Part shown: positions 1-64,000 of the stretch, piece after piece
Layout: each line of letters begins with the position of its first letter
Position numbering within the stretch: position 1 is the first letter of the stretch
Source: Raja brachyura
Lineage: Eukaryota
Direction: 5' to 3'
Length of the DNA: 64,000 nt
Assembly: GCA_963514005.1 (NCBI GenBank)
Contig: OY740783.1
Span: 128,898,001 to 128,962,000 of the forward strand
Notes under the pieces: generated by a model
The model's input: the letters and a program-made list of their open reading frames with translations, nothing else
What the model was told of the DNA's origin: nothing
The model's database searches: none
Position numbers and translations under genes: made by a program

Positions 1-503
1 GAAACTCTGGTCAGTATCTAACCGGGTCTCTGGCGCAGCTAGGTAGCAACTCTACCACGGTGCCGCTCCTATGTGCGCACGCTGTTCCTTGCGTTTTGCG
101 TCAGCAATGTACGTACTCTGAAAACATGCAGAATAATAGATAATATAGGACACTGGTGACAAGGCAAAGCTGACGCTGGTTTCTCGTCACGGGGCAACGC
201 ACGGCTCTCCCTCCTGCCGTCTCCATTGAAATCAATAGCAAAAATTAAAGCAGGCAGTTGAGTCACGAGCAGATGCTTTGCAAAAAGTAAGCGGAGAATT
301 CAGCGATTCCCACAGAACGACACGGCGATCAACTGTGACATTTATGAAACCAGATGAAATTTTCAGTGGGTACGATGGCATCTGTAACGAAAGATTGCGG
401 ATCGTAGGTGCGGCGCCAGGTCGGTGGAAATTTTCAGTACAGGACGGCCGGTTGGATGTACACTGTGTTCGAAAATTTGGTCCTCCCATCCTCCTGCAAT
501 CTA

Positions 504-519
504 TCAGTCTCGACCATTT
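504..519 (-). pseudogene. Copy 0 terminal coding exon, (R)NGRD*
   Basis: Acceptor atgtccattgcag|A AAT GGT CGA GAC TGA, phase 2. It has 16 coding nt, the same as the plus copies, and shares the upstream intronic 12-mer gtacaaattacc (560-571, minus) with 15781 and ~40993. Confidence 0.65.
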
Positions 520-660
520 CTGCAATGGACATAAAGAACATGACCTGGGTGAGTGGGTGGGTAATTTGTACAAATATGACCACTCAGTGAATGCCAGCAG
601 AAATCCTTGACGGGGGCTTGGTCCGGGACTTCAACTGAACTCTTCAGAACGTAGACTCTT

Positions 661-850
661 CGGCGGCGCAGTGGCGCAGCGGTGGAGGTGCTGCCTTGCA
701 GTGTCAAACAACCGGATAGATCCTGACTACGGGTGCTGTCTGTTTGGAGTGTGCACCGCGTGGGTTTTCTCCGGGAGCTCCGTTTCTCCAGGTTTGTTGG
801 TTAATTGCTGATGTAATCTCGCAAATTGTCCCTAGTGTGTCGCATAGTAC
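661..850 (+). mobile_element. tRNA-derived V-SINE (HE1-like)
   Basis: tRNA-like head gtggcgcagcggtggaggtgctgcc followed by V-domain-like core tgtttggagt...gcgtgggttttctccgg. A minus-strand head fragment of the same family lies at 1-66. Confidence 0.75.
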
Positions 851-859
851 TATTGTTCA

Positions 860-1420
860 TCCTTCCCACTAGATCCTCGGTCCCCTAGTATTTATAGGAG
901 ATTGTTTTTTGTCTTCCTTAGTGAAGACATTCCTTAGTGGGACCTACATTTTTCTTGACAAATGTTTTCTACTTCACACACTCTACAGAAGATTTTACAG
1001 TCCGTTTTTTTCACCGTAAGCTTTCTCTCATGCTCCAATAACCCCTTTGGCCTCCTCTATTCAATTCGAAATTTCTCGCAGTCCTGTGTGCCTCTCCCTT
1101 GGATTAGCCTGTCCTTAATTTCCTTTGTTAGCCACCTTGATCCTTCTTCCCTGTTTTATGTTTCCGCCAGACATGGATGAACAATTGTAATTCATCCATT
1201 CGATCTTTAAATCTTTGCCATTGCATCTCCACCGTCAACTCTAATAGTACCATTTGCCAGTCAATCCTTGCCAATCCCCCGTCTCCTACCGTCAGTTTCC
1301 TATCTTTAAATTCACGTCCCCTAGTCTCTGAATTAAGCGTGTCGCTCTCCATCTTAATGCCGAATGCCACCATATTATGGTTGCTATCCCAAACGGCTTT
1401 GCACAACTGGATACGCGACC
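860..1420 (-). mobile_element. CR1-clade LINE ORF2 fragment
   Basis: ORF 1128-1406 (SNHNMVAF...LARIDWQMVL...QWQRFK) resembles the CR1 post-endonuclease region also seen at 57287-57508. Confidence 0.7.
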
Positions 1421-2000
1421 CAGTCTAATTCGCATTTTAAACGGGGATTTTAATAGATTTGTTTTCACCGAATTTAAAAACATGGGGGGGGGGGGGGGGG
1501 GGGAGGGGGGGGGGGAGGGGGGGGGGGCAGTGGACGAAAGAAGAACAATTAAAATAAGACAACTTATTGGTACAATAAGACCGCTACTCTCCCCATTAGT
1601 AGGCAGCACTGACGGGATTTCGATCGAGGCTTCAACTGAGCGTACATTTTACTTCAAAACAAAATTTAAGTTTGACACGGAATTGCATGCGCTCAACATC
1701 GTTGATGATATTGTCGGTGTGATAGTGAGGAGATAGGCCTCGGCTACATGATGATGTTGATCTGATGGTGAAATGGGCAAGCGAATGGCAAGTACAGATT
1801 AATATCGACAGGTGGAAGATAAAACATTTTGTTTCGACGACTTACCCAACCAACGTGGGCGTCCAGGATTGTACCGGGGGCGGGGGATGGGGGAGGGGGG
1901 GTTAGAGTGACCTTGATTTACAAATCTAAAAGGGCAAGGGCATAGCATTGGAGATCAAGAACGGACCGAAATTGGAAACGCGCGATCATAATCTTGCAGA

Positions 2001-2780
2001 TTAAACTGGAAAGAATGGATCGACTGGGCTTATATTCACTGGAATTTAGGAAGTGAGGGGATCTCATAGAAACACATGAAGTTCTTAACGAATTGAACAG
2101 GGTAGATGCAGGAAAAAAGTTCCCCAAGTTGGGAGAATCCAGAACCAAGGGTCACAGTTTAAGAATAAGGGGTATGCCATTTGGGACTGAGATAAGGAAA
2201 AACGTGTTCACCCAGAGAGTTGTGAATCTGTGCAATTCTCTGCCACAGAAGGCAGTGGAGGTCAATTCACTGGATGTTTTCAAGAGAGAGTTTGATATAA
2301 ATCTTAGGCTGAAGGAATCAATGGATGTGGGGAGAAAGCGGGAACAGGGTACTGATTTTGGATGATCAGTCATGATCACATTCAATGATGGCGCTAGCTC
2401 GCATCTACCCTGTTCAATTCCTTAAGCATTTCATGTGTTTCTCTGAGATCCCCTCTCTTCCTAAATTCCAGTGAACATAAGCCAGTCGATCCATTCTTTC
2501 CAGTTTAATATAACCATATAACCATATAACAATTACAGCACGGAAACAGGCCATCTCGGCCCTTCAAGTCCGTGCCGAACAACTTTTATCCCTTAGTTCC
2601 ACCTGCCTGCACTCATACCATAACCCTCCATACCCTTCTCATCCATATGCCTATCCAATTTATTTTTAAATGATACCAACGAACCTGCCGCCACCACTTC
2701 CACTGGAAGCTCATTCCACACCATCTGCAATCTGCAATGGCCTACATCTGCACCTATTTTCTATATCTCTACGTTTCTAT
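2001..2780 (+). mobile_element. CR1 3' end with an internal inverted duplication and a nested minus-strand LINE tail (2509-2722)
   Basis: ORF 2093-2365 (ESRTKGHSLRIRG...FTQRVVNLCNSLPQ); tail ctatatctctacgtttctat; 2401-2508 is the reverse complement of 2001-2109. Confidence 0.8.
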
Positions 2781-3330
2781 GCAAGCCAGAGAAGAAAGAT
2801 GGTTTTGGAGACTGAGCCATGATCCTAACATGTAAGCGAGGTTTTGCCTCGGGAGCCGGATTGTGTAGACCAGGACAACAGATTTACTCTTGGTTTGAAC
2901 TGAGTTGGCTAATCCCAGCTGCGGATACAGTTAGGTCTCCTCATGTCAATTCATTTGAGATGAGGAGGGAAACAGTGCCCAGGTGTACTGCCTCTGCGCG
3001 GTGTCAGTGATTCAGCTGGCACGAATTATATGCTCGCATTTATCAGATTCATTCAACATGGCAAATATCCCAACGTGCTGAAAAGTTGTTTTAAGTTTGA
3101 AGTACATCACTATTGGAATTTGGAAAGGGCAATTGGAAATGTCCGAACAGCAAATTGCTGCAGTCAACTACAATATAATAACCACTCCTTCATCGCGTGT
3201 CATTAGTTGCAACAAATACTGGTTCATCTGGATGCCATCGAGTGAGTAAATCACTTCCCGACACGTAAAGAGCATCACGTTATTTATCTTTTACTCACTT
3301 AAATGCAAGCATATTCATAACGTTACTTAC

Positions 3331-3432
3331 CTCACTTTGTCACATAATATAAAACGAACCACATCACTAACAGGGCAAGGATTGACAATCCTAGTGGCAT
3401 GCACAAGATCAAAACGGGGGACATCTGTGGAA
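3331..3432 (-). pseudogene. Copy 0 transmembrane exon, (V)PQMSPVLILCMPLGLSILALLVMWFVLYY; no charged residue
   Basis: Polypyrimidine acceptor ctctctcattctctattcag| and donor gag|gtaagt. Aligns to the TM exons at 14857 and 40068. Restoring 1 nt gives ...YY(R)DKV with a phase-2 end; as it stands it reads VTK*. Confidence 0.8.
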
Positions 3433-3597
3433 CTGAATAGAGAATGAGAGAGGTCAAACCAGATTCGAAGGTTTTTCCATAACCTAGGTGAGGACCTTTC
3501 CTCTTCTCAGTACTAAATAATCTATGCATTAAACCGCGACCCATGGTCCGAGATTCTTCAGTCAGGGGAAAGATCCTCCCTTCATGTACACTCTCAA

Positions 3598-3861
3598 TGA
3601 GATGAGAAGGACTTTTTTCACACGGAGAGTAGTGGGTCTCTGGAACTCTCTGCCACAGAGGGTAGTTGAGGCCAGTTAATTGGCTATATTTAAGAGGGAG
3701 TTAGATGCGGCCCTTGTGGCTAAGGGGATCAGAGGGTATGGAGAGAAGGCAGGTACGGGACACTGAGTTGGATGATCAGCCATGATCATATTGAATGGCG
3801 GTGCAGGCTCCAAGGGCCGAATGGCCTACTCCTGCACCTAATTTCTATGTTTCTATGTTTC
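3598..3861 (+). mobile_element. CR1 LINE 3' end
   Basis: gatgatcagccatgatcatattgaatggcggtgcaggctc...atttctatgtttctatgtttc octamer tail. Confidence 0.85.
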
Positions 3862-4795
3862 AAACTCAGTAAGAATTTGGCAATTTCACACATATCACCC
3901 CGCATTCACCTACCCGTTCGAGAACACAGTTCTGGGCTGCACAATCTTCCAACGATCTAAATTAACCTGTCATTATTGGAAGTTCAGTGCATCTTCATCG
4001 CACTCGACAACAACTATATTTGTATGAAGCAAAACCCAAAATGCCAAAATAACTCACCCGGTCAGGCAGCATCTGTGGAGGCAATGTAATATTTTTGGAG
4101 GCAGACGACCGGCGACGTTTACTGTCGGGATTCTTATTCAGAACAATTGGATTAGCGGGAGGAAGGGTGGAAATGAGAGGTGGGGCGGGACAAAGCCTAG
4201 CAAGTGATAGCTGGCTACATATGAAGAGGAAGGGTTTGGTAATCTTTACTGTAGTTCAGAACATTAAAGTTCAACATGTCTGTCGGCGAGGTCTCATCAA
4301 CATCCAATATAATTGCAATAAACATATTTACTCGCGTGTACAAGTATTATCATAATATAAATCAACAAATTGGAGCATTTCTGTTCACTTCTACATCTGT
4401 CAATGGATTAACAAAAACAACTTGTGCAGCGGGCGGCGGATCCCGTGTCTTTGAGGAGAGGACCCGGCTGCGGTCGCGGACGATGACGGGCAAGCTCCCG
4501 TGAGTATAGAAGGTCGGACGGGCCGCGGGGGTGCCGGGTGCACCGCAGAGAATAAAGGAAATCCCGGCGTGCGGAACCCGGCGTAGGGATCCCGGCGTGA
4601 CCTTGGTTTAACGTCCTGGTCACTGGAGGCGCCCTGGCTGTCGCGACAAGAAAGCTGCCCCAAGACACTGTGGAGGACATTGGCTACACGGACGCGAGGT
4701 TCGGCTCGTTGAGCCCTAAGAGACGGGGTTTCCTGTTCCCCTCCCTCCATCTACACCCTCGCTGTACACTGCAGACTGTGGCGATGATTTCTTAT

Positions 4796-4915
4796 CGGGT
4801 GCGAACCGCAGCCGGAGCTCACGCTGGGACAGATGGATTAATAGGGGGAGTACGTTGTGAAAGTAACTGTACTCATCCGGTTTGTTGATCACAACCGGAC
4901 ACAGTACTGTTGTCA
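4796..4915 (-). pseudogene. Relic 3' third of an additional V-B exon (CPVVINKPDEYSYFHNVLPLLIHLSQRELRLRFAP)
   Basis: Aligns to the F-G region of V-B. The donor is mutated (g|ataagaaatc vs g|gtaagaaac). The downstream intron (4680-4795) is homologous to those after the other V-B exons. Confidence 0.7.
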
Positions 4916-5142
4916 GATGTTATTCGGGAGAAGGTAGTGGAATGGTGTAAGGATGGAGATATAGATCAGCCAATGGAATAGACTTGATGGGCCGAATGGC
5001 CTGATGATACTGCTATTCCTCAAGACCTTACGAGGCGAGTCTGCGTTCGCTAAGCCCAGAGAGACAGGGTTTCCGGTTCCTGCTCCTCTCCCTCGCTCAC
5101 CACCCTCGCTGTGTACGGCATAATGTGCTGATAGTTTCTTAC

Positions 5143-5544
5143 CAGCTGTGACCCACAGGCGGACCTCACTCTGCGTCAGATGGATAAACGGCGGGTGTAC
5201 TGCGGGGTTATGGGTTGGGGGCCATGCAGGGCGGAAGTAATCCGGTTTCCTGATATCCACCAGACACAGGTAGTCGTCACTATCCTCCCCACTCAGCTGC
5301 TTTATCCTGGTTGAGGCGCTTCCCCGCTTTGGGTTCCCGACCAGCTGGAACCGAGTTGCACCGTTCTCCGCCGTCCAGGATCCATCAGCTTGGGGTCTGA
5401 ACGCGACGATGTGCCGGTAGGGGTCCTTCCTCATCCATGTGACTTTGTGTAGAGTGTGGTCGAATGCAGGCGGTGGGAACACACGGGGTAACGTCCCCTC
5501 AGTCCCCTCAGTCCCAGTCACCACTGAGACATTCACGACAGCAG
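5143..5544 (-). pseudogene. Copy 0 V-set Ig exon B (402 nt, open frame, B-strand Cys replaced by Arg)
   Basis: ttcttcactcag|CT...GCTG|gtaaga, phase 1-1. Reads AAVVNVSVVTGTEGTEGTLPRVF...VTWMRK...RFQLVGNPKRGSASTRIKQLSGEDSDDYLC, with V-set W, RF and DxxxYxC motifs. Confidence 0.85.
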
Positions 5545-5699
5545 CTGAGTGAAGAACATACAGCAGAAAGTAAGTGGGGCCTCGACCCGAAACGTAACCC
5601 ATTCCTTCTTTCCAGAGACGCTGTCTGTCCCGCTGAGTTACTCCATGATTGAAGTCACCCGCAACAATGAAGGCTGCCTCGGGCACCCGATGATCTATA

Positions 5700-6450
5700 A
5701 TTCTTGTTTGCCCTAACCGAGGGGAAAAATATAATATGTATTCACGCTGTCTATTCCTTTCGTGATTTTATACGTTCTAAAAATATCACCCTGTGCTCCC
5801 AGCACTGAAGCCTAGAGCTGTCAAACCTCTTCCTCGAGTTCTGGAACATCCTTATCAATGACTGTATTCTTTCCAGCATATTGGCATATTTCCTGTAGCA
5901 GAGTGACCAAAACTGCGTGGGATACTCCACGTGGGAACTCACCAACATATTATAAAACTGCAACATTACAAACCGACGTCTATATTCAATGTTCCATATT
6001 CTATATTCTAGCTTTACAATACGCATCTCTTCAATACGTTTTTCTCACACCTTTAGCATTTTGGACTCTGGTCTTTGTCCAACCATCATCCTATCTAATA
6101 ACTTGCCTCAACCGTGTCAGCCTATTACGTACCAGGCTTTGTCCTGCCCCTCATCTCTTCCTGCATTCTTTCTCCTCCTCTACAATCAGTCTGATGAAGG
6201 GTTCCGACCCTAAACGTCGTATATCCATGTTATCGTGGGATAGTACATTACCCTTTGAGCTACGGCAGCACTCTGTGTCCTCTTTTGTAAAACAGCATCT
6301 GCAGTTATATTATCTGTATTCAATGCCCTGCCTGTTGAATGCCAGTGAGCCAAAACCATTGTTCATCACAGTGTCTATATTTGACGTCACTTTCGGGGAG
6401 CTATGTATTTGTACTGCAATGTACTTTGTTGTACATCAATCTCCAGGCCC
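5700..6450 (-). mobile_element. Degenerate CR1 RT fragment with a nested Penelope 3' relic (~6035-6310)
   Basis: ORF 5751-6026 (VMLQFYNMLVSSHVEYPTQFWS). The nested piece has a ctgatgaagggttccgaccc hammerhead-like core. Confidence 0.65.
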
Positions 6451-6929
6451 TATTCAATGTGGAAACCTCCCAAACTGCAGAAACTCGCACAAGATCCAGA
6501 AGGTATTCTTGATATGCTTCTGAACTGCGTAGGAATGAACTGCAGTTACTGGTTTACACCGAAGTTACACACACAGAGCTGGAGTAGCTCGGCGAGTCAG
6601 ACAGCATCTCTGGAGAGAAGGAATAGGCGATGTTTTGAGACGAGGCTGAAGGCTAGTCTGAAAAGTCTGACCGGAAACAATAGATAATGTGTGCAGGAGT
6701 AGGCCATTCGGCCCTTCGAGATTGTACCTCCATTCAATGTGATCATGGCTGATCATCCAGAATCGGTTCCCAGTTCCTACCCTCACCCCATATCCCCTGA
6801 CTCTGCTATCTCACCCCTTGAGTCACCTCTTGTGTCCGAAGAAGGGCCTCGACCCAGAACATCATCAATTCCTTTTCTCCAGAGTCGCTGTCTGACCCGC
6901 CGAGTTGCTCCAATGTTTGTGCTTGTCAT

Positions 6930-7545
6930 CCTCCTGCACTGTCTACAATATCACATCTTCTACAGGGGTACCATCGACAGTATGTTGACCTACGGCATCA
7001 CTTCCTGGTTTGGGAACTGCAGGGCTTATGAAGAAAAACAACTTAACAGGATAGTGAAGACAACCAGTAGGATCATCGGTGCTCCACTCCCTTTCCTGTT
7101 GGACACCGATCAGAAGCGTAGCATCCGTAAAGCCATCTCCATTATTAAGGACCCACATCACCCATCACATAACATCTTCTCCATTCTGACATCTGGGAAG
7201 GGGTACAGGAGCATCAGCTGCAAAACCAGCAGGATGCTACACAGCTTCTTCCCACAGGCAATAAGACTGGGTAACGTACTGCGTCCCCTCCCCATACATC
7301 ATACACCGAATCATCTAACCTCGCCCATACTTTGACAGCTGGGCACCTAGGCCGGCTAGGTTCGGTCTGAATGGCTTTATTTTAGTTCAAATTTTTGGCT
7401 TACTTTTAGATATGTAATTTTTTTTAAGTTGTATGTATTTATTCTGTTTTTATTAACTGCACTGGTGGAAACAGATTGCGAAACAATTTTTCTTTTCTTC
7501 TGTGTATGTAAGTATGTAAAATGACATTAAAGTAAATACTGAATA
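6930..7545 (+). mobile_element. Rex1/Babar-type LINE 3' fragment
   Basis: FYRGTIDSMLTYGITSWFGNC...IKDPHHPSH...SFFPQAIRL C-terminal motif, then a 3'UTR ending aatgacattaaag. Confidence 0.8.
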
Positions 7546-8170
7546 CATATTTTAGCGTCATCATCCAAATTCCTAGGGTATGCCTTGTGCATTTTCATCC
7601 AATATCGTTGATACTGACAACCAACAGCAATGGGTCCAGCAACAATCTCTAAAGCACAAGTCTGGTCACATGCCTCCAGTCTAAGAGCCAAACACCGACA
7701 CCCTCTGCTGCCCTCTATGAGGACAACTATTCATCCAATTCCCTTACGCTCCATGGATCCCACTGATTTGACCTTTTAGAGCAGCCTACCATGCGGATTA
7801 TTATCAAATGCCTTGCTAAAGGCCATGTAGGTTCCGAATAGGCCGTTCCTGCCTTATCCTGGAACACATTACACCCTATATCCTGCATCTCTGCACTGTG
7901 GGTGGCTTGATAATAAATATGTATCGTCTTTCCGCTGACTGGATAGCACGCAACGAAAATGCTTTTCATTGTACCTCGGTACACGTGACAATAATAAACT
8001 AAACTAAACTAAACTAAATTCTGCTGTGGGATGGATTGCAAAGGGATCAAGTGCGGAACCGGCACATCTAACATGGGGCCGAACAACACTTATTGATCAT
8101 TCAGTGCCCTGTGGAAACTTTTGGCCCGGCTATGTGGGGGCAATTACAGCCTCTAAGCATTGTTCCTCAC

Positions 8171-8448
8171 CTCTTACAGTAAGACATGTTGGAACCACAG
8201 AGTGAAGTTTTCCAATGTTGAGTTCCACACGGCATCAATACATAGCATCGTCGTCTTCCAGGCTCAGTCGCTCCACCATTATCGAGGCATCCCTCTGCCT
8301 GGGGTTCCCCACGAATCTGAACCAACCACTTCCTGTCGCCGGCGTCACTTCTTCGCCGCTGCAGCGGTCAGGACTTAGATATGTACAGTTAAACACAAGG
8401 TGGTCACCCCCTGATTTCCTCCTGTACCACAACACGGAGCCGGTGAGG
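8171..8448 (-). pseudogene. Copy 0 V-set Ig exon A (Siglec-15-like), 5' end truncated by the gap, in-frame stop
   Basis: LTGSVLWYRRKSGGDHLVFNCTY...FRFVGNPRQRDASIMVERLSLEDDDAMY*CRVELNIGKLHSVVPTCLTVR, donor g|gtgagg. TGA at 8235-8237 where paralogs have Arg, probably CpG decay. Confidence 0.85.
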
Positions 8449-8648
8449 NNNNNNNNNNNNNNNNNNNNNNNNNNNNNNNNNNNNNNNNNNNNNNNNNNNN
8501 NNNNNNNNNNNNNNNNNNNNNNNNNNNNNNNNNNNNNNNNNNNNNNNNNNNNNNNNNNNNNNNNNNNNNNNNNNNNNNNNNNNNNNNNNNNNNNNNNNNN
8601 NNNNNNNNNNNNNNNNNNNNNNNNNNNNNNNNNNNNNNNNNNNNNNNN
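8449..8648. other. Assembly gap (200 N)
   Basis: Run of N. Confidence 1.
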
Positions 8649-11600
8649 AACTTAGAAAGCGAGAGGACGAAAAAATGATACATAGAATTAGATCTGAGAA
8701 TGGCAATATATCGACCTTACCAAAAGATATCAATGATATATTTTTACAATATTATCAAAGTCTTTATTCATCAAAAATAACAGGACAAATGGATGAAATG
8801 GATACATTTCTACAAAAATGTAATATTAACAGCTTAGATCAGGGAGGTAGAGACTTGTTAAATGCGGATATATCAATAAAAGATATTGAGGAGTCAATCG
8901 GATCATTAAATAATGGAAAAGCAGCGGGCCCGGATGGCCTGAGTACAGAATTATATAAGAAATTTCAAGATCTGATCTCCCCAAGATTACATGCAGTGTA
9001 TAAATATACATATGAACAAGGAAAATTGCCGGAATCCCTAAATGAATCTACAATTACACTAATTCCTAAGGTTGACAAGGACTTGGAAGACCCAGGATCA
9101 TATAGAGCAATTGCTCTTTTAAATACAGATCAAAAAATTTTAGCTAAAGTTTTATCACGAAGATTAAGTTTGGTGATTACTAAAATAATACACCATGATC
9201 AAACAGGTTTTATCCCAAAGCGTTACTCATCTTATAATTTGAGACGATTATTTAATATCATATATTCAAAAAGAGTTGGGGATAGGGATTTAGCTGTTAT
9301 GTCCTTAGATGCAGAAAAAGCATTCGATCAGGTTGAATGGCCATATTTATTTAGAATAATGGAGAAATTCCAATTGGGGGATAGATTTTGTAAATGGATA
9401 AGAATTCTATATTCGAATCCCACTGCAAGAATATTAACTAACCAAATATTGTCAGCTAAATTTAAGCTTCATAGGGGTTGTAGACAAGGATGTCCGCTGT
9501 CGCCTTTGTTATTCGCTATGGTGATAGAGCCTTTAGCTGAAAGGATTAGATCTGAACCAGAAATATATGGATATAATACTGATACTACAACTAATAAAAT
9601 ATCTTTATATGCAGATGATGTATTAATTTATATTACAAAACCAGAGATCAGTATACCCAAGCTATTTAATGTTATAACTAAATTTGGCAGATTTTCTGGA
9701 TATAGAATTAACTGGAATAAAAGTGAGATTATGCCTATAACCGGAATAAGATCAAATATATTGCAACAATACCCACTAAAAATAGTTACGGATAAATTTA
9801 AATATTTAGGTACTAATGTATCTAAATCCTATAACTCATTAATTAAATCTAATTATCCCCTATTATTAGATAAACTTAGAAAAAATATTTTATACTGGAA
9901 AACACTTCCTATATCTATGATTGGTAGAATAAATGCTATAAAAATGATCTTTTTACCACAACTGCTATACTTGTTTCAAGCTATTCCTTTCTATCTCCCA
10001 AAGAGTTTTTTTAAAAAAAATAGATAACATTGTCAATAGTTTTATTTGGGATTATAAAAATCATAGAATAAGTAAAAAACATTTATGTAAATCAAAAATA
10101 AATGGAGGATTAGCACTTCCAAATTTTTTGTACTATTTTTGGGCAGTCCAGATTAAGAATATGAATTTTTGGTGGGTAAATTTGGATTACGAACCAACGT
10201 GGTTAAAGATGGAAAAGGAAGATTGTTTACCTTTTAATGTAAGTTCAATTCTTTTTGCGCCAAGAGAAATACAAAATAAAATTTATAGGAACAACCCTAT
10301 AATTCATAGCAATAGACGTATTTGGAAACAAATAGTCAAGACTTTATGTTTGGATAATTTGTCACTTAAACTACCAATTATGAATAACCCTTTATTTAAA
10401 CCCTCTATATTAGATAGGGGGTTTAGACAATGGTAGGATTTAGGAATTTATAGGATTGAACATCTGTATAGAAAGGGAAAATTTCTTTTATTTCATGAGT
10501 TACAAGAAATTTATGGGTTACCACCACATAATTTGTTTAGGTATCTACAAATTAGAGATTATATTAAGTCTAACACATAAGATTATAAAATTAAAGAACC
10601 AGGATTATTAGATGAAGTATTTAATAAACATCCAAATTCAGAAAAATTTATAGCTTATATATATAATCTTATTTTGGATAGGGAGAATCCAACAACAGAA
10701 ATATACCGTCAAGCATGGGAAAATGAAATTGGTTTATCTATAACAAAAGAATCTTGGGAAGAAAGTTTACAACGCATACATCGCTGTTCATTAAACGCGA
10801 GGCATACATTGATAGAATTTAAAGTTTTATATAGGTTACATTATTCAAAAACCAAATTAAATAGAATTTTTCCTAATGTCTCTCCTGTTTGTGATAAATG
10901 TCAGAATTTAGAGGCTAATTTAATACATAGTTTTGTAACGTGTTCAAAACTTAGTTATTATTGGACAGAAATCTTTAGAGTTATATCTGAAGTTCTTAGA
11001 GTTAAACTGGATCCAGAACCAAAGTTAATAATATTAGGAATTCCGGATTCACAATGCGTATTAACAGTAAATCAAAGAATTTTCTTAGATTACTGTTTGA
11101 TAATAGGGAAAAAAATAATATTGAAATTTTGGAAGGGAACATTAACCCCCATAATTAAAATGTGGACAGCAGAGATGTTGGAGACTTTGTATTTGGAAAG
11201 AATCAGATTTGTCCTAATGGACAAATGTGAAATCTTTGAACAAATATGGTCTCCATATATACAATATTTGAAGGGCTAGCTGTTCTTGGCATTACTACTC
11301 AATGGGTACTAGACAGGATTTGACGAAAAAAATATGGATTTTCTAATTGGGTTTTGTGTACACGTCTCCGCAATACGACGTTATAATTACAATACATTTT
11401 GTTGTTTCTATCTTAAATATTCATATTATACCATATATTGTTCATAAAGGGGAATTATATATATATACTGAATAGATATATACTAAGTAGTGTTTGTTTT
11501 CTTTTTCTTTTTTTTTTTTTTTTTTTCTTTGACTTTTTATCTTTTTTTATTATTCAAACACAATCATTTTCTTTCTTTTTTTTTCGATTTAAAGTCTATT

Positions 11601-11752
11601 CCTTTTTTCTTATTCTTTCTTTATTTCTAAAAAACAGAAGATAATAATAGCGAATATGATAGTTGTACATTTACTGAATTACGTTGGTATTTGTAAATTT
11701 GTTTTACTACTTGGAAATTACTACATCTAATAAAAATATTATTAACTAAAAA
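8649..11752 (+). mobile_element. L1-clade LINE: ORF2 reverse transcriptase + CCHC region + 3'UTR
   Basis: ORF 8675-10027 (KAAGPDG, LDAEKAFD, GCRQGCPLSPLLF, YADD); ORF 10674-11279 (CDKC...HSFVTC); T-rich UTR, aataaa and A-rich end; frameshift near 10010 and a stop at 10434. Confidence 0.92.
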
Positions 11753-11919
11753 CTGTTCTCAATAAGATGTCGGTAATGATGACCAGGAGATCGGCCATTG
11801 ACATTCCCACCAGGTAGCGAGTGATGCATTTGGAGAGACCACACTCTCCCCGGGACAGGAACAGAATCGTCAGCAGGTTCACTGCAAACGAAATAAAAAC
11901 AAACAGAAGCAATTCATAG

Positions 11920-12420
11920 CTTAGATCAACGACGACTCATAGACACAATGTACCGCGGACACTGCTTTACCAGAAAAAGGCGAAGCTGCGGTAGTAACTC
12001 CGCGGGTCAGGCAGCATCCCTGGAGAAAATGGATCGACGACGTTTCAGGTCGCCGCCGTCCTTCAGACGGATTATACGGGAAATAAAAGCGGAAGAAAGG
12101 AGATGCAAGACAAAGCATGTCTATCATGTGAACGGAGGCGAGTGGGAAGGCAGCGATGATCGTCGATACGCAGATGTTTGGACGAAGGCGAGAGATGAAA
12201 CTATCAGAACTATTGTTAGAAGAGGACTGAAGAGTTGCTGGAGGATGAGCACAGAGGAAAGAAGTTACGTTAAAGGGATAATTGCAGGGCAGAATTAGGA
12301 GCGAGTACACGTGAGGCACTCGAAAGCTCTTGGCTTCACCGTCGCCTAACGGTCTTCTTCAAGGATGTTGCCTCACGTGTTGAGTTACTCCTGCACGTAG
12401 TGCGTCTTTCTTTCAAACAA
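11920..12420 (-). mobile_element. Degenerate Penelope-type terminal repeat relic
   Basis: gtaactccgcgggtcaggcagcatccctggag...gacgtttcagg...cttcagac matches the pLTR at 30020-30115. Confidence 0.55.
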
Positions 12421-13162
12421 TAACTTCTTATAAACACATTGGAGCCGGTCGTGATACCAGGGAGTTAGTTCCGCGGAAGGCGAGCCGGTCCTAAAGCAGG
12501 GCCAAGTCGGAGAACACTCGCAGCCGCGCTGCCGAGCGAGAACAATGGCCGCGTGGGGTCGGGTGGGGTCGGGGGGAGGGGGGGGGGGGTGGCTGAAGGG
12601 CGGGGGTTCCTGCTCTGATTCCTCTCCAGTTAATCCGTCTGGACAGTGCGCTCGTCGACTAGAGGAGACGCCGGCCCTGGTCCACATTCAATTACAGGTG
12701 GATTGTGTAAACCGAGAAATAGGAAGTTGGTGCTCACCTTGTTGGAATTATTCTCCAACTATCAATGGAAACCGAGGCGCCCAGTCGTAAAGGAGGTGTC
12801 GGTGCCCAATCCCCTGTGGGCGGTTCTCCCTCTCGGTGTGGAGTTCACCGCTTCACACATTGAATATTCCCCGTGGAGAACAGTGTTGGGATCCGGGGAG
12901 GCGCGGGTTCGCTGTCGCTCACTCTCTCGCTCTCAGGGCAGCGCCGAGGGAGAGCCGCGCTGTCAGAGGTGCAGAGTGGCCCTGATCTGGAGCCACCCAA
13001 GAATGTGTCCTGTCCCCGGCGCCCTCTGACCCGCCTTCCCTGGGACCATCACCATGAGCTCCACACTGGGCACCGCCTCCACCCACTCCCACAGGGAGAG
13101 GTCGGTACAAGACGTTTCACCCACAGAACGTTGAGACATTCCGGTGTCTATCCTTCCCTCAG

Positions 13163-13557
13163 CTCCCGGCGGGAAGTGGTGACAGGGACGGAGGGGGCTT
13201 CGACCACGTTACCCTGTGTGTATCGATAATCCCAGTATCACCGCACCGCCCTCACGGTCACATGGATGAGGAAGGATCATCACCGACACATCGTCACGTT
13301 GAGACCCCAAGCTGATGGATCCCGGGCGACGGTGAACGGAGCAACTCGGTTCAAGCTGGTCGGGGAGCCAAAGCTCGGAAACGCCTCAACCAGGATAAGG
13401 AAGCTGAGTGTGGAGGACAGTCACGGCTACCTGTGTCTGGTGCAGTTCAGCAAAGAGGAAAACTACGATGCGAGAAAGGACGTCGAACAAAAGTTCAGGA
13501 GCAGCGTACAGCCCCCGTACATCCATCAGTACCAACGTGAGCTGCAGGTCACACCCG
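13163..13557 (+). pseudogene. Copy 1 V-set exon B (7-nt deletion plus TAA stop)
   Basis: ccttccctcag|CT...CCCG|gtaaga; 395 nt vs 402 nt in paralogs (tgtctca missing); LPCVYR* with TAA at 13227-13229; VTWMRK...EDSHGYLC. Confidence 0.88.
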
Positions 13558-14856
13558 GTAAGAAACCATCACCACATTCTGCCGTGTACATCGAAGGTTC
13601 AGATGGAAGGAGGAGAGCAGGACCAGGAAGCCCTGTCTCTCAGGACTCAGTGGGCGCAGCCTCGCATCTGGAGGGTCAGATACAACAGAGAAAAGTCAAA
13701 CATAGTTGATCAATCTATTGGAGTCCTTTGGCGAGGTGAGGAGTTGATTGCCTAAGAGGGAACAAGGTGCTGTGGTACGTTTGGATTCTCAGAAGGATCT
13801 AGGTTGGGTCCCAGCCAGGAGTTTGGGAACCAGATGCGAGAAGGCGGCATTAAGTCAACGCACTGTCGGGGATTGAGAAGCAGTTATCGAGCAGAATGTA
13901 GAATGAAATATCTGGATCTCTGTCACGTTGAGAGTCTGCGTTGCGAGGTACTTCAGAGATTGGTTCTTGGTCTCAACTATTCATAGTCTGCATCAGTGAG
14001 TTGATTGAAGGGGGTGAAATTGTCAGGTCTGATGATGGAGGAAGTGCCTTGGGACTGTGAGAGGGCAGGAGGACACGGAGATTCGGGAAAGGTGGACAAG
14101 TTGAGCGAGTGGGTGGGAGCATAATGTGGAATAAGATGTGGCAAATTATCCACACGGCTGAATAAACATAAATCCAGTGTTTATTAAATTGTGAGTGATC
14201 GGGTAGTGTGGATGATCAAAAGGACCTGAGTGTGCTTGTTCTCATGTCAATAAAGGATGATGTACTGATGTGGAAGAGTCGAGAAGGGCAATAGTTGTTC
14301 AGGTTTTATCAAGAGAGGATTTATATTCAAGGCTTGAGATGTTTCACTGCAGTTATATAAGGATCTAGCGGGACCTCACCTGCAGTACTGTGTCGGACTT
14401 TGCTCTTCTTAACTACAATAAAGCCACGATTAGTGTGGAGCGAGTGTAGTGAAGATTCCGTCACTGTTTCTCGGAAGGGCAGGCTGACTGAAGATCAGGG
14501 GAGATTGAGTAGACCAGAGACCGTGGAGAATGCAGGTATAGGAACATTGAGCAGAAAGAAAGCTACTGGGGGACTCGATAGGCCAGGTAGCATGTCTGGT
14601 AAGAAATTGACGAATGAAAATTCATATCGAGACCTTACCTCAAAACTGGACAAAACGACGTCTTTGGATTTCCTTCTACAGTTGCCTGACTTCCTGTGCG
14701 CTGTCAGCAGGCTGTTATTTGCTCGAGCAGATTAGGCCTGTATTCTCCAGAGTGTAGAGAATGAGAGGTGATCTTAGTGAAGCAAATACCATTTATACAT
14801 TGTCGATGGCTCCCCTTTCCCATTGACCACTCTGACCTCTCTCGCTCTCTCCTCAG

Positions 14857-14956
14857 TAACACAGAATTACATGGGTCTGATCCTGTGCATCCCTCTAGGA
14901 TTGAAAACCGTTTTCCTTTCAGTGATGCGTGTTGTCTTCTACCGTGACAAACTCAG
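14857..14956 (+). pseudogene. Copy 1 transmembrane exon with Lys, (V)TQNYMGLILCIPLGLKTVFLSVMRVVFYRDKL
   Basis: ctctctcctcag| ... cag|gtatgt; 100 nt, phase 1-2; AAA Lys codon at 14904-14906. Confidence 0.82.
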
Positions 14957-15034
14957 GTATGTAATATTGCTTTTCTATGCCTGGAATATAAACTCAATGG
15001 CCTTTGCGGTGTGATTGGAAAAAGTGAGGTTTCC

Positions 15035-15265
15035 TAGACCGCGCCAACCATCGATCATCCATGCACTAGTTCTATCCTGCACTATAGGGGGCGTTTGCAG
15101 AGGACAATTATCCTACAAACCCGCACGTATTTGGGATATGGAGGGACAAAAACCATGCGGTCACGGGGAGCACGTGGAAACTCCGCACAGACAGCACCCG
15201 TAATCAGGATCGAACCCGGGACTCTGCGCTGCAAGGCAGCATCTCTACAACTGCGCCACCGTGGT
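15035..15265 (-). mobile_element. V-SINE (HE1-like); orthologous copy at 40245-40475
   Basis: ggatcgaacccggg...ctgcgccaccgtg is the reverse-complemented tRNA-like head. Confidence 0.75.
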
Positions 15266-15827
15266 ACCCCTGTCGTGTTGGCAATATATGGTTCAGGTGC
15301 ATCATGTACCTACAGATGGAAGAACAGCTTCTTACCCGCTCAGACGATTTGAGAAACCCCTCAAAAGATAAGAATGTATTCCCGATCATCCATTCTACAT
15401 TGATGGAGCCCTTGCCCTCTGCCCTTTCTCTGTAAGCCTATATTCTGCACGGCTTGGCTCTATGGAATAATTTATCTGGATGACACGCGAAACAATGTGT
15501 TTTCCTCGTACCTTTGTCAAGGTGACGATAATAAACCAATACCAATACCTTGCTTCAGGTCAGACAATCCTCCTCACTGTCAACACAACGACCAATATAC
15601 GTGTCCCCTGTTAAGTAAATCACCTGTTTCGCATATTGAAGTCCACCTCAAATTTAGTTGTCAAACGCTGACATTGACAATAACGTCTCCCCTCTGAAGA
15701 ATTTCGTTCAAATCTCCGTCCGAATCACTTCACAGATTTAAATGACGGCTGTGAATGGTGATGCCAGAAATTGTCACGTGGTACAAATTACCGAGGCTTG
15801 TTTTAATTGGTCTTGTTGTGTCCTCAG

Positions 15828-15843
15828 CAAGAATGGTGCCTGA
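15828..15843 (+). pseudogene. Copy 1 terminal coding exon, (S)KNGA*
   Basis: ttgttgtgtcctcag|C AAG AAT GGT GCC TGA; phase 2 matches the TM exon; candidate AATAAA at 16007-16012. Confidence 0.65.
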
Positions 15844-18800
15844 TCCATCCGAGGAAGCTGAGCAGACCAGTGTTCCGACCGCAATGTAACCTGCCTCACA
15901 ATGAAGTCCGCCGATCCCACCTGCTTTTGCGGTCTGGCTGATTTTGTCGACCTTTGGTTGTCAATCATATTAATTCTCCGACTCGCTTTTAATCTGTGTG
16001 TAATATAATAAAATGCAGTACTTCAAGTTCAAAGGAAAGGTTTTGTACACTGAGAGGGTTTGATATCTGGAATATGCTCGGAAACAAAGTGGTGAAAATG
16101 AGATGTACGATAGACGTTTAGACGCATGAACAGGCTCTTAATTAAGAAATAGTTGGAAGGAAAGACAAAGCGTTGCACATTCTCAGTTGGTTAGCAGGGG
16201 ACCGGGCAGGAAGCGTCACCTATCCATGTCCTGCAGAGTTGCTGCCTGATCCGCTGAGTTATTCTAGCACATCGTGTCTGTCTTTGGTAAACACCGGTAT
16301 CAGCAGTTCCCTTTTATTACCAGTTGGAAGGATATGGATCTAATTGGGACCAACTGGATTAATGTGCATAGACAAAGATGGTCATTTTGATATTGTTGGC
16401 CGAAGGGCCAATTTCCTCACTGTACAATTCCATGATTCCAGAAGCACGTCCAAACTTCCCTGCCGTGGCAATCCATGGATCCTGACTAACTTATTTCTTG
16501 TCCCTTTCTTAGTAGTGCTCTGCTTCGTAATCTCAATGCTGGATTTAGCACGCAGGGAACACAAGCTTATTATTAATGCAGTTTGCTTATTTTAAAATAT
16601 TTACAACCTTCCTACAACCTTTATCGAACTTTTGGTTGTCAATCATATTAACATATTAACCTTCGAAGTAAATTTTAATGGAAGTGCGATAAATCGAAAA
16701 TGCTAATTAAATTCACTTATGCAATACACGGAGAACTTAAATTTTGAATTCAGTATGCTTAATTTCGTATATGTACAAGTCTTTAAATATATTTGAATGG
16801 GAGAGCAATATGGAACAACATCTAAAATGGTCATAAAATTCTGCTGTGCTAAAATTATTTGGTTTGCTTTAATTGGAGGTTTACCTTTAATTCAATGACG
16901 TTCTGAATTGCTTGTACCATTTGCAAAGGACCATTCGGCCCATTGGGTCCATGGCCACACCGAGCATTTGACTTATCTCCAGTTCTGTTTCTTTGTTACC
17001 TGTTATCTTGCACAAATCTCAGTCCATCCCCCCACCATTCTTCAGCCAATCACTGTCGCGCTTGATCTCAGTTTTGAGACACAGCATTGAAACTCCGTCG
17101 GTTCAGAGAATCCACGACCATACATCGATCATCCGGGCACACTAGTTCCATTTACTCATCCACTCGCTATACACCAGGTGAAATAGACAAAGGCTAATTG
17201 ATCTACAGACCCGCACGGTCTTTGGATGTGGGTAGAAACCGAGGCACCAGGAGAAAATCCTCCAGCCAGAACAGCACAGACAGGAGCTCAGTTTGACAAG
17301 TTGGTGCTTGCTTTTACAATCAGAGAACATGCAAACAGGCCTTTCGGCCCCAGCCGTTGATGTTGTCCAAGATGCCCCACCTCATTTGGGGTGGGGCATC
17401 TTGGGCCCAATTCCAATGAAACTCAAATCACTAATCCCGTGTAATTCCATTTACCTGTCCCAACCAGACCTTACGCCTTAGAGATAAAGCATGACGCCCG
17501 TACTAATTAGAGTATCCGCCTTAAATATATAAATTGACGGCGATCACCAGCCTTCAATGGTGGATAAACAATAATTCCATAGATTCGTCGCCCTCTAGTA
17601 AAATACATTCATCCTCATCTACTTTCTAGAGGTACGTGGTCTTATTCTGAGGCTACGGCGTCTGGTCCTAGATTCGCCCACTAGTGGAAACATCCTCTCC
17701 ACTCTATTCAGGTCTTTGACTATTCGATCAGTTTTAATTAAGTCCCTGCTCATCCTTCTAAGCTTCCCGTTTCCTATTTCCCCGCTGTTTTCCGATTACT
17801 GAACGATCCTCCCACAAACTAGGTCTTTAGTCACGATTTTACAAGCTAGATAAATGTGGACAAATTCTCGCAATGAAGTCCGCCGATCCCACCTGCTTTT
17901 GCGGTCTGACTAACTTTATCGAACTTTGGTTGTCAACATATTGATTCTCCGACTCGCTTTTAATTTGTTAATGTTACACGTCCGTTTACTAATTTCCCCA
18001 GGTTACAAAGTCAGTTTCAAGGGAGCACGTTGATGTGCCCCCCAGTGGCTTTAAAGCGAGTGAGGGACCTGCGGTCCGGTGAGTTTAAAGGGAGGGTGGG
18101 AACATGAGCTCAGTTTGCCAAGTTGTTGCCTGCTTCTAGAGTATTAGAACTTGCAAAGAGGCCCTTCGGACCCACCCTTTGATGCTGCTCCAGATTCCCC
18201 CTCTAAGATCGACCCATTTGCCTGCGTTTGACCCATGTCGCTCTAAATCATTTCTACCCATCACTCTCAACGTTCCCTTTCTGAGTCCGTGTGTTCCCCC
18301 AAGGAGGTACCGTGAGAATACAGAGCCTCGCTGAGAGATCGAGGGAACCGGTTCCAGGGTTTCTATAATGGGGCACTGAACGTCAGAGACAACTAAATAA
18401 TCACTCCGCAAAAAGACACAACGTTCTGGAGCTGCTAAGCACCTCAGGCAGGCATCTCTGGACGATGTGGATAGCTGACGATTCGGGAATAGCGGAGTGC
18501 ACTCGATTGGCCAATTAACTAATTCCGTTGCTGTGTCTTATAATCTTATGATCGAATACATATATGTCGAAATACCGTTTGGAAGTCATAATTGCATCTG
18601 CTTCCATAGCTTCATTCCAGATGCAGACGAACGTCTGTGAAAATATTGTTCATCGATTCCCTCTTGCATCTCTCCCGTCTCACAAACCTCTGCCCTCTAG
18701 TTGTAAGATAATCTGTCTTGCTAGAAATACTGCGAGCTTTCAGTTTATCCAAGCCCCTGATAGTGTACACCTCAATGAAGTCACCCCTCAGCCTCGTGTA

Positions 18801-19954
18801 CTCCAAAGGAAAATGTCCCAGCCTATCTTACCTCACCCTATAACTGAAGTCTGCAAGCCCATGTAATGACATACTTCCTATAGCTGATAGGCCACAGTAT
18901 TCCGAATGTGGTCTCAACAATGAATTGTAGAACTGAACCATGATATTACAAATTTTGTATTCAATATCATTCTGGGAAAATGTTCTGCACCATTCTCCAT
19001 GGCTCTATCAATTCCCGTCTTGGTTTAACACAATGAAGTGGCCTTTTTTTTTACACTGACAGAGTTTGCAATCTGGAATATGCTATTAAAAAAAAGGAGG
19101 TGAATATTAGATACAAATACTTGCTCGGTAGACGTTTGGACAAACATTTAATGAGGCAAAAGTTGGAAGGTTAGACAAAGTGCTGGAGTTTCTCGGATCA
19201 GGATCCCGACCTGATGCGTCACCAATCCAAGTCCTCCAGAGCTGCTGCCTGACCCGCTGAGTTACTCTACCACGTTGTGTCTATCTTTGGTATTGACCGG
19301 CATCTGCAGTTCCTTCTCTTTACACGTTGGAAGGATATGGATCTAATTCGGACAAACAACATTCATGTACACAGTTTAAAATGTTCACATCCACATGGTG
19401 GGCCGAAGGACCAATTTCTCCACTGCAATTCCCTGACACGTTGACTCCAGAAGCATGTCTAAATCTCCCTGCTGTGGCAACCCCTGGATCGAACTAACTT
19501 CATTGATGTCCTCTTCTTCGCAAACCTCCAATCTGCTTATAAACCTCAAATGATGCATTTAACATACAGGGAACGCAGGGTGCTTAATTTAGAATATTTG
19601 CAACCTTCGAATCAAAATATAATGAATCGAATCTAAAATGCTATTTCAATTCACTTATGCACTACATAGAAAATAATCTGTATTTTTAATGCAGTATACT
19701 TAATTTAGATTATATATTTATGCAAATCTTTAAGTATTTGACTAGAAGGGGTGTATGGAACATAGTGTAAGTTGTTTACTAAATTCAGCGGTACAATGAT
19801 TATTTGGTTTGCTTTAATTGGAGGTGTTATTTTAATTCCATTACTTTTTCAATTGCTTATCACGTTTCCAAAGGGGCTATTTCGCCCATTGGGTCCATGC
19901 ACACACCGAGCATTCGATTCCTCTCCCGTTCGATTCCTTTGATACCTACAACAG

Positions 19955-21185
19955 GTCCACGGACGATGCCATCGCCCTAGCCTTACAATACTGCCTACAA
20001 CGCCTGGATAACAGCTGCACATAGGTCAGACCTATTCAAAGGCGACAGCTCTGCCTTTAATACCATGATAGCTTTCCAAACTCATCACCAAAGTCCCGGG
20101 ACTTGGGGTCAGCACTCATCTCTGCCAATGGATCCTCGACTTCCTCAACAAGTGACCCCAATCAGTAAGGATTGGGGACAAATCATCCTCCACTAGAATC
20201 CTCAACATGGGGACTCCACAAACAAAGCGTTCTCAGCCCCATTCTTTATTCCTTGGACACCCATGTAGCCATGTATACATCTAATTCAATTTATAAATTT
20301 GAAGACAGCGCCACTAGTGTGGGCCGGATATAATATAATGATGAGATGGAGTAGAGTTGGGAGATTAACAACTTCGTATCTGGCAATGTCTCTTAATGTC
20401 AGCAAGACAAAGGAAATCGCGATCGACTTCAGGAAGCGAAGCGATAAACAAACTCCAGTCTGCCTTGATGGTGCTGAACGAAAGATGGTTGAAAACTTCA
20501 AATTCCTATGAGTCCAGCAACTTCTCCTGGACCACTCATATTGAAGCAATGGCCAAAAAGGCACACCAGCGCCTCTATTTCCTAGGAAGGCTTAGGAAGT
20601 TCGGCATGTCCCCTACAACTCTCACTAACTTCTACAGATGCTCTTTGGAAAGCATTTGATCATGTTGGGTCACAACTTGGTTTGGGAGCAGCTCCATCCG
20701 AAACCGCAGGAAATTGCAGAGAATTGTGGACGCAGCCCAGACCATCACACAAACCAACTTCCCTTCTATTGACTCAATTTATACCTCATCCTGCCTCAGC
20801 AAGGCTATCAGCATAATCAAGGACGAGTCGTACCCTTGCCACCCTCTTCTCCCCTCTCCCTTCAGGCAAAAGTTAAAGTAGTGTAACAACGCACACGACC
20901 AAATTCAGGAACAGTTTCTTCCCAGTTGTAATCAGGCAACTGAGTCATCCTGCCACAACCTACTGAAATATTATCTACCTTTTTGATGACCCTAGGAGGC
21001 TCCTTGACCGGCTTTACCTTGCAATAAACGCTATTCCCTTATCATGAATATATACTGTGTAAATGGTTCGATTGTAATCATTCAACCTTTCTGCTGACTG
21101 GTTAGGATGCAACACATGTTTTTCACTGTTCCTCGGTACACGTGGCAAAAACTAAACTAAACTAAACTAGACTAAACTAAACTCG
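19955..21185 (+). mobile_element. Rex1/Babar-type LINE, RT 3' half (paralog ~48970-52975 with nested inserts)
   Basis: LNVSKTKEIAIDFRK; AKKAHQRLYFLGRLRKFGMSPTTLTNFYRC; (aaact)n tail. Confidence 0.8.
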
Positions 21186-21264
21186 CATGTTAATGCCGGC
21201 CACGAGGAATAGCATCCACTTAGTCCCCTGTGTGGCCTGTCCGTCTCACACTGCATTACTTTGG

Positions 21265-21633
21265 GAGGAAGTGAATAATTCCTGGATCTTTCACTCCCGA
21301 CACTCATTGCAGTGCTTCCCTGTAGTCAAGGTAGGATTCCCTTGGAGGCAAAGTTTGCTGCTGTGCCCTTCATTTCTAATCTGACTTCGCTCTCTGCTCT
21401 GCCTCCTTCTTCCTTTGAGTGATGAATGTCAGTGTTGCAGTTTGGTGTTTGAACATTTTGCAGCAAATTAAGAGAGCAACTTCTGCATTTCAGTGCCAAG
21501 AAAAGAAAATTGCGTGAGACCACCAATTGAGCTGTTGGTGAGGAAGTGACTTTGGGGTTGTCTTTGCACAGTTCTGCTGTCGCTCTCACTGCAGCTTGAC
21601 AGCGTTTGATTCATTCTTTAGATTCACTTCCTC
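21265..21633. promoter_or_regulatory. Cluster of three PU.1/ETS-type GAGGAAGTG boxes, overlapping a relic leader exon
   Basis: Exact 9-mers at 21265(+), 21540(+) and 21625(-). All three are retained in unit 2 at 53056, 53331 and 53416; a further copy is at 23617(-). Confidence 0.45.
21475..21600 (+). pseudogene. Relic 5'UTR/leader exon (LWGCLCTVLLSLSLQ); paralog at 53265-53390
   Basis: gagcaacttctgcatttcagtgccaagaa matches the 5'UTR of the real leader (24437). The translation resembles RVCLCTVLLSVSVH, but there is no ATG or donor. Confidence 0.55.
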
Positions 21634-23454
21634 ACATAAACTGTAAAGTCCAGAAACAATGTTCACAGCCTCAGGGTGAATGGAAACAAACAGACGGGTA
21701 CCCGGGAATGAGATACAGCCTGTATTGCACTCAATGGGATTAATGTGGGCTCAGTGTGAATGGTTGGCTGATGGTTGGTGATGAAACAGGGTTCAACCAA
21801 AAATGTCTGCCTCCAAACAAATGTTGTAAAATATCAGTTCCCGTTGTCCCAACGGGACATGGGGCAGAGGGGTAACAGGTGGATCGCGTTAACAGACAAT
21901 AGACAATAGACAATAGGTGCAGGAGTAGGCCATTTGACCCTTCGAGCCAGCACCGACATTCAATGCGATCATGGCTGATCATCCCCAATCAGTACCCCGT
22001 TCCTGCCTTTACCCCATATCCCCTGGCTCCGCTATTTTTAAATAAACACACCGGGCAACGCAGGGAAATAAAAAAGCAGAACGCACTATATCCCGAATGA
22101 GGGTCGTTCCATACAACACGCATCCTCCGCATAGCACCCGTTAATCCAGTATTGTTGCATGCAATATCGTGCACAGCTTGAGTTGCACCGTTTCACCACA
22201 TCTACACGTCTGGAAGATTGAAATGGTGCAAAGTCCAATCTTCAACGCAAGCCGTCTTCCGTTATGCTGGATTTATACTTGTGCGTCCACGGGGATTGTT
22301 CTTGAGGGAGATTAAGTTCAATGAAACCTGTCTGCCTGATTCATGTAAGTACATCGGACTCCTCAAAAACTTTCTATTCTTCCCCTACTATGACGAAAGT
22401 CTTACTCGCTACCTTCAACGTTCTCCCATAATCAGTCACATCTTCCCATTCCCACCCACTTCCGCTTTCCGTAGAGACCACACTCTCCGCAAATCTTTGG
22501 TTCGTCCAACTCCTGAGGGCCTGTAACATAAAGCCCCACTAATAGTATAGCTAGTGCTGACTGATGACAGCAAGCGTGCCACACGCCTTCTTCGCTACAG
22601 TAGCTAACTATCACCCCAAGAGCACAGTGTCATTGTACCTCAGGATCTGTCTGCTTTGCAGCGCACCACAGATGATGATGTTTCCACTGGTGGTAGAGTC
22701 TAGGACCAGGGGCCATGGCCTCTAAATAACAGGACGCGTCTTTAGAAAGCAGATGAGAATGGATTTATTTAGTCAGAGGTTGTGGAATCAGTGGAATTCA
22801 ATGCCACTGAAAGCTGAGGAGGCTGTGAATTGATATTGTTAAGACAGAGATTGATATTTATCAGTACGGGTGTCAGGGTTATCGGCAAAAGGCAACATAA
22901 TGGGATTGAGAGGGAAAATAGATCAATTGATGTAAATGGATGAGGTGGGGCGGGTGGGGAATGTGGTGACGTACTTTAAGTGCAATGTGACGAATACAAC
23001 CGTATTGTATTGTATTGATATTGTCCATACGTAAGTGTCCTTCAGAAGGTGGTAGTGAGGCGCCTACTTGACCCACCGAGCCCTTAGTGAAGGTTATCTG
23101 GTGACGGCTAAGATGTAAGAAAAGGCGTATGGAGATCGCCATTCATAAAACGAAGTGAGACTCTCGATAAGCAAGAGGAGAAAAGGTGACAGAAAGCAGG
23201 CGGGGATGTGGAGAGAGAATTAACCGCAGAGCAGTCGCGCTGTTATTGACCGGAGGTGCGAGATGAAGGGGCCGACTGGTTTCCAGTAGGGAGAAGATCT
23301 AATGGAGGGATTTGACATTGCGTACAGGGAGGTTGTCCCATTGGTGGACAGAGAAGAGATGACGATAGAGGATGGGGATGATTGGCAAAGGAACCAAGTG
23401 TTTTTCTGGGAACCATTAATGTTAGTTTTGTAGTTTAGCAACTCCTGAACATTC

Positions 23455-23600
23455 TGCAGCAAATGAAAAAAGCAACTTCTGCATTTCAGGGTCTAGAAAT
23501 AAACAGCCGTGAGAGAGGAGCTCACAGCACTGAGGTGCTGGTGGACAAATGTCTGTGGGGTTATCGTTGCTGGGTCCCGATTGCAGGGTAACAACGGGTG
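23455..23600 (+). pseudogene. Second relic 5'UTR/leader cassette
   Basis: Homologous to 21460-21670 (gcaacttctgcatttcag; ctgtggggtt; gattcattcttta..ttcacttcctcac). Deleted in unit 2 (junction ~54652). Confidence 0.45.
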
Positions 23601-24509
23601 ATTCATTCTTTATGTTCACTTCCTCACACAAACTGGAAACCCCAGAAACAGAGTTCACAGCCGCAATATTCTTGGAATCAAAGCGAGATGAGATGAACCC
23701 TTGAATGAGATACAGCCTTTGATGGGTTGAATTGGATGAAGGTGGATTAATGTGAATGGGTCAAATTAATCCTACCTAAGCATACCACACACTTTAGTCG
23801 CCACGCTGACTACCCGTGTCGCCAATTTGTGTATAATATTAACTAGTGTGCCCTTGGGCTCTTTGTTTTACAGCACTCACCAGGGCCCCGTCGTTCACAG
23901 TGTAAGTCATACCCTGGTATTACTTTTTAAAATGCCTGGCCTTGTATTCCTTAGCATATTTTCCCAGTTGATCCAGATGTTCATTAATTTTGTCTGCCAG
24001 TGCTATTACATGTAAACATTCTCTGACGTTCTTTGCATTCCTCGAGGGTCTCTAGGATTGTGGCGATTGGTACTTGTTGGCATAGTGTACACATGTCGGG
24101 TTAGAAGGCCCGTTCCTGCACTACATCGCTCTATGGCGATAATGCTGGGGCACGAACATGCAGATCCGGGATTTTGTGCGAAAACAAAATTGCTGGAAAA
24201 AGATCAGCGGTTCAGGCAACGCTTGTGGATCAAAATGGGCAGACGACGTGTCGGGCCTTGACCTCTTTATTCAGACGCCGTCTGTCAATGTCCCTTCACG
24301 GATACAGCTTAACCCGCTTAGTTCCTCTACGACTTTGGTTTTTGCTCATAACCCTAATCAGCTCAGTATAAAATGATTAATTATCAGTACTTATAGCAGT
24401 TCCTCAAAGCTTTGCCGGAAATGCAGAAATACTTGGAGCAAGTTCTGCATTTCAGCGTCAAGAAGCTCAGAGCAGTGGGTGAGGTGGACTCCACACTGAA
24501 GTGTTGGCG

Positions 24510-24570
24510 ATGCACTCTCACCGGGTTTGTCTCTGCACCGTCCAGCTCTCCGTCGCAGTCCACGGTTGCA
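24510..24570 (+). pseudogene. Copy 2 leader exon MHSHRVCLCTVQLSVAVHGC; donor GT>GG
   Basis: Paralog of 58737-58797; a|ggaggt instead of a|gtaggt. Confidence 0.7.
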
Positions 24571-25050
24571 GGAGGTGTTTTCTGTTGACCTTGTTATCTC
24601 CTCCTTGTATCGTCATATCTCCCCGCGTGCCGGTTCGCACTCCGTCCGCACTCCAGCAGTTTGTACTTTTGCTGAGGTCTGTCAATGGGTGATGTGGGGC
24701 GGGTGGGGACTGCGGTGATATTGTCCATACTGAAGTGTCCTTCAGAAGGTGGTGGTGAGGACGCCTCGTGGCCCACCGTGCCCTTGGTGAAGATTATCTG
24801 GCGACGGCTAAGATGGAGGAAAATGCATATGGAGACCGCCATTCATAAAACAGAGTGAGACTCTCGATCAGCAAGAGGGGAGAAGGTGACAGAGAGCAGA
24901 CGGGGATGTAGAGAGAGAATTAACAGCAGAGCAGCTGTGATGTTATTTTCCGGAGATGCGAGCTGGAGGGGCCGACTGGTTTCCAGCTCTACTAAAGTCG
25001 GGAGGAGATCTGATGGAGGGATTTAACATTGTGTACATGGAGATTGTTCC

Positions 25051-25260
25051 CGTAGATTGATGTTGCATGTTAACCAATCACACGCCAGCCAGCATCTCTA
25101 ACTCCACCCCAACTGTAATACTGATACTAATACTAATGCTCTGCACCAACAGTGGGGGCAGCCAGGAGGTGTTGATAACTAACCATCCTCCATGCTGTTA
25201 AGTTTTAGTGCTGATTATAGATGTGTTTGAATCGAATACTGAGTCTGGAAGTCATTTACT
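25051..25260 (+). repeat. 5' LTR
   Basis: 210 nt; about 17 differences from the 3' LTR by manual count; terminal TG and CA both mutated. Confidence 0.92.
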
Positions 25261-25277
25261 TGGCGTCAGAAGCGGGA
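25261..25277 (+). promoter_or_regulatory. Primer binding site (tRNA-Leu-like)
   Basis: tggcgtcagaagcggga resembles the complement of the tRNA-Leu 3' end (tggtgtcagaagtggga) and directly follows the 5' LTR. Confidence 0.75.
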
Positions 25278-27312
25278 ACCACTCCTTCTGTATTACGGTT
25301 TTTTGTTTTACCCTTTTGTGAGTTTTTATTTTGCTGTCGAAAGCCGGACCCTCTCGTCTTTGATGCGGATATCAACGAACGCTGGGCCACGTTTGAAATT
25401 GATTACCGACACTACATGAACATTGCACACGGAAATGAACCTGATGCTGTCAAGGCCTCTCTCCTGCTCAACCTTACGGGCCCAGATGCCCTTCGGCGAT
25501 CCAGAACATTCCGTTATGCTCCGGCAGTCCTCGATGCCAACGACCAGGTAATAACCGCAGTTGAATCTCCTGACGACCCCAATGTTCTGATGCGTAAATT
25601 TAGCCAGATCTGTGACCTGCCCTCAAATCACATTTTTGACAGGGCTAGGATTTTCTCTCGCCGTCAAATCCCTGGCGAACGAGTAGACTCGTTTATCTCA
25701 GACTTAATGTATTTAGCCAGCGCAGCCGATTCCAAAATATGCCGGTCGATCAGCTGATTGATCAGTTAACAAGGGACATTTTAGTGAATGGCATTACTGA
25801 CCTAAAGCTCAGATCAGAGCTTCTGAGACGGCCAGATTTGACACTGGAGGTAGCAGCACACGCATGCAGGACAGTTCGCATGAAACCAAAACCATCAATC
25901 TGACGGCTTCACTAGGCCGCGAACCAACACAGATAACAGGCGATTTATGACCCAAGCCAGTCAGGCGGCTCTTGGTAATCCTCAGAAGAAATGTCCAAAT
26001 TGCAACTACTCACACAGCAGACAATCAGCTTGCCCCGCTTTTAGTAAATCATGCAATTACTGTAAAAAGTTAAATCACTTTGCCTCTGTATGTCGGGCAG
26101 CAAGTCGGGCCCGTGGGAAGAATTCGCCTAGCTCCAGGACTAATCTCAACTTCTTGCTACGAGACAGCAACAATCTCACTCCCCAATTCCAGCTCGAACC
26201 TGCCCACGAACAGACTCCAATTAACTCACAAGAGGACCCAACTGTTCACTCGTTACAGCTTGCTGCTGCTAAGAATTATGATCCGACCTTGACAGTAACT
26301 GTAAACAACGTTCATTTGGCCGCGAAATTAGACACGGGAGCGAAAGTAAATACTATGTCAATCAACCTCTTCAACAAGATAAGAACTAACGAGCCACTGA
26401 TCATGGACAAATCCACTCTACATGCGTTTGGAGGGGAGGTTCTGCGGCCTTTGGGCAAAACCAACTTGAAATGTGTGCTGAAAAAACCACGAGGAATTTG
26501 ACCTTCTATGTCTTGAACTTTAATTCAATTACTCTGCTTGGCAACCGGGCCTGTCAGGAACTGGGGCTGATCTCCTTTGACAAAACGGTCCACAAGCTGC
26601 AAATTTCCCTGGACCCGCTGATTGAATTCCTTGATCTTTTCGACAACAACCTGGGCAAGTTGCCTGTGACTTACAAGATTATTATTGACCCCGAAGTGAC
26701 ACCCGTCATCCGACCTCCACACCGATTGTCATTTGCCATGACTGACAGGGTTCACTCTGCGCTGAAGGACATGGCCTCCACAGGCATAATTGAAGCAGTC
26801 GGCGACCCCACCGACTGGGTCTCAACCATGATTGCCACAGTCAAGAAGGGAAAAAATGAAATCAGTTTGTGCATCAACTCGAAATAACTGAATACTGCCA
26901 TTAAGCGCCCACACCATCCCATGAAGACTGTCGAGAATGTTGCAGCAAAGGTCGGAACGGCCACCTTATTTTCTGTCCTCGATGCAAAGAACTCTTTCTG
27001 GCAGATACCGCTGGACAAGGTGTCATCAAACCTCACCACATTTGCCACCCCATTCGGCAGATACAAGTTTCTGAGAATGCCATTCGGAATCAACCCTGCC
27101 AGTGAAGTCTTCCAAAGAACTATGGAGCTATTATTCGAGGACCTACCTTCTGCCATCATTGTCGACGATATCCTAGTGTATGGCAAAGATGCAACGGAGC
27201 ACGACCACAATATCAGGCTCATCTTGGATCGCACACGCAAGATCAACCTCAAGCTTAATCCTGACAAATGCAAGTTCCGGGTTCCAGAGGTTCCCTACGT
27301 CGGCCACATCTT

Positions 27313-27620
27313 CATTTCGCTTGAGTAGCTTACATTTCAGTGGCATGAACATTGACTTCTCTAAAGTTAGATAGCCCTTGTTTCTCCCACCTGCCACTCC
27401 CCCTTCCCAGTTCACCCACAAGTCCTACTGTCTCCGCCTTCTTCCTCCATCCACCCCCCCCCCCCGAATCCCCTCCCCAACATCAGTCTGAAGAAGGGTC
27501 TTGACACAAAACTTCGCCTAATCCTTCTCTCCCTCGATGCTGTCTCACCCGCTGAGATTCTGCAGCATATTTTGTATACTTACGAATTTTCCAGCAGCTG
27601 CAGTTCTTTCTTAAACAGAT
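27313..27620 (+). mobile_element. Penelope 3' end/pLTR relic nested in the Gypsy RT
   Basis: atttcgcttg...atgaacattgacttctct (GIY-YIG C-terminus) then cagtctgaagaagggtcttgacac. Confidence 0.7.
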
Positions 27621-27654
27621 ATATCTTTCTGCACCAAGCTGCACCACCAAACGA

Positions 27655-29180
27655 AATGACGAGGTTCGAAGGTAATCTAACCGAGAATATAAAGCAGGAT
27701 AGTAAAAGCTTCCTTAGGTATGTGAAGAGGAAAAAATTAGTTAACACCAAAGTTGGACCCTTGAAGACTGAAAAGGGTGAAATTATAATGGGGAAGAAGT
27801 AAATGGCAGATGAGTGGAAAAGTACTTTGGATCTGTCTTCACTAAGGAGGACACAAACAATCTTCCTGATATAGTAGTGGCCAGAGGATCTGGGGTGTCA
27901 GAGGAACCGAAGGAAATCCACATTAGACAGGAAATGGTGTTGGATAGACTAATGGAACTGAAGGCTGATAAATCCCAAGGGCCTGATGGTCTGCATCCCA
28001 GGGTACTTAAGGAAGTGGCTCTAGAATTCGTGGATGCACTGGTGATTATATTCCAATGTTCAATAGACCCAGGATTACTTCCTGTGAATTGGAGGGTAGC
28101 TAATGTCATCACACTTTTTAAGAATGCGGGAGAGAGAAAACAGGGAATTATAGACCAGTTGGCCTGACATCGGTGGTGGCAAGATGCTGGAGTCAATTAT
28201 AAAAGATGAGATAGCCGCACATTTGAATAGCAGTAACAGGATCGGTCCGAGTCGGCATGGATTTACGAAGGGGAAATCATGCTTGACTCATGTTCTGGAA
28301 TTTTTTGAAGATGTAACTAACAAAATGAACAAGGGAGAGCCAGTGGATGTAGTGTACCTGGACTTTCAGGTCCCACATAGGAGATTAGTGTGCAAATTTA
28401 GGGCACATGGTATTCGGGGTACAGTGCTGACGTGGATAGAGAAGTGGTTGGCAGACAGGAAACAAAGAGTAGGGATTAACGGGTCCCTTTCAGAATGGCA
28501 GGCATTGACTAGTGTGGTACCGCAAGGCTCGGTGCTGGGGCCGCACCTATTTACAATATACATCAATGATTTGGATGAAGGGATTCAAAGTAGCATTAGC
28601 AAATTTGCAGATGACACAAAGCTGGGTGGCAGCGTGAACTGTGAGGAGGATGCTATGAGAATGCAGGGTGACTTGAACAGGTGAGGGAGTGGGCAGATGC
28701 ATGGCAGATTAAGTTTAATGTGGATAAATGTGAGGTTATCCACTTTGGTAGCAAAGACAGGAAGGCAGATTACTATCTAAATGGCGTCGTTGGGAAAAGG
28801 GGGAGTACATATAAGATTGTTAAATGCTTGGACACGCTAGACACAGGAAACATGTTCCCGATGTTGGGGGAGTCCAGAACCAGCGGCCACAATATAAGAT
28901 TTTGGAGTAAGACATTTAGAACCGAGACGGTGAAACACTTTTTCTCACAGAGAGTGGCGAGTCTGTGGAATTCTCTGCCTCAGAGGGCGGTGGAGGCAGG
29001 TTCTCTGGATGCTTTCAAGGGAGAGCTAGATAGTGCTCTTAAAAATAGCGGAGTCAGGGGATATGGGGAGAAGGCAGGAACGGGGCACTGATTAGGGATG
29101 ATCACAGCCATGATCACATTGAATGGCGGTGCTGGGTCGAAGGGCCAGATGGCCTATCCCTGTACCTATTGTCTATTGTC
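27655..29180 (+). mobile_element. CR1 LINE, 5'-truncated, nested in the Gypsy element
   Basis: KSQGPDGLHPRVLKE; VPQGSVLGP..FADDTKL; ends cctattgtctattgtc. Confidence 0.9.
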
Positions 29181-29908
29181 TCACCACACACTTATCCACA
29201 TTACCTGCGTCTGGGCAAAACGCCCAACTTCCCCGTCGTCTCTTGCAGCTGCAGCTCTCACACACTCATTCAATCACGAATCAGTGTGTGTGCGTTGTGT
29301 GTGGGTGTGGATGAGAGCGTTCGTGTCTGTGTGAGTGAGCGTGTGGTACGAGCACTCGCCCTCTGTGTAAAGGTACACTCACCCACTTAAAACACTAACT
29401 CTGCACGCGTATTTCCGATGCATGGCGTAATTGAACAGAAAGGCCTCCACACCACTTGGATCGTACACGTCCATAATGTTCGTTACACGCACAAACCCAA
29501 GTTCATTTTTCAACTCCTATCCATCTGTTGTGCAAGATTGACCTTTCCAAATTCTTGGTGACTTTGTCTGACCTGACATTCCATTCTGTGTTCCATTATT
29601 GCTAATCATTCCCAGCTTCTAACATCAGGCGCGGAGGTTCATAATTCATTTCTTTATCTAGACCTGCTTGTGAAATACCGGCCGTAGTTTCCCTTGTTGA
29701 AGTCCCCCATTGATCCGCGATCACAGGCTGTGGGCCGAGCATCACAAATGTGTCTAGAAATCAGTTTTCGTGACCCAGGTCACCGAACTACATGAACATT
29801 TCCACAGATTTAGATGAAATATAAGTGAGAAGGATGTCATAACTCGCAATTGCCCTAAGTTGCACATTAATTAATTAAACTAATTAGAAAATGAGATAGG
29901 GAAAGTAA

Positions 29909-29925
29909 GCGCCATCTAGTGGCCA
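29909..29925 (-). promoter_or_regulatory. CTCF consensus-like motif TGGCCACTAGATGGCGC
   Basis: Plus strand gcgccatctagtggcca; close to the canonical CTCF core. Motif match only. Confidence 0.4.
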
Positions 29926-29982
29926 ATGCCCATATTACACCATGGGCAGCCTGTTTCCGTGTTGCAGTCCATTTAAACTATA

Positions 29983-31658
29983 GTGTTAAAGAAGGAACTG
30001 CAGATGCTGGAGAATCCAGGGTTACACAAAAAGCTGGAGAAACTCAGCGGGTGCAGTAGCATCTAAGGAGCGAAGGAGATAGGCGACGTTTCGGGTCGAG
30101 ACCCTTCTTCAGACTGGTCAGGGATCAGGGAAATGAGAGATATAGACAGTGATGTGGAGAGATAAAGAACAATGAATGAAAGATATGCAAAAAAGTATCG
30201 ATGATAAAGGAAACAGGCCATTGTAAGCTTACTCTTGGTCCTTACCCTCAATAACTTCTCTTTTGACTCCTCCCATTTCCTCCAAACAAAAGGCGCGGCT
30301 ATGAGCACACGCATGGGCCCTAGCTACGCCTGCCTCTTTGTCGGGCACGTCGAACAATCTTTGTTCTCGGCGTACCAGGGCCCCACCCCCGACCTTTACC
30401 TCCGTTACATTGACGACTGCTTTGGTGTCACCTCCTGCACCCACACACAACTGACTGACTTCATCCATTTCACCACCAACTTCCATCCGGCACTCAAATA
30501 CACTTAGACCATTTCGGACATTTCCCTACCATTCCTTAGCCTCACCATCTCTCTGCTCCCAGGATGAGGTGTTCCACACCAGGTCATCACAAATGTCCTC
30601 GTTCTTCAGAGAATGGGGTTTCCCCTCCCCCACTATAGATGAGGCTCGCACCAGGGTCTCCTCCATACCCCGCAACACTGCCCTCTCTCCCCATTCCCCC
30701 ACTCAAAACAAGGGCCGAGTCCCCGTGGTCCTCACCTTTCACCCCACCAGCCGGCACAAACAACACATAGTCCTCCGCCAGTTTCGCCACCTCCAACGTG
30801 ACCCCTCCACTCGGCACATCTTCCCATCTCCCCCCCGTCTGCATTCCGCAAAGACCGCTCCCTCCGCAACTCCCTTATCAATTCTTCCCTTCGCTCCCGC
30901 TCCACCCCTTCCCCGGGCCCTTTCCCTTGCAACCGCAAGAGATGCTGCACTTGTCCCTTCACCTCCCCCATCCACTCCTTTCAGGGACCCAAGCAGTCCT
31001 TCCAAGTCCGACAGATGTTCACCTGCACCTCCTCTAACCTCATCTACTACATCCGTTGCTCCAGATGCCAGCTAATCTACATCGGTGAGACCAAGCGGAG
31101 GCTGGGCGATCGTTTCGCCGAACACCTCCGCTCGGTCCGCAATAACCAACCCGACCTCCCGGTGGCTCAGCACCAACTCCCCCTCCCATTCCGTATCCGA
31201 CCTCTCGGTCTTGGGCCTCCTCCACGGCCAAAGTGAGCAACACCGCAAGTTGAAGGAACAGCACCTCATATTCCGCTTGGGGAGTCTGCATCCTCTGGGC
31301 TTAAACATTGAATTTTCTCAATTCTGTTAACCCAGGCTGCCTCCTCCCCTTCCCACCTCTCCCTCAGCCCTCGGGCCCTGGCATTCCTTCTCTCTCTATC
31401 TCCCCCCCACCCAAGTCGCACTAGCTTCTCATTTTCACACTACAAACAGCTTACAATGGGCTGTTTCCCTTATCATCGATACTTTTTTGCATATCTTTCA
31501 TTCATTGTTCTTTATCTCTCCACATCACTGTCTACATCTCTCATTTCCCTGATCCCTGACCAGTCTTAAGAAGGGTCTCGACCCGAAACGTCGCCTATCT
31601 CCTTCGCTCCTTAGATGCTGCTACACCCGCTGAGTTTCTCCAGCTTTTTGTGTAACCC
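29983..31658 (+). mobile_element. Penelope-like element with inverted pseudo-LTRs and a 14-bp TSD
   Basis: RT QTKGAAMSTRMGPSYA/RYIDD; GIY-YIG-type NLIYYIRCSRCQLIYIGETKR; inverted repeats ~30019-30229 and 31448-31658; TSD ccatttaaactata at 29969-29982 and 31659-31672. Confidence 0.92.
30085..30116 (-). ncRNA. Minimal hammerhead ribozyme motif in the Penelope pLTR
   Basis: Minus strand cagt-CUGAAGA-a-gggtc.tc.gaccc-GAAA-c-GUC. The copy in the other pLTR (31561-31592) has a CUUAAGA core mutation. Confidence 0.65.
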
Positions 31659-34113
31659 CCATTTAAACTATATATTATTATACCTATATATATGTATATA
31701 ACTTGTAAATATGACTGTAATCATAAATGATTAAGTATAATTAGGTTATATAAAAATAATCTAATGAATATAATTGAGAGTGTCTTTTTAATTACACTGT
31801 CGCAAAGGTCCTGCTCCTAAACCAGCCTAAATAATGGGTGAGGGCAGTTCTTGTGGGTTCCTCCCTTTACTGAACCCCAGTGTGCAGAGTGGGGGGGTCA
31901 CGGCCATAGTGGGACTGTGGCAGTTCCAGGCTGGGGGGACAGTCCTCCAAGGCATCTTCCAGTCTCAAACCCGATCCGATGAAGGCTGCTGCCATCACAG
32001 AAATGCCTGCCCCCACAGACGTGAAAGGCCTGCAGCGTTTTCTGGGCATGGTAAACTATCTCGGCAAGTTCATACCGAACCTCAGCGAACTAAGCTCCAC
32101 ACTGCGGGAGCTGACAAAAAAGGACACAGCATGATCATGGTTCCAGCAACATCAGCTTGCTTTCCATATCTTAAAGTCCAAACTGACCAGTTCACCGGCT
32201 CTAATGTTTTTCGACCTGAAACGTCCGGTGACGATCACCAGCGATGCTTCGAAATTCGGGCTTGGTGCAGCCTGCTTGCAACCATCTGCCGAAGGCACTC
32301 TACTACCTGTCTCGTATGCTTCTCGCACCATGACTGACATGGAACAGCACTACGTGCAAATCGAAAAGGAACTGTTGGCCGTCGTTTTTGCTTGCTCCAA
32401 ATTCCACAACTTCATCTTTGGCAACATCTTCACGGTCGGGACGGACCACCAACCACTGGTGACAATCCTGAACAAGCCCATCCACGCCGCGCCAGCTCGT
32501 TTGCAGCGTATAATGATGCAGCTGCAGCGGTACGATTTCTCTACTACCTACACTAAGGGTAAGGACATGCACGTCGCTGACACTCTCTCCCGTGCACCTC
32601 GGGCATCTTGCGAACAACATCCCTATGAACAGGAAAATGTCATGGTTCTCGGTGTCGACTTCGTCTCCAGCAAGCAACTGCGCACCTTGCCCGCGCACAT
32701 CGCCACAGACGATACGCTTCAAATCCTCTCCTCCATCATCAAAACAGGCTGGCCAGACAGACAATCCAACACACCCACAGAGGTGCAGCCGTTCTTCCTG
32801 GTTTGTGATGAACTGGTAGTTCATGATGGGGTTGGCGTCAAGGGTCACAAGGTGGTGATGCCCTCATCGCTACAAGACGTATTCTTCAAAGAGGCACACA
32901 GCGGTCACCCAGGAGCCGACGCCACGCTGGCACGCGCCCGTAGCCTGTTCTACTGGCTGGGAATGGCCAGTTACATCCGGGACCGCGTAGCCTCCTGCCC
33001 CGCTTGCAACAGCCTTGCACATCATCAGCAGCGGCAGCCCCTTCTGCAACAACCTCCACCAGCTCTGGCGGCAGACATTTTCGAATGGTGCGGGAAGCAC
33101 TACCTTGTTCTAGTCGACTCCTTTTCTAACTGGTTTGAACTAGACCAACTGACCTCCCTCACATCGGAGATGGTCATCCAGAAGCTGAAAACGCACTTCT
33201 CTACCTTTGGCGCTCCCGTCAGCCTGAGAACCGACAATGGTCGGCAGTTCACCAGCCACATGTTCAAGCTTTTCACAGACCGATGGTACTTCCAGCACGT
33301 CACGAACAGTCCCGAGTATCCACAGAGTAATGGTCTCGCTGAACGCGCTGTCAGAAGCGCCAAACACTTGCTGGAGCACAGATTTCAAAGTCAGACGTTT
33401 ATCTCGATCTGCTGAATCTCAGAAATGTTGCCAGGGACGGAACCCTGGGATCGCCAGCACAGCGACTGATGTCGAGATTGACGAGGCCTCCGGTACCCAT
33501 CGCACGACAGCAACTGGTTCCTCAGGTGCTGAAGCCTGCGACTATACAGAAACGTCTACAAGAGAAGCACGATATTCAGAAGCGGTCATAGGACAGTTCC
33601 AGCAGACCACTCAGGCCTTTACTTCCGGGTCAGGTCGTCCGTCTACGAACTTCAACTGGACATTCCCGTCTGGGCACTGTTATCAACCCGACTGACGAGC
33701 CATGGTCTTACCTGGCAGACTGTGAGGGAGCGGTGTACCGGAGGTCGACAACACCTGCTTGCTGTGAGGGAGCCGCGACCACCGCCTGCTGGTCCCTATG
33801 CTCCATCGCTCCAGTTCCAGCCGCCTTTTGCAATGTCTCCCACCCGTCCCCGCATGCCTTGCACCCCTCCACGTCCCGCGGTCTCCACTAACCACGGGGC
33901 CTCTCCCACTGCATGTTTCCCCTTTCGGTCACCACAGGCCTCCATCACGTCATTCTCGCCACCAGGCTCTCCGTCTCATCTTTCAAGTGAGGGAGGGGAG
34001 GGTTTGGTCCACACGCGCTCGGGCCGTGTTAGTAGACCACCAGACAGATATGGCGAGTATGTTTAACCCCATGGCACGAGTGCCCCTTCACACTTAACCT
34101 TTGGAGGGAAGGA

Positions 34114-34322
34114 TGTAGATTGATGTTCCATGTTAACCAATCACACACCAGCCAGCATCTCTAACTCCACCCCAGTGTAACACTGATACTAATACTATTG
34201 CTCTGCACCAACAATTGGGGCAGCCAGGAGGTGTTGATCACTAACCATCCTTCATGCTGTTAAGTTCTAGTGCTGATTGAAGATGTGTTTGAATGGTATA
34301 CTGAGTCTGGAAGTCATTTACA
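34114..34322 (+). repeat. 3' LTR
   Basis: TG...CA ends, preceded by the PPT (34103-34113) and followed by the TSD. Confidence 0.92.
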
Positions 34323-34931
34323 GTTCCCATTGGTGGCCGGAGAAGAGATGACGATAGAGAATGGGGGTGATTGGCCGAGGAACCAAGTGTATTGCTGGGG
34401 GACATGAGTCCTCACAGGGAGTGATTCCACTGGTGGAGGAGACGGGTAAATTTAACCGACGTTATGGGAATGTAAAGAATTTGCTGGGCTCTGTGTTGAG
34501 ATTATGAAGAAGAAGTCCGACTGGCTGGATTGACGTTACATGGAGTCAGTATAGAACCGATAAGCCGAAACTCTGTATCTATTATGTGACAGTAAGGGAA
34601 TCCCAAGAATCCGTCTCCGTCTCCGGTCCTGCAAATTATCCAAACATTTCCCCTCCCCAGAAAGTAAATCAGCAACATTATAAAAAACCTATTGAACCGG
34701 GGAACAGACGCGAATCACACACCCATGAACAGTTGATTATATTCCAGCCTGTAACCCACTCCCCGTGTTGGTGTATCTGTCCCACAGACATCTGAAGACA
34801 TCGCTTGTCACAACACCCCGGGGACAGTGTGGATTTGGAACTCCACACCTGTACTCGTTGCAATATTAACCTCTCCCCTCCCTCCCCCCCCCCCCCACCG
34901 CCCCCCCCCCCCCCCCCCCCCTCTCTCTCTC

Positions 34932-35197
34932 TTTTTTTTCCTTTTTTTTGAAAAACTTTATTCGACACAATCATATAATAAACACATCAAAACATAATCA
35001 GAAATAACACCATATCAAAAAAAATCATTGCAGTACAACAGTACTTTCATTGTTTACAATACTCTCAACCCCACGCGGTGACCAGCGTTGACGGAAGGCC
35101 TCCAGAGTCCCCGTGGACACCACGTGTTCCCTCTCCAGGGACACATGTGCACGGACGTAGGCCCGAAAGAGGGGCAGGCAGCCGACTCTAGCCTGAC
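34932..35197 (-). mobile_element. Tx1-clade LINE 3' end inserted in a (CT)n microsatellite
   Basis: Minus strand reads GCLPLFRAYVRAHVSLEREHVVSTGTLEAFRQRWSP, followed by aataaa and an A-tract. (CT)n lies on both sides. Confidence 0.65.
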
Positions 35198-35221
35198 CTC
35201 TCTCTCTCTCTCTCTCTCTCT

Positions 35222-35638
35222 AGCTTCAGGTTCCTGGGAGTCAACCTCTCCGACGACCTCTCTTGGACCCACAATACCTCAACTCTGATCAAGAAGGCTC
35301 ACCAGCGTCTCTTCTTCCTCAGGAGACTGAAGAAGGTCCATCTGTCACCTCAGATCCTGGTGAACTTCTACCGCTGCACCATCGAGAGCATCCTTACCAA
35401 CTGCATCACAGTTTGGTATGGCAACTGCTCTGTCTCCGACCGGAAGGCATTGCAGAGGGTGGTGAAAATTGCCCAACGCATCACCGGTTCCTCGCTCCCC
35501 TCCATTGAGTCTGTCCAAAGCAAGCGTTGTCTGCGGAGGGCGCTCAGCATCGCCAAGGACCTCTCTCACCCCAACCATGGACTGTTTACCCTCCTACCAT
35601 CCGGGAGGCGCTACAGGTCTCTCCGTTGCCGAACCACC
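35222..35638 (+). mobile_element. Rex1/Babar fragment abutting the V-A splice acceptor
   Basis: NFYRCTIESILTNCITVWYGNC...LLPSGRRYRSL; absent at the paralogous site 59300-59338. Confidence 0.85.
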
Positions 35639-35640
35639 AG

Positions 35641-35999
35641 ACGTTTCGCACAATAACTGGACAGTATCCGGTGCGGATGAGGTGTCTGCCGTGTACATTC
35701 ACCTACCCACCCACTGATCGCATCGTCACCGGCTCCGTGCTGTGGTACATCAAGATGCCATCAAGGCCTCCCAGGCTTGGGATAAACTGCACACATGCCG
35801 GTCCCGGCCGCTCCCGATGCGACGAAGTGACACAGAAGGCCGGAGTAGGTCGGTTCAAGTTCGTTGGGTATCTCAGAGGGAGATGCCTCGATAATGGTGG
35901 AGCCACTGAGACGCGAGGACAGGGATAAGTACCGGTGCCGCCTGGAGCTCAGTTTTGGGAAATTTCAGTTTCTGATTCCAACGCAGCTGGCTGTGGAAG
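35641..35999 (+). pseudogene. Copy 2 V-set exon A (Siglec-15-like), two frameshifts
   Basis: 359 nt = 384 - 26 - 2 + 3 relative to copy 3. PCTFTYP, GSVLWY, NCT..RSRC, DKYRCRLE; donor g|gtgaga. Confidence 0.88.
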
Positions 36000-37215
36000 G
36001 TGAGAACAATGCTCAGAAACTGTCGCTGCCCCAGGACTCTCGGACCGCGGGTTCCCCCGGTACAACGCTGATCAATACATGTTGATGGTTCAATTCAATG
36101 ATTCAATTATACTGTATTCTCACACGTACCTATGTAGAGTGAAATACTTTCACTACAGTAAGGGAATCCCAAGAATCCGTCTCCGTCTCCGGTCCTGCAA
36201 ATTGTCCAAACATTCCCCCTCCCCAGAAAGTAAATCAGCAACATTATAAAAAAACTATTGAACCGGGGAACAGACGCGAATCACACACCCATGAACAGTT
36301 GATTATATCCCAGCCTGCAACCCAGAAAAATCATGTAGCAGACCTCATCTTGGCAATACACAACTGTGTCGCCATGTTTTGGCGCCGACAGTTGCTAAGA
36401 TTCACCGCAGTTCTCTCTACTGCCTGCCGCCGCTCGTGGTATCGGCCCACCTTCCTCTCTGCGGTTGCTCCCAGGTCCCTCTTCGTTCTTGCGGTGCGGG
36501 TCCTGTCGTTAGTTCCGCGGAAGGCGAGCCGGTCCTAAAGCAGGGCCAAGCCGGAGAACACTCGCAGCCGCGCTGCTGGGCGAGAACAATCGCCGCGTGG
36601 GGTTGGGTGGGGTGGAGGGGAGGGGAGGGAGGGGGGGGTGGTGGCTGAAGGGCGGGGGTTCCTGCTCTGATTCCTCTCCAGTTAATCCGTCTGGACAGTG
36701 CGCTCGTGGACTAGAGGAGTCGCCGGCCCTGGTCCACATTCAATTACAGGTGGATTGTGTAAGCCGAGAAATAGGAAGTTGGTGATCACCTTGTTGGAAT
36801 TATTCTCCAACTATCAATGGAAACCGAGGCGCCCAGTCGTAAAGGAGGTGTCGGTGCCCAATCCCCTGTGGGCGGTTCTCCCTCTCGGTGTGGAGTTCAC
36901 CGCTTCACACATTGAATATTCCCCGTGGAGAACAGTGTTGGGATCCGGGGAGGCGCGGGTTCGCTGTCGCTCACTCTCTCGCTCTCAGGGCAGCGCCGAG
37001 GGAGAGCCGCGCTGTCAGAGGCGCCGAGTGCCCCCTGATCTGGAGCCACCCTTGAATGTGTCCTGTCCCCTGCGCCCTCTGACCCACCTTCCCTGGGACC
37101 GGCACTGTCAGCTCCACATTGGGCACCGCCTCCACCCACTCCCACAGGGAGAGGTCGGTATAAGACGATTCACCCACAAAACGTTGAGACATTCCGGTGT
37201 CTATCCTTCCCTCAG

Positions 37216-37617
37216 CTCCCGACGGGAATGTCTCAGTGGTGACTGGGACGGAAGGAGCTTCGGCCAAGTTACCCTGTGTGTATCGATAATCCCAGTATCA
37301 CCGCACCGCCCTCACGGTCACATGGATGAGGAAGGATCCTCACCTACACATCGTCACGTTCAGACCCCAAGCTGATGGATCCCGGGCGACGGTGAACGGA
37401 GCAACTCGGTTCAAGCTGGTCGGGGAGCCAAAGCTCGGAAACGCCTCAACCAGGATACGGAAGCTGAGTGTGGAGGACAGTGACGGCTACCTGTGTCTGG
37501 TGCAGTTCAGCAAAGAGGAAAACTACGATGCGAGAAAGGACGTCGAACAAAAGTTCAGGAGCAGCGTACAGCCCCCGTACATCCATCAGTACCAACGTGA
37601 GCTGCAGGTCACACCCG
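37216..37617 (+). pseudogene. Copy 2 V-set exon B (402 nt, TAA stop at 37287-37289)
   Basis: APDGNVSVVTGTEGASAKLPCVYR*SQYHRTALTVTWMRK...EDSDGYLC...ELQVTP; phase 1-1 splice sites intact. Confidence 0.88.
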
Positions 37618-38299
37618 GTAAGAAACCATCGCCACATTCTGCCGTGTAGAGCGAAGGTTCAGATGGAGGGAGTAGAGCAGGACCAGGAAACCCTGTCTCT
37701 CAGGACTCAGTGGGCGCAGCCTCGCATCTGGAGGGTCAGATACAACTCCAGAGAAAGGTCAACCATAGTTGATCAATGTATTGGAGTCCTTTGGCGAGGT
37801 GAGGAGTTGAATGCCCGAGAGGGAACAAGGTGCTGTGGTACGATTGGATTCTCAGAAGGATCTAGGTTGGGCCGCAAACAGGAGTTTGGGGAACCAGGCG
37901 CGAGAAGGCGGCATTAAGTCAACGCACTTTCAGGGATTGAGAAGCAGATATCGAGCAGAATGTAGAATTAAATATTTGGATCTCTGTTATGTTGAGAGCC
38001 TGTGGCTGGCGAGGTACTTCAGAGATTGTCTCTTGGTCTCAGCTATTCACAGTCTGCATCGGGGAGTTGATTGAAGGGGGGCATTGTCAGGTCTGATGAT
38101 GGCGGTAGTGCCTTGGGACTGTGAGAGTGCAGGAGGACGAGGAGATTCGGGGAAGGTGGACAAGCTGAGCGCGTGGGTGGGAGCATAATGCGAAATAAAA
38201 TGTGGCGAATTTTCAAATTATCCGCACGTGAACTAAACGGAGAACCAGAGTATTTATTAAATAGTTCGGGTGATGTGGTTGGTCAAAATGACCTGAGTG

Positions 38300-39030
38300 A
38301 CGTTCTTAAGATTACATTAAATCCTGACCCAAAGCTAATAATATTTGGTGTTTTAGATTGAAATCAAACATTAACAGTAAATCAAAGAAATTTTCTTGAT
38401 TACTGTTCATTGATTGGAAAAAAATTAATATTAACATTTTGGAAGGGACCATTATCCCCTACAATCAAAATGTGGACAGTGGAAATATTGGAATTGGAGA
38501 GAATTAGGTTGATCCTAATGGATAAAATCGAACTTTTTGAACAAATATGGTCTCCATTCACTGATTATATGGATGGGTAGCTGGGCTCAGCATTGTAACT
38601 CAATAAGTACCCGGTGGTAAGATCAAACGAAAAGGTTTAATCCGAGATTTGTATACTCGTCTCTATATATAAATTATTAGAAATTGTTCCATTCATTGTT
38701 AAGATGTATACCTTTTTCTATTTTTAAGTATAATAATTATTTGTCAGTATTATGGGGGGTTTTCTTGGGTTTTTTTTTTAATTATTATCTTTTCTTTTTT
38801 TTTCTTTTCTCTCCTCACATATAATCAAACTTATAATCACACTTTTTAAATTAAACATCTATTCTTTCTTTATTCTTTTTTCTCTTCACTATTAAACAAT
38901 TGAGGCTTATATATATTGCTTTGTAATACTCATATAACTTTGGAAATATGTAATATGTATATCTGAAAAAAATTGTAATATTATTTGTAATACGTATGGC
39001 CTCTAATAAAAATATATATTTTTAAAAAAA
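38300..39030 (+). mobile_element. L1 3' fragment with 10-bp TSD, same family as 8649-11752
   Basis: TSD gacctgagtg (38290-38299, 39031-39040); empty site at ~14223; PDPKLIIFG motif; aataaa and A tail. Confidence 0.9.
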
Positions 39031-39532
39031 GACCTGAGTGTGCTTGTTCTCGTGTCAATGAAGGGTGAAGTACTGATGTGGAAGTCGATAAATGCAATAG
39101 TTGGTCAGGTTTTATCAAGAGAGGATTTGTATGCAAGGGTTGAGATATTTTACCGCAGTTATATAAGGATCTAGCGAGACCACCCCTGCACTACTGGGTC
39201 GGACTTTGCTCTTCTTAACTACAATAAAGCCACGATTAGTGTGGAGGGAGTATAGTGAAGATTCCGTTCTGTTTCCCGGAAGGGCAGGTTGATTGAAGAT
39301 CAGGGGAGATTAGGTAGACCGGATACTCTGGAGAATGCAGGTACAGGAACATTGCGCAGAAAAAACGCTACTGGAGGGAAGGAAATTGAAGAATGACAAT
39401 TCATATCGAGACCTTGCCTCAAAACTGGACAAAACGACATATTTGGATTTCCTTCTACAGTTGCCTGACTTCCTGAGCGCTGTCAGCAGGCTGTTATTTG
39501 CTCGAGCAGATTAGACCTGTATTCTTCAGAGT

Positions 39533-39958
39533 TGAATTGAATTGAATTGAATTGAATACCTTTATTGTCATTCAGACCTTTCGGTCTGAACGAAATTTCG
39601 TGCCTGCAGTCATACATATATAAAAAAACAACAATACAATACCATACAATAAACACAAAATTAACATCCACCACAGTGAGTTCACCAAACACCTCCTCAC
39701 TGTGGTGCAAGGCAAAAGTCTTAGGGTCTCAGTCATTTTCTCCCCTCCTTATTCTCCCTTTGCGCTGAGGAGATCCAGGCCGCCGCCACCGTTGATGCCA
39801 GAACGCCGGAACACCGCCACAGGGCCCGCCGCCGGAACGCCGCTGGAGCACCGCAGCTCCCGGAACCCAGGCTGCCGCTGGAGCACCGCAGCTCCCGACA
39901 TCCAGGCCGTCGCTGGAGCACCGCAGCTCCCGACATCCAGGCCGCCGCTGGAGCACCG
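39533..39958 (-). mobile_element. Non-autonomous retroposon with (ATTCA)n tail, 3' hairpin and 35-bp minisatellite
   Basis: TSD cagagt; empty site at ~14748; hairpin ttcagacc-tttc-ggtctgaa; ~3.4 copies of cgctggagcaccgcagctcccgacatccaggccgc at 39841-39960. Confidence 0.75.
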
Positions 39959-40067
39959 CAGAGTGTAGAGAATGAGAGGTGATCTTAGTGAAGCAAACAC
40001 CATTTGTACATTGTCGATCGCTCCCCTTTCCCATTGACCACTCTGACCTCTCTCACTCTCTCCTCAG

Positions 40068-40167
40068 TCACGCAGAGTTACATGGTTCTGATCATGTGGA
40101 TCCCTCTAGGATTGAAAACCGTTTTCCTTTCAGTGATGTGTGTTGTCTTCTACCGTGACAAACTCAG
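40068..40167 (+). pseudogene. Copy 2 transmembrane exon with Lys, (V)TQSYMVLIMWIPLGLKTVFLSVMCVVFYRDKL
   Basis: ctctctcctcag| ... cag|gtatgt; 100 nt, open frame; AAA at 40115-40117. Confidence 0.85.
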
Positions 40168-41039
40168 GTATGTAATATTGCGATTCTATGCCTGGAATAT
40201 AAACTCAATGGCCTTTGCGGTGTGACTGGAAAAAGTGAGGTTTCCTAGGCCGCGCCAACCATCGATCATCCATGCACTAGTTCTATCCTGCACTATAGGG
40301 GGCGTTTGCAGAGGACAATTATCCTACAAACCCGCACGTATTTGGAATATGGGAGGGACAAAAACCATGCGGTCACGGGGAGCACGTGGAAACTCCGCAC
40401 AGACAGCACCCGTGATCAGGATCGAACCCGGGACTCTGCGCTACAAGGCAGCATCTCTACAACTGCGCCACCGTGGTACCCCTGTCGCGTTGGCAATACA
40501 TGGTTCAGGTGCATCATGTACCTACAGAGGGAAGAACAGTTCCTTACCCGCTCAGGCGATTTGAGAAACCCCTCAAAAGATAAGAATGTATTCCCGATCA
40601 TCCAGTCTACCTTGATGGGGCCCTTGTCCTCTGCCCTTTCTCTGTAAGACTATATTCTGCACGGCTTGGCTCTATGGAATAGTTTATCTGGATGACAAGC
40701 GAAGCACAGTTTTTTCCTTGTACCTGTGTCAAGGTGACGATAATAAACCAATACCAATATCTTGCTCCGGGTCAGACAATCCTCCTCACTGTCAACACAA
40801 CGACCAATATACGTGTCCCCTGTTAAGTTAATCACCTGTTTCGCATATTGAAGTCCACCTCAAATTTAGTTGTCAAACGCTGACATTGACAATAACGTCT
40901 CTGCTCTGGAGAATTCCGTTGAAATCTCCGTTCGAATCAATTCACAGATTTAAATGGCGGCTGTGAATGGAGATGCCAGAAATGGTCTTGTGGTACAAAT
41001 TACCGAGGCTTGTTTTAATTAGTCCTGTTGTGTCCGCAG

Positions 41040-41055
41040 CAAGAGTGGTGACTGA
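41040..41055 (+). pseudogene. Copy 2 terminal coding exon, (S)KSGD*
   Basis: ctgttgtgtccgcag|C AAG AGT GGT GAC TGA. Confidence 0.65.
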
Positions 41056-42608
41056 TCCACCCGAGGAAGCTGAGCAGACCAGTGTACCGACTGCAATACA
41101 ACCTGCCTCGCAATAAAGTCCGCCGATCCCACCTGATTTTGCGGTCTAGCTAATTTTGTCGACTTATGCTTGTCAATCATATTAATTCTCCGACTCGCTT
41201 TTAATCTGTGTGTAATATAATGAAATGCAGTACTTTTAGTTCAAAGGAAAGGTTTTGTACACAGAGAGGGTTTGATATCTGGAATATGCTCGGAAACAAA
41301 GTGGTGAAAACGAGGTACACCAACATATACGATAGACGTTTAGACGCATGAACATGCACTTAATTAGGAAAAAGTTGAAAGGATAGATAGAGTGCTGCAA
41401 ATTCTCAGTTGGTTAGAAGGGGACCTGGCACGAAGCGTCGCCTATCTATGTCCTACAGAGTTGCTGACTGGTCCGCTGACTTACTCCAGCACATCGTGCC
41501 TATCTCTGGTATACACCGACATCAGCTGTTCCATCTTAATACAAGTCGGAAGGATATGGATCTAATTGGGACCAACGGGATTCATGTACATAGACAAAGA
41601 TGTTCATATCGACATGTTTGTCCGAAGGCCCAATTTTCTTCATTGTATAATTCTCTGATACATTGACTCCAGAATCATGTCCAAACCTCCCTGTCTAAGC
41701 AACTCCTGGATCCTGAATAACCTTTTTCTAGTCCTTTTCTTCGAAGTGCTCTGCTTATAAACCTCAAATGATACATTTAGCACACAGGGAACAAATCATT
41801 ATTATTAAAGCAGTTTGCTTAATTTAAAATATTTACAAACTTCGAAATAATTTTTAATGGAAAAGCAAAAAATCGAAAATGCTAACTAAATTCACTTATG
41901 CAATACATAGAGAGCATAACTTTAATTTTGAATTCAGTATGCTTAATTTTGTATATGTACGTCCTTCAATATATTTGAATGGGAGAGCAACAGGGGAGTT
42001 TGACAAGTTGGTGCCTGCTTTTAGAATCATAGAACATGCAAACAGGCCTTTCGGCCCCATTCGCTGACGTTGCCCAAGATGCCTCACCTAATTTGGACCC
42101 ATTTGCCTGCGTTTGACCCATATCCTTCTAAATCCTTTCTACCCATTGACCCATAAATATCTCAACATTTCATATGCTTGTCGTTTGTGTTTCCCAGGCT
42201 GAGCGGGTACCATGGGATTACGGAACCGTAGTGTTTAATGGGAGCGTGGGACCCGTGCTCGGGTTAAAGTAAAGGAACACACAAACCCGAGGCCTCTGTT
42301 TGTCAGAGCTATTACGAAAATGTGGGTCTTGGTGTGTTAACAAACTTTGACCCATAAACTAACAAAGCAAATGCCTATCAAACTCAAATCACTAATCCCG
42401 TGTAAATCCAATCACCCATGTGCCTGTCCCAACCAGACATTATGCTTTAGAGATATAGCGTGTAAACAGGCTCACGGCGTCCGCGCCGACCAGTGAACCC
42501 GGTATTGGCACTATCCTGCATATCGGAGGAAACCCACGCGATCACAGGGAGAACATACAAACACCGTACTGACAGCACGCATAGTCAGGATCGAACATGG
42601 CACTGTAA

Positions 42609-43184
42609 TGACCCTGTCCCACTTAGGAAACTTGAACGGAAACCTCTGGGGACTTTGCGCCCCACCCAATGTTTTCGTGCGGTTCCCGGAGGTTGCCGGA
42701 GGTTTTTGTCAGTATCCTTAATGGTCGAAAGTGGTTTCCGTTTTAAAAATCGGTATTTTTTTAGTCGAAGCCGGTTGCGATGCTAATTATTGCATTCAAT
42801 TTATTGTCATTATCTAATTTTAGAGACAACGAAATTGATTTTCCTTACAGTCGGTAACATAAAAATAAATAATAAATAAACAAACATATTTATATAAAAA
42901 GCACAAACAGAGAAGTCCACACACAACATACCGCCACAGTGGCACCAAAGTTAAGGAAGGTACCATAGACCAGCCAGCCTCCCCGCCGATCTTCCCAGAT
43001 GTTCACCCGTGGTCGGGGCCTCCACAGCACCCGCAGTCGCCGCCACAGGCGGCCCGATGCTGAGGCCCTCTAATTGAAGGTGGTTGCCGGAGGACAAAAA
43101 CCTCCGGGAACCGCACGGAAACCTTGGGTGGGGCGCAATGTCTCCAGAGGGTTCCCTTCATGTTTCCTAAGTGGGACAGGGACA
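42609..43184. mobile_element. MITE with ~85-bp TIRs (PIF/Harbinger-like), inside a SINE and containing a nested retroposon (~42789-43070)
   Basis: tgaccctgtcccacttaggaaac... / ...gtttcctaagtgggacagggaca; flanks taa/tta; the SINE head resumes at ggcagcaactcc. Confidence 0.75.
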
Positions 43185-46100
43185 TTAGGCAGCAACTCCA
43201 CCCGAAGCTCTTCTTCAAACTTCCGAAGATGGGGTCCAGTGACATTTACCCCTCTGTAACTGGATCTTTCACTTTCTGACCCGTGGACCACAAACAGCGA
43301 AGCTAGGCGACAAAACATCCCCCACAATAATTCACAACACAGGTGCCCCGCAAAGATGTATTGGCATTGCCCTACGATTCTCCCTATAGTCGCGGTTCTG
43401 CGGATAAACTCTGCTGTGGATCATCTACCGGTTTGGAGATTACACCATTGTAGTGGAACGATGCAAAACAATGATGAGATGGTCTACAGGATGGAGATAG
43501 CGAGCGTAGTAAAACAACCTCCCCCCCCCCCCCCCCCCCCCCGCCCACCCCGCTCCTTGAACATCAACAAGACAAAGGATCGGGAGGTTTCCGACCCGAA
43601 ATTTCAGCTATCCACGTCGTCCAGAGATGCTGCGTGAGTCGCTGGAACTAGTTGAGGGCTCCCGGTTCCTTAGGGCAAATATCGCCAATAATGTATCCTG
43701 GACCAACCACACTGAAGCTACAGCCAAAAAGCAAATATTTTACTTCCTCGAGAGATTAAGAAAGTTCAGCGTGTCCCCAATAGCAACCCTCGGGGCGGTA
43801 AGAGCCTGGGTGGATCTGCTTGGCGTAATGCTGAAGGCAGATGGAATAGTGGCATTCAGGCTTATGGATCGGAAGGTGGATATGCAGGGAATGGAGGGAT
43901 ATGGATTACGTGCAGGCTGGTTAGAGTTGGTCTTGGCATCGTGTGCAGCACAAACCTCTAAAACCCATGCTCCTGCCTTCTCCCCATAACCCACCACACC
44001 CGTACTAATTAGAAACTATCAATCTCCGCCTTAAATATATAAATTGACGGCGATCCACAGCGTTCCATGGCAACGGAATCCACATATTCGTCACCCACTG
44101 ATTAAATACATTCATCCTCGTCTACTTTCTAGAGGTACGTGCTCTTATTCTGAGGCTGTGGCATCTGATCCTAGACGTTCCCACTAGTGGAAACATCCTC
44201 TCCACGTCCACTCTATTCAGGTATTTCACTATTCGCTCTGTTTGAATGAAGACCCCAGTCTCGTTCTAAACTTCCCGTTTACTATTTACCCGCTGTTTCC
44301 AGATTACTGAACGAACCTCCCACAAACTAGGTGTTTAGTCCAGATCTTACTATCGAGATAACTGTGGACATATTCTCGTTATGAAGTCCGCCGTTCCCAC
44401 CTGCTTTTGCGGTATGGCTGATTTTGTCGAACTTTGGTTTAATTCTCCGACTTTTGTTTAATTCTCCGACTCGCTTTTAATTTATTAATATCACACGGCC
44501 GTTTACTAATTTCTCCAGTTTTCCCAGTCAGTTTCAAGTGGGCACTGGGATGTGTCCCCCAGTGGGTTTAATGGAAGTGAGGGACCTAGGGTCCTGTGAG
44601 TTTAAAGGGAGGGCGGGAATTGGAGCTCAGTTTGACAATTTGGTGCCTGCTTCTAGAATAATAGAACTTGGAAAGACGCCCTTCGGCCCCACCGTTGATG
44701 TTGCTAAAGATGCCCCGTCTAAGATTGGCCCATTTGCCTGCGTTTCACCCATGACCCTCTAATTATTTGTACTCATCACCCTCAACCTTCCCTTGCTGCG
44801 ACCGATGTGTCCCCCCAAGGAGGTACCTTGAGAATACAGAGCCTCGTTGCGAGAGCGAGGGAACCGGTTCCAGGGTTGGTATAAAGGGGCACAGAAAGTC
44901 AGAGGTCATTAAATAATCACTCCTCCAGAAGACACAACGTTCTGGAGCTACTCAGTGCCTCAGGCAGGCATCTCTAGAAGACGTGGATGGCTGACGGTTC
45001 GGGAATGGCGGAGTGCACTCGATAGATCAATGACCTAATTATGTTACTTATGATCTTATGGTCGTATACATTTATGTCGAAGTACCGTTTGAAATTCATA
45101 ATCGCATCCATAGCTGAGTGAAAATATTGTTCATCGGGTCCCCTCTTACATTTCTCCAGTCTCACAATCCCCTGTCCTCTAGTTGTGGATTATCTGTCTT
45201 GGTATAAACACTGCGAGTTTTCAGTTTATCCAGGCCCATCCTGATACTGTACACCTCAATGAAGTTACCCTTCAGCCTCATGTATCCCAAAGGAAAATGT
45301 CGCAGCCTATCTTACCTGTCCCTATACCTGAAGTCTGCAAATCCAGGTAATGACATACTTCCCATAGCTGATAGGCCACAGTGCTCCGACTGTGGTCTCA
45401 ACAATGACTTATAGAACTGAACCATGATATTCCAAATTTGGTATTCAATAGCATTCCCAATACCATATTCACCACACGGTTCACCTGCCTCACCATTTTC
45501 CGGGAAAAGATACTGTACTTGCAGGTCTCTCATGTCCCGGCTTCGTTTAACACAATGAAGTGGGCGTTTTGTTATACTGCGAGTGTTTGCAATCTGGAAT
45601 GTGCTACGAGAAAAGAGGTGAAATTAGATACAAACACTTGACGATAGACGTTTGGACAAAAAAATAATTAGACAAAAGTTGGCAGGAGAGACAAATACTG
45701 GAGTTTCTCGGGTCAGAAAGGATCCCGACCCGATGCGTCACCAATCCAAGTCCTCCGGAGCTGCTGCCTCACCCGCTGAGATACTCTATCACTTTGGTTT
45801 AAAACGGCATCTGCAGTTCCTTCTCATTACAAGTTAGAAGGATGTGGATCTAATTCGGACAAAGAAGATTCGTGTACACAGACAAAAATGTTCATATCAA
45901 CATGGTGGGCCGAAGGACCTATTTCTCCACTGTACAAATCCCTGACAGGTAGACTCCAGAAGCATGTCCAGACCTCCCTGCTGTGGCAACGCTGGATCCT
46001 GGCTAACTTATTTGATGTCCTTTTCTTCGCAGTGCTCGCATTGTAAACCTCAAATTATGCATTTCACACGCAGAGAACACAACCGAATTATAAATGCAGT

Positions 46101-46217
46101 TTACTTAATTTAAAATGTTTACAGCATTCGAAGCAAATTATAATGGAACGAATCGAAAATGTTATTTAAATTCACTAATGAAATACATAGAGAAATATAT
46201 ATGTATTTGTTTATGCA

Positions 46218-47172
46218 GTCCCAGGAGGGCTGGTCTCCCAACGCAATATTTTGTCTCTCCACCAATTCCGATATTGGTGGCCAGTGGGGGGGGGGGGGGG
46301 TTGGATGGGGGACGGGGGTCTGGAGCGCTAGCATGGGTGTTGTGGGTCAAGTCAAGTCAAGTACAGTGAGGGCAGGGCCAGCTATCCACTTCAATTAATT
46401 TCATGTCAAATCAATCCATTTCAAGTCAAGTTAAGTCAATCACAGGGCAGGCGGGGCCAGCTAACAATACAATCTATTTGTTTTAATTCCAGGTAAGGTC
46501 AAGCAAAGCAAAGGCAAAGCAAAAGCAAAAGAACAGGGCAGGCCAAACAAATCATTTCATTTAATTAAAGGCTAACAAATCATTTATTGCATGCACACGA
46601 AAGGTTAACAAATCATCATTTTTCCAAACACATTACTGGATAACAAATCATTTATTGCAAGCACATTAAGGGTTAACAAATCATCATTCATTGCAAGCAC
46701 GTTGCTGGCTAACAAATCATTTATTGCAAGCACATGAACGTTTAACCACGTAAACTACATAACTACATAAAGCACATAACAACATAACAACATAAACCAC
46801 ATAAAGCACATAAACCGTTCAGTAGACTCACAGTTCAGTAGACTCACATCAGAATCAGAGTTGTGGCCTCTCGCTCGCGATCTTCCAGAGTGATTGACTC
46901 ATGTCCTGGCATCCGCGGATTTATAGTTCTGCCCCCGGAAGGGGCGTTGCCTTCATCATTGTGATTGACATGCGAGAGGACTAATCAGCTGATCTCAACA
47001 TTCATAACTTTTATATTTTTCAGCGATCGGAAAAATCCTAGGGGCTGGCTTAGCGGAGGAGGAATGAGAATAAGATGGCCAAAAAATCATAGCGATATAT
47101 GATAACGTTTTTTCTAAAATAAATATACAGCGCAGAGAGGAAGTGGTCAAGATTAGACTTTGAGTTATATAC
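46218..47172 (-). mobile_element. Unit-2-specific insertion, Helitron-like non-autonomous element with internal minisatellites
   Basis: Absent at paralogous ~19720. The minus strand begins tatataactcaaagtctaatcttgacc. Arrays of aacaaatcatttattgcaagcac and 9-mer aa(a/c)cacat; no TIR. Confidence 0.45.
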
Positions 47173-49267
47173 ATGTAAATCTTTATATGTATTTGAATAA
47201 AAGGGACACATGGTACATAGTTTATATTGTTTAATAAATTCAGCGGTACAGTGATTATTTGGTTTGCTTTAATTGGAGATGTTAGTTTAATTCAATAACG
47301 TTTTCAATTGCTTGTAACATTGTCAAGGGGGTCATTCGGCCCATTGGGTCCATGTGCGCACCGAGCATTCGCCTCCTCTCCCGTTCGATTCCTTTGATAC
47401 TTGTTATTTTGCTAAAATCCTTGTCCATTTCCCGCGATACTCCTGGCCATTACTTTAGCGCTTAGTATTAGTTTAGAGATATAGCATGGAAACACGTCCT
47501 TCGTGACCCCACGTTAACCATCGATCATCTATTCACACTATTCCAATGTTTCCTCTTTCACATCCACTCTCTACACGCAAGGGAAATTTGACAACGGATA
47601 TTCGACCGACAGATCCGCACGGCTTTCGGATGTGGGAACAAACCGGAACACCGGGAGAGAACCCACGCGGTCACATGGAGAACGTGACACAGTCAGCGTC
47701 CGAGGCAAGGATCGAACGCAAGTCTCTTGCGCTGTGGGGCAAAACCTCACGTAACAGACCGACCTGCGTCTCTTTGTGATGTGGGAAGAAGCCCGTGTGC
47801 AGGGCGTCACAGTGACGCATTTGGCAGCACTGCTGCGTCGCAGCGCCAACAACCCGTGTTGGACGCTGACCCCGGGTGCTGTCTGTGTGGGGATAACATG
47901 TTCCCGTGCTGTATTTTTCAAGGCCCTGTTTCCACGCGGTCGCTTCCAATGAATCGCCCAGAAGAAGCCCAGGCGTTCAGAGGAAGAACGTACAAACTCA
48001 ACACAGACAGCGCCCAGATCTGCATTGAACCCGGGTCTGGGAAGTTAAAATAATAATTGTTAGCTAAAGAAAAAGGAAAAAAAAACACAAAAGAGCTGGG
48101 GGAACATGGGAACCAGGAGGATAGGGACTATGGTCAGACGAATTCGTGGAAGCGGGATATGAAACATGGTAAAGATCCACACCATTGTCCCATGAAATCT
48201 CCCGAGCAAAGCTCGCGACATTCTACCATCAACACTTGATGTCAGGATAGAAACATATTGCACTTCCGTACTTAAAATGGTAGCAGGAGCACATGGACTG
48301 AGCTTCGCACCATCCCGGGACTGACATATGTCATTGGTTCCCTTGTCCCCTCTGGGGTAGAGGCCTGGAGCTTAATACCTCAGGATGATGACTATTTACC
48401 ACAGAGACCGTGGTCGTGGCATGCGGGCAACCAGAGTGCAGGCGGAGGCGCCAGGCGCGGCTTGGAAGCGGGCGAGCAAGCTGTGTGGGCCGACTCGGGC
48501 TGCAGTGGGTGCGGCCTGGAAGCGACGTGAGCCGTGCCCGGCTTGGGGGCAACCGGGGCTGCGAGTGGCCGAAGAGGGGGTGCAGGGCGGGGATGGCGTC
48601 ATCACCCGGCGGTATATCCGTCCGCTTTAACCGAAATCCGTTATAAAGAGATCCGTTAAAAATGAATAATGATATCCTGTGCGAGGGAGCCAACATGTGA
48701 CACTCCAAAGACTTGACACCATTTACGCAGTACATGTCCGGAGTGATGCAACTCGACACCTTTTCGAAACATAAAACCGTCCAACACAAAGCAGCCAACT
48801 TGGAATAGAGTTTAGAGATACAGCGCCCAGGCCTACCCGTACACTGGTTCTATGTTCTCCCAGTCCAACACACAAAGGGAAAGTTATAGACACCTCGGTG
48901 CACGTGACAATAATAAACTTAACTAAACTAACTTCACGGGGGGGGGGAGGGGGGGCAGAATTGCCTCAATTAGTTGCATCTCTGCGGTGACCAATTCCAC
49001 ACGATTCCTTGAAAATGCTTCGGTTCACACACTGGAAATTTGTCTAAACAATAAAGCGACCCCAACGAGTCACTGACCAATAACCGCGGGCTACATTCAC
49101 AGGTTAAGGCTAGGCCTGGTGCATACAAGTCAAACGAGTGGTTTAAGAAGCCCCGAGTGCTTGAAGAAGCCCCGCTATGATCTCCCCGATGACATCCGAA
49201 ATGCCAATGCCAAAGGATGTCAGGAGACAGTAAACGGGGCAAACCTGAGTCGTGGTGCAATCGCCTA

Positions 49268-49520
49268 GTGGGCGGTCACGGTGGCGCTGCGGTAGAGTTG
49301 CTGCCTTACAGCGAATGCATCGGCGGAGTTTGTACGTTCTCCCCGTGACCTGCGTGAGTTTTCTCCGAGATCTTCGGTTTCCCCCACATTCCAAAGGCGT
49401 GCAGGTTTGTAGTTTAATTGGCTTGGTAAATGTAAAACATGTCCCTAGTGCGTGTAGGATGCTGTTAATGTGCGGGATTCGCTGTTCGGCGCGGACCGAT
49501 GGGCCGATGGGCCTGTTTCC
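49268..49520 (+). mobile_element. V-SINE (HE1-like); second copy at 50855-51115
   Basis: gggcggtcacggtggcgc..ggtagagttgctgcc head and ggagtttgtacgttctccccgtgacctgcgtg core. Confidence 0.8.
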
Positions 49521-51399
49521 ATTCGGCCCTTCGAGCCAGCAATGCCATTCAATGTGATCATGGCTAATCATCCCCGATCATGGCTGATACCCCGTTCCTG
49601 CCTTCTCCCCATATCCCCTGTCTCCCACTTTTTAAGAGCCCTATCTAGCTCTCTCTTGAAAGCACCAAGAGAACCCGCCACCACCACCCTCTGAGGCAGA
49701 GAATTCCGCAGACTCACCACTGCCTGTGAGAAAAAGTGTTTCCTCGTCTCCGTTCTAAATCGCTTACTCGTTATTCTTAAAGTGTGGCCCCTGGTTCCTG
49801 GTTTCCGCGCTGTACCTCTAAACTAAACTAAACGAAAAATAAACTAGGAGCCACGGAGAATGTGGCAATGTCTGAATAAGATAACAGGCTGCAAAGCACA
49901 GTCGGGCAACGTCATTAGTCACAGTGCGACCCTACCCGATGAACTGAATGCTTGCTCTGCTCGCTTGGAGCAGAAGGCTAACAGGGCGAAGTCACCTGGA
50001 CTTCAGACTCCAATGTGCTTCTCCTCGGCCTGACTGTAGCAGAGGTTCGATCGGCCTTCCTGTGGGTAAACCCACGAAAAAGGACTGGCACCGTCGAAGT
50101 TCTTCGCCGCCCCTGCAAAGCTGGGTGAACCACATAACGGGAGGATTCGGTGTAATCGTGGACATCGTTAATCACTCCCGCCTTGTTCTGATGTACCCAC
50201 CTGCTTCAAGAATATCACCATCATCCCGGCACCAAAGAAAAACAAGACCCCGTGCCTAAACGACCACGGCCCAGTGGCCTTGATATCCACCATCATGAAA
50301 TGTTTGGAGAGGATAGTCATGGAATGTATTTATTCTAGTCGACCCAGCGGCCTTGACCCACTGCAGTTCGCCTACCGCCACAACACGTCCACGGACGATG
50401 CCCTCGCCCTAGCCTTACACTCCTGCCTACAACACCTGGATAACAAAGACACCTAGGTCAGACCTATTCAACGACTACAGCTCTGCCTTTAATATCATTA
50501 TAGCTCTCCAACCTTATCGCCAAACTTGCGGAACTGGGGGTCAGCGCTCATCTTTGCAAATGGGTCCTCGACTTCCTTACCAACAGACCCCATTCCGTAA
50601 GGCCAATATGTCAACCACTGGGACATAAGCACAGGGCTCCCTCCGCTGCCCGCAATCCGAATGTTCCCCAATAGGAAACCATGGATGAACCGCGAGCTAC
50701 ATTCACAGGTTAAGGCCAGGCCTGTTGCACACAAGTCAAACGACCTCGAGCGGTTGAAGAAGCCCTGCAAGATCGCCGCAATGCCATCCGCAAAAACAAC
50801 AAGGAAGCAAAGAGACAAAACCGGGGCAAACCCGAGTCCTAGTGCAATCACCTAGTGGGCGGTCACGGTGGCACAGCGGTAGAGTTGCTGCCTTGCAGCG
50901 AATGCAGCGCCGGATACCTGGTTCGATCCGGACAACGGCTGGCGTCTGTGCGGAATTTGTACGTTCTCCCTGTGACCTGCGTGGGTTTTCTCAGGGATCT
51001 TTGGCTTCCTCCCACATTCCAAAGAAGTTTGTAGTTTATCTGGCTTGGGAAATCTAGAAATTGTCCCTAGTGGGTATAGTGTTAATGTGCGGGGATCGCT
51101 GGTCGGCACGGGCCCACTATAATCCTCAACACGGGGGCTCCACAAAGAAAGCGTTCTCAGCCCCATTCATCATTCCATGTACACTCTTGTTAGCCATGTA
51201 CTAATCTAATTCCATTTTCAAATTTGAAGACGGCACCACCAGTGTGGGCCGGATATCATATAATGATGAGATGGAGTACAGTTGGAAGATTAATAACCTC
51301 GTGTCCTGGTGTCCAGACAACAGACAACTCTTAATGTCTGCAATACAAAAGAAATCGCGATCGACTTCAGGAAGTGGAGCGTTATACAGACTCCAATTT

Positions 51400-52227
51400 G
51401 GGGCGATATACAAATTCAACTAAGGGGCGCCGCCCTGTATGGTATGGCTGCCCAGCCTGCAGCTGTTCGTTTTTTCACTCTTTTTTTATTTTTAGTGAGT
51501 TTTCATGTTTTGTTTTTGGATTTCTAGTCTTTTTCATGTGGGGGGTGGGGGAGAGAGGGGAAAACTTATTTTCAGGGTCCCTACCTGGTCGGAGAGGCAG
51601 CTTTTCTCCGGGCCGTCCTGGAGCGGCGTTTCCTGAGGGGACCACCCAGAACCTCGGCTTCGGCGGCGGCACAGCGCTGGAGTACTATCGCGGAGCGGGC
51701 GGTGCCTTGCCCGGATCACCGCACTGAAACTCCGGTATGCTGGGACCGCCGATGAAATATCGCGGAGCTGCGAGACTCTGGAACGGCCAGCTGCGGGCGG
51801 CGGCGCTGAACTTTAACATTGGAAGCCTGGGATCTCTCGCCGAGTGGTGGAGCTCCATCCAGTGCAGGCTTGTTGGCTTCGGAAGCCGCGGTCTCCAGTA
51901 AGGAAGCGGCCGTTCTAGGTGCCCCAAGCCGCTGTGAGGATTCTCCCGATGCCGGAGCACCATCACCCGGCAAGAACGGCCTGGAACATCTGGCCTCCGT
52001 AGAGGCGACTCCGGATGCCTCAATAAGCCCGACTATGGGTGGACATGGGATGGGGACTGGACTTTGTGCCTTCCCTCATAATGGGAACCATTGTGGGGGG
52101 ATGTTTTTTTATGTTTAAATCCATTTATTATTGTTATGTCTGTTTTTTTTTAATGTGCTGCATTGGCAAAAAGCATTTCACTACATCAATTGGTGTATGT
52201 GACCAATAAATAACCTTTGAACCTTTA
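51400..52227 (+). mobile_element. GC-rich non-autonomous retroposon inserted in a Rex element
   Basis: Absent at paralogous ~20460; ends gcatttcact...gtgaccaataaa...(aaccttt)n. Confidence 0.6.
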
Positions 52228-55200
52228 GCCTTGATGGTGCCAAAGGAAAGGTGGTTGAAAATTGTGAAATTTGAAATGAGTCAATATCCCCAGCAACTTC
52301 TGATGGATCACACACATTGAAGCAATGACCAAGAAAGCACACTAGCGCCTCTACTTCCTTAGAAGGCTTAGGAAGTTCGGCATGTCCCCTACAACTCCCA
52401 CTAACTTGTACAGATGCGCTTTGGAAAGCATTTGACCATGTTGCGTCACAGCTTGGTTTGGGAAACAGCTCCATCCGAAACCGCAGGAAATTGCAGGGAA
52501 TTGTGGACGCAACCCAGACTATCACACAAACCAACTTCCCTTCTATTGACTCTATTTATACCTCACGCTGCCTCGGCATAATCAAGGACGAGTCGCACCC
52601 TTGCCACCCTCTTCTCCCCTCGCCCATCAGGCAAAAGGTAGAGAAGTGTGAAAAAGCTCAACACCAGATTCAGAGACAGTTTCTTCCCAGTTTTTATCAG
52701 GCAACTGAATTATCCAACCACAACCAGAGAGAAATACTGTATTACCATCTACCTTTTTGATTACCCTAAGGATTTCCTTGAACTGACTTTGTTGGCTTTC
52801 CCTTGCATTAAACGTTATTCCCTTATCATGATACTATCCTCTGCAAATGGTTCTATTGTAATTATGTATTGTCTTTCTGCTGACTGGTTAGCATGCAACA
52901 TGTTTTTTTCATTGTTCCTCGGTACACGTGACAAAAAAGTAAACAAAACTAAATTGAACTAAACTAAATTAAACTCACATATCAATGCAAGCCACTAGGA
53001 ACAGCATCCACTTATTCCCCTGTGTGGCCTGTCCGTCTCAACTGTCTTGCTTTGTGAGGAAGTGTGTATTTTCTGGATTCTTCAATACCGACACTCATTG
53101 CAGTGCTTCCATGTAGCCAAGGTAGGATTCCCACGGAGGCCAAATTTGCTACTCTGCCTTTCATTCCTAAACTAACTTTGCTCTCTGCTCTGCCTCCTTC
53201 TTCCTTTGAGTGATGAATGTCAGTGTTGCAGTTTGGTGTTTGAACATTTTGCAGCAAATTGAGAGAGCAACATCTGCATTTCAGTGTCAAGAAAAGAAAA
53301 TTGCGTGAGACCACCAATTGAGCTGTTGGTGAGGAAGTGACTGTGGGGTTGTCTTTGCAGAGTTCTGCTGTCGCTCTCACTGCAGCTTGACACCGTTTGA
53401 TTCATTCTTTAGATTCACTTCCTCACATAAACTGTAAAGTCCAGAAACAATGTTCACAGCCTCCGGGTGAATTCAAACAAACAGAGATGACGGGTACCCG
53501 GGAATGAGATACAGCCGGTATTGGACAGAATGGGATTAATGTGGGCTCAGTGTGAATGGTTGGCTGATGGCTGGTGAGGAAACAGGGTTCAACCAAAAAT
53601 GGCTAGCTCCAAACAAAAGTTGTACAATATCAGTTCCCGTTGTCCCAATGGGACATGGAGCAGAGGGGTCACATGTGGATGGTGTTACCGTGCAACACAG
53701 GGAAATAAAAAAGCAGAACGCACTCTATCCATAAAGAGGGTCATTCCATACAACACGCATCCTCCACATAACATCTGTTAATGCAAACAGTACTGTTGCA
53801 TGCACCGCTGGAGTTGCACCATTTGAACACATCTACACATCTGGAAGCTTGAAATTGTGCAAAATCCAATCTTCAACGTCAGCCGTCTTCCTTTATGCTG
53901 GACTTGGACTTGTGCGTCCATGGGGATTGTTCTTGAGGGGTATTAAGTTCAGTCAAACCTGTTTGCCTGATCTATGTTAGTAAATCTGACTCCTCAAAAA
54001 GCTTTTTATTCTTCCCCGTGCTATGATGAAAGGCTTACTCGCCACATTCAACGTTCTCCCATTATCAGTCACATCTGCCCATTCCCATCCACTTCCGCTT
54101 TCAGTAGAGACCACACTCTCCGCAAACCTTTGGTCCGTCCAACTCCTGAAGGGCTGTAACATAAAGCCCCACTTGTAGAATTGAAAGTGCTGACCGATGC
54201 CAGCAAGTGTGCCATACGCCTTCTTCGTTACAGTAGGTAACTGTCACCTAAAGGGCACAATGTCATTGTACATCTGGATCTCTCCAGATGAGGATGTTTC
54301 CACTAGTGGGAGAGTTTTGGACCAGAGGTCATGGCCTCTAAATAACAGAACGTGCCTTTAGAAATTAGACGAGAAGGGATTTATTTAGTCAGAGGTATGT
54401 GAATCAGTGGTATTCATTGCTATCGAAATCTATGGAAGCCATCAATTGATATTTATAAGACAGATATTGATAATTTATCAGTACGGGTGACAGGATTATG
54501 TGCTAAAGGCGACAGAATTTGTTTGAGAGGGGATATAGATCAATGGATGTCAATGGATGAGGTGGTGCGGGTGGGGAATGGGGAGATATTGTCCCTACCT
54601 AAGTGTACTGCAGAAGTTGGTGGTGAGGCGCATTCTTGACCCACCCAGCCCTTAATCCTATCAGCATACCACACACCTTAGTCGCCACACTGACTACTCG
54701 TGTCCCAATTTCTGCAAAATGTTAACTTGGGTGCCCTTGGGCTCTTTGTGTTACAGCACTCACCAGGGTCCCTTCGTTCACAGTGTAAGTCATACCCTGG
54801 TATTACTTTTTAAAATGCCTGGCCTTGTATTCCTTAGCACATTTTCCCAGTTGATCTAGATGTTCATTAATTTTCTCTGCCAGTGCTATTGCATGTAAAA
54901 ACTCTCTGACGTTCTTTATATTCCTCGAGGGTCAATAGGATTATGGCGATGGATACTTGTTGGCATAGTGTACACATGTCGGGTTAGAAGGCCTGTTCCT
55001 GCACTACATCGCTCCATGGCGATAATGCTGGGGACACAAACATGCCGATCTGGAATCTTGTGCGAAAACCAAATTTCTGGAAAAAGATTAGCGGTTCAGG
55101 CAACGCCTGTGGAGGAGAATTGGCAGACAACGCATCGGGTCGAGACCTCTTTATTCAGATGTCGTCTGTCAATGTCCCTTCACGGATACACCTTAACCCT

Positions 55201-55252
55201 CTTAGTTCTTCCATTACTTTGGTTTTGGCTCAGGATCCTAACCCTGCTCAGT

Positions 55253-58200
55253 ATAGAAACATAGAAACATAGAAAATAGGCGCAGGAGGAGGTCATTCGG
55301 CCCTTCATGCCAGCACCGCCATTCATTGTGATCATGGTTGCTCGTCCCCTGTCAATAACCCGTGCCTGCCTTTTCCCCATATCCCTTGACTCCACTAGCC
55401 TCTCGAGCTCTATCTAACTCTCTCTTAAATCCATCCAGTGACTTGGTCTCCACTGCCCTCTGTGGCAGGGAATTCCATAAATTCACAACACTCTGGGTGA
55501 AAAAGGTTTTTCTCACCTCAGTTTTAAATGACCTCCCATTTATTCTCAGACTGTGGCCCCTGGTTCTGGACTCGCCCAAAAATGGGAACATTTTTCCTGC
55601 ATCCAGCTTCTCCAGTTCTTTTATAATTTTATATGTTTCTATAAGATTCCCCCTCATCCTTCTAAACTCCAGTGAATACAAGCCTATTCTTTTCAATCTT
55701 TCCTCATATGACAGTCCCGCCATCCCAGGGATCAATCTCGTGAACCTACGTTGCACTGCCTCAATCACAAGGATGTCCTTCCTCAAATTAGTAGACCAAA
55801 ATTGTACACAATACTCCAGATGTGGTTTCACCAGAGCCCTATACAACTGCAGAAGAACCTCTTTACTCCTATACCGAAATCCTCTTGTTATCAAGGCCAA
55901 CATTCCATTAGCTGTCTTCACTTCCTGCTGTACCTTTTAAGCCAACTTTCAGTGACCGATGTACATGGACGCCCAAGTCTCGTGCACCCCTCCCCCCCCC
56001 CCCCCCCCCTTCTAACCTAACCCCATTGAGATAACCTCACATTTATGTATATTATACTGCATCTGCCACGCATCTGCCCACTCACTCAACGTGTCCAGGT
56101 CACCCTGCATCTTCCTTACATCCTCTTCACAGTTCACACTGCCACCCAGTTTTGTGTCACTGCTAACTTGCTAGTGTTGCTCCTAATTCCCTCTTCCAAA
56201 TCATTGATATATATGGTACGCAGTTGCGGCCCCAACACCGAAACTTACGGCACTCCACTCGCCACTGCCTGCAATTCTGAAAAGGACCCGTTCACTCCTA
56301 CATTTTGCTTCTGGTCTGCCAACCAATTTTATATCCATGTCAACACCCTACCCCCAATACCATGTGCTCTAATTTTAGTCACCAGTCTCCCATGCGGGAC
56401 CTTGTCAAAGGCTTTCTGAAAGTCTAGATACACTACATCCACTGGCACTCCTTCATCCATTTTACTTGTCACATCTTCAAAAAATTCCAGAAGATTAGTC
56501 AAGCATGATTTCCCTTTCATAAATCCATGCTGACTTGGACTAATCCTTTTACTGCTATCTAAATTCCCCATTATTACTTCTTTAATAATTGACTCCAGCA
56601 TCTTTCCCACCACTGAAGTCAGGCTAACTGGTCTGTAATTCCCCGTTTTCTCTCTCGCTCCTTTCTTGATAAGTGGGATAACATAAGCTATCCCCCAATC
56701 CACAGGAACTGATCCTGAATCTATTGAACATTAGAATTTGATCACCAATGCGTCCACTATTTCTAGAGCCACCTCCCTGAAGTCCTTGGAATGCAGACCA
56801 TTAGGTCAAGGGGATTTACCATCCTTCAGTCCCATTAGTCTACCCAATACTATTTCTCACCTAATGAAAATGTATTTCAGTTCCTCTACCCCCTTAGATC
56901 CTTTGTCCTCCAGTACTTCTGGGAAATTGTTTGTGTCTTCCTCAGTGAAGACAGATCCAATACCTATTCAACTCTTCTGTATTTCCTTGTTGCCCATAAT
57001 AACGTCACCCGTGTCTGCCTTCCTTGATTTGTCACATTTGTCTTTGCTTCTCTTTTTCTCTTAACATATCTAAAGAAGCCTTTGCTGTCCTTTATATTCC
57101 TGACCAGCTTCCCTTCGTACTTCATCTTTTCAGCCCGTATTGCCCGTTTTGTTTCATTCTGTTGTCCTATGAAAGTTTCCCAATCCTATGGCTTCCGGCT
57201 ACTCTTTACTGTGTTATATAACTTTTCTTTTAGTTTTATTCTATCCCTAACTTCTCTTGTCAGCCACGGTTGCTTCCTACTCCCTTTCAATCTTTCTTCC
57301 TTTTTGGAATGAAATAATTAATCTTCTTCCAGATTATGCCCAGAAGTTCCTGCCATTGCCGTTCCACCGTCGTCCCTGCTAGGATCCGTTTCCAGTCTAT
57401 CTTGGCCAGCTCCCCTCTCATGCCTTCATAGTCCCCCTTGTTCAACTGAATCACTGACACTTCCGATTTCACGTTCTCCTTCTCAAATTGCAGATTAAAA
57501 CTAATCATATTATGATCACTACCTCCAAGCGGTTCCTTTACCTCAAGTTCTCTTTATCACATTCATTGGACCACACTAAATCCAGAATTGCCTTTTTTCT
57601 GGTCAGCTGCTCTCAGAATCCATCTCGGAGGCATTCTACAAACTCTCTTTCTTGGGGTCCTGAACCAACCTGATTTTCCCAGTCTACCTGCATATTGAAA
57701 TCCCCCACCATCACAGTGGCATTACCTTTGTTACATGCCAGTTTTAACTCCTGCTGCAACTTACACCTTACATATGGGCTACTATTTGGGGGTACCAATT
57801 AATGTCTTCTTGCCTTTACAATTCCTGAACTCAATTCACAGTCATTGTACCTCGTCAGTCCCTGTGTCTTCCCTCGCCACGGACTGAATTCCATCCCTCA
57901 CCAGCAGACCCCCCCCCCCCCCCCTCTGCCCACCTGCCTGTCCTTTTTAAAGGATGTATAACCCTGAATGTTAAGGTACCAGGCCAGATCCTCCTGCAGC
58001 CACGTCTCAGTAATCTCCGCAGTCATATCTACCAACCTCTAACCGAGCCTCAAGCTCATCTACTTTACTTCTTATACTTTGCGCATTCATATACAATACT
58101 TTTAATTCCTTACGCATCTCACCTTTCACATCGACCCCTTTTACACGTGGCCATACTCTCCTATCCCTTTGTGAGCTTCATTTCCCGTTAATTCTGGGGG

Positions 58201-58578
58201 TCATTAACCATCCCTTTATCCTCTTTCCATTTAACTCTGTCCTCGACTATCCCATTTGACACCCTACCCATCCGTGTAGCAGTGGCAAACCTGCCTGCCA
58301 GAATGCTGGCCCCCCACCTGTTAAGATGCAATCCGTCCCTTTTGTACAGTCCCCCCTTACTCCAAAACGGACCCCAGTGATCTGAGAAACGAAATCCCTG
58401 CCCCCTGCACCAGTTCCTCAGCCATACATTCAAGTCCCGTATCTCCCTGTTCCTGCTCTAGCCAGCACGAGGAACTGGAAGCAAACCGGAGATAACAACC
58501 CTGGAGATCCTGCTTTTCAGCATTTTTCCGACCTCTAAAGTCCCGCTGCAGAATATTCATCCCCTTCTTTCCGACATG
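55253..58578 (-). mobile_element. CR1 LINE (3.3 kb, truncated in ORF1), inserted ~160 bp upstream of the copy 3 ATG
   Basis: (atagaaac)n tail at 55253; RT ORFs 55352-55921 and 56329-56703; EN VGDFN; ORF1 esterase RDGLHLN; empty site at ~24370. Confidence 0.93.
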
Positions 58579-58640
58579 ACTAATGACTAATTATCATGTA
58601 CGTATAGCAGTGTGAAATGACTAATTATCAGTAAGTATAA

Positions 58641-58666
58641 CAGTTCCTCAAATAATTGCCGGATAT
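58641..58666. promoter_or_regulatory. Candidate proximal promoter with ETS boxes (paralog 24397-24422)
   Basis: cagttcctca (GAGGAACT on the minus strand) and ccgga(a/t)at, 70-110 bp upstream of the leader ATG in both copies. Confidence 0.35.
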
Positions 58667-58736
58667 TGAGAAATATTTGGAGCATGTTCCGCATTTCAGC
58701 GTCAAGAAGCTCACAGCAGTGGGTGCGGTGTTGGCG

Positions 58737-58797
58737 ATGTGCTCTCTCCGGGTTTGTCTCTGCACCGTCCTGCTCTCCGTCTCAGTCCATGGTTACA
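58737..58797 (+). CDS. Copy 3 leader exon, signal peptide MCSLRVCLCTVLLSVSVHGY
   Basis: gcgATG context, hydrophobic core, small residues near the predicted cleavage site, phase-1 donor a|gtaggt in frame with the exon at 59339. Confidence 0.75.
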
Positions 58798-59338
58798 GTA
58801 GGTGTTTTTGCTTACCTTGTTATCTCCTCCTTGTCTCGTCATACCTCCCCATGTACAGGTTCGCACTCTGTCCGCGCTCCAGCAGTTTGGACTTTGGATG
58901 AGGCCTGGCAATTGAAGAGGTGGGGCGGGTGGGGACTGAGGTGACATTGTCCATCCTAAGTGTCCTTCCGAAGGTGGTGGTGAGGCGCCTTCTTGACCCA
59001 CCGATCTGTCGACGACTAAGTTGGAGGAAAATGGACAAACATTTAACCCTCCCCAAAATGTAAGTAAATCAGCAACATTATAAAAACCAACAGACCCGCG
59101 AAACACACGTGATTACACACCCATGAACAGTTGATTATATCCCAGCCTGTAACCCACTCCCCTCGTTGATGATTCTGTCCCACAGACATCTGAGGACATC
59201 GCTTGTGGCAACCACCCGGGGACAGTTTAGATTTGGAACTCCACACCTGTACTCGCTGCAATATTAAACCTCTCTCCCTCCCTCCTCCCCCCCCCCCCCC
59301 CCCTCTCTCTCTCTCTCTCGCTCTCCCTCCCTCCCCAG

Positions 59339-59722
59339 ATGTTTCCAACAGTAATTGGTCAATATCCGGTGCTGATGACGTGTTTGCCGTGGAAGGGGGA
59401 TTCGCTGTGTTGCCGTGTACGTTCACCCACCCAGGCATTGATCACAACCTCACCGGCTCCGTGCTGTGGTACAATAAGTCACCATTTAATCCCCGTTTTT
59501 TGTTTAACTGCACGTATGCCGCTCCCGGCCGGTCCCGATGCGATGAAGTGGCACAGGAGGCCGGAGGGAGTCGTTTCAGATTCGTGGGGAACCTCAGAGA
59601 GGGAGATGCCTCTATAATGGTGGAGCGACTGAGATGGGAGGACTGGGATATCTACCGGTGCCGCCTGGAGCTCAGTGGTGGGAGATTTGAATCTGTGATT
59701 CCAACGCAGCTGACTGTGGAAG
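59339..59722 (+). CDS. Copy 3 V-set exon A, intact; sialic-acid-binding Ig-like lectin 15-like domain
   Basis: Long polypyrimidine tract + cag| ... g|gtgaga; 384 nt, phase 1-1. VSNSNWSISGADDVFAVEGGFAVLPCTFTHP...LWY...FNCTYAAPGRSRC...RFRFVGNLREGDASIMVERLRWEDWDIYRCRLE...TQLTVE. It matches Siglec-15 motifs recalled from memory (AVLPCTFTHP, extra Cys pair, RFRLLGNP, YFCRVE). Confidence 0.88.
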
Positions 59723-59901
59723 GTGAGAACAATGTTCAGAGACTGTCTCTGCCAGCGTGTTCCCACGGTGCAATGCTGATCATTACACGTGGATGCTTCA
59801 ATTCAATGATTCAATTATACTGTATTCTCACACGTACCTATGTACAGTGAAATACTTTATTTTGCAGTCAACCCGGAAAATCATGTAGCAGAACTCACCT
59901 T

Positions 59902-62900
59902 GGCCCTTCGAGCCAGCACCGCCATTCAATGTGATCACGGCTGATCAACCCCAATCAGTACCCCATTCCTGACTTCGTCCCATATCCCCTGACTCCGCTA
60001 TCAAGCTCTCTCTTGAAAGTATCCAGAGAACCGGCCTCCACCGCCATCTGAGGCAGAGAATTCCACAGACTCACAACTCTCTATGTGAAAAAGTGTTTCC
60101 TCAACTCCGTTCTAAATGGCTTTCCCCTTATTCTTAAACTGTGGTCCCTGGTTCTGGACTCCCTCAACATCGGGAACATGTTTCCTGCCTCTAGCATGTC
60201 CAATACCCTTAATAATCTTATATGTTACAACAAGATCCCCTCTAATCCTTCTAAATGACAGAGTGTACAAGCCCAGCCGCTCCATTCTCTGAGCATATGA
60301 CAGTCCCGCAATCCCGGGAATTAACCCTGTAAACCTACGCTGCACTCCCTCAACAGTAAGAATGTCCTTCTTCAAATTAGGGGACCAAACCTGCACACAA
60401 TATTCCAGGTGTGGTCTCACTAGGTCCCCGTAAAACTGCAGAAGGACCTATTTGCTCCTACAATCAACTCCTCTTGTTTTAAAGACCAACATGCCATTCG
60501 TTTTCTACACTGCCTGCTGTACCTGCATGCTTACTTTCATTGACTGATGAACAAGGACCCCCAGATCCCGATGTACTTCCCCTTTCCCAACTTGACACCA
60601 TTTGGATAATGTTACTTTGCATCCCTTCATCTAAATCATTGAAGTATATTGCAAATACCTACGGTCCCAGCACCGAGCCTTGCGGTACCCCAATAGTCAC
60701 TGCCTGCCATTCTGAAAGGGACCAGTTAATACCTACTCTTTTGTTCCTGTCTGCCACCCAATTTTCTATCCAAGTCAGCACTCTATCCCCAATACCATGT
60801 GCCCTAATTGTGCCCACTAATCTCCTTTGTGGGACCTATTCAAATGCTTTCTGAAAGTCCAGCTACACAACATCCACTGGCACTCCGTTGTCCATTTTCT
60901 TGGTTACATCATCAAAAAGCTCCAGAATCAATCAATTTATTCATCACATACAGAATAAAGTGCAGAAGATTTGTCAATCATCATTTCCCCTTCGTAAAGC
61001 CATGCTGACTCGGACCTATCCTGTAAATGCTACACAAATGTGCGGCTATTTCACCTTTTATAATTGACTCCACCATCTTCCCCACCACCGATGTCAGGCT
61101 AACTGATCTATAATTCCCTGTTTTCTCTCTCCCGCTTCCGTAAAAATTGTGATAACATTAGACACCCTCCAATCCACAGGAACCGATGCTGAATCTATAG
61201 AACACTGGAAAATTATCACCAATGCATCCACGATTTCTTGGGCAATTTCCTTAAGTACCCTGGGACGCAGACCATCAGGCCCAGGGGATTTATCAGCGTT
61301 CACTCCCATCAATCTACCCAGCACCATTTCTTCCCTAATGTGGATTTCCTTCTGTCCCTCCGTCACCCCAGATCCCATGGTCACGAGTATATCAGGAAGA
61401 TTGTTTGTGTCCTCCTTAGTGAAGACGGATCCAAAGTACCTGTTCAACTAATCTGCCAATGAAATAAGACCAAAGAGAACAAGTTGTCCTACAACTTTAC
61501 GCTGTGCACGCCATACGCAAGACGAAGAATAACTCACCTGCCATTTCCTTGCTCCTCATAATAAATTCGCCTTTTTCAGTCTTCAGGGGGCCAACTTTGG
61601 CCTTAACTATTTTTTTCCTCTTCACATATCTCAATAAGCTTTTACTATCCTTCTTTGTATTGGCTGGCTTACCTTCCTGCTCACTTTTCTACGTTGGACA
61701 TCTTCTCTTTTATTTTTATACTGTCCTTGACTCCCCTTGGCAGCCACGGTCGCCTCTTATTCCCTTATTCCCTTGGAATGTTTCTTCCTCTTTTGAATGA
61801 ACTGATCCTGCACCTTCTGTATTATTCCCAGAAATCCATGTCATTGTTGTTCCACTGTCATCCCTGCTGGGTTATATTTCCAGTGAACTTTGGCCAGCTC
61901 CTCCCTCATGGCTCCATAGTTCCCTTTATTCAATTGTAACACTGACACCTCCGATTTACCCTTCTCCTTGTCCAATTGTACGTTAAACGACCGTATTATG
62001 GTCACTGCCTCCTAGTTGTTCCTTAACCTCAAGTTCCTTTATCAAATCTGGTTAATTACATAACAGTATATCCAGAATGGTCTTCTCCCTGGTAGGCTCC
62101 AGTACAAGCTGCACGAAGAATCCATCACAAAGACAATCCACAAACCCCCCTTTCTTGGGGTCCAGTGCCAATTTGATTTTCGCAGTCTACCTGCATGTTG
62201 AAATCTCCCATAACAACTGCAGCATTACCTTTACTACATGCAAATTTTAACTCCTGATTCAACTTGCACCCTATATCCACATTACTATTTGGGGGCCTGT
62301 AGATAAGTCCCATTAGGGTCTTTTTACCGTTACAATTCCTTACTTCTATCCATACTGACCCCACATCTCCTGTTTCAATGTCACCCATTTCAAGGGACTG
62401 AATTTCATTCCTCACCAACAGAGCTACCCCACCCCCTCTGCCCACCTGTCTGTCTTTTCGCTAGGAGGTATACCCTTGAATATTCAGTTCCCAGCCCTGG
62501 CCCTCTTGCAGCCATGTCTCTGTAATTCCCACAACATCATACTTTCCAATTTCTTACTGAGCGTCAAGCTCGTCCACTTTATATCTTATACTTCCCGCAT
62601 TCCTATACAACACTTTGACCTCCGTATTCACCCCCACCCCCACCCCCCCCCCCCCCCCCCCGCACGGCTCGAATTGGCCCTGACGTTACTCTCTTATCCC
62701 TTCTCGAACTTTCCTTCCCATTAATTCGAGAGTCTTTTGTAATTCTTCCTGTACTCACTTCCCCTTCAACACCATCTGTATGCTCACAATTTCTAAATCC
62801 CTTCCCCCACTATTTAGTTTAAACCCACACGTGTAGCCCTAGCAAACCTGCCTGCCAGAATGTCGGTCGCCCTCCAGCTAAGCTGTAACCCGTCCCATTT

Positions 62901-63916
62901 GTACAGGTCACCCCTACCCCAGAAGAGATGCCAGTGGTCTATAAATCTAACTCCTTGCTCCCTGCACCAGCCCCTCAGCCACACATTCAGATCCCCTATC
63001 TCCCTGTTCCTGTCCTCACTAGCACAAGGTACTGGAAGCAATCCAGAGATAACCACCCCAGAAGTCCTGCTTTTCGGTCTGCTTCCTAACTCTCTTAACT
63101 CACGTTGCAGAACCCCCTTCCTCTTATTCTCGATGTCGTTCGTGCCGACATGCACAACTATTGTTCACCTTCCCATCGAGGATGTTCTGAATTCGGTTCA
63201 TGACATCTTGAACCCTGGCGCCAGGGAGGCAACAGACGATCCTCGAGTCTCGCCTGCCGCCGCACAATCTCCTGTCCGCAACGCGGACCATGGAGTCGCC
63301 CACCACTATGGCACTGCCCGACGTCGGTCTCGCCGGTCGAGTCCCATCTCTGGGATTGGAGCCACCTACATGTCCACTGCTCAGACTGGAAGTGTATTCT
63401 CCCCCGACAGTTCCCAAGAGGGTGTACTGTTTTCAATAGGCACAGCCACCTGGATCTTCTGCACTCCACGGTTACCACCCATTCTCGCAGTCACACACCT
63501 TGGTTCTTCCCGTATCCTCTACGTAACCACCTCACTGCAGGCCCTGTCCAGGAAACTCTCGTTTTCCCGCATGGCCCTGAGGTCAACCAGCTGCTTCTCC
63601 AGTGCCCCAACACGGTCCTTCAGGAGCTGAACCTGGACGCACTTGCCACAGTTGTAGCAGCCAGAGGCAACATCCGTGTCCCTGGGCTCCCACGTTCTAC
63701 AAGCATCACACTCTCATCTTCCCCGTAATGTGTTCACCGCGTCCTGTCAGCACCAGCTTTTTGCGTAGTCTCCTCTCCTCAGCCTCCTCGCCGAAGACTC
63801 TCGAGCCAAAGACTCACACTTTACTCACAAGGCCGCTCGCTCACTGCCGCTCTCCCAGAGCAGCCTTGCTTATATTCACTAATACATTGCCAAATTTACA
63901 AATCAAATTCCTTAGT
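59902..63916 (-). mobile_element. Near full-length decayed CR1 LINE (5'UTR, ORF1 Zn-finger + SGNH esterase, ORF2 EN + RT) in the intron after V-A of copy 3
   Basis: CYNCGKC; IVVGDSMVR, CLPGARVQDV, HVGTNDI; RGGGVALLV, YRPP, MGDFN; KSPGPDG; RPHLEYCVQVWSP. The terminal microsatellite tail is missing. Confidence 0.92.
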
Positions 63917-64000
63917 ACCTTGTTGGAATTGTTCTCCAATTATCAATGGAAACGGAGGTGTCCAGTGCTAAAGAATATGTCGGTGCCCGGTGCCCAATCC

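Follow-up and report, generated by a model that had tools for sequence, protein, structure and literature searches.

A decaying, probably Siglec-15-derived cluster of tandem receptor genes in a skate-like genome

Introduction

The CD33-related Siglecs, the KIRs and the teleost NITRs form tandem multigene clusters with frequent pseudogenes, in which short-tailed forms with a charged membrane segment occur together with ITIM-bearing forms of near-identical ectodomain and the sialic-acid Arg is variably lost. Fish reportedly lack CD33-related Siglecs. Siglec-15 is usually counted among four conserved Siglecs, and its V-C2 build is given as fixed from fish to mammals in a survey without cartilaginous fishes (PMC7226832). 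The MDIRs are a multigene family of skates with activating and inhibitory forms, whose domains resemble those of CD300, TREM and pIgR (PMC3031540).

Here, we analyzed a window of 64,000 nucleotides, the whole stretch of DNA under study, which a preliminary description had interpreted as four tandem copies of an activating sialoglycan-receptor gene of a cartilaginous fish. Our analysis suggests that the window probably covers one end of a decaying cluster, in a skate-like genome, of tandem receptor genes derived from Siglec-15. The family shares with the CD33-related Siglecs, KIRs and NITRs the features listed above, and it differs from them in its origin from a Siglec-15-type V domain and in its ectodomain of 2 V domains. 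The assignment of the host to the cartilaginous fishes was borne out by the best protein matches, which were to skates (82% identity to Amblyraja and 78% to Leucoraja).

Results

Shared exon structure and layout of the copies

The receptor genes comprise 5 exon types with AG/GT borders, namely a leader, 2 V-domain exons (V-A and, after it, V-B), a membrane exon with a lysine (PLGLK) and the tail. The reading phases are as follows: (i) the g4 leader exon ends in phase 1; (ii) the g4 V-A exon has 384 nt and phase 1-1, and the junction 58797|59339 creates an in-frame codon; (iii) the V-B exons of g3 and g1 have 402 nt and phase 1-1; (iv) the membrane exons of g2 and g3 have 100 nt, phase 1-2 and the PLGLK motif; and (v) the tail exons of g1, g2 and g3 run from phase 2 to the stop codon. 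The cytoplasmic part consists of 9 residues contributed by the membrane exon and the tail exon (RDKLSKSGD in g3, whose tail is identical to the DKLSKSGD of Amblyraja P0001) and lacks tyrosine, as had been proposed. Splice sites, phases and exon order agree with those of RefSeq models from skates and rays (P0001–P0012, compared exon by exon), and the exon set and its order are alike in Amblyraja LOC116971356 (P0001), Leucoraja P0002, Rhinoraja P0003 and P0004, and Hypanus P0012. The canonical splice sites and mutually compatible phases of the preliminary description are thus confirmed at their places (Table 1). Its statement that the 5 exon types recur in 4 gene copies does not hold: stops, frame-breaking lengths and missing exons leave none of the 4 copies with all 5 exons intact within the window, with 4 exon types in g1, 3 in g2, 5 in g3 (3 of them damaged) and 2 in g4. 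Likewise, the membrane LGLK ascribed to the family is present in g2, g3 and the RefSeq homologs, and is replaced by LGLS in g1.

Table 1. Positions of the exons and of the duplicated unit in the window
Feature	Position	Strand	Remarks
g1 tail exon	504..519	-	One base, then N-G-R-D-stop; AG acceptor; stop at 506-504
g1 membrane exon, decayed	3331..3432	-	LGLS not LGLK; 102 nt versus 100 (2-nt frameshift); in-frame TGA at 3334-3332
g1 V-B exon	5143..5544	-	402 nt, open frame; Arg in place of the B-strand Cys (codon 5485-5483)
g1 V-A exon, 3' 278 nt only	8171..8448	-	Cut by N gap 8449-8648; in-frame TGA at 8237-8235
Tandem duplication unit	12464..25259	+	Matches 36508-59033 with 80-92% identity
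g2 V-B exon, broken	13163..13557	+	395 nt; 7-nt deletion near start; in-frame TAA at 13227-13229
g2 membrane exon	14857..14956	+	100 nt, PLGLK, phase 1-2
g2 tail exon	15828..15843	+	S-K-N-G-A-stop
g3 leader exon	24510..24570	+	Donor GT mutated to GG
g3 V-A exon, broken	35641..35999	+	359 nt versus 384; 26-nt deletion and indels of +3 and -2
g3 V-B exon	37216..37617	+	402 nt; in-frame TAA homologous to that of g2 (LPCVYR-stop-SQYH)
g3 membrane exon	40068..40167	+	100 nt, PLGLK
g3 tail exon	41040..41055	+	S-K-S-G-D-stop; AATAAA about 60 nt downstream
g4 leader exon	58737..58797	+	ATG, hydrophobic core, GT donor, phase 1
g4 V-A exon, intact	59339..59722	+	Cys26-Cys107, extra pair Cys57/Cys67, Arg108

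The copy g1 is 82–83% identical to Amblyraja P0006. Its V-B exon matches the Pfam V-set family with 33 bits and is 82% identical to domain 2 of P0006; the cysteine that g1 has exchanged for arginine is present in all V-B-bearing homologs of the alignment. The phase of the g1 tail exon is incompatible with the 102-nt g1 membrane exon. On the low side, the run of N (8449–8648) borders the remaining 3' part of the V-A exon, and on the high side it opens in a LINE, whose reverse-transcriptase open reading frame spans 8675–10027 on the + strand (Pfam RVT_1, E value 4e-39). The 5' part of V-A and the leader of g1 were not found between 8649 and 12464. Therefore, continuity or frame across the gap cannot be claimed, and we treat the g1 V-A as truncated at the gap.

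The copies g2 and g3 lie on the + strand, and the leader and V-A are absent from g2. Their V-B exons are 97% identical. Because the 2 copies have a stop codon in common, they would have arisen by duplication of a unit of ~24 kb that was already dead beforehand. The tail of a LINE abuts the 5' border of the g3 V-A exon. The history of the cluster would be one of duplication, transposon insertion and decay, which fits the birth-and-death evolution that had been proposed. In sum of these lesions, g1, g2 and g3, three of the 4 copies, are pseudogenes as judged from their sequence, a point that the preliminary description had missed.

The copy g4 is apparently intact as far as its sequence can be followed; its first 2 exons alone are inside the window, and the remainder would lie past position 64000. 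Its leader and V-A exons retain the ATG and the GT/AG sites and have lost none of the residues that are invariant or nearly so in the family alignment, and its V-A is 82% identical to that of Amblyraja P0001. Leader-like relics without an ATG were observed at 21559, ~23.5 kb and 53350. Neither inhibitory-type tail exons nor C2 exons were found within the window.

V-A is Siglec-15-like and V-B is a second V domain

Comparison with solved structures revealed that the best sequence match of the g4 V-A was Siglec-15 (7ZOZ; E value 4.7e-15), followed by CD33 (7.6e-6). The AlphaFold model of V-A (pLDDT 79.6) also had its best fold match in 7ZOZ (TM score 0.84, RMSD 2.4 Å), followed by other Siglec V domains. 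In a maximum-likelihood tree (a curated 72-row IQ-TREE, which replaced a FastTree of 199 domains in which the position of V-A was unresolved, with a support of 22), the V-A clade (100/99) joins the V domains of bony-vertebrate SIGLEC15 together with the first domain of the V-V-C2 genes of cartilaginous fishes (94/83). V-A is thus Siglec-15-like by sequence match, fold match and tree. A placement of V-A with CD22/CD33-like Siglec V domains was not rejected by the AU test (p = 0.33), and the tree taken alone is therefore supportive, not decisive.

The residues agree with this assignment. Besides the canonical cysteine pair, Cys57 and Cys67 of the g4 V-A align with the 2 extra cysteines of 7ZOZ, and the LPCTFTHP motif is a further likeness to Siglec-15. 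The C-R motif, in which an arginine directly follows the F-strand cysteine (the equivalent of human R143), occurs in V-A in g4 (Arg108), g3 and g1; several paralogs of other species have S, G, Q, N or H in place of this arginine. The membrane lysine lies in a PLG(L/I)K motif, with the PLGLK of g2, g3 and the RefSeq homologs aligned with the PLGIK of bird Siglec-15. The preliminary description had recognized V-A as Siglec-15-like from the F-strand arginine and the extra cysteine pair, and the structural matches, the tree (with the reservation of the AU test) and the residues all uphold it.

By contrast, the second domain is V-set and not C2, as was also anticipated. V-B matches the Pfam V-set family above the cutoff, with ~75 residues between its 2 cysteines, and in the tree it falls with the second domain of the V-V-C2 genes (93/75; the g3 V-B stop was read as X). 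By these sequence relationships, V-B is orthologous to the second V domain of the shark and ray V-V-C2 genes.

Alternative readings of the locus

It is hardly credible that all 4 copies represent functional genes in a family of activating receptors, as had been proposed. Nearly all exons retain their splice sites, and the membrane and tail exons of g2 and g3 are intact; however, in-frame stops interrupt the V-A of g1 and the V-B of g2 and g3, 3 exons have frame-breaking lengths (395 nt in g2 V-B, 359 nt in g3 V-A and 102 nt in the g1 membrane exon), the g3 leader donor is dead, g2 is without leader and V-A, and the structural cysteine of g1 V-B is gone. Four working genes would require assembly errors at more than 8 separate places. 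A related DNA, 1–4% diverged (relative A), has CGA (Arg) at the TGA of g1 V-A and is without the 2 extra bases at ~3344 in the g1 membrane exon, which would suit the view that the lesions are assembly or sequencing errors in copies that are really intact. We nevertheless regard this view as quite improbable: relative A differs throughout and thus represents another lineage, not a proof-read of the window, and it carries a +1 insertion of its own in the g1 V-A exon, behind 8201 (two runs). Moreover, the TAA is common to 2 paralogs that are ~92% identical over the duplicated unit, and it is therefore not a single read error; the larger lesions, that is, the 26-nt deletion, the LINE abutting an exon and the missing exons, are untypical of errors. 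The reading of g1, g2 and g3 as pseudogenes does extend to g4 in one possible form, in which this species has lost the entire local cluster to decay. All 3 assessable neighbors of g4 are dead, and there are the leader-like relics, but the 2 g4 exons have kept their start codon, splice sites and family residues, and we consider the death of g4 unlikely without being far-fetched.

A different alternative concerns the identity of the family, which might belong not to the Siglecs but to the skate MDIRs or to CD300/TREM-like receptors. In skates, the MDIRs form a multigene family that has both activating and inhibitory members, and V-B has weak pIgR matches (E value 3e-3). However, MDIR domains are characterized as CD300/TREM/pIgR-like (PMC3031540), no CD300 or TREM is among the 60 best solved-structure matches of V-A, which Siglec-15 heads by 9 orders of magnitude, and none of the close relatives is a protein named MDIR. 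On these comparisons with solved structures and named proteins, this alternative is very improbable, and we retain the Siglec-15-derived reading below.

Relatives in other cartilaginous fishes

The RefSeq models of the family are open predicted genes, in contrast to g1–g3 with their stops and frameshifts. In other skates and in rays and sharks, close relatives carry ITIM-like motifs in long tails, and P0021, P0025 and P0014 end in V-I-Y-A-x-V. The ectodomains of Leucoraja P0002, with a short tail and a charged membrane segment, and P0020, an ITIM form, are near-identical. The short-tail type alone occurs in this window, and ITIM forms were seen in other species; the family is thus not the purely activating one that had been proposed, and it resembles a family of paired receptors under birth-and-death evolution.

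Sharks and rays also have a V-V-C2 gene separate from the V-V family. In the tree, its first domain clusters with V-A and Siglec-15 and its second with V-B, and one representative, P0042, has a lysine in the membrane segment. These V-V-C2-TM(K) genes retain a Siglec-15-type C2 domain (Pfam Ig_2/I-set), which the family in the window lacks, and they are more likely to be the true SIGLEC15 orthologs. Compared with Siglec-15, the skate family (i) has a V-set second domain in place of C2; (ii) has a tyrosine-free cytoplasmic part of 9 residues; and (iii) occurs in multiple tandem copies, accompanied by pseudogenes and ITIM-bearing paralogs, and forms an elasmobranch clade of its own.

Discussion

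Our results indicate that sharks, rays and skates have an expanded Siglec-15-derived family with 2 V domains and with activating-type and inhibitory-type members, and that some members have retained the sugar-binding arginine and others have lost it. On balance, we lean toward the view that in elasmobranchs the Siglec-15 lineage, otherwise conserved and single-copy, became a rapidly evolving family of paired receptors with a V-V ectodomain, lysine-bearing activating and ITIM-bearing inhibitory forms, and repeated loss of the sialic-acid arginine. If so, cartilaginous fishes would have in this family a counterpart to CD33-related Siglecs, and the window would be the family's birth-and-death edge.

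Judging from the RefSeq models, intact members would be type I membrane proteins with a signal peptide, V-A, V-B and a membrane helix that has a lysine at its center, followed by about 9 cytoplasmic residues. By analogy with Siglec-15, for which the roles of the membrane lysine and R143 have been described (PMC7226832), we infer that the lysine may form a pair with an acidic residue in a DAP12/DAP10-type ITAM adaptor, which would make these members activating receptors. In an older survey, FcR-gamma was not found in the shark data of its time (PMC4016189). By the same analogy, V-A copies that keep the F-strand arginine would probably bind sialylated glycans. The replacement of this key arginine in several paralogs elsewhere means that such binding is not assured, and the preliminary description of the whole family as sialoglycan receptors is to that extent not supported.

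The preliminary description knew of no earlier account of this architecture and named an existing annotation of the V-V-TM structure as a ground against its reading; at the level of automatic annotation, predicted RefSeq models of the same build do exist. In the literature on chondrichthyan Siglec-15 and MDIR, we found no paper describing the V-V family. Public annotation names vary among "uncharacterized", "HAVCR1-like", "JAML-like", "sialoadhesin-like", "Siglec-12" and "Siglec-15", and this inconsistency suggests that the family has apparently not been recognized as one. Most of the gene-like sequence in the window is pseudogene, and annotation or functional work is best begun from g4 or from intact paralogs elsewhere. 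A match at 63504–63710 to a Narcine model's C-terminus falls within a LINE and probably derives from the transposon.

Exon arrangement in the window

The 64-kb window is vertebrate DNA with a G+C content of 46.5% and a single N gap (8449–8648), and ORFs of LINEs and LTR retrotransposons are abundant in it. The window's own V-domain ORFs served as queries to locate the V-type exons, and all searches used one exon at a time. The exons lie in four tandem loci, g1 on the minus strand and g2–g4 on the plus strand, and comprise leader, first V-domain (V-A), second V-domain (V-B), membrane, and tail types. All listed exons have AG acceptors and all but one have GT donors; the phases reported in the preliminary description (1; 1-1; 1-1; 1-2; 2-stop) match the intact exon versions. 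Self-comparison of the window revealed that 12464–25259 and 36508–59033 constitute one duplicated unit with 80–92% identity. Because splice sites, phases, and the duplicated unit agree, the exon types, order, and coordinates first described from the sequence are real and not due to chance.

Positions of receptor exons in the window
Locus	Exon	Position	Strand	Remark
g1	V-A type	8448..8171	-	V-domain ORF search
g1	V-B type	5544..5143	-	V-domain ORF search
g1	membrane	3432..3331	-	diverged
g1	tail	519..504	-	16 nt
g2	V-B type	13163-13557	+	V-domain ORF search
g2	membrane	14857-14956	+	PLGLK
g2	tail	15828-15843	+	16 nt
g3	leader	24510-24570	+
g3	V-A type	35641-35999	+	V-domain ORF search
g3	V-B type	37216-37617	+	V-domain ORF search
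g3	membrane	40068-40167	+	PLGLK
g3	tail	41040-41055	+	16 nt
g4	leader	58737-58797	+
g4	V-A type	59339-59722	+	V-domain ORF search

Identity of the two V domains

Among solved structures, the best sequence match of V-A was Siglec-15 (7ZOZ, E 4.7e-15), followed by CD33 (7.6e-6); in the alignment with 7ZOZ, both the canonical Cys residues and the additional Cys pair have counterparts, as does the Arg that follows the F-strand Cys. A fold search with an AlphaFold model of V-A (24 homologues, pLDDT 79.6) also placed 7ZOZ first (TM 0.84, rmsd 2.4 Å), followed by sialoadhesin, Siglec-7, Siglec-10, CD33, MAG, Siglec-8, and other V-set domains. The membrane motif is PLGLK, compared with PLGIK in birds. 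Sequence scores, fold, the arrangement of Cys residues, and the membrane motif in common with birds all agree in direction: V-A is Siglec-15-like, with the Arg and extra Cys pair originally noted. V-A and V-B each exceed the Pfam V-set threshold, and the second domain is indeed a V domain.

Searching 1.8 billion representatives with HMMER yielded 181 relatives, of which 30 were identified by name. In a curated 72-domain IQ-TREE phylogeny (130 columns), the elasmobranch V-A clade (100/99) groups with the V domains of bony-vertebrate SIGLEC15 and with the first domain of V-V-C2 genes from chondrichthyans (94/83), separate from CD22-like and “Siglec-12/13”-named shark domains, and the V-B clade (100/99) groups with the second domain of those V-V-C2 genes (93/75). 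Placement of V-A with the CD22/CD33-like group was not rejected by the AU test over these 130 columns (p 0.33); the tree supports the link between V-A and Siglec-15 without proving it. Siglec-15-type V domains have also multiplied independently elsewhere, with a tandem array of seven in a lungfish protein (P0018), two in a characiform fish (P0048), and two in axolotl (P0045), and these copies cluster by species.

Decay of the receptor copies

The receptor family in the window is mostly pseudogene. The four loci do share exon types, but the “four gene copies” of the preliminary description do not hold: g1–g3 are broken, and g4 has only its leader and V-A inside the window, the remainder lying past 64000. 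These two g4 exons are intact, with no loss of any residue that is invariant or nearly so across the family alignment.

Inspection of g1 revealed that (i) V-A is cut by the N gap, whose low side keeps 278 of the ~384 nt expected and whose high side opens in LINE sequence on the opposite strand (RVT_1, E 4e-39), with no V-A 5′ part or leader found from the gap up to 12464; (ii) V-A has an in-frame TGA at 8237–8235 (Y-stop-C-R-V-E-L); (iii) V-B has an open frame but carries Arg in place of the B-strand Cys, which is kept in every V-B-bearing homologue compared; and (iv) the membrane exon reads LGLS instead of LGLK, and is 2 nt too long with a TGA at the donor, which puts the tail exon out of phase. 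The V-B 3′ end and the start of the next intron are partly duplicated within the V-B-to-TM intron (4713–4904, minus strand).

DNA contigs from two organisms were aligned to window 3300–8400. Organism B, with few contigs, hardly differs from the window, which probably comes from it or from close kin; organism A diverges by ~1–4%, with many substitutions and indels. At 8237, organism A has the complement of C, giving CGA (Arg) where the window reads TGA, and it does not have the 2 extra bases of the membrane exon. Its V-A carries a +1 insertion behind 8201 (two runs, two samples), a lesion of organism A's own, since the window's frame there fits the Amblyraja protein; a 6-nt insertion in its membrane exon that would make a stop is weak (one contig, depth 2.6). 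g1 is thus disabled by different changes in the two lineages, as relaxed constraint predicts, which speaks against simple assembly error.

The g2 leader and V-A are absent from the window, and a 7-nt deletion and an in-frame TAA (13227–13229) disrupt g2 V-B. In g3, the leader donor is GG instead of GT, and V-A is 359 nt long, with a 26-nt deletion, two small indels, and a LINE tail abutting the exon. g3 V-B carries the same TAA as g2 V-B; thus, the ~24-kb unit was duplicated after its death. The first intron of g3 contains an LTR retrotransposon (25052–34321; reverse transcriptase, RNase H, and integrase ORFs in Pfam) with 208-bp direct repeats (25052–25259 and 34115–34321, 92.8% identical), interrupted by a LINE fragment at ~27.6–29.2 kb. 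A 170-bp direct repeat (34589–34758 and 36155–36324, 97% identical), whose first copy is in the intron upstream, flanks the broken V-A and hints at local partial duplication. Leader-like relics (C-L-C-T-V-L-L-S-L-S; 21559–21588, ~23480–23600, and 53350–53379) keep the upstream motif without ATG, 1–5 kb upstream of real leaders; they are probably what is left of additional dead copies or of promoter-leader segments that were duplicated.

Related receptors in other cartilaginous fishes

The nearest public proteins are from skates (Amblyraja radiata, 82%; Leucoraja erinacea, 78%; Rhinoraja longicauda, 67%), then rays; none of the closest matches is identical, and the window probably comes from a further skate. 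The same build is predicted by RefSeq in Rhinoraja (P0003 and P0004), Amblyraja (P0001, LOC116971356, whose tail DKLSKSGD is that encoded by g3), Leucoraja (P0002), Hypanus (P0009 and P0012), Hemitrygon (P0010 and P0011), and Narcine (P0008). A literature search found no paper describing an elasmobranch V-V Siglec-15-derived family; what is public of this architecture consists solely of automatic gene models under inconsistent names. The V-V-TM build, of which the preliminary description knew no account, is already annotated at that level, with the family unrecognised.

Other members, such as P0020, P0021, P0025, P0014, and P0016, combine an ordinary membrane helix with a long tail that contains C-T-Y-A-S-I/L repeats and ends in V-I-Y-A-x-V, a motif consistent with the ITIM signature; the sharks Mustelus and Heterodontus are among the sources. 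The ectodomains of the Leucoraja lysine form P0002 and ITIM form P0020 are almost identical, as is characteristic of paired receptors. Another residue takes the place of the key Arg in P0003, P0004, P0005, P0008, P0017, P0024, and P0030. Overall, the initial observation is confirmed in part and its interpretation supported in part: the Siglec-15-derived V-V receptor family is real, but it is not purely activating.

Exon structure, domain types, the conserved Lys, Arg, and Cys residues, duplication, and decay are direct observations. By analogy with Siglec-15 (PMC7226832), the membrane Lys would recruit a DAP12/DAP10-type ITAM adaptor, and the Arg-bearing V-A domains may bind sialylated glycans. 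A survey of early shark data reported no FcR-gamma and did not mention DAP12 (PMC4016189).

Shark and ray V-V-C2 genes (P0042, with a membrane Lys, P0044, and P0029) keep a Siglec-15-type C2 domain, whereas the window's family has none; they look like the true SIGLEC15 orthologues, and the C2-less family would have arisen from them. The skate MDIRs are described as multigene CD300/TREM/pIgR-like receptors (PMC3031540) and, going by that description, probably do not resemble V-A, whose 60 best solved-structure matches include no CD300 or TREM.

In addition, 63504–63710 (minus strand) is similar to the C-terminal residues 488–556 of P0022, a family model from Narcine bancroftii (E 4e-8). The match lies within or beside LINE-like ORFs, with a GDSL-lipase-like ORF at 62814–63152, and the C-terminal part of the P0022 gene model is probably transposon-derived.

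What the first reader, a model, noticed from the sequence alone, without database searches (positions are those of the whole stretch)
4796..37617. Germline-encoded ultralong, hypervariable CDR3-like (F-G) loop in V domain B
Seen: V-B has 34-40 residues between the F-strand Cys and the exon end, versus 20 in V-A. Between conserved anchors (CLV ... V.PP.IH) three barely alignable loops occur: DIRKPDYFRPAWPPTHNPA (copy 0), QFSKEENYDARKDVEQKFRSS (copies 1 and 2) and VINKPDEYSYFHN (relic at 4796-4915). The preceding C-to-F framework is 47/62 identical between copies 0 and 2 by manual count. The CDR1-equivalent segment also differs. Each loop lies within one exon, with no RSS. Inference: an innate receptor domain that diversifies a protruding, VNAR/CDR3-like loop by germline duplication rather than V(D)J recombination.
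Basis: partly seen in the sequence, partly recalled or inferred. Interest (0 to 1): 0.78.

Follow-up and report, generated by a model that had tools for sequence, protein, structure and literature searches.

The report
Long variable loop in skate Siglec-15-like receptors
The long, differing loops are real, but in this window they sit in dead copies of a skate immune-receptor gene family related to Siglec-15, whose intact members in other rays carry the same kind of enlarged and variable loop.

Summary
Copies 1 and 2 share an in-frame TAA. Copy 1 also has a 7-nt deletion. Copy 0 has Arg in place of the B-strand Cys, and its partner V-A exon has a TGA. The relic has no splice donor.

The genes belong to a Siglec-15-like family: V-A, V-B and a membrane anchor, in paired activating and inhibitory forms. 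128 shark and ray proteins matched. This scan has met the family before on other DNA of this genome. I found no paper on it.

New here:
- The F-G enlargement is confined to rays and skates. Cys to G-strand end is 17-40 residues (median 34) in 56 batoid domains, against 21-26 (median 22) in 47 shark domains.
- It is the most variable part of the domain.
- Loops and frameworks have different histories.

The parts
5143..5544 (-). V-B exon, copy 0 (402 nt, open frame). The B-strand Cys codon is CGT (Arg) at 5483-5485. The F-G variable core is at 5201-5257.
   Evidence: Pfam V-set E 8e-08. Best intact relative is Amblyraja P0002, 82% over 98 residues.
4779..4904 (-). Relic of the 3' end of a V-B exon, from the F strand to the exon end. 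It has no 5' part, and the splice donor GGT has become GAT.
   Evidence: Its loop is related to that of copy 0 but is about 16-22 nt shorter.
8171..8447 (-). V-A exon remnant of the same gene as copy 0. It carries an in-frame TGA at 8235-8237, and its 5' part is cut off by the assembly gap.
8449..8648 (.). Assembly gap. It interrupts the V-A exon above. The far side is a reverse-transcriptase ORF at 8651-10024 on the plus strand.
3347..3451 (-). Transmembrane exon of the copy 0 gene. The family's membrane Lys is replaced by Ser (PLGLS instead of PLGLK).
13163..13557 (+). V-B exon, copy 1 (395 nt). It has a 7-nt deletion near its 5' end and a TAA at 13227-13229. The F-G core is at 13443-13505.
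14847..14954 (+). Transmembrane exon of the copy 1 gene. The Lys is kept, but Arg stands where relatives have Cys.
24503..24582 (+). Relic of a signal-peptide exon. The donor GT of the intact copy reads GG here.
35640..35999 (+). V-A exon of the copy 2 gene. It has 26-nt and 2-nt deletions, both of which shift the frame.
37216..37617 (+). V-B exon, copy 2 (402 nt). It has a TAA at 37287-37289. The F-G core is at 37503-37565.
40067..40165 (+). Transmembrane exon of the copy 2 gene, with the Lys kept.
58737..58799 (+). Signal-peptide exon of a fourth gene copy.
59338..59722 (+). Intact V-A exon of the fourth copy. It is Siglec-15-like and keeps the F-strand Arg and the extra Cys pair. Its V-B exon lies beyond the window.

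Best explanation
The window holds part of a tandem cluster of Siglec-15-like receptor genes of a skate. Each gene has a signal exon, a V-A exon, a V-B exon and a membrane exon.

V-A is a Siglec-15-type lectin domain. V-B is a second Siglec-type V domain that has Leu where Siglec-15 has its sialic-acid-binding Arg.

In rays and skates, V-B gained an insertion at the F-G turn. This is the spot that borders the sugar pocket in Siglec-15. The insertion now exists as several old length and sequence types.

The three V-B copies and the relic in this window are pseudogene pieces that preserve two or three of those types.

Shown:
- the gene map and the lesions;
- family membership;
- the restriction of the long loop to batoids;
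- the loop being the most variable segment;
- loops and frameworks having different histories.

Inferred:
- The loop types are kept apart by selection while gene conversion evens out the frameworks.
- The loop is a ligand-contact site that gives paired activating and inhibitory receptors different specificities.
For: Gene map and lesions.

Domain identity:
- V-A matches human Siglec-15 (7zoz) at E 1.8e-14.
- V-B best matches CD276 (4.9e-05) and the Siglec-15 V domain (9.6e-05), with CLV aligned to CRV.
- Both domains are Pfam V-set.

Family:
- 22 of 59 candidates matched.
- 128 of 6134 candidates matched, of which 120 were listed. All are sharks and rays.
- Members have either a membrane Lys with a short tail, or a neutral anchor with a Tyr-motif tail.

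F-G length, from the Cys to the end of the G strand:
- batoids: n=56, range 17-40, median 34;
- sharks: n=47, range 21-26, median 22.
The short form is shared with the second V domain of the skate Siglec-15 ortholog.

Variability:
- In 55 unique batoid V-B domains, column entropy is highest in F-G, then in B-C and C'-C''.
- In all 8 batoid genera with 3 or more paralogs, F-G+G identity (0.38-0.64) is below framework identity (0.77-0.92).

Mosaic history:
- Between copies 0 and 2, framework dS is 0.23 and the following intron is 78% identical. The loop core between them is at chance level, and B-C and F-G are saturated at synonymous sites too.
- The framework tree groups paralogs by genus. Holding the long-type loop carriers together is rejected (delta lnL 27.25, p-AU 0.007).
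- Rhinoraja P0010 has a framework 92-97% identical to its four Rhinoraja paralogs, but an F-G region 71% identical to Amblyraja P0006.

Loop composition: rich in Pro, Tyr, Phe, Lys and His.

In human Siglec-15, the F-strand Arg143 and G-strand residues 150-155 hold the sialic acid (passages of PMC10264397).
Against: - No structural model could be made. Exposure, shape and orientation of the loop are therefore unknown.
- V-B is the domain next to the membrane. Its loop end faces V-A, so the insertion could be a packing or spacing element.
- No coding DNA of homologs could be fetched, so there is no dN/dS and no formal recombination test.
- The group for the AU test was named after the tree had been seen.
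- The framework alignment has only 79 columns, and the Rhinoraja clade is not strongly supported (92/83).
- Within Mobula and Hemitrygon most loops share one length class and differ by point changes only.
- The laid contigs gave no sign of expression of the window copies.
- The family's range outside sharks and rays was not searched exhaustively.
Confidence: 0.7

Rival explanations
1. The F-G segment is a weakly constrained spacer or interdomain filler in the membrane-proximal domain. Its length and sequence differences are neutral insertions, deletions and drift, not a recognition surface.
For: - The variation is dominated by insertions and deletions.
- The segment is rich in Pro, Lys, Ser and Asp.
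- V-A keeps the lectin Arg in most members and is the obvious ligand-binding domain.
- There is no selection test and no structure.
Against: - Loop types are conserved between genera. The P0010 and P0006 F-G regions are 71% identical, and the window's copy 0 type recurs in sawfish (20 of 37 residues).
- Distinct types persist beside frameworks that are 92-97% identical within a species.
- The aromatics Tyr, Phe and His make up about 24% of the insert, against about 8.5% of the framework.
- B-C and C'-C'', which lie at the same end of a V domain, vary as well.
Confidence: 0.2
2. The loop differences in this window are simply decay of dead genes and say nothing about function.
For: - All copies are broken.
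- Copies 1 and 2 break 2-3 of the 11 invariant batoid columns.
- Framework dN/dS between copies 0 and 2 is 0.69.
Against: - Both loop types occur in intact annotated genes of other skates and rays.
- Copies 1 and 2 have identical loops despite 10 differences in 375 nt.
- Decay cannot bring a 60-nt core to chance level when the sequence on both sides is about 80% identical.
Confidence: 0.05
3. V-B is a rearranging or somatically diversified antigen-receptor-type V segment.
For: Only the resemblance in loop position and the aromatic-rich loop content.
Against: - The G strand and splice donor lie in the same exon as the loop.
- There is no RSS.
- The closest solved relatives are Siglec-15 and B7-family V domains.
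- The same loop sequences are present in the germline annotation of several species.
Confidence: 0.02

Closest known systems
Siglec-15 (human structure 7ZOZ; skate ortholog P0116)
   Same: - V-A shares the LPCTFTHP motif, the extra Cys pair, the F-strand Arg and the RF.F/LVGN motif.
- The membrane Lys that binds DAP12 in Siglec-15 is present in most family members.
- V-A plus V-B align colinearly with the first two V domains of the skate Siglec-15 ortholog.
   Different: - There is no C2-set domain.
- V-B has Leu instead of the Arg and lacks the extra Cys pair.
- Batoid V-B has the F-G insertion.
- The family is multigene, with inhibitory-tailed members as well.
Rapidly evolving paired Siglec and PILR-type receptors of mammals (recalled, not tested here)
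   Same: Clustered genes, activating and inhibitory partners, members that have lost the lectin Arg, and frequent pseudogenes.
   Different: Those families vary mainly in the N-terminal lectin domain. Here the enlarged variable loop is in the second, Arg-less V domain.
Germline-diversified V-domain innate receptors such as the NITRs of bony fish (passage in PMC3031540; the rest recalled)
   Same: A non-rearranging V domain, multigene clusters, variation concentrated in CDR-like loops, and activating and inhibitory forms.
   Different: No specific sequence relationship was found; Pfam gives only the general V-set family. The variable domain here descends from a Siglec lectin domain.
Skate MDIR receptors (passage in PMC3031540)
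   Same: A skate multigene family of activating and inhibitory Ig-type receptors.
   Different: MDIRs are described as CD300/TREM/pIgR-like. Here the best solved match for V-A is Siglec-15, and pIgR matches V-B only at E 0.0035-0.005. No MDIR sequence was available for a direct comparison.
Shark VNAR and cattle ultralong CDR H3 (recalled)
   Same: A long loop between strands F and G of a V domain.
   Different: Those loops are made by V(D)J joining and somatic change, on the outermost domain. This loop is germline, about 10-18 residues longer than the shark form, and sits on the membrane-proximal domain.

Membership tests
Siglec-15 (orthologous gene) | N-terminal V-set domain with the F-strand Arg (human R143) that binds sialic acid | tested here: met
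   V-A reads C-R in the copies at 59338-59722, 35640-35999 and 8171-8447 and aligns to human C-R-V-E-F. V-B reads C-L-V, so it does not meet this feature. The role of R143 is taken from passages of PMC10264397.
Siglec-15 (orthologous gene) | Second disulfide in the V domain (human C95-C104) | tested here: met
   V-A has the matching Cys pair, aligned. V-B has neither Cys.
Siglec-15 (orthologous gene) | One V-set domain followed by a C2-set domain | tested here: not met
   The second domain is V-set, and the membrane exon follows it directly. The skate gene that does keep a C2 domain is a different one, P0116, at 30-33% identity.
Siglec-15 (orthologous gene) | Lys in the membrane helix for DAP12 pairing | tested here: met
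   PLGLK is present in the membrane exons at 14847-14954 and 40067-40165 and in most relatives. It is replaced by Ser at 3347-3451. The role of the Lys is taken from passages of PMC6941304. Actual pairing is not testable here.
Rearranging antigen-receptor V segments (Ig, TCR, VNAR) | RSS after the V exon, with the G strand supplied by a separate J segment | tested here: not met
   There are 0 RSS-pattern matches in the window, and no strict heptamer at or after the three exon ends. The G strand and splice donor lie in the same exon.
Paired activating/inhibitory multigene innate receptors with germline V diversity | A tandem gene cluster with both charged-anchor and inhibitory-tail forms | tested here: met
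   Four gene copies lie in the window. Relatives have either a Lys anchor with a short tail, or a neutral anchor with a tail carrying VIYAAV-type motifs. The ITIM consensus is recalled.
Paired activating/inhibitory multigene innate receptors with germline V diversity | Variation concentrated in the CDR-equivalent loops | tested here: met
   Column entropy in 55 batoid V-B domains. Within-genus identities of framework against B-C and F-G.
Functional gene (as opposed to pseudogene), for the window's V-B copies | Open frame, canonical Cys pair, intact partner exons and splice sites | tested here: not met
   TAA in copies 1 and 2; a 7-nt deletion in copy 1; Cys to Arg in copy 0; TGA or frameshifts in the partner V-A exons; relic without a donor. 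The laid contigs list no other letter at 37287-37289, but 290 rows were hidden and paralogs cross-map.
Skate MDIR family | CD300/TREM/pIgR-type Ig domains | not testable with these tools
   Only a description was available, and no MDIR sequence could be fetched. The best solved relatives here are Siglec-15 and CD276.

The most novel reading that the evidence does not exclude
In rays and skates, a lectin-derived V domain that lost its sugar-binding Arg has been turned into a germline recognition module. Its B-C and F-G loops behave as old, exchangeable cassettes that are kept diverse by selection, while gene conversion homogenises the frameworks around them. This would give paired activating and inhibitory receptors a combinatorial, non-rearranging repertoire.
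Probability: 0.3. Interest if true: 0.7.

Novelty: new variant of a known kind. Interest (0 to 1): 0.45.

Why it matters
Cartilaginous fishes are the oldest lineage with antibody-type immunity, and their non-rearranging V-domain receptors are poorly described. This family shows a Siglec-type lectin domain being duplicated, losing its sugar-binding residue and, in one lineage only, growing a variable loop beside the former sugar pocket. If the loop binds ligands, it is a natural example of germline diversification of a CDR3-like loop on a lectin scaffold. It would also offer a testable system for how paired receptors keep binding-site diversity in the face of gene conversion. For this window alone the result is more modest: a decaying part of the cluster that has preserved two or three loop types.

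Tried and rejected
- Frameshift or inversion as the source of the loop difference. The other frames and the reverse complement of the two loop cores show no relation, so I rejected this.
- RSS. None was found.
- Structure prediction of the ectodomain of P0006 with a 70-row alignment (A2). The ESM Atlas holds a model of P0006 (mean pLDDT 0.69). Its V-B part aligns over 106-114 of about 136 residues to ordinary V-set models. That leaves room for an extra segment but does not locate it.
- Coding DNA of homologs for dN/dS and recombination tests. The only codon comparison possible was between the window's own copies.
- Reads. Only short assembled contigs of four runs were available, and their kind (DNA or RNA) is not on record. 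Paralogs cross-map at 90% likeness. No alternative letter is listed at the copy 2 TAA, but 290 rows were not shown. No V-A to V-B or V-B to membrane-exon joints appeared. This neither proves the stop nor shows silence.
- Literature. No paper in the searchable library describes this family or its loop. I saw search listings and abstracts only, except for passages of PMC8455134, PMC13738210, PMC3031540, PMC10264397 and PMC6941304. The gene-family tables of the whale-shark paper might list these genes.
- The large all-protein HMMER search was not run, so the family's absence outside sharks and rays is not established.
- The species could not be named. The best protein identities are 82-83% to Amblyraja radiata.

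Full report
**What is in the window.** tblastn with relatives and direct reading give four gene copies of one type. Each has a signal exon, a V-A exon, a V-B exon and a membrane exon.
- Gene 0, minus strand: V-A 8447..8171, V-B 5544..5143, a V-B relic at 4904..4779, and a membrane exon at 3451..3347.
- Gene 1, plus strand: V-B 13163..13557 and a membrane exon at 14847..14954. No V-A exon was found.
- Gene 2, plus strand: V-A 35640..35999, V-B 37216..37617 and a membrane exon at 40067..40165.
- Gene 3, plus strand: signal exon 58737..58799 and V-A 59338..59722. Its V-B exon lies beyond the window.

Genes 1 and 2 lie in a segmental duplication, roughly 12.4-25 kb against 36.5-55 kb, at 83-94% identity. 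Retrotransposon ORFs fill much of the rest of the window.

**The assembly gap.** The gap at 8449-8648 starts inside the V-A exon of gene 0; the reading frame begins at the gap's edge. On the other side lies an AT-rich reverse-transcriptase ORF on the opposite strand. No minus-strand frame there encodes the missing 111 nt or so of the exon. The two sides are therefore not a continuous exon. No V-B exon is touched.

**The observation.**
- Forty residues follow the F-strand Cys in copies 0, 1 and 2. By my own counts on tool output, 34 follow it in the relic and 20 in V-A.
- The framework from VTW to the Cys is 45 of 60 identical between copies 0 and 2.
- The loop cores (57 and 63 nt) are no more alike than shuffled sequence. 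The local score is 8 against 6.4 +/- 1.1, and 80 of 500 shuffles reach 8. They are unrelated in other frames and on the other strand.
- No RSS is present.

Every copy is broken.
- Copies 1 and 2 share a TAA in the B-C loop.
- Copy 1 also lacks 7 nt.
- Copy 0 has CGT (Arg) for the B-strand Cys.
- Gene 0's V-A has a TGA, and its membrane exon has Ser for the family's Lys.
- Gene 2's V-A has 26-nt and 2-nt deletions. A signal-exon relic near 24.5 kb has lost its donor.
- The V-B relic's donor GGT is now GAT.
- Copies 1 and 2 break 2-3 of the 11 columns that are invariant in 55 intact batoid V-B domains. Copy 0 breaks none of those, but it breaks 3 of 18 near-invariant columns. Intact rows break 0.45 of those on average and 2 at most.

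Contigs of four public runs list no other letter at the copy 2 TAA. However, 290 rows were hidden, paralogs cross-map, and the runs are contigs of unknown kind. This is weak support only, and it says nothing about expression.

**What the genes are.**
- Both domains are Pfam V-set.
- V-A matches human Siglec-15 at E 1.8e-14, including the extra Cys pair and the F-strand Arg.
- V-B matches CD276 at 4.9e-05 and the same Siglec-15 V domain at 9.6e-05, with C-L-V opposite C-R-V.
- A word-index search with the copy 0 V-B exon found 22 ray and skate proteins among 59 candidates.
- A search with their alignment found 128 shark and ray proteins among 6134 candidates, of which 120 were listed. They carry automatic names such as 'uncharacterized', 'Siglec-15', 'pIgR-like' and 'JAM-like'.
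- Their layout is signal, V-A, V-B, then one of two endings. One is a Lys-bearing anchor with a short tail. The other is a neutral anchor with a long Tyr-motif tail.
- Some sharks have (V-A, V-B) twice, or V-A plus three V-B. Some rays have V-B twice.
- The skate's true Siglec-15 ortholog (P0116) is V-V-C2-anchor, and a shark V-A/V-B pair aligns colinearly with its two V domains.

The family is thus a Siglec-15 offshoot without the C2 domain. By the passages I read, R143 and the membrane Lys are the functional hallmarks of Siglec-15. V-A and most anchors keep them; V-B does not keep the Arg.

No protein in the collection is identical to the window's exons. The best identities are 82-83%, to Amblyraja radiata, so the species is an unannotated skate.

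**Where the variable segment lies.** A skate member (P0006) and a horn-shark member (P0047) align end to end at 51% identity. The one large gap is 18 residues between the F strand and the conserved G-strand motif. The shark's short F-G region aligns without gaps to the second V domain of P0116. That domain aligns through the G strand of human Siglec-15 into its C2 domain. The membrane exon follows V-B directly. The G strand therefore comes after the variable segment, which is an F-G insertion and not a stalk. This rests on alignment; no model could be made.

How the domains were chosen:
- I built an HMM of V-B from the first alignment and found 231 domain hits in the 120 listed proteins.
- I kept hits of 100 bits or more that started by profile position 5. 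I dropped 6 whose G strand my pattern did not find (one domain of P0028, and P0002, P0100, P0070, P0078 and P0112). That left 103 domains.

Length, from the Cys to the end of the G strand:
- 56 batoid domains in 8 genera: 17-40 residues, median 34.
- 47 shark domains in 9 genera: 21-26 residues, median 22.

The short state is shared with the Siglec-15 second V domain, so the long state is derived and specific to batoids.

Variability:
- In 55 unique batoid domains the framework columns are nearly fixed. Entropy peaks in F-G, then in B-C and C'-C''.
- In each of the 8 batoid genera with 3 or more paralogs, mean F-G+G identity (0.38-0.64) lies below framework identity (0.77-0.92). One row, P0029_1, was skipped by the script.
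- The insert is enriched in Pro, Tyr, Phe, Lys and His.

Against a picture of continuous hypervariability, though, the loops fall into a few types. Within Mobula and Hemitrygon most paralogs share one length class.

**Different histories of loop and framework.**

Between copies 0 and 2:
- Framework dS is 0.23 and dN/dS is 0.69.
- The intron just after the exon is 78% identical.
- B-C and F-G are saturated at synonymous sites as well (pS 0.82 and 0.60).
- The loop core is at chance level.

Point substitution from a common ancestor of that age cannot give this pattern. Segments of different age sit side by side.

Across species:
- A tree of loop-masked frameworks (28 rows, 79 columns) groups paralogs by genus: Rhinoraja 5 of 5 with support 92/83, and Pristis 4 of 4 with 99/97.
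- Loop types, in contrast, cross genera.
- Forcing the seven carriers of the long type into one clade costs 27.25 log-likelihood units (p-AU 0.007). I named that group after seeing the tree, which weakens the test.
- Rhinoraja P0010 is 92-97% identical in framework to its four Rhinoraja paralogs. Its F-G region is 71% identical to Amblyraja P0006 and only 29-50% identical to those paralogs.

Both of the window's loop types recur in intact genes elsewhere. Copies 1 and 2 match P0006 in 23 of 38 residues. Copy 0 matches sawfish P0079 in 20 of 37, and Amblyraja P0002 over the part that P0002 has. The simplest reading is that gene conversion or exchange homogenises the frameworks, or moves the loops, while the loop types persist.

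**How it most likely works.** This part is inferred. In human Siglec-15 the sugar is held by the F-strand Arg and by backbone groups of the G strand (passages of PMC10264397). V-B lost that Arg, and in batoids it grew an insertion exactly at the turn between those two strands. I think the most likely role is a protein- or glycan-contact loop that sets or tunes ligand specificity among the paired activating and inhibitory receptors. The persistence of distinct types would then reflect selection. I put this at about one in three. The main rival is a loosely constrained spacer in the membrane-proximal domain.

**Novelty.** Five literature searches found no description of the family or of its loop. 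Supplements were closed. Follow-up notes of this scan had already recognised the family on other DNA of the same genome and also found no paper. One unchecked first-reader note just past this window's end mentions the same loop pattern. The following appear to be new here: the batoid restriction, the family-wide variability figures, the loop and framework discordance, and the pseudogene status of this window's copies.

**Verdict.** This is a new variant of a known kind of receptor. Interest is moderate, because the window copies are dead and the key structural and selection tests could not be run.

Noticed in passing
window 12464-25000 and 36508-55000: Segmental duplication carrying genes 1 and 2, in pieces at 79-94% identity and broken up by repeats. 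The shared TAA shows that the V-B exon was already dead when the segment was copied.
   Followed up: partly
window 8651-10024 (+), 56332-56730 (-), 62128-62460 (-), 62817-63164 (-): Non-LTR retrotransposon ORFs: reverse transcriptase (twice), an endonuclease, and a GDSL/esterase-type ORF. One of them abuts the assembly gap inside the gene 0 V-A exon.
   Followed up: partly
V-B domains of P0001-P0120 (window copies: 5143-5544, 13163-13557, 37216-37617): The C and C' strands of V-B (the stretch beginning VTWMRK) are almost invariant in 103 domains from 17 shark and ray genera, and more conserved than V-A. This suggests a fixed contact face, such as a dimer or a V-A/V-B packing surface. It remains unexplained.
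   Followed up: no
proteins P0024-P0027, P0026, P0029, P0037, P0041, P0001: Other domain layouts occur in the family: (V-A, V-B) twice in bamboo and epaulette sharks, V-A plus three V-B in Heptranchias, and two V-B in a row in Hemitrygon and Mobula.
   Followed up: no
protein P0116 (Leucoraja) and P0117, P0119, P0120: The proteins annotated as true Siglec-15 in skates, sawfish and sharks have two V domains before the C2 domain. The human protein has one.
   Followed up: partly
V-A of P0003, P0004, P0007, P0019, P0022: Several intact family members have lost the sialic-acid-binding Arg in V-A (Gly, Gln, Ser or Asn in its place), as happens in some mammalian Siglecs.
   Followed up: no
protein P0005 (Leucoraja): The G strand of V-B appears to be partly duplicated (a repeated QLQV/QLRV unit), which adds four residues before the anchor.
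   Followed up: no
window 24503-24582: A relic of a signal-peptide exon lies about 11 kb upstream of the gene 2 V-A exon. Its splice donor is lost.
   Followed up: partly
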